Source of the DNA: Macrostomum lignano
Taxonomy: Eukaryota
Length of the DNA: 50,091 bases
Assembly (NCBI GenBank): GCA_002269645.1
Contig: NIVC01004332.1
Coordinates: 1-50,091 of the forward strand
Direction of reading: 5' to 3'
In this document: piece after piece, positions 1-50,091 of the stretch
Layout: each line of letters opens with the position of its first letter
How positions within the stretch are numbered: position 1 is the stretch's first letter
Notes under the pieces: generated by a model
What the model was told of the DNA's origin: nothing
The model's input: only the letters and a program-made list of their open reading frames with translations
Database searches by the model: none
Program-made: the position numbers and the translations under genes

Positions 1-260
1 CTCAGGTCGCAGGTAGGGATCCAGCACGGGTTGCAACACGATAGCAGCATCCGATTTGAACAACTTTGCTTTGCTCGTCTAGCCGTGTAGTGCCCGCTTT
101 TTTTGGAATGGCGATGATGCCATGGTCCACTCGTGGGTGCCATTTCACCGGAGAAGCACGCGCAGTTAATCTCGATGGGCCACTTCGTCCGCGACCCAGC
201 GCCTTGCCGCCGGCGTCTTCTGGGCGAGCATTACGACTTCAGCCATGGTGACTGGCACCG
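1..260 (-). mobile_element. Degenerate non-LTR retrotransposon (RTE/LINE-like) reverse transcriptase fragment, frameshifted, running off the window edge
   Basis: Minus-strand translation across frames gives GKALG/ADEV/PIE ... EWT ... IIAIPKKAGTTRLDE ... AKLF/NRMLLS/LQPVLDPYLRPE. This matches the pre-RT and RT domain-1 region of LINE ORF2 (W..A.I.PIPKK ... AKL.NR.LL.RL...LDP.LR.EQ). Confidence 0.75.
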
Positions 261-633
261 TTAAAAACTGTCCTCTGACGGCAACGGCGTTCTCTGGCGG
301 CAGCGTCAGGATGTTAGGCAGCAGGGGTGGCGGCGCGTTGATTATGGCGACTAATTAACTAAGAGTTTGATAAAATATTGAGCTTATTCAACGCATTGAT
401 AGGCAACCTGCATGCACTTTTTTGGTGAGCGAAACCACCTTTCAGATTCATCCACTCGATATTGAAACGATGCTCAACTACTCGTAGCACGACTTGCTCG
501 TAGCCAAAGACCCGTCACAGTGGCATACAGCACCGTTGCTGCTCAGGCAGAGCTCTCGTACAATTACGAGCGTAGCGGCAAACAAAAGTGCAGGTGCAAA
601 TTTGTTCTCGCTGACCGCTCGCTGACGCATGCG

Positions 634-716
634 GGCAGGTGGGAGGCAGCGGGCAGGTGGGAGGCAGCAGCTGGCAGGTGAAAGGCAGAGGGCAGGTGAG
701 TGGCAGACCCTATAAA
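634..716 (+). promoter_or_regulatory. Core promoter of peptide gene copy 1: four GGCAGGTG E-boxes, one CAGCTG, and a TATA box
   Basis: CAGGTG at 636, 654, 675 and 693; CAGCTG at 668; TATAAA at 711-716, 105 nt upstream of the ATG at 821. Confidence 0.65.
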
Positions 717-820
717 TGCGAGCTGCTCAACTCGCAGTGAAATCAAGCTCAACTCGACTTCTCCTGCTACAAGTTTCTCTCTCTGCTTGCAACTCAGCCA
801 CATCCAATCGTCTGCTCAAC

Positions 821-1249
821 ATGAAGGTGCTCTGCTTCTGTCTGCTGGCTCTCCTGGCGATGCAGGTAAGCGAGCAACTCGGATATTTTCAACAAAAGGG
901 AATACTCGTACATTTGCTCTCAGAATGCCGTAAAGTGTTGATTCTGTCTCGGTCCTTAATCCAACTTACCCGGCTCAAGTCCTGATCATGTGCGGTCAGA
1001 TTACCTGATCTCTCGAGCTCTCAGTCCCTGAGCAAGTCTCTCCGCCCCGACCTCCTCTCGCAGCTCGACTCCGGCCTCGCCTGCAGCGGCGGCGACCGCT
1101 CCTGCGCCGGCACCTGCTACAGCCCGAGAACGCACCGCTGCATTGACGGCTACTTCCTGTGCCCCAGGTACCACTGGAAGTGCGGCGTGGCCTGCTACAA
1201 TCCGTGGATGTACCGCTGCGTGAGGGGCCAGCTGAAGCTTCGTGGCTAG
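821..1249 (+). CDS. Secreted 89-aa cysteine-rich peptide, CBM52 (Carb_bind)-like, copy 1; exons 821-865 and 1025-1249
   Basis: ATG 821; donor CAG|GTAAGC at 865/866; acceptor TCTCAG| at 1024/1025; TAG 1247-1249. Protein: MKVLCFCLLALLAMQSLSKSLRPDLLSQLDSGLACSGGDRSCAGTCYSPRTHRCIDGYFLCPRYHWKCGVACYNPWMYRCVRGQLKLRG. It has a signal peptide and 8 mature Cys. This spliced frame is absent from the ORF track. Confidence 0.88.
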
Positions 1250-1405
1250 CTGTGATGGCAAGGATGACCGCTGCGAGCTGCGCCTGCTGGTAGTGGCCAC
1301 GGATGTCCGACTGAATGACCGTCCACTGCTTGACTCTGATTGGCGCTGTTTCATGAGATTTTATCAGTTCCATAATTGTATCTGAGAAATCAATATCAGC
1401 TGATT

Positions 1406-1411
1406 AATAAA
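1406..1411 (+). terminator. Candidate polyadenylation signal AATAAA of peptide gene copy 1
   Basis: AATAAA about 157 nt after the stop codon. Confidence 0.5.
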
Positions 1412-1829
1412 AGTTGAGCTGCAAATTACAAAGCGAATTGTTTGCATGAGCTGCATACGTGTTAAATCGGTTTTTTATATCTCAGTGGCACTCGATATGA
1501 GTTTTTAGCAATGCGCGCATCAATGCTGGAATAGCTGTATAACATTGAGCCATTGGAAACTGCAGTTCACGCAGTGTCTGTTCAAGCAATAGCACTAGTT
1601 CCATTGCACATGAAACTGCCATGTTAAGCCATGTACTTGTACAAGTATATAACTGTTTACTTTCTAATCCAGCTTATTAGAAAAAATACTGTAGTTTATG
1701 AATAGTAATTTATGGTAGTGGGCAAGCCTCAACTGCTGGACATCCTCAGCTAGGTGAAGGTGCCGACGGCGTCGGGGTGATTACGGAATGCTGGAGAGAA
1801 TAGCTGAGAATGTCGAGAAATTCGCATCA

Positions 1830-2025
1830 GGGTTTCAAGAGTCACCTGGTGCCACCTGCTAAGGTCCAGAAGCTACGCCTGGGTAAAGGCCAGTGACCAA
1901 CGAAGTTAGAGCTGATGCAGACACGTGTGATCGACGTGCTGGTGAGATCTGGACGCCTGGAAAGGCTGCACTGAAGCGCAGTGCTGATTGGCGCAAAGGG
2001 GTGTACTGGATACATTGGCGCTATA
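1830..2025. repeat. Dispersed repeat (probable TE relic), second copy at 25750-25900
   Basis: Shared blocks aaggtccagaagct.cgcct, tcgacgtgctg.tga and aaggctgcactga.gcgcagtgctgat.ggcgca...gggtgtactg.atac occur at both sites. Confidence 0.7.
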
Positions 2026-2287
2026 CAGAATCGCCATGAAAGAATCGAATTGCTGAGAGGTCAGGCCTCATGAGTAGAATATTTGAAGATCTTTGGCTCA
2101 TAGGGGTCGGTGAGATGCCAAGGGTCAATATTGGGAGTTGTTGGTAGTCGAAGCATTGAAGGGCCGCCTCCTACTTGCACTTTATGCTATTTAGTCTCGT
2201 GTCGCGGCCGCTGAGTTGGCGGATTTTGGCAAAATATTTCTCGCCAGCCTGATTTGCCAAGCACTGCACTCAAAAGGGACTCCGCAC

Positions 2288-2375
2288 TGTGCAGCAAGAC
2301 CGTGCAGGCCCTCAAAGATGCCTTACGCGCGAGAAGGCCCTACCGACAAGTGGCAATAAAGAGGAGCTAGCTGAC
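2288..2375 (+). pseudogene. Frameshifted SAP-domain coding fragment (likely TE-derived)
   Basis: LCSKTVQALKDALRAR, then after a frameshift LPTSGNKEELADR. This matches the SAP consensus L..L.V..LK..LR.RGL..SG.K..L..RL. Confidence 0.6.
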
Positions 2376-3973
2376 AGGCCGCCTGCTCGCTGCAAGCTCG
2401 AATGCGCCCCCAGCGAGCTTGAGGACGACGACCAGGACGAAGCTGACGCTAAACCAGAGGAGAGCCGGACATAGGAGAGAGGGGAGATTTGATTCGGCTG
2501 CTATCCCGGACTCCCTGGACGTGAGACAGAAATTGGGAGGATGAGAAACCTGTCGCGGCGGCCCTAAGCGGATGGCGTCTGCTAGACAGTCCAATACAAT
2601 ATTTTAATTCCATGCGAGACAGCTGCTCGCACTGCCGCCTGCCCTGCCGCTCGAGCCTGTGGCCGGTCCTGTCGCTGTCAGCTGCCACTTTGACATCAGT
2701 CTGCTCGGCGACTTGGACGCAGAGTTTCTGAGCTCGGGCATTCGCGATAGTCGGCAAACTAGACTGGTTCTGCAAAGTGGCCAAACCTGCAAAGGCCCTG
2801 CTCCGCGCGCGCATGGATATTAACATCGCCATTCATGAGCAGCATCAACGAGTACCGGTGCGTGGCGAGCTCCTAGCCCAGTTGCAGTTCTGGCAACATG
2901 CCAACCGTCCGACGTGTTCCCGACCGACGGGCTCGAGTGCTGGAAGCGGTCGAGACAGAAGCCTGCGTTAGTGCCACTGGCTTGATCCTGAGAACCTCTG
3001 ATGGCCTGCGCGAGTTCCGCCTCGTCGACTTCTGCAGCCTCGGTCTCTGGCGCGGTTCTCGATCGCAGCGAGTTGCGACAGGTGGAGCTGCTGGCGCTTT
3101 GACCTGGCAGGTCCGGTCCGTCTTGTTTTATTTCTTCTGCGCTTCGTTGATTTGATTTGGCCCGAATGTCTCTCCCTCCCGCTTTCATTTGGCGTTGGGG
3201 TTCGCTTCCCCTTTTTGGACCGGTTGTGACAGTCTGTTGTGGCACTTGCTTTTGCTCTGCCTATGTCTTTTGGCGTTTAAGTGGCTCAACAAGGTCAAAA
3301 CGTACATTTAGTTGATTCCAAAAATTATCTCTTCACTTGTTGCATCCCTAACGGGGTGGGGGGGGGGAAATTGCTCGTAAAAAGAGTTAGTCGTACTGAC
3401 AAACACCTGATATCATGGCAAAAGTGGGTGAGTGACAAGAGCACGGATTTGATCCCCAATCACCATTTTCAACTCAGCATCCAGTATACAAGTACATGTA
3501 GTACAGGTTATTACATGTTATTCGTAATTGTGGTAAGATGGAAAAGCTGTAGTCCAGTGTCCCATTTTACACACCTGCAATATGAAGTTATAGCGGTTAT
3601 CGAATTCGATGTAGTCTAATAATAACCGAATGGTCATCCTTGCCTTACTGACAGAATTTGGATTATGTAGCATTAATCTCCATTAATCTCTTGCAGCTAC
3701 ACGCATCTGTATAATCGCTAATGATCAGCGGCAAACCGTTGTCCCCAAAACACCCAGGTGCAGAGTGCGCAGGGCGATTCCTGCGATAGCAAACTCAGTA
3801 TACAGTTTGAACAATTTGTATTTGTAATTTGAGCTCAATGTAATAATTCGGCCAATATATATTTCTGCATGAAAGAGCGCCAATCAGAGTCAAGCAGTGG
3901 ACGGTCATTCAGTCGGACATCCGTGACCAATACCAGCAGGCTCAGCGCGCAGAGGTCATCCTTGCCATCACAG

Positions 3974-4400
3974 CTAGCCGCGAAGCTTCAGCTGGCCCCT
4001 CACGCAGCGGTACATCCACGGATTGTAGCAGGCCACGCCGCACTTCCAGTGGTACCTGGGGCACAGGAAGTAGCCGTCAATGCAGCGGTGCGTTCTCGGG
4101 CTGTAGCAGGTGCCGGCGCAGGAGCGGTCGCTGCCGCTGCAGGCGAGGCCGGAGTCGAGCTGCGAGAGGAGGTCGGGGCGGAGAGACTTGCTCAGGGACT
4201 GAGAGCTCGAGAGATCAGGTAATCTGACCGCATGATCAGGACTTGAGCCGGGTAAGTTGGATTAAGGACCGAGACAGAATCAACACTTTACGGCATTCTG
4301 AGAGCAAATGTACGAGTATTCCCTTTTGTTGAAAATATCCGAGTTGCTCGCTTACCTGCATCGCCAGGAGAGCCAGCAGACAGAAGCAGAGCACCTTCAT
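3974..4400 (-). CDS. Secreted 89-aa CBM52-like peptide, copy 2 (inverted); exons 4400-4356 and 4198-3974
   Basis: Reverse complement of copy 1 with intact GT-AG sites. Only 2 CDS differences: G38S (GGC/AGC) and a synonymous CGT/CGC. Intron is 157 nt versus 159 nt in copy 1. Confidence 0.88.
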
Positions 4401-4507
4401 GTTGAGCAGACGATTGGATGTGGCTGAGTTGCAAGCAGAGAGAGTAAAACTTGTAGCAGGAGAGTTGAGAGTTGAGCTTGATTTCTCTGCGACTTGAGCA
4501 GCTCGCA

Positions 4508-4552
4508 TTTATAGGGTCTGCCACTCACCTGCCCTCTGCCTTTCACCTGCCT
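4508..4552 (-). promoter_or_regulatory. TATA box and two retained CAGGTG E-boxes of peptide gene copy 2
   Basis: TTTATA at 4508-4513 on the + strand; CACCTGCC twice in 4526-4551. Similarity to the copy 1 promoter stops at about 4560. Confidence 0.6.
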
Positions 4553-4640
4553 GCTGCCTCCCTACAATTGTGCAATCAACAAAACAACACCGGAAAAGCC
4601 TACTGGCTTACAGCATTGCTCATGAAATCTTTGAAAAAAT

Positions 4641-4740
4641 TGCAGGTGCTAAAGTTGTTCTCGCTAACCTTCTTTGATGTACGCAGGCTCGCAAGTGGTA
4701 GGCAGCGGGCAAGGTTTGGAGGCAGCGGGCAGGTGCATGG
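4641..4740 (+). repeat. Diverged direct-orientation relic of the peptide-gene upstream region (590-660)
   Basis: tgcaggtgctaaagttgttctcgctaacc versus tgcaggtgcaaatttgttctcgctgacc; ggaggcagcgggcaggtg is shared. No TATA box or ATG follows. Confidence 0.6.
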
Positions 4741-5977
4741 TGGAATAAATAATAAAAAAAAACAATACGAGCATTATCTGTTCACCATTTTTGTAGCAGA
4801 AACGATCGAGGTTCAATAGAGGATCGTAAAAATTGGATACGTTCAGTGACGTTCCTGCAACAAAAAAGTTACGTATCGGAGACGTCGAACTTTCTATTGG
4901 ATACATAATTTTGCTGCTCGGGGGGGGCAACACATTTAGAGGCCTTGGGACAGGTAAATATATGAAAGTCGTTAAAAACAAACGCAGTTAATTGTTGTCT
5001 TTAAGCCCGGCATGTGAATTTTAAAACAAATTATCAAAAGTTTTTGTTAAGTAAGATTTATTAGTAATTGACAAAGTCCTTTCTAATATTAAAAAATATA
5101 TATAAACATTTTAAAAGAAAAACAAATAAAAATTTTATCTTTTAAGCCATAAGTCGTACTTTCCTGCAAAAAATTACCTCGTGGACTCATGACCTTGCTC
5201 GTAGAGTTGTCCAGTGTTTGACATCATAGTTTCTCTGTTAATTAAACATTACTTTGTTATCATTTCATGAGTGATTTAAATTTATAAAACTTCAGCCTTC
5301 ATTTTTAAGTTCTGAGCCCTTTGCTTTGCCGTCTGCTTTTTGTTTTTTTCTACATACGGAGCCTGACCCCTGCACCTTTCATTTGATTAGGGAACAGAAC
5401 AACTAGGCCTAACATTTTATAATCTTAACCTTAACGCTTTAGTACTTTAAGTACTTTATGGACTAAGTACCGACTTACCATTAAGATCTTTTTTTCACTT
5501 TCAAGCTCTAACTCTAGGCCTAGTAATAAAATTAATGCCAATCCATTGTTGAAAAATGAATTTATACAATGACACAGCTGACAATTTTCTTAAAGAAAAG
5601 TAAGGATTATTTTTTTACTTTTTTACTTAGACTTTGTTTACATTTAAAACTCTAAGTAGTCCTACTTAATAGATAATTTAAGTCATTTTTAATTTTTTCT
5701 TATTTATTATACAAATATAGACAGTTGATTTTTTGCTTAAATTAGGGTAGGGCCTAACTAGTGAGAATAAGTAAGTTTAGAAGGCCTTTTTTAAGATATG
5801 CATCTGATAGAAGACTATAGGCCCTACTGGAATTACAAAATAGCTGTAGTCATTAATCATTATAAAATAATAAAAAAGTTAGCTTTTTTAAACAATTTAA
5901 ATAGGCCTAGAAAAGTATAAATGTTATAAATAATCTATTGCTGCAAATATATCTTATACAGTTTCTAGTTTCTAGTA

Positions 5978-6290
5978 GGGGTTGTAGCCTAGTGGTTAGG
6001 GCGTCGGACTCACGACTTGAAGGTCGGGGGTTCGATTCCCGATCCCTCTGCAACAATTTGTGTCCTTGAGCAAGACACTTAACTCTGCGTTGCTTCAGTT
6101 TACCCAGCTGTAAAATGGGTACTAGCATTAGCTGGGGTAATTGAGGGTGTGTGTGGCGACCCCCCAGTCCTTGGACAGTTGGACTGAACAGCCGTACGCA
6201 GCCTTCAGATGCGCCGTGCAATAGCTGCGGCTGAGCTGTCGGTTGCACATCTGCCCATTGGGCAGGTGTAATCAATTATTATTATTATTA
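5978..6290 (+). mobile_element. tRNA-derived CORE-SINE, full length
   Basis: A box TAGCCTAGTGG and B box GGTTCGATTCC; central TGTGTCCTTGAGCAAGACACTTAAC...CAGTTTACCCAGCTGTAAAATGGG resembles the MIR CORE domain; (ATT)n tail. A second copy lies at 26049-26362 (-). Confidence 0.88.
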
Positions 6291-8843
6291 GTTTCTATGC
6301 TTTTTAGTGCCTAGCATTTTGGTATTGCAGATTGCTTTTAGTTTTAGGTATCTCAGTTTGTGATAGGCCTAGGCCTATACAAATAATAAAGTAATCTTTT
6401 TACAATATAATGAATTTTCTCAAAAACTTTCCATTTTCCCAAGAAAAGTAGTATTCTGTTAATTAATTAGAGAATTCTATTTAGGTTACTTTTATTTGCT
6501 GTAAATCCATGCATACAAACCTACAAGGCTACACTTGACTTAGAATGCATGCTAAAAAGGCTTTCTTAGGTAATAATGATAACTAACAATGATGCCATAT
6601 TATATTTTTGATCAAAATTATGAAATATGACAAATCTCTTTTAGGATGATTTTATTTATTGAGTAATATACAATCATTTTTTGATTTTTTTTAAAAATCA
6701 AAACAAAAAAGTAAATAAAATAAGAGCTACTTTTTCAAAAAATATAAATAGGCCTAATATGCCAATATACCACAATAAAAAGCTATCATTTTCAATTTTG
6801 ATTGCAAAGCAGTTATTTAATTAAGGCTCACTTTCTATTTTTGTTTTCAATTTTAATTCATCATTTAGGCACAAAAAGCAAACTAAGGCACCAAAATGCT
6901 AGGCACCAAAAAACATATACCTCTTATATTAGGCCTAGCCACTAATAATGGTTAGATAAGATTGGAGTCATTAGGCACAATGATCATTAGAAATAATTTT
7001 TTTCTAAAGTTTATTAGGATTAAGTCTCTTAATGTATTGTAGTTTGTAAGTCTATATAGAATTATAAAGAAGGGATATACAATTAATTAAGTTGAACAAA
7101 CAACATTAATATCATATCAAAAGGTAGGTCTAAAACATGAAACATGGCAAAATGTTTTTAAACTTTTGGGTGTTTTTAAAGGATACTAGCAATCTAGTGC
7201 CCCCCTTTGAGGTGTGCAATAAACAAGGAGCAAAAATATTTGTGGAAAACAATTAAAAAGGCACATTTTCCTAAAAACAAATTCTTTTTTTCAGTTTTAT
7301 AAAAAACTTTATATATAAAAAATCTATCCTTACATTAGAGAACAAACAATTTTGGCTAAGCACACCTATTATATATTTAAAAAGAATGCAACGTGCTTTA
7401 ATTAAAGCATGTGCTCTAATTTAAAATGTCCAGAAATGCAAATCTGTAAATCTGGTCTACCTTTCCTAATAAACTTATACTAGAGTTTACAGTCAAACAA
7501 AAAGAAGCTGCTTGATCATGTGAGATAAGATTTGCTGGCAGTCTTTCCCTCCTAACAAGCATAGCTCTTTTGTGTATCTGTGGAAAGCCAAGCTAGTGTA
7601 CCTAGATATAGTACATATATATGATGAGTTTATTCAGAGCATTCAAGCAACTGATTAGGCCAATTTGCTCAAAAAACTATAGCACTTAAACTAAACTATA
7701 AGATACAAGCCTGCAATGTATGTTGGTATAATATTCATATATCAATTAAGACATGTTTTTGCCAACCTTGCCACTTATGATTCTAGTATACATATGATAT
7801 CATATAGACTATTGATATATTGTAATATAATATGATGATTTAGTGGATGCAGCAAGTTGTCCAATGCTGAGATAATAATAAGACAGTTTAGTTGATTTCT
7901 TTTAACCATGTTTTAGTATGACAACTTTGGCTAGAGCTATCAAAATGCCTGTCTTAAGGCTCTACTCGTAAAGAAGCCAACATCCTTAGTCAGACTTGGA
8001 ACAAAGAGCTTGGTTATACCTTAAAAGCATCAAAGGATAATGTATCATTTGCCCTTAAAATTGTCTTTATAGGCCTTATATCATTCATAATTATAATTTA
8101 TTTAATGGCTCATAGCAGTGACTCTTTGACTAGTTGGTATGGGCTGCCAGCCTATTCATAAGCTCCTCTTAGATAGCCACTTAAAAAGCTATATTAGGCA
8201 AGCCCTCATAGAGTAGAATGTTGGATTTTATATTTAACTAAAAAGCAAATTTTGCAAGCTTTTTGTAAATTTAGGCATTAAGACTCTAGCTAAAAGAAGA
8301 CATTAAATATTTATGCTTTTCTAGACTGTTTTGATATTAAACTATTTTTTATTTGCAAAGTTGTCTAGACTCTTATAAACACAAGTAATTAATCATATAA
8401 AGCATAGATATGCTCGTACACAGCACATACTACCAAAATCTCCATGTTTCATTTTCTTAAATCTCACAAGACTCAGAAAAGAAAACAAAACCAGTGCCTT
8501 CCTTGCTTTACTTTCTTTTTTTATCAACCCTACTGTACAAAAATGATTTTTCAATCTTTTCTACTATTAGTAGGCTCATTTGCTTTTTTAAAGTTTTTAC
8601 TTGCAAACATTTTGATTGATTCAATGAAAGTTTTCTTAAATAAGTTCAGCTAAAATACGAGTAAAATGAAAGTTCATGTTGAATTCGATTCAAATATAAA
8701 GCCTGGCTGTGCAGAGCCAGCCAACTAGCAACCCCTGCATAAATCGTGTCTCTCCCTCTTCACCCATTTTTGACAGCATTCGTCCTACCACTTTGGCGTC
8801 ATCAACTGTGGGCTCAGGCCATCAAATAGGGCAACAGCAGTTG

Positions 8844-8918
8844 ATGACTTTAGCATCTTCTTCATCAGCTTCTGCAGTTAAAACTAAACCGCCGTTAGCG
8901 CTTAGTAACTGCGAGGAG
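8844..8918 (+). CDS. Candidate alternative first coding exon (1a) of centrosomin-like gene A: MTLASSSSASAVKTKPPLALSNCEE
   Basis: Strong phase-0 donor GAG|GTAAGT at 8918, compatible with the phase-0 exon at 10930. It extends the CM1 helix plausibly. Confidence 0.55.
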
Positions 8919-9320
8919 GTAAGTGTGTGCGCAGAGTGTACGCAGTGCTGTGCAGGGCCTAAACTCGTTTGGCTAGAAAGAGAGAGAGGGGGAGAGAGGA
9001 TAGAGCCATAGGGGGCAGGGGTGGATCGAACGGCGGACCCCTGCCCCTGAAGCAGCAGCAGCCAAGCAAAATCAGCCCCCATTTCCATCCTTCTTCGAAC
9101 CCTCCTCCCCCATCAGCCTCTCCCTGAAGCATCGAGCCTCGCCCTCGAGAAAGTATGTACACAGTACAGTCCAGTCCAGTACAGTCCCAGTATTGCATGC
9201 ACACTGGCGGATCGCACAGTTTATAATTAGACTGCTGATGAAATTGAATTTGCCCCCATGTTGAATCGAATCGAAGAGTGAAAACACGCTCGAAATATTG
9301 TGCTATTGATCAGCTCAGAC

Positions 9321-12300
9321 ATGACTAGTCTACATGCCGATTTCGATAGCGACTATTATTCGACAGAGCAGGATTTGTCTTCTTTTTCTTCGGTTTTAAG
9401 TCCTACTACTATTCGAATAAGTAATAATCAGGCTAATTCTTGTCCGAATTGCAATTGCAATGGTCAGTGTCGTAGGCTTGCTGCTGCTGCTGCTGAACAG
9501 GGACCAAGTCAAACTGGTGCCAACATCGATTTGCAGCACGCTGTTGAGGTCAGAATGTTGAATAATCGTGTCAGCTTGGGTCATAGGCGGCCTAAGTCAC
9601 GGTTTCATGATCAGTTTGAGCTCATTTTTTGTTGTTGCCAGATTGAGTCATAGACAGTTTCAGTTGTTGCCAGATTGAGTCATAGACCGTTTCAGTTGTT
9701 GCCAGATTGAGCCATAGACGGTTTCAGTTTTTGCCAGATTGAGCCATAGACGGTTTCAGTTGTTGCCAGATTGAGCCATAGACGGTTTCAGTTGTTGCCA
9801 GATTGAGTCATATACAGTTTCAGTTGTGGGCAGATTGAGCCATAGACGGTTTCAGTTGTTGCCAGATTGAGTCATAGACAGTTTCAGTTGTTGCCAGATT
9901 GAGCCATAGACGGTTTCAGTTGTTGCCAGATTGAGTCATATACAGTTTCAGTTGTTCGCAGATTGAGTCATAGACAGTTTCAGTTGTTGGCAGATTGAGT
10001 CATATACAGTTTCAGATGTGGCAGATTGAGTCATATACAGTTTCAGTTGTTGGCAGATTGAGTCATAGACAGTTTCAGTTGTTGTCAGATTGAGTCATAT
10101 ACAGTTTCAGATGTGGCAGATTGAGTCATAGACAGTTTCAGTTGTTGGCAGATTGAGTCATATACAGTTTCAGATGTGGGCAGATTGAACCATAGACGGT
10201 TTCAGATGTTGCCAGATTGAGCCATAGACGGTTTCAGTTGTTGCCAGATTGAGCCATAGACGGTTTCAGTTGTTGCCAGATTGAGTCATATACAGTTTCA
10301 GTTGTGGGCAGATTGAGCCATAGACGGTTTCAGTTGTGGCAGATTGAGTCATATACAGTTTCAGTTGTTGGCAGATTGAGTCATAGACAGTTTCAGTTGT
10401 TGGCAGATTGAGTCATATACAGTTTCAGATGTGGCAGATTGAGTCATAGACAGTTTCAGTTGTTGGCAGATTGAGTCATATACAGTTTCAGATGTGGGCA
10501 GATTGAACCATAGACGGTTTCAGATGTGGGCAGATTGAACCATAGACGGTTTCAGTTGTGGGCAGATTGAACCATAGACGGTTTCAGTTGTGGGCAGATT
10601 GAACCATAGACGGTTTCAGTTGTGGGCAGATTGAGCCATAGACGGTTTCAGTTGTGGGCAGATTGAGCCATAGACGGTTTCAGTTGTGGGCAGATTGAGC
10701 CATAGACGGTTTCAGTTGTGGGCAGATTGAGCCATAGACGGTTTCAGTTGTGGGCAGATTGAGTCATATACAGTTTCGGTTGTTGGCAGATTGAGTCATA
10801 GACAGTTTCAGTTGTGGCTTGTGGGCAGATTGAGCCATAGACAGTTTCAATTGCCAGATTGAGTCATAGGTTGAGTTATACGCATTATAAAAATCTTTCC
10901 CATAATTTTGATTTCAACTTTCTAAACAGAAAATGGTGAAATTGAACCAAGAGAACTTCGATCTTCGCTTGCACTGCTATCACCTGAAAGAGAAACTGGA
11001 CAGATTAGGCCAAAGTCAGAGCAGATCGGCCGAATTAGATTCTGTAAGTTTTGATTTATTAATTAATGTATTAATTTAGATTTTTTGTTTATCAATTCGA
11101 TTCACCAGTGAGAGCAGAATTTGTCAGTTTTTGAATTATGGGGCCCTGGATTTATGCCGCTGAATTTGTGTCGGAAATAGTTTATTTATGGTGCCGTTTC
11201 CTCTGTTATTATTATTATTACTATTTGATGTGTGATATTTGCGTCGGGTGATTCTATATTCGGTTTTATTACTGCGCGTGCCCAGCTAGTTTAGCCACAA
11301 CTTTTATTCCGCTTGCGATGCAAGTTATATGCTGTGGGATCAGAATATTTTGGGATCGTAATATTGGCTTGCTAATCCGTCTATCTTTTTCTCACTGTGT
11401 TCCAATCTCCCCTCCTGTCTTCCCATCTCCCCTTCTGTTTTAACATATCCTCCTGTCTTCCTGTCTTTCCATCTCCCCTTCTGTCTTCCCATCTCCCCAC
11501 CTGTCTTCCCATCTTCCCTCCTGTCTTCCCATCTCCCCTCCTGTCTTCCCATCTCCCTCCTATCTTCCCATCTCCCTTTCTGTCTTCCCATCTCCCCTCC
11601 TGTCTTCCCATCTCCCCTTCTGTTTTAACATATCCTCCTGTCTTCCTGTCTTTCCATCTCCCCTTCTGTCTTCCTATCCCATTCTGTCTTCCCATCTCCC
11701 CACCTGTCTTCCCATCTTCCCTCCTGTCTTCCCATCTCCCCTCCTGTCTTCCCATCTCCCTCCTATCTTCCCATCTCCCTTTCTGTCTTCCCATCTCCCC
11801 TCCTGTCTTCCCATATCCCCTTCTGTCTTCCCATCTCCCTTTCTGTCTTCCCGTCTCCCTTCCTGTCTTCCCATCTCCCCTCCTGTCTTTCCATATCCTC
11901 TTCTTTCTTCCCAACTCCCCTCCTGTCGACTCACCTAGCCTTCCTGTCGAGCCTCCCCATCTGCCATTCCCATCCTAATTCGAAATCCCAAACCAAGCCA
12001 AAAGTCCCAAATTCACCCGCAGAGCCAGCAGGCCTACTGGGAGGAGGAGACCGGCCGGCTGCGGCGCGAGCTTCGCGATCAGGACGGCAAGCTGCGGGAG
12101 CTAGCCGCCGAGCGGGACTCCCTGCAGTCGGATAATTCTCACCTGCGTGACCTGCTGCAGAAGGTTGGCATTGCTTTTTTGGGAACCTAGAATTCTAGGA
12201 GATTCTGGCTTCTGGGAGATCGTACACCTGAAGCTCCAATGAGTAGCTGATGAGGCCACACCTGAAGCTCCAATAAGTAGCTGATGAGGCCACACCTAAA

Positions 12301-13187
12301 GCTCCAATGAGTAGCTGATGAGGCCACACTTAAAGCTCCAATGAGCAGCTGATGAGGTCACACCTGAAGCTCCAATGAGCAGCTGATGAGGCCACACCTG
12401 AAGCTCCAATGAGTAGCTGATGAGGCCACACCTGAAGCTCCAATGAGTAGCTGATGAGGCCACACCTGAAGCTCCTATGAGCAGCTGATGAGGCCACACC
12501 TGAAGCTCCAATGAGCAGCTTATTGAGACATCTGAAGTCTCAATTAGTAGCTCAAAATGGCACAGCTAGCTTTAATAAATAGCTGTTTCTATAAAACCCG
12601 TTTCTATGCCGTTGCTATGCTAAATTCCAATTACAGTGGGAGCAGCAGGAGTCGCCATCTGGCCTCGGCGGCGGCTGTTTGCACTATGCGCCCAGCAGCA
12701 GCACTCCCTGGTCAAAGAGCGGCGCCAGCAGTGGCGGAGCTGCTGTAACATCGGCAGCAACGATTGGCGCTTCTGCAACACCCTCTGCTGGGAGCAATCA
12801 TATTCGACACAATGGCGTTGCCGCGTCTGAGTCTGAGCGGCTGCAGCCGGCTCGAATGCTTGTAAGAGCTCATTGGATTGTTGCTTTCTAAATCGCCCAT
12901 TGGGAATTGCCATTAGGAATTGGCCATTAGGAATCGCCCATTAGAAATTGGCCATTAAAATCGTTTGCCATTCAAATTTCTAATTATAATTAAAATTATT
13001 GGTCAAAGCCAAAACGAAGCGTTTGTCAATTGCATGGCTAATTGCTGATATGTTAACCTGATAATTTGTTTCACTTGGCTTCTACTGACCGACTTTTGAT
13101 TTTCATTTTTCAAGATGCCTTCTATAGCCTGTAGTGAGGCTCCTGTGCTTGGCCAGACTCCATACCCGATGCCCAATGTAGGAATGA

Positions 13188-13233
<46 letters not shown>

Positions 13234-16200
13234 GTGTCTGTCTGTCTGTCTGTCTGGAACTATAAAATGCGCTCAAATTCTCAATCGCCGCTCATTCCCG
13301 ATCCCCCCGTCCCACGCAGCGCGATGGCAGCTCTCAGACGTCGCCAAACCATCCGACATCGTCTGACGCGGCCACTGAGGCGGAGCTGCTGCCTCTGACC
13401 TTAGCTGACCTGGCCGGCCCGCCGCTCGCTACAGGCTTGGCGCCTGGCGGCAGCAGCGTCGCGGGCCTCGACGACTCGCCTCAGTGCAACCTCAGCGCTG
13501 CCGCCGCTGCCCGAACTCTGCGCCAGCTGATGTCCCGCGTGCTGGCCAGCCAGACAGCCCTGCGCATCGCACTGGCCGACGAGGACGCCGCTGGCAGTGA
13601 GGTCGTTGACGACGATGATGAACCAACTGTTCAACAGTTCAGCGCCGCCAACAACAATGGCACAGCCAATCTGGAGGGCGACACGGGAGAATCGAACCTC
13701 CAACGTCAGGTGGCCGACGTTCGATCGGCCGCTCGACTGCTGTGCCGACAATTGGCTGTCTTGTTTGGCGGTGAGTCTCGCCCTCTGTAGCTGGCGCCCC
13801 CTCTGTAGCTGGCGCCCCTCTCTGTAGCTGGCGCCCCTCTCTGTAGCTGGCGCCCCCTCTGTAGCTGGCGCCCCTCTCTGTAGCTGGCGCCCCTCTCTGT
13901 AGCTGGCGCCCCCTCTGTAGCTGGCGCCCCCTCTGTAGCTAGCGCCCCCCTCTGTAGCTGGCGCCCCCTCTGTAGCTAGCGCCCCCCTCTGTAGCTGGCG
14001 CCCCCTCTGTAGCTGGCGCCCCTCTCTGTAGCTGGCGCCCCCTCTGTAGCTAGCGCCCCCCTCTGTAGCTGGCGCCCCCCTCTGTAGCTGGCGCCCCCCT
14101 CTGTAGCTGGCGCCTCCCTCTGCAGCTGGCGCCCCTTCTGTAGCTGGCGCCCCTCTCTGTAGCTGGCGCCCCCTCTGTAGCTGGCGCCCCCCTCTGTAGC
14201 TGGCGCCCCCCTCTGTAGCTGGCGCCCCCTCTGTAGCTGGCGCCTCCCTCTGCAGCTGGCGCCCCTTCTGTAGCTGGCGCCCTCCTCTGTAGCTGGCGCC
14301 CCCCTCTGTAGCTGGCGCCCCCCTCTGTAGCTGGCGCCTCCCTCTGCAGCTGGCGCCCCTTCTGTAGCTGGCGCCCCTCTCTGTAGCTGGCGCCCCCTCT
14401 GTAGCTGGCGCCCCCCTCTGCAGCTGGCGCCCCTTCTGTAGCTGGCGCCCCTTTGCTTGCCTACTAAAAAAATTCACTGAAGTGAGTGTTACAAACAGTA
14501 GCTATTATTTTCCAATTATTCACCACAGAGCGATCCCCTCCATCTGACGCGTCCTCAAGCGACTCCGACAACAAGCGCAGCCATCGCAAAGTAAATTTAT
14601 TAGCCATCAATGCGTCAGTGCAGACCCTATCGTTTGAACGACTGCCGGAAGTTCAGCAACTATTAGAAGAATTGGCTAGACAAAGGTCTCGAGTTGAACA
14701 ATTCACTGACGCTGTGGAGTCTCGGGCCGATGCCCTGGCTAAGGAGCGAGTTCAACCATTAGCCAGAGAGTTGGCTAAGAGCCTGGCTAGGGAGCAGGCG
14801 GAAGTGTTGGCTGTGCAGCGAGCCGAAGCCCTGGCCCGTCAGTGGTGCGAGTCTATGGCCAAAGATCGCGCCGAGATCATCGCCAGGGGACGAGCGGAGG
14901 TTCTGGCCGAATCTATCGTGGCGGATAGGGCCGAATCTATTGCCAAGCGTAGAGCGGAAGTGCTGGCCAGGGAGAAGGCGGAAGTGATAGCTAGAGATCG
15001 GCTGGCTGTTCTAACGCGCGGTATGAATGACACTCTAGCTAGGGAGAAGGCCGAGTTTATGCAGAGAGCCGAGTCGCTTGTCAATGAAAAGGCGCAGTTA
15101 TTGGGAGCGAAATTGGCCAATAATATCGCTAAGGAGAGAGCGGAAGTGCTTGCTCAACAAAGAGCGGAAGTGCTCGCTAATGAGAAAGCGGAAGTTCTTG
15201 CTCAACAAAGAGCGGAAGTGCTCGCTAATGAGAAAGCGGAAGTTCTTGCTCAACAAAGAGCGGAAGTGCTCGCCAATGAGAAAGCGGAAGTGCTTGCTCA
15301 ACAAAGAGCGGAAGTGCTTGCCAATGAGAAAGCGGAAGTTCTTGCTCAACAAAGAGCGGAAGTGCTTGCCAATGAGAAAGCGGAAGTTCTTGCCCAACAA
15401 AGAGCGGAAGTGCTTGCCAATGAGAAAGCGGAAGTTCTTGCTCAACAAAGAGCGGAAGTGCTTGCCAATGAGAAAGCGGAAGTTCTTGCTCAACAAAGAG
15501 CGGAAGTGCTTGCCAATGAGAAAGCGAAAGTTCTTGCCCAACAAAGAGCGGAAGTGCTTGCCAATGAGAAAGCGGAAGTTCTTGCTCAACAAAGAGCGGA
15601 AGTGCTTGCCAATGAGAAAGCGGAAGTTCTTGCCCAACAAAGAGCGGAAGTGCTTGCCAATGAGAAAGCGGAAGTTCTTGCTCAACAAAGAGCGGAAGTG
15701 CTTGCCAACGAGAAAGCGGAAGTTCTTGCTCAACAAAGAGCGGAAGTGCTTACCAATGAGAAAGCGGAAGTTCTTGCTCAACAAAGAGCGGAAGTGCTCG
15801 CCAATGAACGAGTTGACTCACTCGCTCGCGACCCGATCGAGGCGCTCGCCAAAGAGATGCTGGCCTCTTTTAATCGGTCGAAATCGTCCAGCAATTCGCC
15901 TCCGCCAGTCACCGACAATCCCCAGCAGCGCTCGTCGCCGAAAGCTGGCAGTAGCAGCGATCGACATCGAGTTGAACGTCAGGCCAGACGGCTTCGCTCC
16001 GAGTTGGACACATGGCGCGGCCTGGCCGAACGGTGGAAACTGGAGGCAGCCCAGTCGGATGATGCCAGAGTGGCTGCTCAGGCCCAGCTGGACAGTCTCC
16101 GAGCTGCATCTGAGCAGCTGCGACGTCAGGCTGCTGTTGCCTCATCAGCTAGCAAGGATCCAGACGCTTCCGCCGCTGTCAAGGCTGAGAACGAGCGACT

Positions 16201-16453
16201 CAAAAGCGAGCTAGTAGCGGCTGCAGCGTAAGCAGCTACTTTCTTGTACCGTCATTAAAGTACATAGGGAACTTTGTGCATACTTATGGTTACTGATTTT
16301 TTATTTCAGTGACGCTTTAAGCAGCCGAGAAGAAGCTCACAGGCTGCACGCAAAATTAGCTGCCGTGTCTGAGCAGTGCGAAGCGTTGGAGCTGCAGCTA
16401 GAAAGGTATATTTATCTGTCTCTGTCTGTCTGTCTGTGTGTCTGTCTGTCTGA

Positions 16454-16518
<65 letters not shown>

Positions 16519-18774
16519 GATCTATCTAACTATCTATCTAACCATCTAACTATCTAACCATCTAACTATCTATCTAACTATCTATCTATCCATCTATCTA
16601 TCTATTGCCAGGACCTGCACCGGAGCGGTTACGAAAATTAGATTTCTCGGTAGTTGCGCGCACTCTTTTGCACTACTTGAGTAGTTTGATTTTCGAACGG
16701 CATGGCTGGTTCCAGCAGGTAGTTCCTCTGGATAAAAGCGCTTACCGCGCCCATTGGCTTTCCAGCTGCCTTAATCGTTTCCGGTGATCTTGTGTGCGTG
16801 CATTCAGCTTGATTGGCTGCGGCAAGCAAGCTCGAAAGAGCTCGCTTCGCTCGCTCTTTCTCGCTATCTATCCATCTATCTATCTATCTATCTATCTATC
16901 TATGTGTCAATCAATTCCCCAGATTCGATTCAGCTACCCCGGCCCGCCTGCTGTCGGCAATCGAGCAGCTGAACCACCGTCTCGCCGGCATCGCCCAGGC
17001 TGCCGACGCATTCGAAGCAGCGGCGGCTCAGGCCGCAGAATCTCCTGTCGCTTCCAGTCCCCGCTGCGCAGCCGCGGCCAAGACTGCGGCAGGCATCGGC
17101 AAGCTGATCAGCCGTGAGCAGTCGCGGCCGCCACCTACTCGTCCCCGTCACGTGAGCATCGAGCCGCTACGCCGTGCCAGCTTGATGTCCAGCCCCATGA
17201 GCCGAGACAGCGGCCTGTCACCTTCTGGCATCGGCCTGCCGCCCTCCGCCGCAGCCGCTGGTGTCGAGATGTACACCGGTGGCGATGACACATCCTGCTC
17301 ATCTTCGCTGTCATCTTCCTCTGGTACGTCCACCTCGTCGGGCTCGTACTATTTCAGCCAGTCGCCATTGGCTCCGGTGCTAGTGGAGTCGTCAACTGCA
17401 GCATCGCCATCGAATTCTGGCGCCTCCGTAGCCTTGGCCCGCCTGCGAGCCGGCCTCACCGCCGCCGTGGTTGACACTGATCGGCTGGTTCGCCGATTGA
17501 GATGCATCGACGAAGCTACCGACCGTAAAATTTCTGAAGACAATAACAAGAATAATAAACGAACTGCGATTGATGCTACTGGCAGTAATAAAGTGACGAT
17601 TGGATCGCAGACTGCTAATCAATATGGTGAGTTTCGCTCCTTGTTTTCTATGTTACGCAACATATCGGTAGTCTTGGATTTTTTATTGCTTTTTAAGATG
17701 CGAGAGTTCGTCTGATTCTATTAAAAGTATAATAGAATGTGTTTTAATAATATAACAATAGAAAGTGCTTTGCTCCTCTGTGTATGTGGAAAATGATGCT
17801 TTGTCTTTATTGTTGCACAGCATATCGGTAGTTTTGGGTTTTATGCAATTTACTCTATAAAATTTTAGTTATTGTACTACAATTGGAATGCAAAATAGAC
17901 GTGGATAGGAATGCAATTAAAAAATTCCCCTTTTTTATTTTTTGTGGTCGTAAAACAGTGATTTGTTTTTTGTTATGCGCAACATATCGGCAGTCGGGCG
18001 TTTTTTCAAACTTAAACGTTTAAACCGTGCAAGAGTTCGGATATATTGTTGAGAGTATTGATGAAAATTTTATTAAATTTTTGAACCGGATTATATGAAC
18101 TGCTGCAGTTTCCAGTTTTGATCTACTAATAAGCCATAAATCATATCGCTTATCAATACTCTCGTAGCTACAAAGTCTACCTATGGCAGCAACAACGGCA
18201 GCAGTAATATGCTGTGGCTTTACTATCAACGTCTGCCTGACACCCTGAGTAAAGTGTCACCCTCCGTAGTTGACAGCAGTAGCCCACGCTGCCGCTGCTG
18301 TCATTGGAAAAATGCTACTCAATGTTATACTACTGTTAAAGGTATATATATGAGTAGTATAGAAAAAGTTCAATGTAGAATCTGCTGGCTGTTGTGCAAA
18401 CTACTGATAGTAATATGTAGCAACTTTTTAGCTTTTTTTTCTCTACCAAAGCTTTTGTGTATTTACCCTTACTGATTTTGATTAGTGTAAGGACATGGTG
18501 AACTTACTATTGTCTTTTGTACTTATACATGACTTTAGTATGTAAGGACTGCTTGTCGTGTCTTTCCTTCGAGCTAAATTACTGGATTTCTGGCCCCTTA
18601 TTTACTGATTCTAGCTTTGGCTTTCGGTGTTTTGCCTGCTCAAAAGTCGCATGAGCGATTGTACATACAGTGGCTAACCTTAATTTTTATTGCTTGTGTG
18701 TGTGTGTGTGTGTGTGTGTCTGTCTGTCTGTGTGTCTGTTTGTCTGCCTGTCTGTCTGTCTGTGTCTGTCTGTG

Positions 18775-18805
<31 letters not shown>

Positions 18806-19286
18806 GTGTCTGTCTGTGTGTCTGTCTGCCTGTCTGTCTGTCAGCCAATCGGACTACCTATTCATACGCCTATCTGTCATAAATTGGCACTCTGGTGTTG
18901 CAATAATCATTTAACCCAAACTCTCCCGTCTCCTAGAAGCATCGCATAGAAATCAGATGCAGCAGCAGCAGAAGCCACATCATCACCAGCCTTCCAACTG
19001 CCGCAGCGCAGATTTCTACCGCCTCAGCTGTGTCGGCCGCCTCGAAGACCTGGAGCTGCTCAAACGGCAGAATCGCGAGTGCTGCGCCGAGCTGAACTCC
19101 GCCCTGCTGCGCATCGACAACCGCCTGCGGCACTACGCCAGCCAGTCGGTGCTGCACAGGGCTCAGAGCGCCGATTACAATTTGTTGCGCTCGCTAAGAC
19201 GCGAATTAGCGGCGTTGCAGTGCTACTCAGAGCAGCGCAAAGCCATGCTGGATAGGTTCAGTGTTCGAGAGCTGCGGGACGACTGA
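9321..19286 (+). CDS. cnn: Gene A: centrosomin/CDK5RAP2/myomegalin-family coiled-coil protein, ~1335 aa, with N-terminal CM1 and truncated CM2. Exons 9321-9548, 10930-11043, 12023-12163, 12637-12861, 13320-13770, 14529-16227, 16310-16405, 16923-17626, 18937-19286
   Basis: All junctions are GT-AG with matching phases (0,0,0,0,1,2,2,1) and total 4008 nt, an open frame. Exon 2 [23 protein letters not shown] matches CM1 (L.KENF.LKL+IY.LEE+). The last exon [15 protein letters not shown]...MLDRF resembles the first part of CM2. The symbol is a family-level call. Confidence 0.78.
9630..10870. repeat. 32-bp minisatellite (gttgttgccagattgagtcatagacagtttca), about 39 copies, gene A intron 1
   Basis: Direct tandem repeat without spacers. 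Confidence 0.95.
11395..11935. repeat. Pyrimidine-rich ~21-bp minisatellite (cctcctgtcttcccatctccc), gene A intron 2
   Basis: Direct tandem repeat; explains the low-complexity ORFs 11340-11978. Confidence 0.9.
12225..12550. repeat. 34-bp minisatellite (cacctgaagctccaatgagtagctgatgaggcca), about 9 copies, gene A intron 3
   Basis: Direct tandem repeat. Confidence 0.92.
13189..13255. repeat. (CTGT)n microsatellite, gene A intron 4
   Basis: Seen directly. Confidence 0.9.
13781..14452. repeat. 18-20-bp minisatellite (ctctgtagctggcgcccc), gene A intron 5
   Basis: Begins 10 nt after the donor at 13770; variable C-run. Confidence 0.92.
15140..15811 (+). repeat. Coding tandem repeat: 14 x 48 bp ([16 protein letters not shown]) in gene A exon 6
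   Basis: 672 nt equals 14 x 48 and stays in frame. Preceded by degenerate 8-aa units from about 14725. Confidence 0.92.
16410..16605. repeat. (TGTC)n/(TATC)n compound microsatellite; a further (TATC)n at 16862-16900
   Basis: Seen directly, gene A intron 7. Confidence 0.9.
18693..18842. repeat. (TG)n/(TGTC)n microsatellite, gene A intron 8
   Basis: Seen directly. Confidence 0.9.
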
Positions 19287-19477
19287 CTGGACAGGTTCTG
19301 GGGTGCTGTGAGCTGTGCAAGTGTACCTGTGTATTTTAAGTGCAGAGTATTGTTGATGACGGTCTTTAAAGTGATTAATTAGGATTGGTTGATAGAATAT
19401 ATGGTGCTCGTATGATATTGAAAGTTTGGATAGTGTGAAATGCAAAGGGAGACTTGCATAGGTTGGATGGGATGGGA

Positions 19478-20235
19478 TCAGAAATCAGAGGGTGAGATCA
19501 GAGGGGATGAGATCAGAAATCAGAGAGGGTGAGATCAGAGGGGATGAGATCAGAAATCAGAGAGGGTGAGATCAGAAATCAGAGAGGGTGAGATCAGAAA
19601 TCAGAGAGGGTGAGATCAGAAATCAGAGAGGGTGAGATTAGAAATCAGATAGGGTGAGATCAGAAATCAGAGAGGATAAGATCAGAAATCAGAGAGGGTG
19701 AAATCAGAAATCAGAGAGGGTGAGATCAGAAATCAGAGAGGGTGAGATTAGAAATCAGAGAGGGTGAGATCAGAAATCAGAGAGGGTGAGATCAGAAATC
19801 AGACGGTAAGATCAGAAATCAGAGATGATGAGATCAGAAATCAGAGATGATGAGATCAGAAATCAGAGAGGGTGAGATCAGAAATCAGACGGTGAGATCA
19901 GAAATCAGAGATGATGAGATCAGAAATCAGAGATGATGAGATCAGAAATCAGAGAGAGTGAGATCAGAAATCAGAGAGGGTGAGATTAGAAATCAGAGAG
20001 GGTGAGATCAGAAATCAGAGAGTGAGATCAGAAATCAGATAGAGTGAGATCAGAAATCAGAGAGGGTGAGATTAGAAATCAGAGATGATGACATCAGAAA
20101 TCAGAGAGTGAGATCGGAAATCAGAGAGGGTGAGATCAGAAATCAGAGAGGTGAGATTAGAAATCAGAGAGGGTGAGATCAGAAATCAGAGAGTGAGATC
20201 AGAAATCAGAGATGATGAGATTAGAAATCAGAGGG
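19478..20235. repeat. ~22-bp minisatellite (gagatcagaaatcagagagggt)
   Basis: Direct tandem repeat downstream of the gene A stop codon. Confidence 0.92.
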
Positions 20236-21511
20236 AAGATTGTAAGCGGTTATGTTACAAATAAGCTGAGTCTGTCAGTAAACAGTTTAATTACAAAAAT
20301 TGCATGATACATTACTTTTCGTTTGACTTCAACTTCTTCAATGTTTTTTAATTTTCAGGTAGCGTCAGTGTAAAATGCAATTTTTGAGCATCTCGGAATG
20401 GACGCCGATTTGAATTGGCAAACAGTGCATTCTATTCTGTATTAATGATATATTTTGTTCTGTACAAAAAATACTGCAATATTCGAATCGTCTACTGCTA
20501 GTAGAAAACACGTGCGCTTTTTTGCATTAGTTATTTTTGCGTCCTTATTTTTATTTTATTCGACGCCTACAATAATAATTTGAAAAATAATCCAATAAAT
20601 GCTGCTGAAGTATTAACCTTTTCCCTAATATTTATCTAACCTGCCAAATTATTCTTTTTCTTCAATCATGGCATAGGATATTTTTATAAACTTTTTTTCT
20701 GCCTAGTAATTAATAAGTCAATTTTAATCAGGCAAAGTATTATTAATAATGGTAAATAGTTTCTGTAGTATTATTATTATTAATAAGTTTATGTCAAAGT
20801 AGTATGTTTCGCATTTTGCTGAAAATTTAATATTGCTCTGCAAACTTTTCGAATTTTGCAAATTTATAGTAACTATTTAAGGCTGCATTTTACTTGTATT
20901 TGTAATTCTTCCTGTTGTAAAGCTGTGTACTACTGTTAAATTATTGTAATGTGCGTTATTAATAAATTTAAAATAAGCGCATTTTACATCTCCCTGTAGT
21001 TCATGTTTAAACAATTTGTTGACGCACTTTTTCAAACTTTGTAAACACTGAATTCTTCATGTTGGGAGCTGCGTATGGTCAACTTTTGTGTTACTTTAAA
21101 ATATTAATACACGTTAAATAAACTGCTGATTGTAAAATATTATGTTGTAAATCTCTGGCTTGACGTTTTTTCTGCTGTTTTTGTTCTACATTTTCTGAGT
21201 TTATGCATCTGGCCTGATGTACTTTTGATCCCAGCTCACCTCTTGTTTATCCCATCTCACCCCTTGTCTATCTTATCTCGCCCCTTTGTCTATTTATTAT
21301 ACTCCATCCTGCATCAAATCTCACTGCTAGATTCATTTAATCCCAAATAATATATATAATCTCGCCCCTGATCTAATCTCATATCAGTTTCAATTTTGTT
21401 GCAGAATAATAGCAGCTTATTTTTCATCTAGTCTCACCCTTAATCTTAAAGTCTTCAATAGTTATACAACTCTCGTACTTTGACAGCCTGTATTATTATT
21501 GTAAAAATCCT

Positions 21512-21542
<31 letters not shown>

Positions 21543-21914
21543 GACTTTTTCATAACGGCTCAATAATCTTGCATTTTTACTCCCTTGTTAAGCGCAAGCG
21601 GTTAATACTATAACTCAATGCTTTTTAATTATGCTGTAATTGTTTGTCAATGCAAAATAGAAACGTTTATTAAGCGCAGTACAAGTTAGGCTGGCTATGT
21701 TTTCAGTTACGTTTTTTGTTGGCCTATAGGTATGCGCATTAATGAAGTTCTGCCTAAATTTCAATGACACCTTTTCATTTTCATTAGATTGGTTTTTATT
21801 CGGGGAAAGACGCCGTTTCGTCTAAAGAGGGCGCCATTTCTTTTTAGCAGCAAGTTTTTACGACCTAAACTACTTTGTAAGTGGCGCTAGAAGTTCCAGG
21901 AAGGGGTGCAGAAG

Positions 21915-23260
21915 CTACTGATAAGGAGGCGCCAAAGCTACTGATAAAGGGAGCGGCAAAGCTATTGATAAAGGAAGCGGCAAAGCTACTGATAAAGGAA
22001 GCGGCAAAGCTACTGATAAAGGGAGCGGCAAAGCTATTGATAAAGGAAGCGGCAAAGCTACTGATAAAGGAAGCGGCAAAGCTACTGATAAAGGGAGCGG
22101 CAAAGCTACTGATAAAGGGAGCGGCAAAGCTACTGATAAAGGGAGCGGCAAAGCTATTGATAAAGGAAGCGGCAAAGCTATTGATAAAGGAAGCGGCAAA
22201 GCTATTGATAAAGGAAGCGCCAAAGCTATTGATAAAGGAAGCGGCAAAGCTACTGATAAAGGGAGCGGCAAAGCTATTGATAAAGGAAGCGGCAAAGCTA
22301 CTGATAAAGGGAGCGGCAAAGCTATTGATAAAGGAAGCGGCAAAGCTACTGATAAAGGAAGCGCCAAAGCTACTGATAAAGGGAGCGCCAAAGCTACTGA
22401 TAAAGGAAGCGGCAAAGCTACTGATAAAGGGAGCGCCAAAGCTACTGATAAATGAGCGGCAAAGCTACTGATAAAGCGGGCGCCAAAGCTACTGATAAAG
22501 GGAGCGCCTAAACTACTGATAAATGAGCGGCAAAGCTACTGATAAAGCGGGCGCCAAAGCTACTGATAAAGGGAGCGCCAAAGCTACTGATAAAGGGAGC
22601 GCCTAAACTACTGATGAATGAGCGGCAAAGCTACTGATAAAGCAAGCGCCAAAGCTACTGATAAAGGGAGCGCCAAAGCTACTGATAAAGGGAGCGCCTA
22701 AACTACTGATGAATGAGCGGCAAAGCTACTGATAAAGCGGGCGCCAAAGCTACTGATAAAGGGAGCGCCAAAGCTACTGATAAAGGGAGCGCCTAAACTA
22801 CTGATGAATGAGCGGCAAAGCTACTGATAAAGCAAGCGCCAAAGCTACTGATAAAGGGAGCGCCAAAACTACTGATAAAGGGAGCGCCTAGACTACTGAT
22901 GAATGAGCGGCAAAGCTACTGATAAAGCGGGCGCCAAAGCTACTGATAAAGGGAGCGCCAAAGCTACTGATAAAGGGAGCGCCTAAACTACTGATGAATG
23001 AGCGGCAAAGCTACTGATAAAGCGGGCGCCAAAGCTACTGATAAAGGGAGCGCCAAAGCTACTGATAAAGGGAGCGCCTAAACTACTGATAAATGAGCGC
23101 CAAAGCTACTGATAAAGCGGGCGCCAAAGCTACTGATAAAGGGAGCGCCTAAACTACTGATAAATGAGCGCCAAAGCTACTGATAAAGCGGGCGCCAAAG
23201 CTACTGATAAAGGGAGCGCCAAAGCTACTGATAAAGGGGGCGCCAAAGCTACTGAAAGAT
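21915..23260. repeat. 24-bp minisatellite (aaagctactgataaagggagcggc), intergenic, with higher-order variants after ~22440
   Basis: Direct tandem repeat; 23-bp variants break the reading frames. Confidence 0.93.
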
Positions 23261-23703
23261 TGGCGCTGAATCCACTGAGAAAAAAGCGGGCGCCAAATTT
23301 CAGGTGCGGGAATAAACTAATCCCGGAGCAATTGTTGGCGTCACCGTTTGCTGTCATTGCAGGTTAAGAATTCACAGGATTAGCTTTAGCCAACGCCCAT
23401 CGCAGAGAAAATGTAAAATACTTCTGACTCATCGTCCTGACACTGCTGTGAGTTTACCTTGTCATCAAGCTCATCAAGGATATTCCATTGTAGAAGTTAT
23501 GGAGTCCCGCACCCAGAAGACTAAGGGCGTTGTCCCAATCGGCAGTCTCCGGTTGAGTTGACCCTTACTACTTAATAATTAATTAAAACAGGAACTCTCC
23601 TTCGGTGGGACAGTTCTAAGTATACGGAGTTTTAGGCTTGGACACAATGCAATAAAGTTGGCAGTCTGGCACTCGCTGCAGTTCCAACCACAGCAGGCCT
23701 CGG

Positions 23704-23710
23704 TATATAA
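23704..23710 (+). promoter_or_regulatory. Candidate TATA box (TATATAA) of gene B
   Basis: About 105 nt upstream of ATG 23813. Confidence 0.4.
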
Positions 23711-23812
23711 GCAAACCAGCTTGGGCGGAAAAGCTGTTGTATGTTTTACTCAACAATAGTTAAAAACTTTGTCGGTTCTCTCTGTTATATCATTTCATAA
23801 TCATTATACCGC

Positions 23813-24083
23813 ATGGCAACAATGGCCCAAGCTAGTGTTGAAGAGGTTAGTTCACAGGAAACTCGACTAATGCACAACGGTTCTTCGACTATTGTTACTG
23901 CTGTTGCTGCTGCTGCCGCTGTTGAAGAAGCGCCTGGAACTGATGGACAAGATGATGGAGCTGCTGGCGTTTCAGTGACTGTTGGGCAGCAGGTGAGCAT
24001 ATTCCCGAAGCTATGTATCTATCTATCTATCTATCTATCTGTCTATCTATCTATCTATCTATCTATCTATATATCTATCTATA

Positions 24084-24157
<74 letters not shown>

Positions 24158-27100
24158 AATAACTAACTAACTAACTTTTCCAACTAACCTGAAAAGTCGT
24201 GGACTCCTGATATTTGCCCTACTGCTAATTGCTCAAGTAAAGTTCATGATACACTCATATTTGGCACTATTAGACTGACGGTGCTGAGGCAAGCGGCTCC
24301 ATCGCTCTGGATGCTGCAGTCAGCTGCCAATGCCAGCCACTTGACCAGCTAAGAACTCTCCTGCGCGACTATTTGGTGAGAATTTTTTACACTTGCGCTA
24401 AATATGCTACTGTATGTAGCCTTCTTTAGTAGTATAATGCACAGATGAAATTCAATATTCTTTGACATTATCGTATACTTTTTTTAGTACCGAAAATATA
24501 GTAGTGACGATGCAAATAATGCTATACTGTACATTACCTGTTAGATACACCTGTTAAACAAGATTATCATCTGTTAGACACGCATGTTAGATAACCACAT
24601 CGCCTGTTAGAAACACGTGTTAGATAATACCTCGCCTGTTAGACACATGTGTTAGATTATTTCTCGCCTGTTAGAGACACTTGTTAGATTATTTCCCGCC
24701 TGTTAGACACACATGTTAGATAATACCTCGCCTGTTAGACACATGTGTTAGATTATTTCTCGCCTGTTAGACACACGTGTTAGATAATACCTCGCCTGTT
24801 AGACACACACGTTAGATAATACCTCACCTGTTAGACACATGTGTTAGATTATTTCTCGCCTGTTAGACACACTTGTTAGATTATTTCTCGCCTGTTAGAC
24901 ACACGTGTTAGATAATACCTCACCTGTTAGACACACATGTTAGATAATACCTCGCCTGTTAGACACTTGTGTTAGATTATTTCTCGCCTGTTAGACACAC
25001 GTGTTAGATAATACATGTACCTCGCCTGTTAGACACAAATGTTAGATAGTCCATCGCTTGTTAGACACACATGTTAGATAACGCCTCGCCTGTTAGACAA
25101 GCATTTTATAACCCGAACCCTCTCCCCTCCACAAGTCCGAAGAGCAGCGTCTCGAACAGGAGCTGCAGCGCCGGCAAGAAGTCCTGGCCGCCGCCGACGC
25201 CGCCACCGCCGCCAACGCCGGCCAAGACGACGAAATTGAATCGTTGCGCAGCCGGCTGCGGAAGCTCGCCGCGGACTATCAGAGCAGGGAGGAGGCCCTG
25301 CTGGCCACCTGCGACCCTGTGCAGGTGTTGGACTTCTACGAATTCAAATTGGCCGCTCTGAGCGCCGCCGGCGGCGGCGGCGGCGGAGGCGGTTTCAGTA
25401 GCGCGGCAACCTCGCGTCGACAATCCACAGCTTCAAGGACTACCACGACTTCCGCAGTTGGAATGGAAACCCGTCATCATCATCAGCAGCAGCAGCCGCC
25501 GGCTTTAGATAAGCTGCGACGTCAGATTGACAGCCTGAACCAGGCGATGTCGGTGTTCACCGAGGCCAGTCAGCAGTTCAACAGTCTGATGGCGATGGAG
25601 GCCCGGCTTTATGACAATGGCGAGAAGCAGACATCGCAGCATCAGCAGCAGCAGCAGCATCACGGATACGAGGGTAAGGAAATTGAGATGGGTGCTGATT
25701 AACTGAACCTGAAGATGAAGAATTGATCAAAGGACATCAGTGAAATACGCAACAGGGTGTCCCTAGTGCCACCCGTTGAAGGTCCAGAAGCTCCGCCTTG
25801 GTGAAGGTCGACGTGCTGATGAAATTTGGAGGCTTGGCAAGGCTGCACTGAGGCGCAGTGCTGATAGGCGCACACGGGTGTACTGAATACACTGACGCTT
25901 ATGGGAAAAATCCGACCCTCTGGCAAAATCGTTGAATATCTCGACGGTCCGGAGGGCTTGGTGACTTGATTTTTGTTTGAGAAGGTGCGCAACAAAAAGT
26001 TTTCTTGTATTCTTGAATTTCGTGTGCCTGCGTTGCTCCGTTTATATTACAATAATACTAATAATAACAATAATAATTGACGACATCCGCCCTAATGGCC
26101 AGATGTGCAACCGACAGCTCAGCCGCAGCTATTGCGCGGCGCATCTGAAGGCTGCGTACGGCTGTTCAGTCCAAGCACTGGGGGGTCGCCACACACAGCC
26201 TCAATTACCCATGCTGGCACCCATTTTACAGCTGGGTGAACTGAAGCAATGCAGAGTTCAGTGTCTTGCTCAAGGACACAGATTGTTTTCAGTGGGATCG
26301 GGAATCGAACCCCCGACCTTCAAGTCATGAGTCCGACGCTCTGACCACTAGGCTACAACCCCCAAGCAAAAGAAAGAATTTTTTCAAGAAGAAGTATATT
26401 TTATTTTATAACCTAAAGTGATTACTGACCAATCGGCTCTCTGAACTACCAGAATCCATCATCATCATCATTAATCGACATTTCATGCCGGTATGTTTGC
26501 ATAAATATCTTTTTTAAAGGGAGCGACAAGTCCAAAAAGGATTCAATATTGTTCTTTTTGAAAATCAGCGTCCGTGTTATTCGTCAGGTCTGGTGCTTGA
26601 GCCATGGACAGCTAAAGCAAAAGGACGTGCTACTCTCACAGAACTCTGACCGAATTATCGGAAAATGTGTTTTATCTGGGGTGTACTCATAAGTCTAACT
26701 AGTAAGTTCTACTATCTAAGCAAAATTTCTGTTGTTTTCTATCTCTATTTTGTGGCGAAGACCGTCCTTCTGATTTAGCTGTCCTTGATTTGACCTCTTT
26801 ACTCAGCACAGCCCCTGCAGCAGAGCAACTTCGGAGTCGCTCAGAGCTCTCTCTGACACTCCGAAGCATCTCATGAAGCCTTGAAACACGCGGTTGTGAC
26901 CGGCATTGCGGCTGACGGCTCCGATCTGCACGCTGCTGCCGAAGTTCACGCATGAGGTCAAAGCGGTGGCCGAGCCGCTGGTGGCCTGTCGAGTTTCGTT
27001 GACGAGGATCCTGATTTCCGGTGTCTGCTTGTCGTACACCGCGGCGATGTGGGTCCAACCGCTGGCCGTGTCGGTGGGTCCGGACACTCGGACCTTCGAT

Positions 27101-30100
27101 GCAACGGTGAACTCGATGTCGGTAGTTGTAGGATGAAGCCAAAACCGAGTGTGGCATGAAGAAGGCATGGTGAGGCCCTCCAGCAGAGGCATCGCACCTC
27201 TCGCTGGGTTGGTGACCTTGACCCACACTGACATGGTGAAGCTGGTGAGACACACCGAAGTCAGCTCGTCAATGTTGAACCTCTCTGACACACCCGACTG
27301 ACCAGTGAAGTTGACGGCGCTGTCCGTGTACTGCATCGGGATGTTCTCCTGCAGGTCGAGATGGCCGCTGTTCGAGACCGCATTGCGAGTCCGAGTGGCG
27401 TTGCTCATGGGCCAGAAGGCGACGAGGCCGAGCTGGCGCAGGGCGCTCCACGCCTGGCAGTCGGTGTCGTTCGTCAGACTGGCGGTCTGGAGGCTGTCGG
27501 ACATGTTGCAGACGCCTGCGCGGTGGCTCCAGGTGATGCAGGGACGACGGAGCTGAGAGCACAGGAAGGCGCACATGCGGGCGCTCGAGGCCGTCAGCGA
27601 GTGCTGCGGAGTCTGCGGCACCACGCAGCCGCCGAGCGAGATGCTACTGTGCAGCTCGGCGTTCGCACCGAGGCAGAAAAGCAGGCCGAGAAGCAGCGGC
27701 AGAAGCAGAAGCATTGTTGCTTTGGAATTTCGACACGATCTACAGAAGTGAGGATGGAAAGGCAGATTGCATGCTATATTTAACTAGTCTTGATTTGTCA
27801 ATAGAATCATACACCATTGCCTGGCTTGTTTGCTCTGTTTTCCCAATATTTGACGGTGCGAAAGAAGATAATGGAACGCGGATCGATCGTATGTTGCATT
27901 CGTATTGACATACTACTCGTAAATATGCGAGAAATTTGACTTGTCAATTTTACGCGCTGCTTTGCAACCAAAACTTATTTGTTGAGTGCTTCGGCAGTTC
28001 TACTGCTAGTAGTGTGATTAGTAGTACCTAGTATTTAGTAGTAGCTTGTCTATGGTCAGTTCTCCCAACTTGTCTATGGTCAATACTCCCAACTTGTCTA
28101 TGGTCAATACTCCCAACTTGTCTATGGTCAATACTCCCAACTTGTCTATGGTCAATACTCCCAACTTGTCTATGGTCAATACTCCCAACTTGTCTATGGT
28201 CAATACTCCCAACTTGTCTATGGTCAATACTCCCAACTTGTCTATGTTCAATACTCCTTTTTTGTTTATGATCCTGCGAAAAAATCTTTTTCTTCGATAA
28301 AATTCTCCAACGCAGCACCACAGGCCATAAAATTTCTACGAGTATGTTCAAAGACTGCAGCGGATCGTTAGGGAAAAAGTTTGAAATGCTTTTCAGCCTC
28401 AGCTGCATCCCATGCTCAGAGCATGACTGATTGACACGAATTCCACTATCTATTGTGTATACATGTAGCTGCTAGCGTGTTGAAACGAGTGCTGGATTTC
28501 TAACCAACCTCTCTCATAAAAAAGCTAGGGCTTAGCTCTATTTGCAGACTTTTGCAGCAATTTATACGTACCTCCCAGAACCATTCTTTCCCTCCCTTAT
28601 CTCAACAGCCTGGCAACCTCGCCCCCCCCCCCCAACTGCATTAAGCCGTATTCAGGTGTACTAGACTGCGATCGATAATAAATAAGAAATTCTCGCCATC
28701 TGTCGATACAAGGCTTTGCGCGCACACACAAAATGCTACCAACCTAGCTTTAATCCCGTTTCCAATTGAGTTAGTGCACTAATTCAGGGTTAATAATGGG
28801 TGGGCTCTCTTTTTATTCAGCAGGAAATTAACCACTGCCTCTCTCATCCCCTTTTTCTTTTTTAAATATATTTCCTTTTCTTATTAAATTGGTTTTTAAG
28901 CCATCGTCTGTGAAGCTTCTTTGTTAATTGACCGACCGGCATTCAGACTTATCCTGGACGGCTGTCAGTGCGATGGGTTCACGGGCAGGGAAATCATTTC
29001 GTCTGTGGCTGCTGCCTGCCTCACTCCCAACTGGCTCCTCACCTCTCACCCTCCTTCACCCCACTCCCATCTCCCTTCTCAAATCTTCACTCTCCCTTCT
29101 CCCCTCCCCCTCTCACCTCTCTCCTCTCCCTTCCTTCTCCCCGTTCTTTTCTCTCTTGTCCCCCCACACTTCTCCCATCTCCCCTCTCTCTTCTCCCTTC
29201 TCTCCTCTCACTTCTCTTCTCTTCCCTCTCCCTTCTCCTCTCTCCCTTCTCCCATCTCCCCTCTCCCTTCTCACCTCCCTCTTCTTCCCTCCCCCTTCTC
29301 CCCACTTCTATCTCTCTCATCTCCACCCTCTCTCCCCGTCTCCTCCAATCCATAATCAGCCATAAACCAATCCAATTACACTCGCTTCAGCAAGTCCTTG
29401 ATGTTTCGCATTGTGATGTTTCGTGATGTTTCGCATTGACTTGACTCTGCCAACACTGTGCGCTCAGTGGTTCTCAAGTATTTTAATACTCTAAAAGCAA
29501 AAACTCGTAACGCCTTTCAGGAGCGGTCAGTGAGACTTCGGCTACTGGCTATTCGAACCGGCACTCGCCAGTGATGTACAGTTCGGCTAGTAGGGCTGCT
29601 TCGGTTGCTGGGGGAAGCTCGGTGCACCATTCGCCAGGTGAGCATCTGTTACTCTTTGAAAACTTTAAACACTATAAGCTTCACCTATCAAGCAGAACCT
29701 TCACCAAAACCGGAACCTTCACCAAAATCAGAACCTTCACCTATCAAGCAGAACCTTCACCAAAACCGGAACCTTCACCAAAATCAGAACCTTCACCTAT
29801 CAAGCAGAACCTTCACCAAAACCGGAACCTTCACCAAAATCAGAACCTTCACCAAAACCAGAACCTTCACCAAAACCAGAACCTTCACCAAAATCAGAAC
29901 CTTCACCAAAACCGGAACCTACACCAAAACCAGAACCTTCACCAAAACCAGAACCTTCACCAAAACCAGAACCTTCACCAAAACCAGAACCTTCACCAAA
30001 ACCAGAACCTTCACCAAAATCAGAAGATCTGCAGTCAGACCTTTTAAGTGAAGCATTGCCTTTATCTGTCTATCTGTGCGCCAGAGTAACCAACTCTGGC

Positions 30101-33100
30101 GCACAGATTGGCTAAAAAAGAGAGATAGGGGAAGAGAGCAATAGCAGCGCCAAGTCCGAGCGAGGAACACTACTTCTGCTCATCTAGTCCAGAGTGCAGT
30201 GGTGAGTCCTGCCTCCCTGATGAAGATGGCACTCTCTAGCGGTGCGTGTCCTGTCCAATCCTGTGGAGGGTAGAGCTGTCGGAGGGTAGGGATAGGGAGC
30301 TGGGGCTGATAGGTAGGAAGAGGGGATGCCGTGAGGACTGAAGGGAAGAGAAGTGTCCATCCCGTTCCTCCCTGAGTTCACAGCTCGCACGATTCTCTCA
30401 ACCCAAAATTCATCAGCCGATCCAAGTCAGAATTCAAAAACAAAAAGCAGGTCAATGCCGACTAAATTACTGCTACTAGAACAAGATTCTCTCGAGAACA
30501 AACATGGAATCAGAAGAGAACAGCAGCAGTAGTATCATTATTGACGTGAATTCGTCAGACAGCAGCCAGCTGTCCCGACTGCACGTGTACATCGGGGGCG
30601 AACGGTTCAATGGTGACGTCACCTCAGACACCGACTCCGCTCTCGCAGGTTGTCAGGCCGCATCGTCGCAAACCAACTTCACAAAGCGGCAGCAGCATCA
30701 GCAGCTTCAGCAATACTCTACGAGTCTGCAGGCGGATGCTGGACAGTCTCAGCATCATCAGCATCGAGTTTGCGAGCTCACTATCGCCGGACTCAAGGCC
30801 GCCCTGGCCGACGCCGAGCACGCAGTCGGGCGTCGGTCAGCAGCTCGCACAGAGGAGATCCGCCAGCTGACGTTCGAGCTGCGCGGGGTGCAAGCCAGAC
30901 TGGCGGCGAGTCAGGCTGATGAAGCTCGGATGCGGGAGGAGAGAAGGAAGCTGAGCGTGAGGCTGGGCTCATGGGGACAATCTAATACTATGTTGAGAGG
31001 CTGTGGTGTTCGTTGCTAAGGGGATTCGCTTTTGGGACTCAGTTGGGATTCATTTGGGATTCATATGGGATTCAGTTGGGATTCAGTTGGGATTCATTTG
31101 GGATGCAGTTGGGATTCATTTGGGACTCAGTTGGGATTCATTTGGGATGCAGTTGGGATTCATTTGGGACTCAGTTGGGACCCATTTAAGATTCAGTTGG
31201 GATTCAGTTGGGATTCATTTGGGATTCATTTGGGATTCAGTTGATAAAAATTTTGGATTCATTTGGGATCCATTTGGTAATCAGTTGGGATTCAATTTGA
31301 GATTATTTTGGGATTATTTTGGGATTCAGTTGGGATTCCTTTGGGAATTTTTTAGCACTGTACTCTAACAATGTACTTTAACCAACGTACTTGAAACAGT
31401 GTAGCTTAAACAATGTACTGTATGTAACAATTTAATATTAAAATCTACTTTAAAATGTACTTAATATTTAATATTTAATATTTTTACACTTATAATTTTA
31501 TTTTTTACTGTACTTGAAAAGTGCTTCAAACTCTGAGCTATTACCAATCAAAAGAATCAATTCCGGATGGGTCCTCACAAAAAGAACGCGCACGCAAAAA
31601 ACTCCCCCCGTCCCTCAGGAGGCCAACGAGCGCCTCGTTGACGAATCCTCCGAGCTCCGCCGCCAGCTGGACCGGGCTCGCGCCGAGGCCGCCGAGGCTG
31701 CCGACGCCGGACGCGAACTCCGTACCTCGCTAACCGACTTACAATCTGACAAAGCCGAACTGCTGGCTGGGCTCGAGGCCGTCTGCTCCGAGAAAAACCG
31801 TCTGCATGAGCGATTGAGCTGCCTGGAGGCTGAGCGAGCTCGACTCGCTGAGGTGTCGGCGGAGGCCTCGGCAGAGCTGTCGGCGCAGCGTCAGGAACGC
31901 GTGGAGCTGCGGCAGCGGCTGCAACAGGCGGAGTCGGCGGCTGCGTCCGTTGAAGCGTCCAAGGCTCGATGCGTTGAGCTGACTGAGCAGCTGCGGATGA
32001 CGGAGCGAAGGGCGGAGAGTCTGATGGAGGCCCGGGACGCCGCTCAGGTTGGTTCCTTTGACCTTCTTTGACCTCTCTTGTTTTGATTTGAGGGTTTCAC
32101 GGAAAGACGTTCCGAGTGACGCATAAGTTGTCCTTGGATTCATAATCTACTTGTCCATTGTCTCTTAATTTTTTTTAAAGAAGAAAAACAATTTTTAGTA
32201 CTTTGTTTTCTTAGAAACTATTTTTTTCATTGTGGCCTTTTAATTTGTCAAAGCCTAATTTTTATTCAATTATTTTCTTATTTAACGGTTATTTTATTTT
32301 GTATTATCGAGGCCACGATGTATTTGCATCATAATTTCTTAGAAAGACGGACATTATGTACGATATAATGTTCAGGAAAATCAATCATTTCATCTTTTAT
32401 AACTTCCTAAAAATTCAGTCATTTTATAGGACATAATTTCCTAGAAAATCAGAGATTTAAACGATTTAATTTCTTAGAAAACCAATCAATTTCATTCATG
32501 TTTTGTTATTAATATTTAATTTAATTTATTCTTGTTTCTAAGAAATCAGGTCATTTTCTTTTTTCTTAGAAAAGTATACTTCTACGAATTCAATTTGTAC
32601 AAAAAATAATAAGCATCCCAAACCAATCCGCAGGAATCCCTAGAAAAGTGCCGATCATACCAATCACAACGCGACCGCGACTACCAAGCGGCACTTGACG
32701 CAACCGCCGCCCTGGAGGAGTCGCTGTCAGTTCAGCAGGCGTCAGTAGCCCGGCTGAGCAGCCACTCGGCAGAATTGGAGCGTCAGAAACTTCAACTAGC
32801 CGACGCCTGCGTTCGTTGGAGCGATCAGCACGCCGAGACTCAGGCAGCTCTGGACACCGCCGAGTCAAGGATCCAGCAGCTCAGCGCGGAGAGAGATCAG
32901 CTTAAGTCGCGTCTGGATGACTTGACCGACGCTTGGGATGAGGTTGGGGTTGCGGCCTTTGCTTTTGCTGGTTCGGTTGGAAACGGGGGGTTAGACAGTT
33001 ATCCTGCGTAACCTGTTAGACACACCTGTGATATGTTAGACACACCTGTGATATGTTAGACACACCTGTGATATGTTAGACACACCTGTGATATGTTAGA

Positions 33101-36100
33101 CACACCTGTGATATCTTAGACACACCTGTGATATGTTAGACACACCTGTGATATGTTAGACACACCTGTGATATTTTAGACACACCTGTAACCTGTTAGA
33201 CACACCTGAAACCTGTTAGACACACCTGTAACCTGTTAGACACACCTGTGATATGTTAGACACACCTGTAGTTATCTGTTAGACACACCTGCAACCTGTT
33301 AGACGCACCTGTAGTTATCTGTTAGACACACCTGTTAGACACAGCCCCGATAAAAAATTTCAAAATTTCTTATCAACTTTATTCTTCTTTTGTAAATAAA
33401 TCATGGAAAATGTCATTATTTCTACTTTTTATCACAAATAAGTAGTATAAAAAGCAAATTAGAATTCAACAACAGAAAATCCAACAACTTGCCAGGTTCG
33501 CGGCGAAGTGGAAACCGGCTACGGGGCCCGGGCCAGGCTGCAGTCCGAGCTGCGCGAGTCGCAGGCGGAGGCGGCCACCTGGCGAGCCAGCTGCCTGCAG
33601 CTGGAGGAGGAGCGCCGCGGCCTGGAGCATCGGCGAGAAACCTTGGAAATTGAGCGAACTCGGCTGCAGACTGAACTGGCCGAACTGCGCTCGGAGCTGC
33701 AGAATCGAGAGACTGCGACTTCTAGGCTGGCCTGGGAGAAGGAGCAGGTACAGCTGGAAATTTACTGTCGGCTTTTTATAACAAACAATAAATTTTTTTC
33801 TCCCATATAGCTTATAATTTAGCTAGATACATGTATAGTAAGTTTAGAACTTTTAATATTTTCAAGATTTAGCACTTTCTTAGAAATAAAAAGTCTTGTA
33901 TAAAATTTGCTTTCTTAGAAAATTTATTCTAACAGCTTTTCTAAGAAATAAAGCATACGCTTCTAAGGAACTTCTTTTCAAGAAAGAAAATCTGGTTCAG
34001 TCATTTATTACTCTTCATTTTAACTTGCACTTATCATTTTTTAAAATTGCATTATTTGTTTTTCTTGGAAAAATTCGATAGAACTTCTTAGAAACTATAA
34101 GAATTCCATTTTTTATTTTAACCTTTGAGCAAAGCAAAGTGAGTTGTATTGACTTGAACTTTTTTACAATCGTGATTTTTAGCTCACATTTTTATTAGAA
34201 ACGATTCCCACTTTCTGAGAAATCACCCAATATTTTGAATGTCTTTCTGTCACATAAAAAATCCGGAAAAAATTAACTACTTGAAAACGGCAAAAAAATC
34301 AAACTGCTTCCCAGACCGAGCAACAACGCACCGAGCTTCTTACTGAAGTTGATCGCCTCCGATCTCAACTATCCGCTGCCGACGCTGCTTCTCGTTGTCA
34401 TGGCAACAACTGCGCCGCGGCCGTCTCAGTGCAGCAGCAGCAGCAGCAACTGGAGGCTGTGCAGCGGTCGTTTTCTGAATTGTCAGAAAAATGGGAGCGA
34501 ACTTTAGAAGAGAATTCGGTGCTACAGGGCACAGCGATTGAGTTAAGGACTAAACTCAATAGCCGAGCAATGTGAGTTGTTATTTATTGATTCATAAAAC
34601 TAAAATTTGCTTTCAAAGACTATGCGCAAAATTTCCTCTATTTGAAGCGAGTGAAATGGTGAGTTGCAAACTTAATAATTTCCTAACTATACTACTTATT
34701 TCAGTTTAAGTAGGCAAGTAACGAGTTAAAGCAACTTTTTATTCAGATCAAATACAGGTTCTAAAGTAGCTTTAGATACGTTGACTGACTACAAAGCCTA
34801 TCGAATTTGATTGTCAGTAGTAGGTTGTGTTTTCTTTGAATTTTTTTATTAAAACAAAGAGAAAAACTATTGTTTATCTTTTTCTTTTCAACGCACGCAG
34901 CCGACTGGACCAGTGCATGGCTGAGAATGCCCGTCTTCGGGACCTGCTGCGCAAAGGCCAGCAGAGCAGCTCTCGCATGGCCATCGAGTTCGGTTCCAAC
35001 ACCAGCGGATTCAGTGAAACAACAGTCTCCGAAACGTGAGCAATATGCTACTGAAGCAGCTTTTTCTTAGAGCACAATTCGTAGGAAGCTTTCTTAGAAA
35101 TCTGTTTTTCCTAGAAACCTAACCATGAAAAAGTGATTTTCTTAGAAACTTAACCACGAAAAAGTGATTTTCTTAGAAATTATCCATGAAAAAGTGATTT
35201 TCTTAGAAACTTAACCATGAAAAAAGTGATTTTCCTAAAAACTTAACCATGAAAAAAGGGATTTTCCTAAAAACTTAACCATGAAAAAGTGATTTTCTTA
35301 GAAACTTAACCAAGAAAAAGTGATTTTCTTAGAAACTTAACCATTAAAAAGTGATTTTCTTAGTAGCTTAACCATGAAAAAGTGATTTTCCTAGAAACTT
35401 AACCATGAAAATGTGATTTTCTTAGAAACTTAACTATTAAAAAGTGATTTTCTTAGAAACTTAACCATGAAAAAGTGATTTTCCTAGAAACTTAACCATG
35501 AAAAAGTGATTTTCTTAGAAACTTAACCATGAAAAAGTGATTTTCCTAGAAACTTAACCATGAAAATGTTTTTTCTTAGAAACTTGACTATAAAAAAGTG
35601 ATTTTCTTAGAAACTCAACTATGAAAACGTTATTTTCTTAGAAACCATGCAATCACGTGTATTTTATGCATAGATACCCTTTCTACACACTTTAGTATAA
35701 AAAATGCATTAAGGTTTTATAGATAGACATGCTAGTAAAAAGGTCTCCATTGAACTAGCTTACTAAGGTACCCTCACATTAATTGTTCTTTGCAGCATCC
35801 TTGAAGAGAAGAACCGCCACATCCAGAGGCTTCTGGCTCAGATCAGCCGGTTGACAAGTGTGCTGAAATCTACCAGTTCGCTTGGCGGCTCAGCCTCCGA
35901 GCTGCATCAGCAGAGCCTGTCCGACAGTCGGCCAGCCACTCCGTCTCCAAAGTTTGCAGCTTCATCGGAGGCTGTGTCGGCAGCGGCGGCTGTCACGTCG
36001 TCAGCGTCTAGCGTTGTTGGCTGGCGAGGCAGTCAGGCAGAGCATTTGAGAACTCGTGTTTTGCAGGTGAGCACCTTTCTTGATCAATATGTCAGCGTTT

Positions 36101-39100
36101 TCTAAAGTTCAATTTTTTTTAGGTTTGTGAGTCTTGGTGCTTTGTGAGGCTTGGTGCTTTGTGAGGCTTAATGCTTTGTGAGGCTTAATGCTTTGTGAGG
36201 CTTGGTGCTTTGTGAGGCTTAATGCTTTGTGAGGCTTAATGCTTTGTGAGGCTTAATGCTTTGTGAGGCTTGGTGCTTTGTGAGGCTTGGTGCTTTGTGA
36301 GGCTTAATGCTTTGTGAGGTGAGGCTTGGTGCTTTGTGAGGCTTAATGCTTTGTGAGGCTTAATGCTTTGTGAGGCTTAATGCTTTGTGAGGCTTAATGC
36401 TTTGTGAGGCTTAATGCTTTGTCGGGCTGGCGCTTGTGAGGTTTGGCACTTGGTGAGGCTGGCGCTTGTGAGGCTTGGCACTTTGTGAGGCTCTGTGAAA
36501 GTGATCCATTGGGTAGAATGCTCTATTTATTATATCTACCCACACTACGAATATATTATCCCAAACAAGGATCTGGAATACTAAAGTAATGTTCTAGTGG
36601 TCCTTTTATTAGACTTTAGGAACTGCAAGTAAACTTGCTGTCATTTGAAATTTTTTTATTTTAAGACTTTCTTAAATTACTATTCTCTTCGTTATATACA
36701 CTATAAGTAGTTTTCACTGGTCAACTATGTACTTTGAAATTTTCTAATTCTGCATGCATACATTACTAATTAGATTAGAAAGCTACTAAAAGTAGTGTTA
36801 TGGCTTATAATAGCTTTAATTATACGACAATCCGCAGGTCCTAGTCGAGGCTCTTCAAGCCGAGCTCTCATTAAAGGAGGACCTGTCTCAGCTGATAGCC
36901 GGCCTGCCAGAAGACTGGCAGGCCACCCTGAACCGGCGAGTCACCGAACTCGCCGATCTGCGTCGTCGACTTGGCGACGTGCTGTCGGATATTGAGCTGG
37001 CGGCGAGGCGGCTGCGCGACCGAGGCGGCGAACTGGCCGCCCAGCTGCACCGCCTGGAGCGGGAGAATGCCGGCCTGCGGGATCGGCTGCGGACTGGCGG
37101 CGGCTCTGCCGGAATTTCCGCTCCGTTGACCCGTGAGTTTCTTAGAAACATCAACCGCTAAGAGAGTACGCGCACGATTTTTTTGAAATAGTAAAACAAA
37201 TTTTGGATGCCGTGTAGCCCAGTGGTCTGGCGCGGCGCTCTGATGCCGATTCCAAGTGCAGTCACATAAATTTGGGGCTAAATTGGAATCTGTCAGGGGA
37301 GTCAGCGAAATAGGCAGTAATGCCTTCTCGCCCGGCTGTGTGACAATGTCGCTTCTTAAAGTGCGCCAGGGTGCACGATGAAATCGGTACCAAGGCCAAG
37401 AAGCGTCCCTTAGTCACTTGCGTCCCGGCGCGTTGCCACCGGGTGGGGGGACACAGGGGCGGACATGTCCCCCTAGTAAAAGCTCTGGGGGGGACATGCC
37501 AATGCTTTGTCCCCCCCAACCCCACCTTGTGAGTCGTTGTGGTAATTAATAATTTTTCTTCAGGACGCCAAAATATAGCGCTTTCGGCGCCAAAATGAGT
37601 GCCTGCGGCGCCAAAATGAGTGCCTGCGGCGCTAAAATGAGTACTGCGGCGCCAAAATGAGTGCCTGCGGCGCTAAAATGAGTGCCTGCGGCGCTAAAAT
37701 GAGTGCCTGCGGCGCCAAAATGAGTGCCTGCAGCGCTAAAATGAGTGCCTGCGGCGCTAAAATGAGTGCCTGCGGCGCTAAAATGAGTGCCTGTGGCGCC
37801 AAAATGAGTGCCTGCGGCGCTAAAATGAGTTCCTGTTGCGCTAAAATGAGTGCCTGCGGCGCTAAAATGAGTGCCTGCGGCGCTAAAATGAGTGCCTGCG
37901 GCGCTAAAATGAGTGCCTGCGGCGCTAAAATGAGTGCCTGCGGCGCTAAAATGAGTGCCTGTGGCGCCAAAATGAGTGCCTGCGGCGCTAAAATGAGTTC
38001 CTTTTGCGCTAAAATGAGTGCCTGCGGCGCTAAAATGAATGCCTGCGTCGCTAAAATGAATGCGTAAATGAGGGCCAAAATTTAGTCATGTACATGTTGA
38101 ATTCTTGGCTTTGTCCCCCCTCAGATCCGTTTTCGCGATTTTAAAATTATTTTATGTAGAAAAATTTAATTTCAGAAAAAATTTTCGTATAAAGGAACAC
38201 AACATCATTTTTCACTGAAAAATTAGTCTAATAAATTTGTCACGTGATTTGATAGTCTACTTAAATAGTAGACTATTTAGTTGCAGAATGATAAAACAAA
38301 AAACTTAGTTAAAACACAGTCACCAGTTAGAATTTACTCTTTGTAAATGTACACCATTGTTGTGGTTTTGTCTCGCATAGAGACGCCTAACCGCAGTACC
38401 CTGTGACACTTGTCTCTGCCTGGCTGAAAACTTGTAATGAGTTAGTAGGCTGGGTTGGAGGGTAATAGTCGATCAGGAAGGGCTGTGGGTAGCTGTATAG
38501 GAAGGCAGGCCTATACCTGTTCCAGTTGGTGCTCTGACGGTCCCCCTCGGAGTGCCATCTGAGCGAACAGCCAGCGACCCTATTAAAGCTGGAGTGTGCC
38601 AGAACCAGGACTGAGTCTGAGCAGGACGAGACCGTTGGCACGGTCACCATAGAAATGGTGGGTTGGCGAAGCAAAGGGTGAAATAGTCCCGGCGATTAGC
38701 CCTCCTGCCGCTTCAAAGATAAGAGACTGTCTTGGCAAGAGTACCCGGGGTTTAGTTGGGGGGGGGGGGAGGCTCCTTCGGTTGCCACGGCCGTGGGGGC
38801 GGTCATATGACCGGTTTTTTGGCTCTACTAACCCTGGTGAAGGCACGGGCTTCCCTGATTGGTTCTCTCAACCCCCTCTGGCCCCGGGAGGTTTTGATCT
38901 GAGCTTGGAGTAGGTTTAACGCCCTGAAGGCAGGGGGTAGGGCCCGCCCTTTGCCCGACTGGTGTTGCCTGCTCAGCTTGTTGGCCACAGTCACTCTCAC
39001 TCTAGCTTGGAAACCTTGTGTACCTGAGTACACTCCTAATCTGGAACCTTAATTATTACTAGTGGCGTAAGAGCCTGCTCAATGGCTCAGGCGCCGGATT

Positions 39101-40580
39101 ACTTATTTAGTTTAGTTTTAGTTAGTACACCATTGTTGTAAAATATCTTTCGGAAACAATGCGTTTAATGTCAATACGCCTACTTAGAGTAGACACTTAG
39201 CAATCTAGACGAAAAAATTGCGAATTCTCTCCAATCAGGACGCCGCAGCGTAGGTCCCACCACCGAGTCCACCGATCTGCTGCTGCACGCCGTCTGCCGG
39301 CTGGACGACTTCGAGCTGCTCAGAAAAGAGTCGCGCGAAAATCTTCGAGAAATACGCAGCGCCAAAAATCGAGTAGACGAACGCGCTACGCACTATAGAA
39401 GCCTGGGCGTGCTGGAGCGATCGCAGAGTGTGGATTACAGCTTGTTAAAGCATCTGGCCAGAGAGCTGGCGGGAATCCAGTTCTATGCTGAGGAGCGCGA
39501 CAGGCTGCTCAATAAATTCTGGATTTGCGAGCTGCCGCCATGGCTGTTCATAGTCGGCAGGTGCGAATTCATTAGCAAAATGTGTCCCCCTGAATCCAAT
39601 CTGCAATTCCTAGAATCGAATCCCCAATTCCTAGAATCGAATCCCCAATTCCTAGAATCGAATCCCCAATTCCTAGAATCGAATCGCCAATTCCTAGAAT
39701 CGAATCCCCAATTCCTAGAATCGAATCCCCAATTCCTAGAATCGAATCCCCAATTCCTAGAATCGATTCGCCAATTTCTAGAATCAAATCCCCAATTCCT
39801 AGAATCGAATCCCCAATTCCTAGAATCGAATCGCCAATTCCTAGAATCGAATCCCCAATTCCTAGAATCGAATCCCCAATTCCTAGAATCGATTCGCCAA
39901 TTCCTAGAATCGAATCCCCAATTCCTAGAATCGAATCCCCAATTCCTAGAATCGAATCCCTACTTCCTAGAATCGAATCCCCAATTCCTAGAATCGAATT
40001 CCCAATTCCTAGAATCGAATCCCCAATTCCTAGAATCGAATTCATCCCCGATTCCTAGAATCGAATCCCCAATTCCTAGAATCGAATTTATCCCCGATTC
40101 CTAGAATCGAAATTATCCCCGATTCCTAGAATCGAATCCCTTATTCCTAGAAACGAATCTTTAATTTCTAGAATGGAATCCACGATTCCTAGAATTGAAA
40201 GTAACCCTAGAAACGAATGTAGTTTTCTTAGAAATGAAATGGAATTCCTGGAAATTCACAACTAATCTTCCAAAATCGTAATTCGAATTCTCTGACGCAA
40301 CTAATCGAAATCCCCGATATTCTCCATCCCGTTATCAAAGGCCCGCTATTATCACCAGTACCTGCACCAGGGCTCAGCCAAGCCCAACCTTGAAGCGGAG
40401 CGCTGGAAAGGTCGCTACGCGGCTCTCAAAGAAATGCTCGAACAGCGACTATCAAGCGACGAGGCCCGATCGGTGTTCAATGAGAATTTCTCCGGAGCCG
40501 AGACGCTGCTTTCGGTTGCCAGACACAATCTCGAACGAGCCTCATCTCCGGCTGAAAGCGCGTACACCGTGCACTTTTGA
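23813..40580 (+). CDS. Gene B: centrosomin-family coiled-coil protein, ~1293 aa, full CM2-like C-terminus, no recognisable CM1. Exons 23813-23992, 24274-24375, 25136-25673, 29521-29637, 30514-30956, 31619-32047, 32634-32942, 33496-33747, 34315-34571, 34901-35035, 35796-36066, 36838-37132, 39239-39552(or 39560), 40341-40580
   Basis: GT-AG junctions with consistent phases (0,0,1,1,0,0,0,0,2,2,0,1). Long heptad-type helices. C-terminus [15 protein letters not shown]...[11 protein letters not shown]...[12 protein letters not shown] resembles myomegalin/CDK5RAP2 CM2 (H.LG.I+DY.AL; L+..FW...LP; .L..AR.NLE). The last junction is uncertain and the 30514 acceptor is weak. Confidence 0.72.
24013..24160. 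repeat. (TATC)n microsatellite, gene B intron 1
   Basis: Seen directly. Confidence 0.92.
24535..25100. repeat. ~32-33-bp minisatellite (cgcctgttagacacacgtgttagataatacct), gene B intron 2
   Basis: Direct tandem repeat. Confidence 0.9.
25750..25900. repeat. Dispersed repeat, second copy of 1830-2025 (with an internal deletion)
   Basis: Shared sequence blocks with 1830-2025. Confidence 0.7.
26049..26362 (-). mobile_element. tRNA-derived CORE-SINE, second copy
   Basis: Diverged reverse complement of 5978-6290, including A/B boxes, CORE-like domain and tail. Confidence 0.88.
26803..27714 (-). CDS. Intronless secreted protein, 303 aa: signal peptide, PAN/apple-like Cys domain and LamG/ConA-like (pentraxin-type) domain; nested antisense in gene B intron 3
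   Basis: [19 protein letters not shown] signal peptide; S...CAFLCSQ...C..WS....C apple pattern; [51 protein letters not shown] are typical LamG-like motifs. Confidence 0.88.
   Translation of the reverse strand: MLLLLPLLLGLLFCLGANAELHSSISLGGCVVPQTPQHSLTASSARMCAFLCSQLRRPCITWSHRAGVCNMSDSLQTASLTNDTDCQAWSALRQLGLVAFWPMSNATRTRNAVSNSGHLDLQENIPMQYTDSAVNFTGQSGVSERFNIDELTSVCLTSFTMSVWVKVTNPARGAMPLLEGLTMPSSCHTRFWLHPTTTDIEFTVASKVRVSGPTDTASGWTHIAAVYDKQTPEIRILVNETRQATSGSATALTSCVNFGSSVQIGAVSRNAGHNRVFQGFMRCFGVSERALSDSEVALLQGLC
28040..28255. repeat. 24-bp minisatellite (cttgtctatggtcaatactcccaa)
   Basis: Direct tandem repeat, about 9 copies. Confidence 0.92.
29030..29345. repeat. CT-rich low-complexity tract
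   Basis: Seen directly. Confidence 0.85.
29685..30025. repeat. 18-bp minisatellite (aaccttcaccaaaaccag), gene B intron 4
   Basis: Direct tandem repeat. Confidence 0.92.
30185..30390 (-). mobile_element. Possible LINE ORF2 C-terminal relic
   Basis: One minus frame ends [16 protein letters not shown], preceded by scattered C/H residues resembling a decayed CCHC motif. Weak evidence. Confidence 0.3.
31035..31345. repeat. 10-bp minisatellite (ttgggattca), gene B intron 5
   Basis: Direct tandem repeat. Confidence 0.9.
33005..33345. repeat. 20-bp minisatellite (acctgtgatatgttagacac), gene B intron 7
   Basis: Direct tandem repeat; shares tgttagacac with 24535-25100. Confidence 0.9.
35095..35645. 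repeat. 31-bp minisatellite (ttttcttagaaacttaaccatgaaaaagtga), gene B intron 10
   Basis: Direct tandem repeat. Confidence 0.92.
36130..36495. repeat. 17-bp minisatellite (gctttgtgaggcttaat), gene B intron 11
   Basis: Direct tandem repeat. Confidence 0.92.
37565..38065. repeat. 21-bp minisatellite (gcgctaaaatgagtgcctgcg), gene B intron 12
   Basis: Direct tandem repeat. Confidence 0.92.
38364..39124 (+). mobile_element. 761-bp GC-rich non-autonomous retroposon-like insertion with 15-bp target-site duplication
   Basis: GTACACCATTGTTGT at 38349-38363 and 39125-39139; 3' stem-loop GGCG..GAGCC/GGCTC..CGCC; TTTAG-like tail; no coding capacity seen. Confidence 0.72.
39595..40200. repeat. 21-bp minisatellite (aattcctagaatcgaatcccc), gene B intron 13
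   Basis: Direct tandem repeat; produces the spurious LESNPQF extension of ORF 39409-40104. Confidence 0.92.
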
Positions 40581-40769
40581 ACCCTGGCGAATCCTATAGA
40601 ATAAGTCAATTAGTTGGCCACTACTTCAAGTGAATTGATATTTTCTGCTTTCTCTGTCACGCGCGCGGCTTCTCTGCACTACACCAGTGACTGCGCGTAC
40701 GCGGAGGTATGGCCGGCCTCGCCCGATTGAAAACCCACGATTTGGTAGCCTATAAAGCGCCTCTAAGAC

Positions 40770-41440
40770 AGCCTGTCATCGCCCCCTATGGCGCCCCCTC
40801 AGCGCCCTCTTTGGCGCACCCTCAGCACCCCTATGGCACCCCCTCAGCGCCCTCCACGGCTCACCCCAGCACATCTATGGCGCCCCCTCAGTGCCCTTTA
40901 TGGCGCACCCTCAGCACCCCTAAAGCACCTCTTCAGCACCCTCTATGGCGCCCCCCACAGCACCCCTATGGCGCCCCCACAGCACCGTATGACACCCCCA
41001 CAGCACCCCTGTGGCACCCCCCACAGCACCCCTGTGGCACCCCCACAGCGCCCTCTATGGCGCACCCCACAGCACCCCTATAGCACCTCTTCAGCACCCT
41101 CTATGGCGCCCCCCACAGCACCCCTATGGCGCCCCCCACAGCACCGTATGGCACCCCCCACAGCACCCCTGTGGCACCCCACAGCACCCCTATGACACCC
41201 CCCACAGCATCCCTGTGGCACCCACAGCACCCCTATGGCACCCCCACAGCACCCCTATGGCACCCCCACAGCACCCCTATGGCACCCCCACAGCACCCCT
41301 ATGGCACCCCCCACAGCACCCCTATGGCACCCCCCACAGCACCCCTATGGCACCCCCTCAGCGCCCTCTATGGCGCACCCCACAACACCCCTATAGAACC
41401 TCTTCAGCACCCCTATGGCGCCACACCTTCAGCGCCCCTA
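40770..41440. repeat. ~21-23-bp GC-rich minisatellite (cagcacccctatggcacccccca)
   Basis: Direct tandem repeat. Confidence 0.9.
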
Positions 41441-44394
41441 TGACAAATGCGAGCGTTATCACGGATTCACTTTTGCCTTTTTTGCGTATTTATTGCATCT
41501 ACGAGTACTTATAGTTTCAATTTCCATTCTTCGTATTCACAGAAGAAAAAAGTTTAAATTGCCGCGTTGTTGTTTCTATCAGCCAAAATTCCATAGAAAA
41601 ATATACAGGTAGCTGATTACTGGGCTTTACTGGATACACTTATCACAGATTTACTAAACGGTCACAAATTTTTGTTTTATTAATTTATATACGAGTACAG
41701 TATAGGAGTTATAACTATAAGATCTAACATTTTCATGTACATGTATTTGGACTAATTTGTACTGTTTGTTACTATAGTACGAAATATACGAGTATGTACA
41801 TGTATAGTAAATGCATATTATGCTGGCTGCTTGTTCTTCGCACATACATGTACTATACTAGTAGGCTTTTATTTGCCTTTCACGCGCGTTTGTCGAATGT
41901 CGATGTGAAATAAAATTCAAACAGGCAGTTTACGTGGATCACAACTGTTTTTGGGAGTTATTAAAAATATCTTTTTCTGAATCTGCCACCCTTCGAAGCA
42001 ATCATTGAAATGAGAGTAGAATGATCGAGAAGTACACACATGTACATTTACATACATGTACTTTACTTGGTATGTACATGTAGAGCTCAAAGTAAAGAGG
42101 TACAGTAAAGGTGCAGCTAGGTAGGATCGATGACTATAGATAAGAAGCACACATGTTGCAATTATGTCTCGGATCTATCCATTTCAAATACTGCTACAAA
42201 AGAAGACTTTCGGTGTAGCTGTAGTAGTAGCCATACACTTGTGCATGTATGTATTATTTGAGCCAGTGAAGTACTTTTTTATATTTATAAATTTTTATAT
42301 GCAGGGTTAAGCGCGTCATCTAAATGTACATGTAAAATTTAATTTGGTAGTTATCTGAAGGCGCCTGCTTCCTAGTGCTTGCGTGACAATGATGATTTTA
42401 CTTCTGGTGTTTTATATTTTGCAATGTACATGTACAATCCAAATTATGCTTGAACCTCACATTTATATGCTTATAATAGTGCAGTGTTAGAATTGTATAC
42501 GCATTTTTAACTGCATGGTCGCTAGTAAATAAACTTATATTAATCGATATCACAAAGCCTATACATGTACAATTAGTTTAAAGCTCAACACGACGCAAAA
42601 TTAAATAACTCTCTCTCGGCATCGCTCTCTAACAGTATCTGTCTCCCAGAAGCGCCCCGGCCCCCTGGCCTGGTCTCTAAGTTTGGGCGCCATCGTCTCC
42701 CTCTCTCAGTAGGTATTTCCACGCGATGCCTTGTAGTTGGCTGAAACTGCATACAAGGAAGGTACAGTACGTGGGATACATGGCCATTTTACTGTTATTC
42801 ATATCGAGCTTTCGTGGTGAATTTTTCCCTTTCGTTTGGGCGGGCGCAATTTACGGAAAATTGCATGGTATTGTACATCGGGGCTTGCAGGAAACTATAT
42901 TAGGCAATAATGGGGCGCAATTTATGGGATGCATTGTTTTGACGGATGAGGGTTATCCTGCTTGAAAAAGGTAAAAGAAATATTGTACGTCGGCTCCAAT
43001 GTAGCCATTGTGAGAGCTTCTCACGGGCCGGGCCGTATAAATTAGTTATGTAAATTCAAAATAAATAATGGCAAAAAATTAGTTATACAAGACTATCAAA
43101 AATATCATGCTACATATAATTTTACCCTATTAATTTTGTACCGCATGGCTTTCCTAGTCTTCTTGGCAAAATTGCTTGTAACATTTGTTCAAATTCGTAA
43201 AGTTAAATTGCATTGACAAAAAATTTACGCATTTTTAAAAGATGTTCTCCCTCAAGCCCGCTCCATAAACTGGCACTGAGAGGCAGGAGAGCGTGATCAC
43301 TAGGCCTAACCTTAGTACAGCCTACTTCGTCTACTTAAACAACTGTGTATCTGTGGAAAAAAGTTTTTCTGCCTTGTTTGGCTTCGCTTCCCTTTTAATT
43401 GTAACTCCCCACCACCTAGCCCTATGATCTATGTCTAAATCTGTTTTTTTTATTTTAGTCTAGCCTAGCCTAGCTTGCCTTAGGCCTACTTTGTCTATGC
43501 TCGGCCTGCCCATAGCTAATTTCCTAGACCTGCCTGGCCCTTAGCAAAGAAGAGCAATGCTTTGTCTTTAGTATAGGGCCTACTTCTAACAGAGGCATGG
43601 AGTTCCCATGGACACTGCTAGGGCTAGTATACCGCAAGCCGGCACTAGCCCTAATCTATATCAGATCAGATTGAAATGTTAAATGTAAGTATCCTAGGCT
43701 AGGCAGCCTAGCAAACATCCTTTGACTACGGGCCTATGACTACATGTCTTAAGAGTTATAGGGCAAATGGTTTAAGCTGCAGTAAAGTTAAAGTAGGCCT
43801 AAGTGAGCTGGCTAGGCCTAGTTCTTGTTGTAGTATTAGGTGAGGCCTAACTCTAAACTAGGGCTAGGCCTAGTTTCAATTTTAAATGTACTAGGGGCCT
43901 ACTAGGGTTAGGGTACATGACTAAGACTGCCACAGCTATTACTGGCTACTGGTATTGAGAAGAGCTACCAATCTTCTAGGCGCTAGCATTGCTATTCCTC
44001 TCCTAGACCTAGGTTCCTCTTTTGCAGCCTTGTCTTACTGGCTCTCCTACCTACTCATTAACTCATCTCTTTAGCACTATCCAATAATATATTGTGCCAA
44101 ATTCCTCCCTTAGCTCCTCAAGTGTGGCCATCTTGGTATGTGGTAGTCTTGGTCTTATAAGTTATACCATGTTATAAGGGCCTATCTTAGTACTAGAAAT
44201 AGCCTAGTAACCTACCTAGGCAAACTGGACTTAGTATTTAGGCCTAATATATAATCTTGTGATTTTTTACTACTTTAGCCTAACTTTCAATTATATGTAG
44301 CTTTTTAAAATTATATTTATCCCTATTGGAATAGAATTAGCAAAGCCTGTAAACGCTGCATTGAGCATTACGAAAGATAGGCTCTACTTCAAGT

Positions 44395-45062
44395 TCAAAG
44401 GGTGAAAGTAGTTGTTATTTGTCTAGTGACTAGACAAATAACCTTTTGCTATTTCGGTTTTTTGTTAAAGACAAGATGCAAAATCGCACCTTAGGCTTTA
44501 CTCATTTTCAATATGCAATTTTAGGGCTCAAAGTGCAATTTCTCTTTTTCTTATTTTAAAGCAGTGCAAATAAGGTTTTAATAGAAAAATAATAGGTTGA
44601 GACCACAGTTACGTTTCAATTTCAGGGTGCAATTTTTTGATTTAAGGTGCATACATTCTATGCACAAAAATAAACCTAGTTGCTATTTGTCTAGTTAAAT
44701 TGCTAACATGAATATCTATTTGTTTAGTGATAAATATTCTAGATTTTTAAGACCTTTTCTAGTATCCTGATTAATATTTTGTTATACTAGTGCAAGCAAA
44801 GCAGATATATGTAATGCATATATGCAATTTGGCATAATTTGGTATACAAGTAAAAGTCTTTAAAATCTTGGAATATTCACCCTTGGAGTTTCTATAAAAT
44901 AGAATATCAATTTAACTAGACAAATAACAAAATGCCTATTTGTCCAGTATTAACTAGATGAATAAAGAAAGATGGCTATTATCCAGTAACCAGACAAATA
45001 GGCCCTAACCACATTGCTATTTGTCTGGTCACCAAACAAATAACAATTGCCAAGGGTGAAAA
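44395..45062. mobile_element. MITE-like repeat region with TIR-like CACCCTTGG/CCAAGGGTG (44876-45062) and repeated CTAGACAAATAAC motifs
   Basis: Perfect palindrome gttatttgtctagt-g-actagacaaataac at ~44415-44443; the motif recurs about 7 times in both orientations. Confidence 0.4.
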
Positions 45063-45399
45063 CCTACAGATGTGTGCTTGAAAATAGTGTCAATTTATTA
45101 TATAATATATTGCACTGTACACCTTTAGCATTATTAAATGATGTTCCAAAAGAGCATTTTTTGTCATAAATCAAAATTTGCTAATTTTTAAAAGCTCAAA
45201 TTTTTGACTTTTTTTATTGTATATAATTAAAAAATCTCATTCCTATCTTATTACTTGTATTAGTCTCTATTGCAAACCAAAATTAACTAAATTTTGAATA
45301 AAAAGCTTAAGGAAACTCATTTTAGGCAAATTTGTAGCTACTTAAAGTACCAATGTAAGATAAGATGCAACAGTCATGATTGCAAAATAAAAATATCAG

Positions 45400-45642
45400 A
45401 GTATTATGATGATAGTATTAATCCATTCTCTGACCAAGTTTATGTGTAAAGACTGGCTTATCATCTATTATATAAGTCTTGTCTTTTGCACTAAGTTGGT
45501 GTGCGCGCCACCTTGGAAGGCTTCTCTATTTGTGCTGCTAATTTATTGTCACTTGGATATCTGGCAACCTATTCTAGCATTACAGGTTGTTAGTTTTCTG
45601 TCCTTTTTAAACAGAAACACCTGTTTTGTATGCCTGATAATC
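45400..45642 (+). ncRNA. SNORD17: Box C/D snoRNA, SNORD17/snR65-like long form, copy 1
   Basis: C box ATGATGA 45406-45412; guide TTAATCCATTC then D' CTGA 45430-45433, complementary to LSU GAAUGGAUUAA; candidate D box 45634-45637 gives ~240 nt. The 3' end is uncertain. Confidence 0.65.
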
Positions 45643-45817
45643 CAATATGACTGCATGCATACTTGGAGATTGCTGTCAAGATGTTAAATTTGGATCTGAA
45701 TGACTCTGATAAACTTGATAGTATCTGTAAATTTTCATATTGCAGTTGTATTAAACAATATTATCAAACTAATTATCAAAAATGCTTGTTTAATTATCAA
45801 AAAACCCCAGCCTATTT

Positions 45818-45897
45818 GAATGTATAAATGATGCTACCCAACGTGTTTTGAGTCACAATGACTATGAATTAATAAAAAGAAACGATAACTGATCAAT
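45818..45897 (+). ncRNA. Candidate orphan box C/D snoRNA
   Basis: C-like ATGATGC 45828-45834; D CTGA 45889-45892; no target recognised. Confidence 0.35.
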
Positions 45898-46083
45898 TTA
45901 CTTTTGTGTGCTTATTTACAACTTACTTAATCAATATTTGCACCTATGTCCCTCTAAATATCGTTCTTTGTTTACACACATTTGCAGACTTGCTGTTTTT
46001 CCCTTGTCACGAGCAATTAACAAAAGCAAATCTGCTTCTGAAAATGTAAGTTCTGAAACATCTGGTACTTTAACAATTTGCTT

Positions 46084-46172
46084 TTTTAATTTAATGATGA
46101 ATACTTGACAAGCATATGTCGGAATGCACTCTTGTGCTTTCTGTAGATACTATTTTCATTCTGAATTTTAAA
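46084..46172 (+). ncRNA. SNORD27: Box C/D snoRNA, SNORD27/snR74-like (SSU Am28 equivalent)
   Basis: C box 46094-46100; guide GACAAGCATATG (12 nt, complementary to SSU CAUAUGCUUGUC) then D' CGGA 46120-46123; D box CTGA 46161-46164. The +5 rule hits the A in CAUAmUGC. Confidence 0.85.
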
Positions 46173-46341
46173 TTTATTCAATCAACTTTTAGGCATTGGC
46201 GCTGTCTCATGTATGGCATTGGCGAATTTTATTTCAACTAACTTTTGCAAATTTTAGGAGCTGGCATACAAAAATCGCCTACAAAGTCTTACAACATTTA
46301 TTCGGTGAGTTTTTCTTCGAAACTGTGAAACATTTGTCAGA

Positions 46342-46600
46342 GAAACGATGATGAATGCTTTAATCCATTCTCTGACTGAGCTTTTCAAATGTGCTTGAAT
46401 AGTTATGAAAGGTCTTCCAAATTGGGGTTTTTTGCCTCTATTTGTTAACCTTTTCTTTCAGGCACAAATTTGATTTGCTGGTGTGCGCGCCAGCTGGCTT
46501 GAACAGGCTCTCTTAGTGAAGTGCTGACTATTATTGTCACTTTAGGGTTTGCTTCAAGGGTGCTCGCTAAATTCCTTTTTATAGTCGAAGACTGATTATT
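46342..46600 (+). ncRNA. SNORD17: Box C/D snoRNA, SNORD17/snR65-like long form, copy 2
   Basis: C box 46348-46354; guide TTAATCCATTC then D' CTGA 46372-46375; shares TGGTGTGCGCGCCA and TTATTGTCACTT with copy 1; candidate D box 46592-46595. Confidence 0.68.
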
Positions 46601-46776
46601 TATTATACCGCCTTTGACTTGTTAGTGAGCACTATAGAAGCGTGACCCGAAAAGCGAGTGCTTGCACTTCTTTTTTGCAGAGCCGTTTGGATGTAAATTA
46701 TGGTTCTGAGCGTTCTCTGACAGCGATTATTAGTATATGGTTAGTTTTTATAGCCTAATTAACGCACCAGTTTGTC

Positions 46777-46855
46777 ATCCACAAATGATGATCAATTTTA
46801 CACCGTCATGCTGTTTGATACGCCTGATAATAAAACTATGGCAGCTGATGTGGAT
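46777..46855 (+). ncRNA. Box C/D snoRNA, family X copy 1 (guide CACCGTCATGCTGT)
   Basis: Terminal stem ATCCAC/GTGGAT; C box 46785-46791; D' TTGA 46815-46818; D box 46845-46848. Confidence 0.88.
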
Positions 46856-46969
46856 GCTATCAATGTCCTTATGACACTATTTAAAATCTAGAATATCGAT
46901 TTTAAGTTTTATATCAGATTCAGAATCCTTAGAGATAAGGTTAGGTTGTGGCTTGGTTTAAAAAACTGG

Positions 46970-47052
46970 CTGTCAAAAATGATGATAATTATTCACAACT
47001 GTTTGTTTTGAGTTAACATGACAATTTCACATGCATCACCATCTGATGTAGT
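46970..47052 (+). ncRNA. SNORD33: Box C/D snoRNA, SNORD33/snR55-like (SSU Um1269 yeast numbering)
   Basis: C box 46979-46985; guide CATGCATCACCAT (13 bp with 2 G-U pairs to SSU GUGGUGGUGCAUG) directly before D box CTGA 47043-47046. Confidence 0.8.
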
Positions 47053-47294
47053 TTATTGAGTACATTTTAATGAACATGTAAGCTATGCTTGCCATTTTAT
47101 AAAAAGTACAACCTGTCGCCCAAAAACTCTACTTTCATAGGTACTGGTAGTAGATCATTAACAAGTTCTCAGTCTACCGGTCCAGTGTTTCATTTTCTAA
47201 ATTTAAGGTAATTATTGGTTTTGACTGTATTTTGCTTTTTGTGATCATACATAAACATAGCCTGAAATTTTCATTTAAGCATGTACGTCGCTTG

Positions 47295-47385
47295 TATTCA
47301 CCAAAAATGATGACCAATTTTTATACACCGTCATGCTGTTTGACACACTTTTGATAATTAAAAACAATGGCAGCTGAGGTGAATA
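47295..47385 (+). ncRNA. Box C/D snoRNA, family X copy 2
   Basis: Perfect 8-bp terminal stem TATTCACC/GGTGAATA; C box 47307-47313; same D' guide as copy 1; D box 47374-47377. Confidence 0.88.
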
Positions 47386-47582
47386 CAATAGGCATTTCCC
47401 TTAACACCTTTGCTGCTCATCATCATTCAGAATCATCGTTTATCTCCATTTTACTAACGAAAGTATTTGTTCTTAAATCGATCTTCTAATTAAAAGCAGT
47501 CTGAAAAAATCCGAAGCAAATAGTTCTGTTCTCTTTAGTACGAGTAGAAGTCAGTAGCAAGCAAGCAACGTGTCCTCAGAAA

Positions 47583-47670
47583 TGTAATATGATGTTTGTT
47601 ATCCCTGGCTTAGTGCAATAAGCTCTATGTAGTAAATACTTTATGCCAACTTCAATGGCTGCTGATTACA
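47583..47670 (+). ncRNA. SNORD1: Box C/D snoRNA, SNORD1/snR38-like (LSU Gm2815 yeast numbering)
   Basis: Stem TGTAA/TTACA; C-like ATGATGT 47589-47595; guide GTTATCCCTG (complementary to LSU CAGGGAUAAC) then D' CTTA 47609-47612; D box 47662-47665. Confidence 0.78.
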
Positions 47671-47777
47671 GTTCTGTATACATACGACACTTGCTGCTTT
47701 TTTGGTATTCGATTTTTAATTAGGACAATATATACTTTTTTACTAATACTTAGGACTAGGTCTATTAACTGCAACTT

Positions 47778-47873
47778 GGGCGTTTTCAATGATGATTGGA
47801 ATTACCGTCGGAAGTTGGTGTACCAATTTGTGTACGCTGGCGATTCTTTGAAGAAAATTTGCTGTCTGAGCCC
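47778..47873 (+). ncRNA. SNORD65: Box C/D snoRNA, SNORD65/snR77-like (SSU Um578 yeast numbering) with a possible second U24-like guide
   Basis: Stem GGGC/GCCC; C box 47789-47795; guide TGGAATTACCG (complementary to SSU CGGUAAUUCCA) then D' CGGA 47809-47812; D box 47866-47869 preceded by GAAAATTTGCTGT. Confidence 0.83.
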
Positions 47874-47930
47874 TTGATTTGCCATTTTTATGCCTATATA
47901 CTATAGTGTAGATAGCCTTGCGTATAAGCC

Positions 47931-48016
47931 TACTTTTTATGATGATAAATACGTTTGCTTACCTTATCTGTGATCTCTTAAAGGGACGTGATAAGACACT
48001 ACAGCGCTCTGATGTA
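47931..48016 (+). ncRNA. Candidate box C/D snoRNA, target uncertain
   Basis: C box ATGATGA 47939-47945; D box CTGA 48009-48012; stem TAC/GTA; D guide ACACTACAGCGCT. Confidence 0.6.
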
Positions 48017-48194
48017 TATATATTGATCAGAAGTGTTTTTATATTGTAGAATATTTTTAATTTCTCTAACAATGCCACTTTCTCTTTATTACTACAGGTC
48101 TAAGCTGTCCTGGGGCCTTTTAAAATCAATATAAAAAGTAAGTGAATTCAAAACCAATAACCAACTCAATTTTTTCAGTAATAAGCTCTACTAT

Positions 48195-48276
48195 TATGTT
48201 TTTAATGATGACTATTTCCTTATCTACTATGATTTATTAATAATGTGAATGCAATATTTCCCGAATCTGAAATGCT
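48195..48276 (+). ncRNA. Candidate box C/D snoRNA, target uncertain
   Basis: C box 48205-48211; D' ATGA; D box CTGA 48267-48270; lies alone in a GT-AG intron (48138-48354). Confidence 0.6.
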
Positions 48277-48461
48277 AGTCTAAATTACATATATGTAAGC
48301 TTAAATTTTTAGAAGTAAATCAAAAAAATAAATTTTGTCACTAATTATTTTCAGATTTAGCGATCCAGTGTGACTCTGATCTAAATTTAAGGTAAGCTTC
48401 AATTCACTTTTTTTCATATTACTTGGGTTTATGTATAATCTTTGTTACAAGCAATAGATTG

Positions 48462-48550
48462 GCTTCATTCATGATGACTCAGATTTTATACCGTCATGTT
48501 GTATGATCTCGCATGAGTTTAGTTCTATTTGTCTCTGAGTTTTAAAGCCT
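48462..48550 (+). ncRNA. Box C/D snoRNA, family X copy 3 (guide TACCGTCATGTTGT)
   Basis: C box 48471-48477; D' ATGA 48503-48506; D box 48535-48538; guide differs from copies 1 and 2 by two C>U changes. Confidence 0.8.
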
Positions 48551-48672
48551 TTATTAATACCTTACAAACTCTTTAAAACCCCCGGATTTTAAACCCACAG
48601 AATTCCAATCCCCGGAACTCTTTATTGCATACATCCTTAAATTTAAAGTCATACTGAAACAAAAACTTTAAA

Positions 48673-48750
48673 GTTAGGATAGAGGTTTGATGAATGTAGT
48701 AAATTCGTGTTAAATAAAGATTTGAGACAAGCATTGATTGATCTGACTAA
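48673..48750 (+). ncRNA. Candidate box C/D snoRNA with 14-nt complementarity to the SSU rRNA 5' region (diverged SNORD27-like)
   Basis: TTGATGA 48687-48693; TTTGAGACAAGCAT 48721-48734 (complementary to AUGCUUGUCUCAAA); TTGA and CTGA follow; the guide-to-D spacing is irregular. Confidence 0.5.
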
Positions 48751-48884
48751 GCGATGAGATGAGAGATTAATGAGCGGCACAAACACCAGAAAAAGCAGAC
48801 AAACTTCACATGCTTACAGTTACTGTCCTGATTGAGTTACAGAGTTGAGACTTGATATCGAGACAGAAAATAAGTCTAAAGAAT

Positions 48885-49160
48885 GGTAGGGTGGCAAGTC
48901 AATAGAATTTCAGGTAGGGTGGCAGGTCAATAAAATCTCTGGTAGGTTGCAGGTCAATAGAATTTAAGGTAGGGTGGCAGGTCAATAGAATTTAAGGTAG
49001 GGTGGCAGGTCAATAGAATTTAAGGTAGGGTGGCAGGTCAATAGAATTTAAGTAGGGTGGCAGGTCAATAGAATTTCAGGTAGGGTGGCAGGTCAACAGA
49101 ATTTAAGGTAGGGTGGCAGCGTCAATAGAATTTCAGGTAGGTTAGCAGGTCAATAGAAAA
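48885..49160. repeat. 28-bp minisatellite (gtagggtggcaggtcaatagaatttaag)
   Basis: Direct tandem repeat, about 9 copies. Confidence 0.9.
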
Positions 49161-49718
49161 AATACATTAATCAAATTCTAATACTAATCAAACCCGAGCA
49201 GCACGAGGCAAGACATTATCGTGATGGTGAACCTGACTTCTCTAAGCCACCCGCCATCCGGACGCCAACCCAACCAGTTTGAGACCGCCAGATGTTGGAG
49301 GAGGGAATGAGCGACTGATCGTTCGGCAACAAATTTCATGCTAGCGTTAAGCAAAGTTACGGCAGCCAAACGATTGGGGTGGTTGCTACGCTGACAAAAA
49401 GCAGACTAACTTTAAACGTGCACAGCTCCGTACAGGATTGACTTTATGACTCGACATTTTACACGCTTGTGTCGAAATAGTTAGAGATTGTTTGTGTCAA
49501 ATTTGAGTAGGTTTGATAAAGGTGGAGCGCCGCTATAGAGGATTAAGTAAAAAAAATCCCGCTTTCTTTGCAGCAACTTTTTGCACTTTAAGGTGGAATA
49601 CTGGGAAGACGCTCTCCGTAGTGAGGTTGGGGGGGTGCAAAACGGTGTCATTTGGTTGAGCGGTTTGAGAGTCCATAGCGAACAAAATTGGCCACAGACA
49701 CACAGTTTACAGATTTTA

Positions 49719-49803
49719 GGTATAAATGATGATAGAATATTGACACCTCTTGTCTGATATTTACTAAGTAAATGCGGAGTTTATTAGCTCTATCTGATCA
49801 AGT
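49719..49803 (+). ncRNA. Double-guide box C/D snoRNA: D guide SNORD44-like (SSU Am166 human numbering) and D' guide to the snR48/SNORD60 LSU site
   Basis: C box 49726-49732; TGACACCTCTTG then D' CTGA 49754-49757 (complementary to LSU CAAGAGGUGUCA); TATTAGCTCTA then D CTGA 49794-49797 (complementary to SSU UAGAGCUAAUA). Confidence 0.85.
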
Positions 49804-50091
49804 ATTAAGCTCTTTTGTCCTAATAGAAATCGTTAAGAATCGATGCAAGTTTTCATATTCACTTATTTCATTTTAGAGGACGCTAAAATCCAGCTGGAAA
49901 ATTGTAGCCTTCTTAACAGTGCTTCAGGTCAGTTAGCAATGCTTAAGTATTTTTCCCCACCCTTATTTTACTTTTTACAATGATGAATTAATTATAGCAT
50001 AGTTCATATGAACTGTACCAGTGTACGGCATGTACAGAATTTTCAAGCCTGATATTTTATCTACCTATTAGCTACCTATTAGTTGTACCTA

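Follow-up and report, generated by a model that had tools for sequence, protein, structure and literature searches.

The window, a stretch of 50,091 nucleotides, carries two copies of a small gene for a secreted, cysteine-rich peptide, one on each arm of an inverted duplication. The features of the locus are as follows.

631..706, + strand: tandem array of an 18-bp unit (GCGGGCAGGTGAGAGGCA) in 4.1 copies, upstream of copy 1 and promoter-proximal (Tandem Repeats Finder)
667..1355, + strand: left arm of the inverted duplication, with promoter, gene and start of the 3' UTR; repeat pairs I1-I3 at 97-100%
711..716, + strand: TATAAA box of copy 1, 105 nt 5' of the ATG, read from the sequence
821..865, + strand: copy 1 exon 1, 15 signal-peptide codons (MKVLCFCLLALLAMQ), aligning to the signal peptide of M. 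lignano PAA46576.1
866..1024, + strand: copy 1 intron (predicted), 159 nt, GTAAGC...CTCTCAG, with no counterpart in the M. lignano gene
1025..1249, + strand: copy 1 exon 2, with an 18-residue linker, the CBM52 module, a KLRG tail and a TAG stop
1079..1234, + strand: coding region of the 8-cysteine CBM52 module, residues 34-85, two half-units C-x6-C-x3-C-Y-x-P-x4-C
1406..1411, + strand: AATAAA, candidate polyadenylation signal putatively used by copy 1, outside the duplicated segment
3868..4557, - strand: right arm of the inverted duplication, carrying copy 2 (repeat search and blastn)
3974..4198, - strand: copy 2 exon 2, CBM52 module intact, G38S relative to copy 1, stop present
4199..4355, - strand: copy 2 intron (predicted), 157 nt
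4356..4400, - strand: copy 2 exon 1, same signal peptide as copy 1, ATG at 4400
4508..4513, - strand: TATAAA box of copy 2 (TTTATA on the + strand), inside repeat pair I3

Read from the sequence, copy 1 is a two-exon gene (821-865 and 1025-1249) with a GT-AG intron and an 89-aa product. This is the spliced protein proposed by the first-pass annotation, and joining the two segments reproduced it exactly. Translation starts at the ATG at 821, the donor reads CAG/GTAAGC, the acceptor CTCTCAG/TCC, and the stop codon occupies 1247-1249; use of an alternative in-frame acceptor at 1037 would drop four residues. Splicing is required, since the reading frame of exon 2 is open from 986 only and holds no ATG ahead of the domain, while unspliced read-through from the ATG of exon 1 runs into a stop (mirrored ORF 4236-4508). 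Exon 1 matches the signal-peptide part of PAA46576.1, the M. lignano homologue that has no intron, at both the protein and the DNA level, and exon 2 matches its domain, so that the alignment of the two exons to contiguous parts of a gene without intron independently supports their joining. The same alignment upholds the signal peptide recognized earlier, and the TATAAA box at 711..716 agrees with the earlier description of a TATA-driven gene. The short pro-like segment fared differently, as it contains no dibasic cleavage site and represents an insertion relative to the M. lignano gene; a dibasic-processed propeptide was rejected, with neither KR nor RR found ahead of the module. Taken together, the gene is real, lies in an unusual host and belongs, as a new member, to an already known domain family.

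The inverted arms are 96.9% identical over 704 nt (blastn) and lie ~2.5 kb apart. The two coding sequences differ by a single substitution (G38S) and one silent change, and the 2-nt difference in intron length (159 versus 157) is explained by repeat pairs I1 and I2, which are offset relative to each other. A tblastn search of the whole window revealed no copies beyond these two, and the ORFs of the 2.5-kb spacer and flanks gave no Pfam match. The tandem array at 631..706 contains four GGCAGGTG E-box-like motifs; this motif occurs nine times in the window against 1.2 expected, seven of the nine lying within or beside the two promoter regions, a distribution that suggests a possible regulatory role for the array.

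The assignment to CBM52, which the first-pass annotation had drawn from the family consensus, was confirmed by profile comparison. The 89-aa protein scores 33.2 bits (E 6.4e-8) against PF10645 (Carb_bind, CBM52), above the Pfam gathering cut-off of 25 by only 8 bits, and the match runs from residue 41 to 85 over profile positions 1-49 of 49, that is, over the whole model; the only other Pfam match in the protein is a sub-threshold one to zf-HIT. The motif itself is real. In an alignment of 88 domains, C21, C28, C35 and C39 are invariant and Y40 and C47 near-invariant, and the window peptide has all of them. It keeps the cysteine/aromatic framework C..CG..CY.P..Y.C...LCP....CG.ACY.P..Y.C..G.L, including both C-Y-x-P motifs, and departs from the consensus only by G42A, after the second cysteine, and by a histidine for tyrosine in the first half-unit, which is a common variant. 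The internal duplication noticed before is genuine, though its two units are half-units within a single Pfam CBM52 domain; a two-domain reading was rejected, given that PF10645 covers one domain made of two half-units. An exhaustive phmmer search returned 134 relatives at E<=1e-3, 108 of which match PF10645 themselves. A word-index homology search had given no match with the 89-aa protein and three with the 88-sequence alignment, results that must be false negatives in view of the 134 relatives. Carbohydrate-related modules found among these relatives comprise GH81, GH16, CBM96, ricin-B and CVNH. The GH81 catalytic domain that forms the context of CBM52 in Eng1 is absent from the 89-aa protein and occurs in one of the 134 relatives; it is not obligatory for CBM52, as fungal members that stand alone are known.

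After signal cleavage the peptide would have a mass of ~8.3 kDa and a pI of ~9.2. Its CBM52 module consists of two tandem 26-residue half-units with eight cysteines and eight aromatic residues, and the cysteines probably form four disulfides. The AlphaFold2 model (pLDDT 92) shows eight beta-strands in a duplicated 4+4 pattern (2x4), so a compact all-beta fold is confidently predicted. Searches of PDB sequences with the protein and with the profile yielded nothing meaningful, and Foldseek found no match at E<=0.001 in PDB or BFVD. There being no solved CBM52 structure, the ligand-contacting residues cannot be checked.

An animal context had also been proposed, and it is upheld by a neighbouring LamG gene of the window, whose product shares 81% identity with M. 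lignano A0A1I8I643, and by the closest relative of the peptide, M. lignano PAA46576.1, which shows 72% protein identity and is intronless and TATA-driven. In M. lignano, the genes of the closest homologues, PAA46576.1 and PAA69175.1, are neighbours of a ribosomal protein gene (Pfam Ribosomal_L10 plus RL10P_insert) on contigs of 310 kb and 35 kb. The shared window with a flatworm LamG gene and the placement of the homologues on large contigs beside a ribosomal protein gene indicate integration in a genuine host genome and not contamination. These M. lignano genes, BOX15_Mlig018268g1/g2 (PAA46576.1, PAA69175.1; UniProt A0A267DBQ1) and g3 (PAA45991.1), encode like the window gene a signal peptide followed by one 8-cysteine CBM52, are 72% identical to the window module in protein and 81% in nucleotide sequence, and are likewise multi-copy. 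They differ from the window gene in having no intron, a linker shorter by 13 codons and no C-terminal VRGQLKLRG tail, and the TATAAA of the homologue stands ~148 nt 5' of the ATG instead of the 105 nt seen in copy 1. The g3 product diverges past the first half-unit, consistent with a frameshift. Between the window and the two M. lignano loci, no synteny within 10 kb and no common repeat was observed beyond the coding sequence. Comparison of the window domain with the M. lignano homologue gave a dN/dS of 0.31 at a dS of 0.53, with all eight cysteines conserved, showing purifying selection. Codon composition is host-like, with a GC3 of 0.91 in the peptide CDS versus 0.79 in the neighbouring LamG gene. 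Novelty is below what the first-pass annotation assumed, for the domain is already machine-annotated in M. lignano, where UniProt names the homologue 'Endo-1,3(4)-beta-glucanase 1 carbohydrate binding domain-containing protein'. Literature searches found no mention of the locus tag Mlig018268 and none for IPR018909, and Macrostomum combined with glucan returned nothing relevant.

From sequence kinship, the window peptide could be expected to bind beta-1,3-glucan. The C-terminal CBM of S. pombe Eng1, founder of CAZy CBM52/PF10645 and therefore of the same Pfam family, binds this polysaccharide; built of three ~50-aa repeats, it is required both for targeting to the septum and for activity towards insoluble substrate (PMC3627985). 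In Eng1 the three repeats are appended to a GH81 endo-beta-1,3-glucanase, whereas the window peptide has a single repeat and no enzyme. Closer in layout is GBP of Magnaporthe oryzae (MGG_05232), a secreted protein that, as the window peptide, combines a signal peptide with CBM52 in the absence of any catalytic domain, and that binds the fungal cell wall and beta-1,3-glucan (bioRxiv 10.1101/2025.07.03.663104). Within CBM52, binding of beta-1,3-glucan is known only for Eng1 and GBP. Of the functional models for a free CBM52, GBP is by analogy the best, with the difference that it is fungal and acts on the wall of its own producer. Small CBM52 proteins of fungal type among the relatives (for example P0030 and P0068) have six cysteines and an insertion of 4-6 residues between the half-units. 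Secreted non-catalytic glycan binders also act in defence elsewhere, such as the invertebrate betaGRP/GNBP (CBM39 plus a GH16-like domain) and the plant hevein-type peptides (CBM18), hevein being a module of ~40 residues with four disulfides; these are functional analogues only and bear no sequence relationship to the window peptide. Two counterpoints deserve mention. The functional CBM of Eng1 has three domains, so that one domain alone might show weak binding or have a different ligand; in addition, peptides that are small, cationic and rich in disulfides may just as well serve as antimicrobial, matrix or reproductive secretions.

The account towards which we lean, with a slight balance in its favour, is that of an intact paralogous flatworm gene pair encoding a free non-catalytic CBM52 glucan lectin retained in the lineage. 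The locus would then be a tail-to-tail pair of intact paralogues from a free-living flatworm akin to Macrostomum, both genes being composed of a TATA box, a 15-codon signal-peptide exon, a predicted intron of ~158 nt and a second exon, and giving rise to a small secreted basic peptide with one CBM52 domain as its sole module. Such a mature peptide might function in the manner of M. oryzae GBP, as a free non-catalytic lectin for a polysaccharide of the beta-1,3-glucan type which, on release from gland or epithelium, would coat or cross-link glucan-bearing material. Candidate targets could be fungal or oomycete walls, or the chrysolaminarin of diatoms; diatoms serve as food of these worms, and chrysolaminarin would be the glucan target that they offer.

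A rather unlikely alternative is that the peptide belongs to an animal CBM52/galaxin-like repeat superfamily that does not bind glucan, and acts as a structural, adhesive, reproductive (seminal-fluid) or membrane-active antimicrobial gland secretion. Galaxin, represented by PF24748 (Galaxin_repeat), is a cysteine-rich secreted animal repeat, and a number of the window peptide's relatives fit this model as well as that of CBM52. Six of the 134 relatives match Galaxin_repeat at E<=0.001 (best E 6.6e-15), and two sub-threshold dual matches with Carb_bind appeared among the 70 of 134 relatives that were scanned individually, namely P0004 and a tardigrade astacin (P0015), the latter with both matches on the same stretch. 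The modest Pfam score for CBM52 could also fit such a secretion, as could a cationic (pI 9.2), tiny, 8-cysteine peptide from a TATA-driven duplicated gene, a combination that is a general feature of effectors and gland products. Against this possibility, the search of the peptide against PF10645 and the galaxin profile that had been advised gave a match to PF10645 and no Galaxin_repeat match even at E<=10 (HMMER filters drop most matches above ~0.1). Galaxin tandem repeats carry di-cysteine (CC) motifs, and the 89-aa sequence has no CC dipeptide. Moreover, nearly all CBM52 consensus positions are kept, both C-Y-x-P motifs among them, and the family is repeatedly fused to glucanases and lectin modules.

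Another explanation, which we hold to be unlikely, is horizontal transfer of the module into the macrostomid lineage, with a fungus or some other eukaryote with glucan walls as donor. Once there, it would have received a promoter, a signal peptide and an intron of the host and been domesticated for immunity, either to sense beta-glucan or as an antifungal effector; the first-pass annotation had envisaged this for what it called a fungal-type module. The literature treats CBM52/PF10645 as fungal, all papers found on it being fungal or non-animal, and the only animals among the named relatives encountered are Macrostomum and one tardigrade. The window domain scores 41 bits against the small secreted fungal-type P0030 but only 27-29 bits per domain against the Hypsibius exemplaris proteins, which are long multi-repeat or protease-fused, and the intron sits exactly at the junction of signal peptide and module. 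The module is nevertheless not confined to fungi, since relatives span the tardigrade H. exemplaris, chytrids, other fungi and many anonymous eukaryotic contigs, and with such a distribution horizontal transfer is not needed. H. exemplaris OWA54156.1 (PF10645 at 40.4 bits) and the astacin fusion OQV15001.1 are animal proteins with the same half-repeat as the window peptide; the stretch in OQV15001.1 lies near the cut-off of either profile (Carb_bind 25.2 bits, Galaxin_repeat 24.5 bits). The typically metazoan astacin architecture in which the tardigrade repeat sits counts against a transfer, and the joint match of two relatives to Carb_bind and Galaxin_repeat fits a repeat of old common origin. 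Outside flatworms, the nearest domains (P0027, P0041, P0051 and P0018) come from unlabelled eukaryote-like JGI or Logan contigs and have, as the window peptide does, eight cysteines in place of the fungal six. The very high, host-like GC3 and the dS of 0.53 from the M. lignano homologue show long residence in the lineage, and the intronless state of the M. lignano gene makes the intron a lineage-specific change and no mark of domestication. A domain of 50 residues is, besides, too short for a decisive phylogeny. Horizontal transfer is thus neither needed nor shown, and this striking angle is unsupported by present evidence; the simplest reading is that the lineage has retained a member of a patchily distributed family of cysteine-rich repeats that spans the eukaryotes, with no recent transfer. 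As a separate observation, gene calling split a P-type ATPase into two neighbouring genes on the anonymous contig of one relative (L005), as would be expected if an intron interrupted a eukaryotic gene there.

That the locus is non-functional, being a contaminant, an assembly artefact in the form of a false inverted duplication or a decaying pseudogene pair, is highly improbable: inverted duplications do sometimes arise in assembly, and word-index protein searches gave neither an entry for the peptide nor an exact record of the neighbouring LamG protein, but both copies are intact, their coding sequences differing at one non-synonymous and one synonymous site, the arms are 97% and not 100% identical with 2.5 kb of unique sequence between them, the flatworm LamG gene lies in the same 50-kb window with a SINE-like repeat and minisatellite texture common to both, the homologues are embedded in large M. 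lignano contigs, and dN/dS is 0.31.

Returning to the reading of a lineage-retained glucan lectin, a broader proposal, as it stands unlikely, is that fungal CBM52 and animal galaxin-like repeats form one ancient eukaryotic superfamily of disulfide-rich beta-hairpins, of which the macrostomid peptide would be the minimal free form, a soluble beta-1,3-glucan lectin serving pattern recognition, antifungal defence or the use of dietary chrysolaminarin. In a variant of this proposal, macrostomids would have gained the peptide by horizontal transfer. Known recognition of beta-1,3-glucan in animals relies on betaGRP/GNBP (CBM39), Dectin-1-type C-type lectins and factor G-type modules. If the proposal were true, the peptide would represent a class of glucan-recognition module as yet unreported from the immunity or digestion of animals, and a free CBM52 lectin in flatworms, together with the tardigrade repeat proteins, would add another animal module class to those already recognized. 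The peptide would also serve as a very small (~6.5 kDa), easily synthesised glucan probe. Finally, the overlap of CBM52 and galaxin-like profiles on the same proteins suggests that two separately curated families may be related; CBM52 is curated as 'fungal carbohydrate-binding' and galaxin as 'coral biomineralisation', and kinship between them could redirect functional thinking on galaxins.

The gene at 821–1249 (copy 1) and its inverted paralogue (copy 2) have the following layout in the window, given with their promoter elements and a secreted laminin-G gene located elsewhere in the contig.

631–706, 18-bp × 4 tandem array with four GGCAGGTG motifs, directly upstream of the copy 1 TATA box
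711–716, + strand, TATAAA box (sequence)
821 (ATG) onwards, + strand, copy 1 exon 1, 15 codons (MKVLCFCLLALLAMQ), consensus donor CAG/GTAAGC
1025 to the TAG at 1247–1249, + strand, copy 1 exon 2, acceptor CTCTCAG/TCC
1406–1411, + strand, AATAAA (sequence)
4400 (ATG), with exon 2 at 4198–3974, − strand, intact copy 2 gene
26803–27714, − strand, single-exon ORF of 303 aa, secreted Laminin_G_3 (concanavalin-A-like) protein, 81% identical to M. lignano A0A1I8I643

Joining the copy 1 exons at 1025 yields exactly the spliced 89-aa protein proposed in the first-pass annotation. No ATG precedes the domain in the exon 2 frame, which opens only at 986, and unspliced read-through from the ATG meets an early stop, so splicing of this gene is obligatory. 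An alternative in-frame acceptor lies 12 nt farther downstream, and its use would remove four linker residues. The nearest relative, P0005 (M. lignano PAA46576.1/PAA69175.1; 69 aa, 72% identical), appears in UniProt as 'Endo-1,3(4)-beta-glucanase 1 carbohydrate binding domain-containing protein'. Exon 1 aligns to the signal peptide of the M. lignano homologue and exon 2 to its domain, a two-exon alignment that independently supports the predicted splice model. Between these two parts the window gene carries an insertion of ∼200 nt, consisting of a 159-nt intron and 13 additional codons (866–1060), precisely where the M. lignano gene is unbroken (L001, 10040–10060); one predicted gene thus has an intron that the other lacks.

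The M. lignano homologues reside on contigs of 310 and 35 kb, 7–9 kb from a ribosomal protein gene (Ribosomal_L10 plus RL10P_insert), and possess a TATAAA box and no intron. Alignment of the window to these loci is limited to the coding sequence (81% nucleotide identity), with no synteny between them, and the GGCAGGTG array is absent from the M. lignano promoter. Every cysteine is conserved between the two domains, with dN 0.17, dS 0.53 and dN/dS 0.31 over 47 aligned codons; GC3 of the coding sequence reaches 0.91, and that of the host laminin-G gene is likewise very high (0.79). We infer that the peptide gene has long been under constraint in this lineage. The animal context assumed earlier is borne out both by the laminin-G ORF, given its identity to the M. 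lignano protein, and by the source of P0005.

In hmmscan searches of Pfam-A, the 89-aa protein matched the full 49-position model of CBM52 (PF10645, Carb_bind) over residues 41–85, with 33.2 bits and E 6.4e-8 against a gathering score of 25, so that the consensus given in the first-pass annotation proved correct. Apart from a sub-threshold zf-HIT (E 0.076), no other Pfam family matched at E ≤ 10, including Galaxin_repeat (PF24748), which was present in the library searched and had been raised as the competing assignment. The duplicated motif described previously corresponds to two real 26-residue half-units (C-x6-C-x3-C-Y-x-P-x4-C, eight cysteines in total), but both lie inside one Pfam domain; many relatives contain long arrays of this half-unit. 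No dibasic processing site occurs in the 18-residue linker, which leaves the proposed pro-segment unsupported. AlphaFold2 modelling from an 88-sequence alignment gave a structure (pLDDT 92) whose eight short strands are arranged 4+4, with no PDB neighbour by sequence or by predicted fold. A search of BFVD returned nothing significant; the structural match to a giant-virus protein, A0A6G6ABL3 of Borely moumouvirus, was marginal (TM 0.53 on query, rmsd 3.2, 24% identity, E 0.77).

Of the two family members that have been studied experimentally, Schizosaccharomyces pombe Eng1 has a CBM composed of three ∼50-aa repeats, without which it neither acts on insoluble glucan nor is targeted to the septum (PMC3627985). 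On the basis of homology to CBM52 members, the flatworm peptide would most likely act as a secreted, non-catalytic lectin for β-1,3-glucan, although binding by a single domain may be weak. It might plausibly serve to defend the animal against microbes with glucan walls, or to handle the chrysolaminarin of diatoms, which are part of the diet of these flatworms. The mature peptide, with the signal peptide removed, has ∼8.3 kDa, a pI of 9.2 and eight aromatic residues, and it may just as well be a cationic peptide with antimicrobial activity or a gland product, with no tie to glucan. The partner modules observed among 134 relatives include fasciclin (eight proteins), CBM96 (five) and, in one protein each, GH81, GH16, ricin-B, CVNH, papain and astacin; the carbohydrate-active and lectin modules among these fit a glycan-binding family.

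Those 134 relatives were recovered by an exhaustive phmmer search over 1.84 billion representatives, whereas a word-index protein search with this short cysteine-rich query returned zero or almost zero homologues; the M. lignano protein and the window peptide have many 5-residue words in common. PF10645 was matched by 108 of the relatives. Named sources comprise, among animals, M. lignano and the tardigrade Hypsibius exemplaris (two proteins, of which one is a 664-aa repeat protein and the other an astacin fusion), and, among fungi, the chytrid Chytriomyces hyalinus, Piromyces finnis and the mushroom Collybiopsis confluens, in addition to one EukProt protist and one bacterial bin. Galaxin_repeat was matched at E ≤ 0.001 in six relatives. 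Protein P0004 matches both Carb_bind and Galaxin_repeat (residues 352–394 and 523–630), and in the tardigrade astacin (P0015, OQV15001.1) a single stretch, residues 148–245, fits both profiles at similar, borderline scores, which suggests that these separately curated families are related. Taken together, the spread of relatives and this overlap depict a family with a patchy but broad distribution among eukaryotes; at least two animal phyla have it, and its sequences grade into those of an animal repeat family. Outside the flatworms, the closest domains are those of P0027 (which also has ricin-B), P0041 (which also has a papain domain), P0051 and P0018; they are of the same eight-cysteine type and sit on short JGI or Logan contigs devoid of taxon labels. 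Present evidence does not support the proposal that an animal acquired a fungal module by horizontal transfer: with relatives in a tardigrade, chytrids and other eukaryotes, transfer is not required. It may nevertheless have occurred, as the nearest relatives carry no taxon labels and a domain of 50 residues gives little phylogenetic resolution.

The segment at ∼667–1355 recurs inverted at 3868–4557 with 97–100% identity, or 96.9% over 704 nt with five gaps, placing the two genes in convergent, tail-to-tail orientation. Copy 2 differs from copy 1 by one non-synonymous (G38S) and one synonymous change, and the window contains no third copy. The imperfect identity of the arms and their 2.5-kb unique spacer, whose ORFs matched no Pfam family, argue against a palindromic assembly artefact, although proof can come only from reads. 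GGCAGGTG, an octamer with an E-box-like CAGGTG core, has nine occurrences in the window, where 1.2 would be expected, and seven of the nine are in or adjoining the two promoter regions; clusters of four and two lie upstream of copy 1 and of copy 2 (4526–4551), respectively.

Elsewhere in the window, a ∼315-bp repeat is present in two copies 88.6% identical (5978–6290, +; 26062–26362, −), with a tRNA-Val(CAC)-like head (Rfam tRNA 37.4 and 34.4 bits; ARAGORN calls the first copy only), and probably represents a SINE of tRNA origin. About 22% of the window consists of minisatellite arrays whose periods range over 11–95 bp (for example 9631–10869, 13781–14451, 21912–23255 and 40783–41422), many yielding long spurious ORFs on both strands. 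A coiled-coil ORF of 581 aa (14486–16231, +) contains an in-frame 48-bp × 14 tandem repeat, which has probably given rise to its spurious Pfam match to phage T4 gp5 trimerisation. Two other coiled-coil ORFs, at 31514–32071 and 33508–33810, may belong as exons to some larger gene.

In the literature searched, papers on CBM52 or PF10645 concerned fungi or other non-animal topics only, and none mentioned the M. lignano locus tag or IPR018909; CBM52 in animals therefore appears undescribed there, though already present in the automated annotation of UniProt. The flatworm peptide gene adds a member to a known family, in a host unusual for it. The overlap between CBM52 and galaxin, together with the possibility that an animal has a glucan lectin of minimal size, merits inexpensive follow-up.

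Follow-up and report, generated by a model that had tools for sequence, protein, structure and literature searches.

Tandem centrosomin-family genes in Macrostomum lignano that may divide the family's end motifs between them

Two adjacent genes of the flatworm Macrostomum lignano, both on the + strand and here called A and B, appear to share out the end motifs of the Cnn/CDK5RAP2/myomegalin family, with CM1 in gene A and the family's C-terminal tail in gene B. We put the probability that these are separate paralogous genes dividing the motifs in this way at roughly 0.55. Through CM1 these proteins bind the gamma-tubulin ring complex and activate it; in flies and humans, CM2 directs them to the centrosome or Golgi and builds the scaffold. 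The window that we analyzed is the entire contig NIVC01004332.1 of assembly Mlig_3_7 (50,091 nucleotides). In it we established the structures of both genes, a CM1 match in A, homologous C-terminal boxes in A and B, and the absence of CM2 from A, and the same A-then-B order is repeated on a second contig, NIVC01000218.1. Sequence comparison supports membership of both proteins in the family, and as variants of an already known family they are modestly novel.

Gene models and the CM1 motif

The features discussed here are collected in Table 1. Gene A opens with an ATG at 9321, every junction in its model is GT-AG with consistent phases, and the product is identical to PAA47795.1 (P0006). Our model of gene B is 100% identical to PAA47796.1 (P0001) from METRHHH on, and its exon at 24274-24375 matches P0005. 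Upstream of that exon lies a putative first exon that is found on the second contig as well, with in-frame indels, and is missing from every deposited protein model. The deposited annotation, which is RNA-seq-based, gives A and B as separate coding sequences. An open reading frame that bears a Laminin_G_3 domain sits in the B intron 25674-29520 on the opposite strand and does not belong to the centrosomin pair.

Table 1. Positions of the features of genes A and B in the window.
Feature	Position	Strand	Details
Gene A	9321..19286	+	PAA47795.1, BOX15_Mlig001840g2; 1335 aa, 9 exons; GT-AG model equals deposited protein
Gene A exons 1-5	9321-9548, 10930-11043, 12023-12163, 12637-12861, 13320-13770	+	
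Gene A exons 6-9	14529-16227, 16310-16405, 16923-17626, 18937-19286	+	
Gene A CM1 (Cnn_1N)	10930..12109	+	Pfam PF07989
Coding tandem repeat, A exon 6	15134..15807	+	Tandem Repeats Finder, 96% matches; translation
A copy of the box preceding CM2	19023..19274	+	Runs from a 13-residue to an 11-residue stretch
A stop and vestigial donor	19284..19296	+	TGA (19284-19286); CAG/GT (GT 19295-19296); DNA alignment of A exon 9 and B exon 12
Gene B	about 23813/24274..40580	+	PAA47796.1
Putative first B exon	23813..23992	+	MATMAQ...VGQQ; open frame, ATG, CAG/GTGAGC donor; use uncertain
B exons	24274-24375, 25136-25673, 29521-29637, 30649-30956, 31619-32047, 32634-32942	+	
Further B exons	33496-33747, 34315-34571, 34901-35035, 35796-36066, 36838-37132	+	
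Nested ORF with Laminin_G_3	26806..27783	-	Pfam PF13385, E 8.5e-15
B exon 12 with the box preceding CM2	39239..39560	+	Runs from an 11-residue to a 13-residue stretch
One-base deficit in B	39541..39544	+	TGGC in the window, TGGGC implied by ML2 proteins
B last exon at the CM2 position	40341..40580	+	ARYYHQ, then a 14-residue and a 12-residue stretch, ending VHF, then stop

A preliminary description of this stretch had assigned a CM1-like motif to A and none to B, and profile searches with Cnn_1N bear out both assignments. An N-terminal fragment of A matched the Pfam profile with an E-value of 3.9e-7 and 30.6 bits, the gathering score being 28.5. On repeat-trimmed full-length A (1111 aa) the match covered profile positions 7-71 at 28.2 bits, just below the gathering score, and we grade the Cnn_1N call as borderline. 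The 25-residue core of the motif, including a 20-residue core stretch, is encoded in exon 2 (10930-11043) and the second half of the motif in exon 3 (12023-12109). Its ENF.L+L core aligns with the human CM1 chain 8rx1_G. When a spiralian CM1 profile was run against six frames of the window, the exons of A were the sole match (E 2.3e-4) and no second CM1-like exon was found. Cnn_1N had no match in B at E-values up to 10 in any exon, upstream exons included, and a precomputed weak Pfam Pde4dip match is recorded for B.

Exon 6 of A contains a tandem repeat of 48 bp x 14, which is in frame and encodes a 16-residue unit 14 times over. In Pfam searches of single exons this 16-aa repeat produced a spurious Gp5_trimer_C match, and the remaining single-exon matches were coiled-coil noise. 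Gene A is under purifying selection, with a pN/pS of 0.34 relative to its second genomic copy (p = 0.0009). We rejected the higher identity between copies in exons (96-100%) than in flanks (88-93%) as evidence of constraint, because the copies also agree at 97-99% in unique non-coding DNA, the low values coming from tandem arrays.

A duplicated C-terminal box and the end of gene A

The last exon of A and the penultimate exon of B are 49% identical over 84 aa (E about 1e-20). In A, this box carries the motif LDDFE...F..EL, with the stop codon just beyond. Both are matched by the C-terminal domain found in spiralian myomegalin-like/CDK5RAP2 proteins, which have CM1 on the same chain. With phmmer, the box of A matched spiralian homologues at domain E-values of 2.8e-6 to 1.2e-3 (search space set to 1000 sequences), and in BLASTP the box of B matched Gigantopelta (E 5e-15) and Haliotis (E 3e-12); over BLASTP and phmmer together, E-values for B go down to 1e-15. 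A profile of 102 box columns, which lie outside the last exon of B, returned 13 remote matches from 1.84 billion representatives (E 4e-10 to 9e-4, best 4.3e-10). Several of these proteins are named myomegalin-like or Cnn_1N domain-containing, and three of the four that were run through Pfam have Cnn_1N at 65-75 bits.

The preliminary description had suggested a phylogeny of the shared C-terminal part. On 91 columns of the box, A and B are sisters relative to mollusc, annelid, brachiopod and chelicerate homologues in 200/200 bootstraps, indicating that at least the box exon was duplicated within the lineage. Of the proposed duplication followed by complementary loss, the duplication is upheld for at least the box exon, and a vestigial splice donor in A agrees with the loss. 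Duplication of the whole gene is not established, since with no landmarks beyond CM1 and the box it is indistinguishable from exon duplication plus fission. The vestigial CAG/GT lies nine bases past the stop of A at the position that matches the donor of B, which is consistent with A having lost a downstream CM2 exon, perhaps because small indels arose close to where exon 9 ends. No relic of the last exon of B was found in 19287-23812 by tblastn, profile or blastn.

How much of CM2 is missing from A depends on what is called CM2. In a search of solved structures with the C-terminal family profile, fly Cnn CM2 was the top match (E 0.0012) and aligned to profile positions 107-168 only, beyond the box; A therefore lacks any CM2 rather than half of it. 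The earlier statement that A ends halfway through CM2 fits the broad human 'CM2-containing region' of ~168 aa, and does not fit the crystallized fly CM2, which is wholly missing.

We considered whether A and B could instead be parts of one complex locus, like fly cnn or human PDE4DIP, which is possible though clearly the less probable arrangement. Exon 9 of A would then be an alternative terminal exon that arose by duplication of the box exon, the first exons of B would be supplied by a promoter inside the locus or by a spliced-leader acceptor, and splicing from A exon 8 to B would give a CM1-to-CM2 isoform. The spliced leader is 35 nt long with a terminal ATG that would be in frame at 24274. 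The locus-tag prefix Mlig002088 is common to A on NIVC01000218.1 and B of the window, which under the naming rule (PMC5730564) implies one assembled transcriptional unit spanning A and B; however, the annotation pipeline split that unit into two genes. The donor of A exon 8 (17626) shares phase 1 with three B acceptors, those at 29521, 30649 and 39239, so that an in-frame A-B fusion is possible, although a phase match is expected by chance at 1/3 of acceptors. Together A and B amount to 2586 aa, about the size of one spiralian orthologue (2100-3700 aa), and outside the box they have no detectable similarity to each other, as expected for successive parts of one ancestral gene. There is also a precedent in human myomegalin, where alternative promoters give isoforms with and without CM1 (PMC3575658). 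Against these points, the protein collection searched yielded six M. lignano proteins from two assemblies with no fused CM1+CM2 protein among them, and the A-B spacer of 4.5 kb, or ~2.4 kb without tandem repeats (Tandem Repeats Finder), is larger than the 1-kb operon threshold (PMC8629364).

The last exon of gene B

The two peptides from which a complete CM2-like end had been read in B are both present on the + strand, an 11-residue peptide at 39505-39537 and a 10-residue peptide at 40506-40535. They are in different frames, and the annotated intron (donor 39560, acceptor 40341) leaves them unjoined. In PAA47796.1, the C-terminus runs from an 11-residue stretch across the junction into PAIITSTC and ends in EPWRIL. 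Two proteins of the ML2 assembly (P0002, P0005) read ELPPWAVHSRQ/ARYYHQ at this junction, where the window reads PPWLFIVGR, and continue to the 10-residue peptide, which requires an extra G at 39541-39544. The missing G places the last exon of B out of frame on the contig and leaves the deposited protein with a frameshifted tail. Codon-usage log-odds for this exon were +33 bits in the frame of the 10-residue peptide and -27 in the annotated frame. A search for a second contig that encodes P0002, and with it the 3' end of B, found none. The GenBank entry PAA47796.1 has a frameshifted C-terminus, and its N-terminus is truncated; the two B-type entries in UniProt do not bear the name of this family, A0A267DF51 being listed as 'Uncharacterized protein' and A0A1I8I9W6 as 'FHA domain-containing protein'.

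Read in the corrected frame, the exon lies exactly where CM2 is expected. Alignments made by phmmer from four homologues continue into its first 40-45 residues, and the end of B fits the family pattern (V/L)L..A(K/R).N(L/F/M)E, 10-15 residues from the C-terminus. The fly segment that matches this terminal pattern includes L1137, which is required for centrosome recruitment (PMC5760045). On its own, however, the exon failed every test for CM2: it scored 3.8 bits on a spiralian CM2 profile with which fly CM2 reaches 23.8 bits, hhalign returned an E-value of 0.11, and its best BLAST score was equaled by 51/200 shuffles. The tail had no phmmer matches among the solved structures of the PDB, and about 14-19 residues that the homologues have midway along the CM2 helix are missing from it. 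A CM2 profile comparison had been among the proposed checks, and while the family profile does reach fly Cnn CM2, the exon by itself does not, and the complete CM2-like end claimed for B lacks statistical support when the exon is taken alone. We regard the tail as a putative, strongly diverged CM2, backed by position, partial collinearity and terminal motif and not significant alone.

The same weak scores and the gap would be expected if neither gene had a working CM2, the last exon of B having drifted or been replaced, its 10-residue likeness to the family being chance, and the paralogues sharing the box only. We consider this unlikely given the position of the exon, its coding signal, the phmmer alignments that reach into it and the conformity of its end to the family pattern. 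An assembly or annotation artifact is a very improbable cause of the early end of A or of the split itself: the genome is repeat-rich, highly duplicated and recently polyploid, the assembly is PacBio/Canu with short-read polishing, and B has a proven one-base frame problem on the same contig, but the stop of A and its 6-base (1+5) gap relative to B ahead of the vestigial donor give the same protein end in the second genomic copy (P0003), on an independent contig about 1.4% diverged over the aligned A exons, the ML2 model P0004 likewise ends with A exon 9, and the order of A and B is identical on two contigs.

Meaning of the split and comparison with known systems

If A and B are separate paralogues, A would be a coiled-coil protein with an N-terminal CM1 that ends just past the box and has no CM2 helix, and B a coiled-coil protein without CM1 in which the box is followed by a short, diverged, helix-like tail where CM2 is expected. 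A would act as a nucleator adaptor and B as a targeting or scaffold subunit, and the two may associate via their coiled coils or the duplicated box. More tentatively still, they could form an obligate two-gene centrosomin system, in which separate mRNAs encode a CM1 nucleator and a targeting or scaffold subunit that lacks CM1, the two products coming together in trans, perhaps via the box.

Current models have Cnn/CDK5RAP2 couple scaffold and targeting functions (CM2) with nucleation (CM1) in a single molecule. A natural split at the gene level would make the same-chain requirement testable, and a two-gene system, if true, would be a natural experiment in which CM1 and CM2 need not share one chain. 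Azimzadeh et al. are said to have reported in 2012 that M. lignano has kept its centrosomes. RNAi and transgenesis are established in this animal, which makes it workable for such tests (PMC5730564). Centrosome loss in planarians is correlated with loss of CEP192 and Cnn-related genes (PMC4799839). A gene-level split, if true, would bear on how flatworms remodeled or lost centrosome genes, and a two-gene system could be an intermediate on the way to the family's disappearance from planarians and parasitic flatworms. The bearing of the pair on flatworm centrosome loss is indirect.

Spiralian myomegalin-like/CDK5RAP2 proteins, such as those of Haliotis asinina (XP_067661683.1, P0008), Patella caerulea (KAK6175111.1, P0013) and Lingula anatina (XP_013408886.1, P0018), are the closest points of comparison. 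Their CM1 is of the same type as that of A, their C-terminal box LDDFE...SVEYS.L.EL...FW..LPP is as in A and B, and their terminal helix ends ...VL..A+.N(L/F)E, like that of B. In these homologues a single chain holds both CM1 and the complete C-terminal domain, in keeping with the usual family layout given in the preliminary description, whereas M. lignano has two chains of ~1300 aa each. CC_CDK5RAP2 (PF23246) was present in two of the three box-bearing homologues tested (P0008 and P0013) but had no match in A or B at E-values up to 0.01, and the terminal helix of B is strongly diverged; landmarks of the family other than CM1 and the box gave nothing significant in A or B.

In the fly, the motifs are separated by alternative isoforms of the single cnn gene. 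The CM2 of Drosophila Cnn (5I7C/5MVW/5MW0/5MW9/5MWE) is the best solved-structure match of the family profile that includes B, and LL..AR.NLE at the end of B compares with VLRNVRSNME in Cnn. Cnn CM2, at about aa 1064/1082-1148 (PMC5760045), corresponds to the post-box segment only, which A does not have and which in B is not significant alone. Human myomegalin (PDE4DIP) exists as CM-MMG, EB-MMG and short CM1-only forms, so that CM1 polypeptides and CM1-less C-terminal polypeptides coexist with different roles (PMC3575658). EB-MMG carries SxIP EB1-binding motifs, and we found no SxIP motif in A or in B. The human forms come from one gene by alternative promoters, whereas M. lignano has two annotated genes and a duplicated box exon.

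Gene models and repeats

According to protein look-ups, the window is an entire contig, the 50,091-bp NIVC01004332.1 from Macrostomum lignano (assembly Mlig_3_7, GCA_002269645.1), and its gene structure is eukaryotic, with GT-AG introns. The model of gene A was assembled manually from splice sites and reading phases. For gene B, the downstream neighbor, the exons from 25136 through 39560 agree with the deposited PAA47796.1 (BOX15_Mlig002088g4). The deposited B protein begins at the first Met within exon 2 (the exon from 25136), and the model from ML2, another M. lignano assembly, has an open start at 24274. Trans-splicing may supply the start codon of B: ATG forms the end of the M. lignano spliced leader (PMC8629364) and would be in frame if the leader were added at 24274.

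Features of the window
Feature	Position	Strand	Description
Gene A	9321-19286	+	9 exons, 1335 aa; equals deposited PAA47795.1, BOX15_Mlig001840g2
Coding tandem repeat, A exon 6	15134-15807	+	48-bp unit x 14, 96% matches, in frame; 16-aa unit x 14
Gene A stop codon TGA	19284-19286	+	
Plausible further ATG exon of B	23813-23992	+	in none of the deposited models
Additional upstream B exon	24274-24375	+	backed by ML2 protein and second contig
Gene B last exon	40341-40580	+	position of CM2
Nested Laminin_G_3 ORF	26806-27783	-	326 aa; E 8.5e-15; within B intron 25674-29520
Inverted repeat	774-1355 and 3868-4447		about 580 nt; arms 98-100% complementary
Tandem arrays (introns, spacer, flank)	9631-10869, 11395-11927, 12224-12520, 13781-14451, 19497-20235		
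Tandem arrays, continued	21912-23255, 24571-25099, 29693-30025, 31031-31346, 33014-33335		
Tandem arrays, continued	35106-35645, 36124-36492, 37585-38063, 39592-40199, 40783-41422		

Nearly all A and B introns, the A-B spacer and the B 3′ flank each contain a separate long tandem array, with periods of 11-95 bp and as many as 56 copies; many of the arrays are open in several frames and exon-like. The exon 6 repeat has a similar, not identical, run in the second genomic copy, an A-then-B locus on NIVC01000218.1; a Pfam Gp5_trimer_C match in A was rejected as a spurious product of this repeat. The start of the nested Laminin_G_3 ORF resembles a signal peptide, and an antisense translation of this ORF is wrongly fused into B in ML2 models P0002 and P0005. 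Both inverted-repeat arms hold an ORF starting MKVLCFCLLALLAMQVSEQ, and the arrangement resembles a head-to-head duplication of a gene for a small secreted protein.

CM1 and the shared box

Exons 1 and 2 of gene A match Pfam Cnn_1N (E 3.9e-7, 30.6 bits; gathering score 28.5), and the repeat-trimmed full-length protein (1111 aa) matches over profile positions 7-71 at 28.2 bits. The CM1-like motif assigned to gene A in the preliminary description is real but borderline. Its core aligned to KENFNLKLRIYFLEERM in 8rx1_G, a human CM1 chain. When a profile from seven spiralian homologues was run against all six-frame fragments of the window, A exon 2 was the sole clear match (E 2.3e-4), with A exon 3 weakly next. 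Neither Pfam nor this profile found a CM1-like stretch in the B exons, B introns or A-B spacer, in agreement with the earlier account of B as lacking CM1.

The A last exon and B penultimate exon share a conserved stretch preceding CM2, the box (LDDFE...F..EL), with 49% identity across 84 aa. Searched against 1.84 billion representative proteins, a box profile matched 13 proteins beyond two M. lignano clusters, most measuring 1300-3700 aa and two being short fragments (197 and 287 aa); the box lies about 90-190 residues from the C-terminus. The matches, from molluscs, one annelid and one brachiopod, are named myomegalin-like or Cnn_1N domain-containing; one from a scorpion (Centruroides) has an unrelated name. 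Of four examined with Pfam, three have Cnn_1N (65-75 bits), two of these with CC_CDK5RAP2 as well. Because these relatives carry Cnn_1N or such names, A and B are both members of the centrosomin/CDK5RAP2/myomegalin family. Relatives tested for CM1 have it on one chain with the whole C-terminal domain. A tree of the box alone (91 columns) joined A and B as sisters in 200/200 bootstraps, the A branch being the longer (A shares 23-31% identity with outgroups, B 33-42%). The box is better conserved in B than in A (B box BLASTP E 1.3e-8 to 4.7e-15). Automatic naming gives Cnn_1N-containing to a single entry, the A copy from NIVC01000218.1.

The ends of the two genes

When the entire C-terminal domain was profiled (15 sequences), the best solved structure was fly Centrosomin CM2 (5I7C, 5MVW and related entries; E 0.0012), aligned only at profile positions 107-168, after the box. 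The limits given for fly CM2 are about aa 1064/1082-1148 (PMC5760045), and the deletion called 'CM2-containing' in human covers the final 168 aa (PMC7658699). Since fly CM2 aligned only after the box, gene A retains the beginning of the broad human region but nothing of crystallographic CM2; the proposal that A halts midway through CM2 thus holds for the former definition and fails for the latter. Aligned with B DNA, A is missing 1+5 bases directly before a kept CAG/GT at the B donor position, which fits truncation through small indels, and no remnant of a CM2 exon was found in 19287-23812. The A-then-B order is repeated on NIVC01000218.1, where A has the same end. The two A copies differ by 19 synonymous and 19 non-synonymous changes (pN/pS 0.34, binomial p = 0.0009), which indicates that A is under constraint and rules out a decaying pseudogene. 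ML2 model P0004 of A terminates ...KAMLD, upstream of the A stop, at a possible donor GATAG/GTTCAG (19256/19257). The predictor may have spliced onward from there; no matching downstream exon was found.

The last exon of B is clearly coding in the frame of its terminal motif peptide (codon log-odds +33 bits, versus -27 in the annotated frame). PAA47796.1 ends PAIITSTC...EPWRIL because the window contig has its conserved 39560 donor in phase 2, leading into the wrong frame. Two ML2 proteins instead read PPWAVHSRQ/ARYYHQ..., requiring TGGGCT versus the TGGCT at 39541-39544, which may be either a residual PacBio/Pilon assembly error or a real null copy. As for a complete CM2 here, the exon lies at the right position, phmmer alignments from four homologues extend 40-45 residues into it, and the terminal peptide conforms to the family motif VL..A+.N(L/F)E. 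However, an independent spiralian CM2 profile scored it at 3.8 bits (fly CM2, 23.8), hhalign against CM2 gave E 0.11, and its best BLAST score was reached by 51/200 shuffles. Homology to CM2 is weak, and a complete CM2 in B, among the strongest claims of the preliminary description, is unproven.

Separate genes or one locus

We slightly favor A and B as separate genes, with a probability of about 0.55. A single complex locus, which we consider unlikely, draws on the annotation itself. This was built on RNA-seq 'transcriptional units' divided where trans-splicing or polyadenylation occurs, and units clustered at 95% identity receive a common name prefix (PMC5730564). Both gene types carry one prefix (Mlig002088g1 for A on NIVC01000218.1, Mlig002088g4 for B in the window). 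Because it is shared by genes with no nucleotide identity at the 95% clustering level, we infer that at least one assembled unit spans A and B. Phase 1 is common to the A exon 8 donor and three B acceptors, which would allow CM1 and the tail to be fused in frame, and A plus B total 2586 aa, close to the size of a single orthologue. Two observations speak against such a fusion: the A-B spacer is long, and the six recovered M. lignano entries include no fused protein. The lack of a joint A-B transcript, another of the strongest earlier claims, is likewise unproven, and the proposed division of motifs between the two genes was overall partly right.

Our literature search found no paper on this M. 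lignano gene split. Human myomegalin has CM1-containing and CM1-less forms made from alternative promoters (PMC3575658). It is one example of how the family already parts these motifs by isoform, whereas in M. lignano they would be parted by gene, with a duplicated box exon. We would therefore regard the gene-level split as a variant of isoform-level separation and not as a new kind of system.

What the first reader, a model, noticed from the sequence alone, without database searches (positions are those of the whole stretch)
45400..50091. Hidden GAS5/UHG-like non-coding host gene packing about 12 C/D snoRNAs into 4.4 kb
Seen: a region with no credible ORF contains repeated ATGATGA...CTGA units with terminal stems, mostly one per short GT-AG intron between 19-67-nt exons. 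Knowledge: at least seven distinct guides match conserved rRNA sequence, with the +5 rule landing on or beside known 2'-O-methyl sites (guides of SNORD27, 33, 65, 44, 1, 17 and snR48). Vertebrate SNORD44 and SNORD27 are hosted in GAS5 and SNHG1. Inference: a probably unannotated snoRNA host lncRNA with a mix of guides not matching those vertebrate hosts.
Basis: partly seen in the sequence, partly recalled or inferred. Interest (0 to 1): 0.8.

Follow-up and report, generated by a model that had tools for sequence, protein, structure and literature searches.

The report
Flatworm box C/D snoRNA gene cluster
The last 4.7 kb of the window carries 14 to 15 small RNA genes that guide methylation of ribosomal RNA, apparently lodged in the introns of a non-coding host gene; the RNAs are real but this gene arrangement is already well known in flies and vertebrates.

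Summary
The + strand of 45394-50056 carries 14 credible box C/D snoRNA units and one doubtful unit. There are 12 ATGATGA C boxes where about 0.9 is expected, each with a CTGA D box 64-81 nt downstream. Two units are long (294 and 362 nt from C box to D box). No such units occur elsewhere in the window.

I tested the guides against real eukaryotic rDNA, applying the rule that the methylated base pairs with the fifth nucleotide upstream of the D or D' box. Seven guides land exactly on known yeast methylation sites, against about 0.9 expected. Two more land on human-only sites (18S A166, 28S U3797).

The window is from Macrostomum, a free-living flatworm, or a close relative.

The host-gene reading is plausible but inferred from sequence only:
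- The predicted exons are short and have no ORF.
- The last D box lies 60-95 nt before the predicted 3' splice site in 9 of 10 complete introns.
- A 16-nt exon-end/donor junction is identical in two duplicated modules.
- Three introns appear to hold 2-3 snoRNAs, so "one per intron" is only partly right.

Every Rfam match is below its gathering score. This is a new member of a known kind (Drosophila Uhg, GAS5, SNHG1). Interest is modest.

The parts
45394..45708 (+). U1: long box C/D snoRNA (about 315 nt), SNORD17/sn2417-like. C box at 45406, D' CTGA at 45430, D box at 45696.
   Evidence: The D' guide TTAATCCATTC points by the +5 rule to 25S U2314 (yeast numbering), which corresponds to human 28S U3797, in 8 reference rDNAs. 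Terminal stem is -12.5 kcal/mol. Paralog of U4. Weak Rfam sn2417/SNORD17 matches.
45820..45896 (+). U2: box C/D snoRNA with variant C box ATGATGC (45828) and D box at 45889. Paralog of U6.
   Evidence: Shares a 22-nt internal block with U6 (family D10). The D guide AAAGAAACGATAA gives only ambiguous matches in variable rRNA regions. Weak stem. Least certain of the 14.
46086..46174 (+). U3: SNORD27/snR74-like box C/D snoRNA. C box at 46094, D' CGGA at 46120, D box at 46161.
   Evidence: A 12-nt perfect guide GACAAGCATATG points to 18S A28 (yeast), equal to human A27. Rfam SNORD27 scores 28.3 bits (gathering 52) with the same guide register.
46334..46721 (+). U4: second long SNORD17/sn2417-like snoRNA (about 385 nt). 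C box at 46348, D' at 46372, D box at 46706.
   Evidence: Same D' guide as U1. Terminal stem of about 10 bp, -16.1 kcal/mol. Rfam sn2417 24.5 bits, SNORD17 14.1 bits. Alignment with U1 keeps only the boxes, the guide and two internal blocks.
46777..46856 (+). U5: box C/D snoRNA. C box at 46785, D' TTGA at about 46814, D box at 46845. Paralog of U7 and U12.
   Evidence: 8-bp terminal stem. The D' guide ACACCGTCATGCTGT pairs with 25S 1222-1238 (yeast numbering) at 14 of 17 positions in reference rDNAs. Weak Rfam SNORD34 match, 24.7 bits.
46972..47052 (+). U6: SNORD33/snR55-like box C/D snoRNA. C box at 46979, D box at 47043.
   Evidence: The D guide CATGCATCACCAT points to 18S U1269 (yeast), equal to human U1326, in 9 references. 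Best Rfam match of the region: SNORD33 36.1 bits, E = 0.00075, gathering 44.
47294..47387 (+). U7: paralog of U5. C box at 47307, D box at 47374.
   Evidence: 10-bp terminal stem of -15.5 kcal/mol whose sequence differs from U5's yet still pairs. Its 19-nt D' guide block is identical to U5's (family D3).
47581..47672 (+). U8: snR38/SNORD1/snoR38-like snoRNA. C box ATGATGT at 47589, D' CTTA at 47609, D box at 47662.
   Evidence: The guide GTTATCCCTG points to 25S G2815 (yeast) in 9 references. Rfam snoR38 23.7 bits and GlsR6 with the same guide register. Stem -8.8 kcal/mol.
47781..47873 (+). U9: snR77/SNORD65/snoR77Y-like snoRNA. C box at 47789, D' CGGA at 47809, D box at 47866.
   Evidence: The guide TGGAATTACCG points to 18S U578 (yeast), equal to human U627, in 9 references. 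Rfam snoR77Y 23.2 bits with the same register. GGGC/GCCC outer stem.
47934..48016 (+). U10: box C/D snoRNA. C box at 47939, D box at 48009. Target not established.
   Evidence: Canonical boxes and spacing of 74 nt. Only a weak D' match, to 25S near G2272 (12 Watson-Crick, 2 G-U, 1 mismatch), and no D-guide match. No Rfam match.
48200..48274 (+). U11: box C/D snoRNA. C box at 48205, D' ATGA at 48229, D box at 48267.
   Evidence: The D' guide TTTCCTTATCTAC pairs with 13 Watson-Crick and 1 G-U pairs to conserved 25S 1889-1902 in 8 references. The predicted site is G1892 (yeast numbering), 4 nt from known Um1888. No Rfam match.
48462..48549 (+). U12: third paralog of U5 and U7. C box at 48471, D' ATGA, D box at 48535.
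   Evidence: 26-nt guide block 81% identical to U5's (family D3). Outer stem -7.0 kcal/mol.
48687..48831 (+). U13: doubtful C/D-like unit. TTGATGA at 48687, CTGA at 48828.
   Evidence: A 14-nt perfect complement to 18S 27-40. The guide sits 34 nt from the C box, there is no terminal stem and no Rfam match. Perfect matches of 13 nt or more occur about 0.09 per kb per strand in the control sequence, so this may be chance.
49719..49801 (+). U14: double-guide snoRNA. C box at 49726, D' CTGA at 49754, D box at 49794.
   Evidence: The D guide TTATTAGCTCTA points to 18S A164 (yeast numbering), equal to human A166, the SNORD44 site. The D' guide GACACCTCTTGT points to 25S G2791, an snR48 site. Rfam Z102/R77 28.2 bits.
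49975..50056 (+). U15: snR60/Z15-like snoRNA. C box at 49980, D' ATGA at 50008, D box at 50049.
   Evidence: The guide GCATAGTTCA points to 25S A817 (yeast) in 8 references. Rfam snR60_Z15 23.0 bits with the same register.
45988..46045 (+). Predicted host exon E2 (58 nt). An upstream exon E1 would end at 45354 before the donor GTAAGA.
   Evidence: Acceptor tttgcag| and donor |GTAAGT. Prediction only.
46258..46304 (+). Predicted host exon E3 (47 nt).
   Evidence: Acceptor attttag| lies 93 nt after the U3 D box; donor |GTGAGT.
46918..46939 (+). Predicted host exon E4 (22 nt).
   Evidence: Acceptor lies 69 nt after the U5 D box; donor |GTTAGG.
47141..47207 (+). Predicted host exon E5 (67 nt).
   Evidence: Acceptor lies 94 nt after the U6 D box. 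The exon end plus donor, TCTAAATTTAAG|GTAA, is identical to that of E8.
47539..47583 (+). Predicted host exon E6 (45 nt). Doubtful.
   Evidence: Good acceptor ctctttag|, but the only nearby donor (GTAATA at 47584) lies inside the terminal stem of U8.
48098..48137 (+). Predicted host exon E7 (40 nt).
   Evidence: Acceptor lies 85 nt after the U10 D box; donor |GTAAGT.
48355..48391 (+). Predicted host exon E8 (37 nt).
   Evidence: Acceptor ttattttcag| lies about 84 nt after the U11 D box; donor |GTAAGC. Its 3' half is homologous to E5.
48601..48672 (+). Possible host exon E8b (72 nt). Doubtful.
   Evidence: Acceptor acccacag| lies about 62 nt after the U12 D box. It contains a degenerate copy of the TTAAATTTAAAG motif. 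Donor |GTTAGG, as in E4.
49574..49620 (+). Predicted host exon E9 (47 nt).
   Evidence: Acceptor ctttctttgcag| and donor |GTGAGG.
49877..49927 (+). Predicted host exon E10 (51 nt). The gene runs off the window end.
   Evidence: Acceptor lies 79 nt after the U14 D box; donor |GTCAGT. U15 follows in an intron cut by the window end.
48885..49158 (.). Minisatellite of 28 nt x 9.8 copies inside the long predicted intron 9.
   Evidence: Tandem Repeats Finder score 441. It explains why this intron is atypically long.

Best explanation
Window 45394-50091 (+ strand) is a dense cluster of 14 (possibly 15) box C/D snoRNA genes in a Macrostomum-type flatworm genome.

What each unit does. Each unit would assemble with fibrillarin, Nop56, Nop58 and Snu13. 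Its 10-14-nt antisense element lies just upstream of a D or D' box and pairs with rRNA. The rRNA nucleotide paired to the fifth guide position is 2'-O-methylated.

Targets shown by complementarity and register:
- 18S A28, U578 and U1269 (yeast numbering)
- 18S A164 in yeast numbering, equal to human A166
- 25S A817, G2791 and G2815
- 25S U2314, equal to human 28S U3797

Inferred targets: 25S G1892 (U11) and 25S near 1226-1227 (U5, U7, U12).

How they are most likely made (inferred, not shown). One Pol II transcript of a non-protein-coding host gene has about 10 short exons. The snoRNAs lie in its introns and are released by splicing, debranching and exonucleolytic trimming. The spliced exon RNA is a by-product. 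Most introns carry one snoRNA placed 60-95 nt upstream of the 3' splice site; three appear to carry two or three.

How the cluster grew. It grew by tandem duplication of exon-intron-snoRNA modules and of single snoRNAs, followed by divergence of the guides.
For: snoRNA identity:
- C-box enrichment is about 14-fold and strand-specific.
- C-to-D spacing is 64-81 nt in 12 units.
- Seven units have stable terminal stems. The stem sequence differs between paralogs U5 and U7, and between U1 and U4, while pairing is kept.

Guide function:
- I used 10 complete eukaryotic rDNA units fetched from metagenomes.
- Yeast numbering was checked by sequence length (1800 and 3396 nt) and by 55 of 55 correct bases at remembered methylation sites.
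- Box-anchored guides with the +5 rule hit known yeast sites exactly 7 times out of 56 predictions on the + strand. The - strand gave 0 of 49 and the rest of the window 11 of 709. My Poisson estimate is p of about 3e-5.
- Two further guides hit sites methylated in human (A166; U3797, with SNORD17 to U3797 confirmed in PMC5025248).
- Rfam consensus guides of SNORD27, SNORD33, snoR38, snoR77Y, snR60/Z15, Z102/R77 and sn2417 align in the same register.
- Between paralogs only the boxes, guides and stems are conserved.

Host gene:
- There is no ORF. The concatenated predicted exons (488 nt) have stops in all frames and no ATG-ORF longer than 26 codons.
- Consensus donors GTAAGT or GTGAGT lie 29-98 nt upstream of units.
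- Acceptors lie 60-95 nt downstream of the last D box in 9 of 10 complete introns.
- The 16-nt exon-end/donor junction TCTAAATTTAAG|GTAA is identical in two duplicated modules whose intron flanks have diverged.

Organism: a LamG ORF is 81% identical to a Macrostomum lignano protein.
Against: - No transcript, small-RNA or methylation data could be reached, so expression, exact ends and splicing are unproven.
- All Rfam matches are below gathering score.
- Donor-like GTRAG motifs are not clearly enriched on the + strand (9 versus 5). Several of my acceptors fail a simple pyrimidine-tract filter.
- The donor proposed for exon E6 overlaps the U8 stem. Three introns would hold 2-3 snoRNAs, which departs from the one-per-intron rule of animal host genes.
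- The species' own rRNA was not available. Guides of U2, U5/U7/U12, U10, U13 and most D guides have no secure target.
- The yeast rRNA reference and the list of known sites come from my memory. They were checked only for internal consistency and against real rDNA alignments.
Confidence: 0.72

Rival explanations
1. The same snoRNAs are made from an independently transcribed polycistronic precursor. Endonuclease (Rnt1/RNase III-type) and exonucleases cut it without any splicing, as in plant, trypanosome and some yeast snoRNA clusters. The 'exons' are just spacers.
For: - Several neighbouring units have no room for an exon between them: U4-U5 are 55 nt apart, U9-U10 60 nt, U8-U9 108 nt.
- Donor-like motifs are not significantly strand-biased.
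- One predicted donor lies inside a snoRNA stem.
- No transcript evidence is available.
Against: - Strong consensus donors (GTAAGT, GTGAGT) and pyrimidine-rich acceptors occur in the right order around most units.
- The D box lies at a regular 60-95 nt from the acceptor. From my own knowledge, this is the spacing expected for splicing-coupled assembly of intronic C/D snoRNPs in animals.
- The 16-nt exon/donor junction is perfectly conserved between duplicated modules while the surrounding spacer diverged.
- Animal snoRNAs are overwhelmingly intronic (PMC4430873, PMC11014333).
Confidence: 0.18
2. The host is a protein-coding gene, or the cluster lies in a long intron or UTR of one. Its coding exons would lie outside the window end, or I have mis-drawn them.
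For: - The window ends at 50091 inside the unit, so downstream exons are unseen.
- Many animal snoRNAs sit in ribosomal-protein or translation-factor genes (PMC11014333).
- Human SNORD17 is in SNX5 (PMC5025248).
Against: - Across 4.7 kb and about 10 predicted exons, no frame stays open.
- No ORF of 50 aa or more looks coding.
- The nearest upstream coding exon ends near 39.6 kb, 5.7 kb away.
- Eleven consecutive non-coding exons would be unusual for a 5' UTR.
Confidence: 0.07
3. The units are chance box motifs or dead snoRNA pseudogenes with no function.
For: All Rfam matches are below gathering score. U2, U10 and U13 lack secure targets.
Against: - The enrichment, the strand bias and the spacing.
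- Exact +5 hits on nine known methylation sites.
- Selective conservation of boxes, guides and stems between paralogs.
Confidence: 0.03

Closest known systems
Drosophila Uhg genes (Uhg1-5, 7, 8)
   Same: They are non-coding, with no recognisable ORF. They have many short exons and many box C/D snoRNAs on one strand in consecutive short introns: up to 16 introns, 48 snoRNAs in seven genes (PMC4430873). They host about 42% of expressed fly C/D snoRNAs (PMC11014333). This is the nearest invertebrate precedent in density and layout.
   Different: In flies each intron carries a single snoRNA. Here three predicted introns seem to carry two or three. Splicing, Myc/E-box control and expression are unknown here. 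There is no CACGTG in 44800-50091. The set of guides differs.
Vertebrate GAS5 and SNHG1 (UHG)
   Same: They are non-coding multi-snoRNA hosts whose function lies in the introns. From my own knowledge, SNORD44 sits in GAS5 and SNORD27 in SNHG1, and both guide families are present here (U14, U3).
   Different: Here one locus combines guide families that vertebrates spread over several hosts: SNORD27, 33, 65, 44, 1 and 17. SNORD17 is in SNX5 (PMC5025248); the other locations are from my own knowledge. There is no sequence similarity of exons. A 5' TOP start and NMD sensitivity could not be tested. This is an analogue, not an orthologue.
Conserved methylation-guide families SNORD27/snR74, SNORD33/snR55, SNORD65/snR77, SNORD44, SNORD1/snR38, SNORD17/sn2417, snR48, snR60
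   Same: The antisense elements are identical or nearly identical, in the same register relative to the D or D' box, and predict the same rRNA nucleotide.
   Different: Outside the boxes and guides there is no detectable similarity. All covariance-model scores are below gathering (13-36 bits against cut-offs of 40-80). D' boxes are degenerate (CGGA, CTTA, ATGA, TTGA). U14 combines an snR48-type guide and a SNORD44-type guide in one RNA. The SNORD17-like RNAs are 315-385 nt, against a 238-position Rfam model.
Plant and fungal polycistronic or intronic snoRNA clusters (e.g. Neurospora UHG-like clusters, PMC2780460)
   Same: Several C/D snoRNAs are packed tens of nucleotides apart, sometimes more than one per intron.
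   Different: Those lineages commonly use splicing-independent processing. Here most units show animal-type intron placement.

Membership tests
Box C/D snoRNA (class) | C box RUGAUGA near the 5' end and D box CUGA near the 3' end, 60-300 nt apart | tested here: met
   12 units have ATGATGA and 2 have a one-base variant. All have CTGA at 64-81 nt, or at 294 and 362 nt for U1 and U4.
Box C/D snoRNA (class) | Terminal stem bringing the C and D boxes together | tested here: inconclusive
   Stable flank pairing for U1, U4, U5, U7, U8, U9 and U12. Weak or none for the other eight. From my own knowledge, weak stems are common for intronic snoRNAs.
Box C/D snoRNA (class) | Antisense element of 10 nt or more ending 1-2 nt before D or D', with the methylated nucleotide opposite the fifth guide position | tested here: met
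   Nine units (U1, U3, U4, U6, U8, U9, U11, U14, U15) meet this against conserved rRNA. Seven guides hit known yeast sites exactly, against 1.55% of predictions in controls.
Box C/D snoRNA (class) | Stable expressed RNA bound by fibrillarin, Nop56, Nop58 and Snu13; target actually methylated | not testable with these tools
   No expression, RNP or RiboMeth-seq data could be reached.
Non-coding multi-snoRNA host gene (Uhg / GAS5 / SNHG1 type) | Several snoRNAs on one strand, each inside an intron of one transcription unit | tested here: inconclusive
   All units are on the + strand. A GT-AG intron model fits, with D box to 3' splice site of 60-95 nt in 9 of 10 complete introns. It rests on consensus motifs only.
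Non-coding multi-snoRNA host gene (Uhg / GAS5 / SNHG1 type) | One snoRNA per intron | tested here: not met
   In the best model 7 introns hold one unit, but U1+U2, U4+U5 and U8+U9+U10 share introns. The gaps of 55-110 nt leave no plausible exon.
Non-coding multi-snoRNA host gene (Uhg / GAS5 / SNHG1 type) | Spliced exons lack a meaningful ORF | tested here: met
   In the 488 nt of predicted exons the longest ATG-ORF is 26 codons, with stops in all frames. No credible genomic ORF.
Non-coding multi-snoRNA host gene (Uhg / GAS5 / SNHG1 type) | 5' TOP transcription start; spliced RNA unstable through NMD | not testable with these tools
   The start site is unknown. A TATA-like TATATA lies at 45220. 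Many Macrostomum genes are trans-spliced (my own knowledge), which could replace a TOP start.
Rfam SNORD33, SNORD27, snoR38, snoR77Y, snoZ102_R77, snosnR60_Z15, SNORD17, sn2417 | Covariance-model score at or above the family's gathering score | tested here: not met
   Scores against cut-offs: 36.1/44, 28.3/52, 23.7/45, 23.2/52, 28.2/40, 23.0/41, 14.1/45 and 24.5/80 bits.
Rfam SNORD33, SNORD27, snoR38, snoR77Y, snoZ102_R77, snosnR60_Z15, SNORD17, sn2417 | Same antisense element, same register to the box, same rRNA target | tested here: met
   The consensus guides align base for base with the window guides. The targets were confirmed independently on rDNA.

The most novel reading that the evidence does not exclude
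The locus may not obey the animal rule of one snoRNA per intron with splicing-dependent release. Instead it could mix single-snoRNA introns with multi-snoRNA introns that need extra endonucleolytic cuts, a plant-like feature in a bilaterian. In addition, the two 315-385-nt SNORD17-like RNAs keep two internal blocks, TGGTGTGCGCGCCA and TTATTGTCACTT. These are complementary to neighbouring 18S segments (yeast about 424-431 and 462-472) and are not followed by D' boxes. They could therefore have a second, non-methylating role in 18S folding or processing.
Probability: 0.12. Interest if true: 0.55.

Novelty: new member of a known kind. Interest (0 to 1): 0.3.

Why it matters
Flatworm snoRNAs are barely annotated. 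A homology survey of Schistosoma genomes found no unambiguous homologue of any known snoRNA except U3 (PMC2770079). I found no paper on Macrostomum snoRNAs.

This locus gives at least nine guides with assignable, deeply conserved rRNA targets in one place. It can seed covariance models for the phylum. It also predicts which conserved methylations Macrostomum keeps, and it gives a few candidate lineage-specific sites (25S G1892, 25S near 1226-1227).

It also shows that the dedicated non-coding host design seen in flies and vertebrates probably exists in Platyhelminthes, with a different assortment of guides. That supports repeated, independent assembly of such hosts by module duplication. None of this changes current understanding of snoRNA biology; it is a useful annotation.

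Tried and rejected
1. Rfam at gathering threshold found only two tRNA matches in the whole window. The snoRNAs are too divergent, so I used E-value mode and guide analysis instead.
2. A strict detector requiring a contiguous terminal stem of 4 bp or more within 2 nt of the boxes found only 2 of the units. I dropped it as too strict.
3. Raw complementarity scans were as noisy in control sequence as in the region. This applied to 10-11-mers against 120 rDNA loci, and to 12 or more pairs with G-U and one mismatch. Only the box-anchored +5 test discriminates.
4. An exact-protein look-up of a window ORF to find the source contig returned nothing on record. No orthologous locus could be fetched, so there is no cross-species covariation test.
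5. I examined 48545-49720 for another RNA. It has no repeat copies elsewhere in the window and no unusual folding (z = +1.2 and +0.6). The only Rfam match is a spurious GP_knot2 hit inside the minisatellite. I treat this stretch as intron filler.
6. SNORD17 homology beyond the 5' guide: the 14-bit alignment is full of non-canonical pairs, so it is not evidence.
7. U13 as a real snoRNA: I rate it doubtful (see parts).
8. Supplementary tables of the Drosophila methylation map, which could have placed U11's site, are not held.
9. A literature check of the snR38 and snR48 target sites found no paper. Those assignments rest on my memory and on the base-identity check.

Full report
**Where the window comes from.** The window is eukaryotic. 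GC-rich exons alternate with AT-rich spacers, and minisatellites are frequent. A single-exon LamG-domain ORF at 26803-27714 (- strand) is 81% identical over 99% of its length to Macrostomum lignano protein A0A1I8I643. The source is therefore Macrostomum or a close relative. The exact protein is not on record in the contig collection, so no orthologous locus could be fetched.

- ATGATGA occurs 12 times on the + strand of 45400-50091 and twice on the - strand. A first-order Markov model expects 0.86, with a maximum of 6 in 2000 simulations. The other 45 kb has 10 copies, mostly inside one minisatellite.
- Each of the 12 copies is followed by CTGA at 64-81 nt. For two units the distance is 294 and 362 nt. 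Two further units have one-base C-box variants.
- Nowhere else in the window does such a pair occur, apart from two chance pairs in a repeat and in coding sequence.
- Flank pairing is strong for seven units (U1, U4, U5, U7, U8, U9, U12) and weak for the others.
- The only ORF of 90 aa or more in the region starts inside a C box.

I number the units U1-U15. Coordinates are in the parts list. U13 is doubtful.

**Are they methylation guides?** Rfam at gathering threshold finds none. In E-value mode every sub-threshold snoRNA match lies on the + strand and coincides with a unit:
- SNORD33, 36.1 bits, E = 0.00075
- SNORD27, 28.3 bits
- Z102/R77, 28.2 bits
- SNORD34, 24.7 bits
- sn2417, 24.5 bits
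- snoR38, 23.7 bits
- snoR77Y, 23.2 bits
- snR60/Z15, 23.0 bits
- SNORD17, 14.1 bits

In these alignments the family consensus guide matches the window base for base, in the same register to the D or D' box.

For an independent test I fetched 120 eukaryotic rDNA loci from metagenomes. I extracted ten complete 18S/28S units and aligned them to yeast rRNA for numbering. The yeast sequences and the list of 55 yeast 2'-O-methyl sites are from my memory. They have the correct lengths (1800 and 3396 nt), and all 55 sites carry the expected base. They align at 64-82% identity to the real rDNAs.

I anchored guides on every box-like tetramer and took the nucleotide opposite the fifth guide position:

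| Unit | Guide | Predicted site (yeast numbering) | Family equivalent |
|---|---|---|---|
| U3 | D' | 18S A28 | snR74 / SNORD27 |
| U6 | D | 18S U1269 | snR55 / SNORD33 |
| U8 | D' | 25S G2815 | snR38 / SNORD1 |
| U9 | D' | 18S U578 | snR77 / SNORD65 |
| U14 | D' | 25S G2791 | snR48 |
| U14 | D | 18S A164 = human A166 | SNORD44 |
| U15 | D' | 25S A817 | snR60 |
| U1, U4 | D' | 25S U2314 = human 28S U3797 | SNORD17 |

The SNORD17 target is confirmed in PMC5025248. The yeast-human offset of 1483 is consistent at five neighbouring sites from my memory.

In the control, 7 of 56 conserved-target predictions on the region's + strand fall exactly on known yeast sites. One of the seven, 25S A1449 from a CTGG tetramer inside U8, pairs weakly (8 Watson-Crick and 4 G-U pairs) and may be chance. 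The - strand gives 0 of 49, and the rest of the window (both strands) gives 11 of 709.

The CAGGGAUAAC guide of U8 is the snR38/SNORD1 type.

**Guides without a secure target.**
- U11 has a canonical layout: C box, 3 nt, 13-nt guide, 1 nt, then D' ATGA. It forms 13 Watson-Crick and 1 G-U pairs with conserved 25S 1889-1902. The predicted site is G1892, 4 nt from yeast Um1888, and I cannot match it to a known site.
- The paralogs U5, U7 and U12 share ACCGTCATG(C/T)TGT, which pairs with 25S 1222-1238 with one internal mismatch in all references. It may be perfect on the species' own rRNA.
- U2, U10 and most D guides find nothing convincing.
- U13's 14-nt perfect match to 18S 27-40 is not significant on its own, because perfect matches of 13 nt or more occur about 0.09 per kb per strand in controls. 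Its layout is also atypical.

**Evidence from paralogs.**
- U1 and U4 align at 73% column identity with many indels. They keep the C box, the 17-nt guide plus D', the C'/D end, and two internal blocks (TGGTGTGCGCGCCA and TTATTGTCACTT). Their terminal stems differ in part yet both pair.
- U5 and U7 keep boxes and guides while their 8-10-bp stems have different sequences.
- U2 and U6 share a 22-nt internal block but have different D guides.

This is the pattern expected of functional snoRNA paralogs that diverge in their guides.

**Host gene.** A GT-AG model can be drawn with exons of 22-73 nt.
- Donors include GTAAGT (46046, 48138), GTGAGT (46305), GTAAGC (48392), GTAAGA (45355) and GTGAGG (49621).
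- Single-snoRNA introns are 201-331 nt long.
- The first unit starts 29-98 nt after the donor. The exception is intron 6, whose first unit U8 overlaps the proposed donor.
- The last D box ends 60-95 nt before the acceptor in 9 of 10 complete introns. From my own knowledge, this matches the placement needed for splicing-coupled C/D snoRNP assembly in animals.
- The concatenated exons (488 nt) have stops in all frames and no ATG-ORF above 26 codons.
- Most tellingly, two duplicated modules (exon E5 plus U7, exon E8 plus U12) share an identical 16-nt exon-end/donor junction TCTAAATTTAAG|GTAA and a conserved TCCAGTGT in the exon. The intron flanks between them have diverged.

Against the model:
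- Donor-like motifs are not clearly strand-biased.
- Several acceptors are A-rich.
- The donor for E6 lies inside the U8 stem.
- U1+U2, U4+U5 and U8+U9+U10 are too close for intervening exons.

I therefore rate the snoRNA cluster as near certain. The spliced non-coding host is the most likely but unproven mode of expression, at roughly 0.7. A splicing-independent polycistronic precursor is the main rival.

**The odd stretch 48545-49720.** It holds the doubtful U13, a minisatellite of 28 nt x 9.8 copies and a GC-richer segment. That segment has no repeats in the window, no notable folding and no real Rfam match. I read the stretch as an expanded intron.

**Comparison with what is known.** Dedicated non-coding hosts packed with C/D snoRNAs are long known. 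Drosophila Uhg genes have up to 16 introns with one snoRNA each and no ORF (PMC4430873), and they host about 42% of expressed fly C/D snoRNAs (PMC11014333). Vertebrates have GAS5 and SNHG1. Fungal and plant clusters also exist (PMC2780460).

The present locus is an analogue in a flatworm, with its own assortment of guides. It is not an orthologue of GAS5 or UHG. Flatworm snoRNAs are poorly annotated (PMC2770079), and I found no paper on Macrostomum snoRNAs. The annotation is useful but not surprising.

**Verdict.** This is a new member of a known kind, with interest of about 0.3.

Noticed in passing
window 45497-45510 and 45543-45554 (U1); 46479-46492 and 46531-46542 (U4): The two long SNORD17-like RNAs keep two invariant internal blocks, TGGTGTGCGCGCCA and TTATTGTCACTT. 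These are complementary to nearby 18S segments (GGCGCGCA and AGTGACAATAA; 13 of 13 against yeast 18S for the U1 copy). They are not followed by a conserved D'-like box, and their role is unknown.
   Followed up: partly
window 47196-47211 and 48380-48395; also 48636-48647 and the repeat unit at 48885-49158: The motif TCTAAATTTAAG|GTAA is identical at two predicted exon-donor junctions. A degenerate copy (TTAAATTTAAAG) and the 28-nt minisatellite unit (GAATTTAAG|GTAGGG) resemble it. This suggests module duplication, and perhaps that the minisatellite arose from a junction sequence.
   Followed up: partly
window 45822-45836, 47584-47595, 49720-49734: Three units (U2, U8, U14) have a donor-like GTATAA or GTAATA 0-1 nt before the C box. 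U2 and U14 share 14 of 15 nt there. If these are real 5' splice sites, the snoRNA would begin at the very 5' end of its intron. It could equally be chance.
   Followed up: no
window 5977-6051 (+) and 26293-26362 (-): Rfam calls two tRNA-like sequences (37.4 and 34.4 bits). ARAGORN accepts only the first, as tRNA-Val(CAC). Both share GGAATCGAACCC and similar flanking ORF text, so the second may be a tRNA-derived repeat or a pseudogene.
   Followed up: no
window 14486-19286 and 30504-39560 (+): Two apparently paralogous multi-exon coiled-coil genes lie in tandem, with similar C-terminal exons (...[19 protein letters not shown]... versus ...[19 protein letters not shown]...). One contains a long in-frame [16 protein letters not shown] repeat, which gives a presumably spurious Pfam match to phage T4 gp5 C-terminal repeats.
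   Followed up: no
window 11381-11978, 13401-14477, 19486-20212, 21881-22471, 28028-28408, 29571-30051, 37632-38078, 39572-40104, 40709-41514: The window is unusually rich in minisatellites, which produce long spurious ORFs on both strands. The one at 19.5-20.2 kb contains repeated GATGATGA and TCTCACCCTCTCTGA motifs that mimic C/D boxes and rRNA complementarity.
   Followed up: partly
window 44905-45046: Just upstream of the cluster lie short inverted or direct repeats built on AGACAAATA / TATTTGTCT, with weak copies at 44412-44440 and 44680-44705. This is possibly a MITE-like element next to the presumed promoter. A TATA-like TATATA lies at 45220.
   Followed up: no
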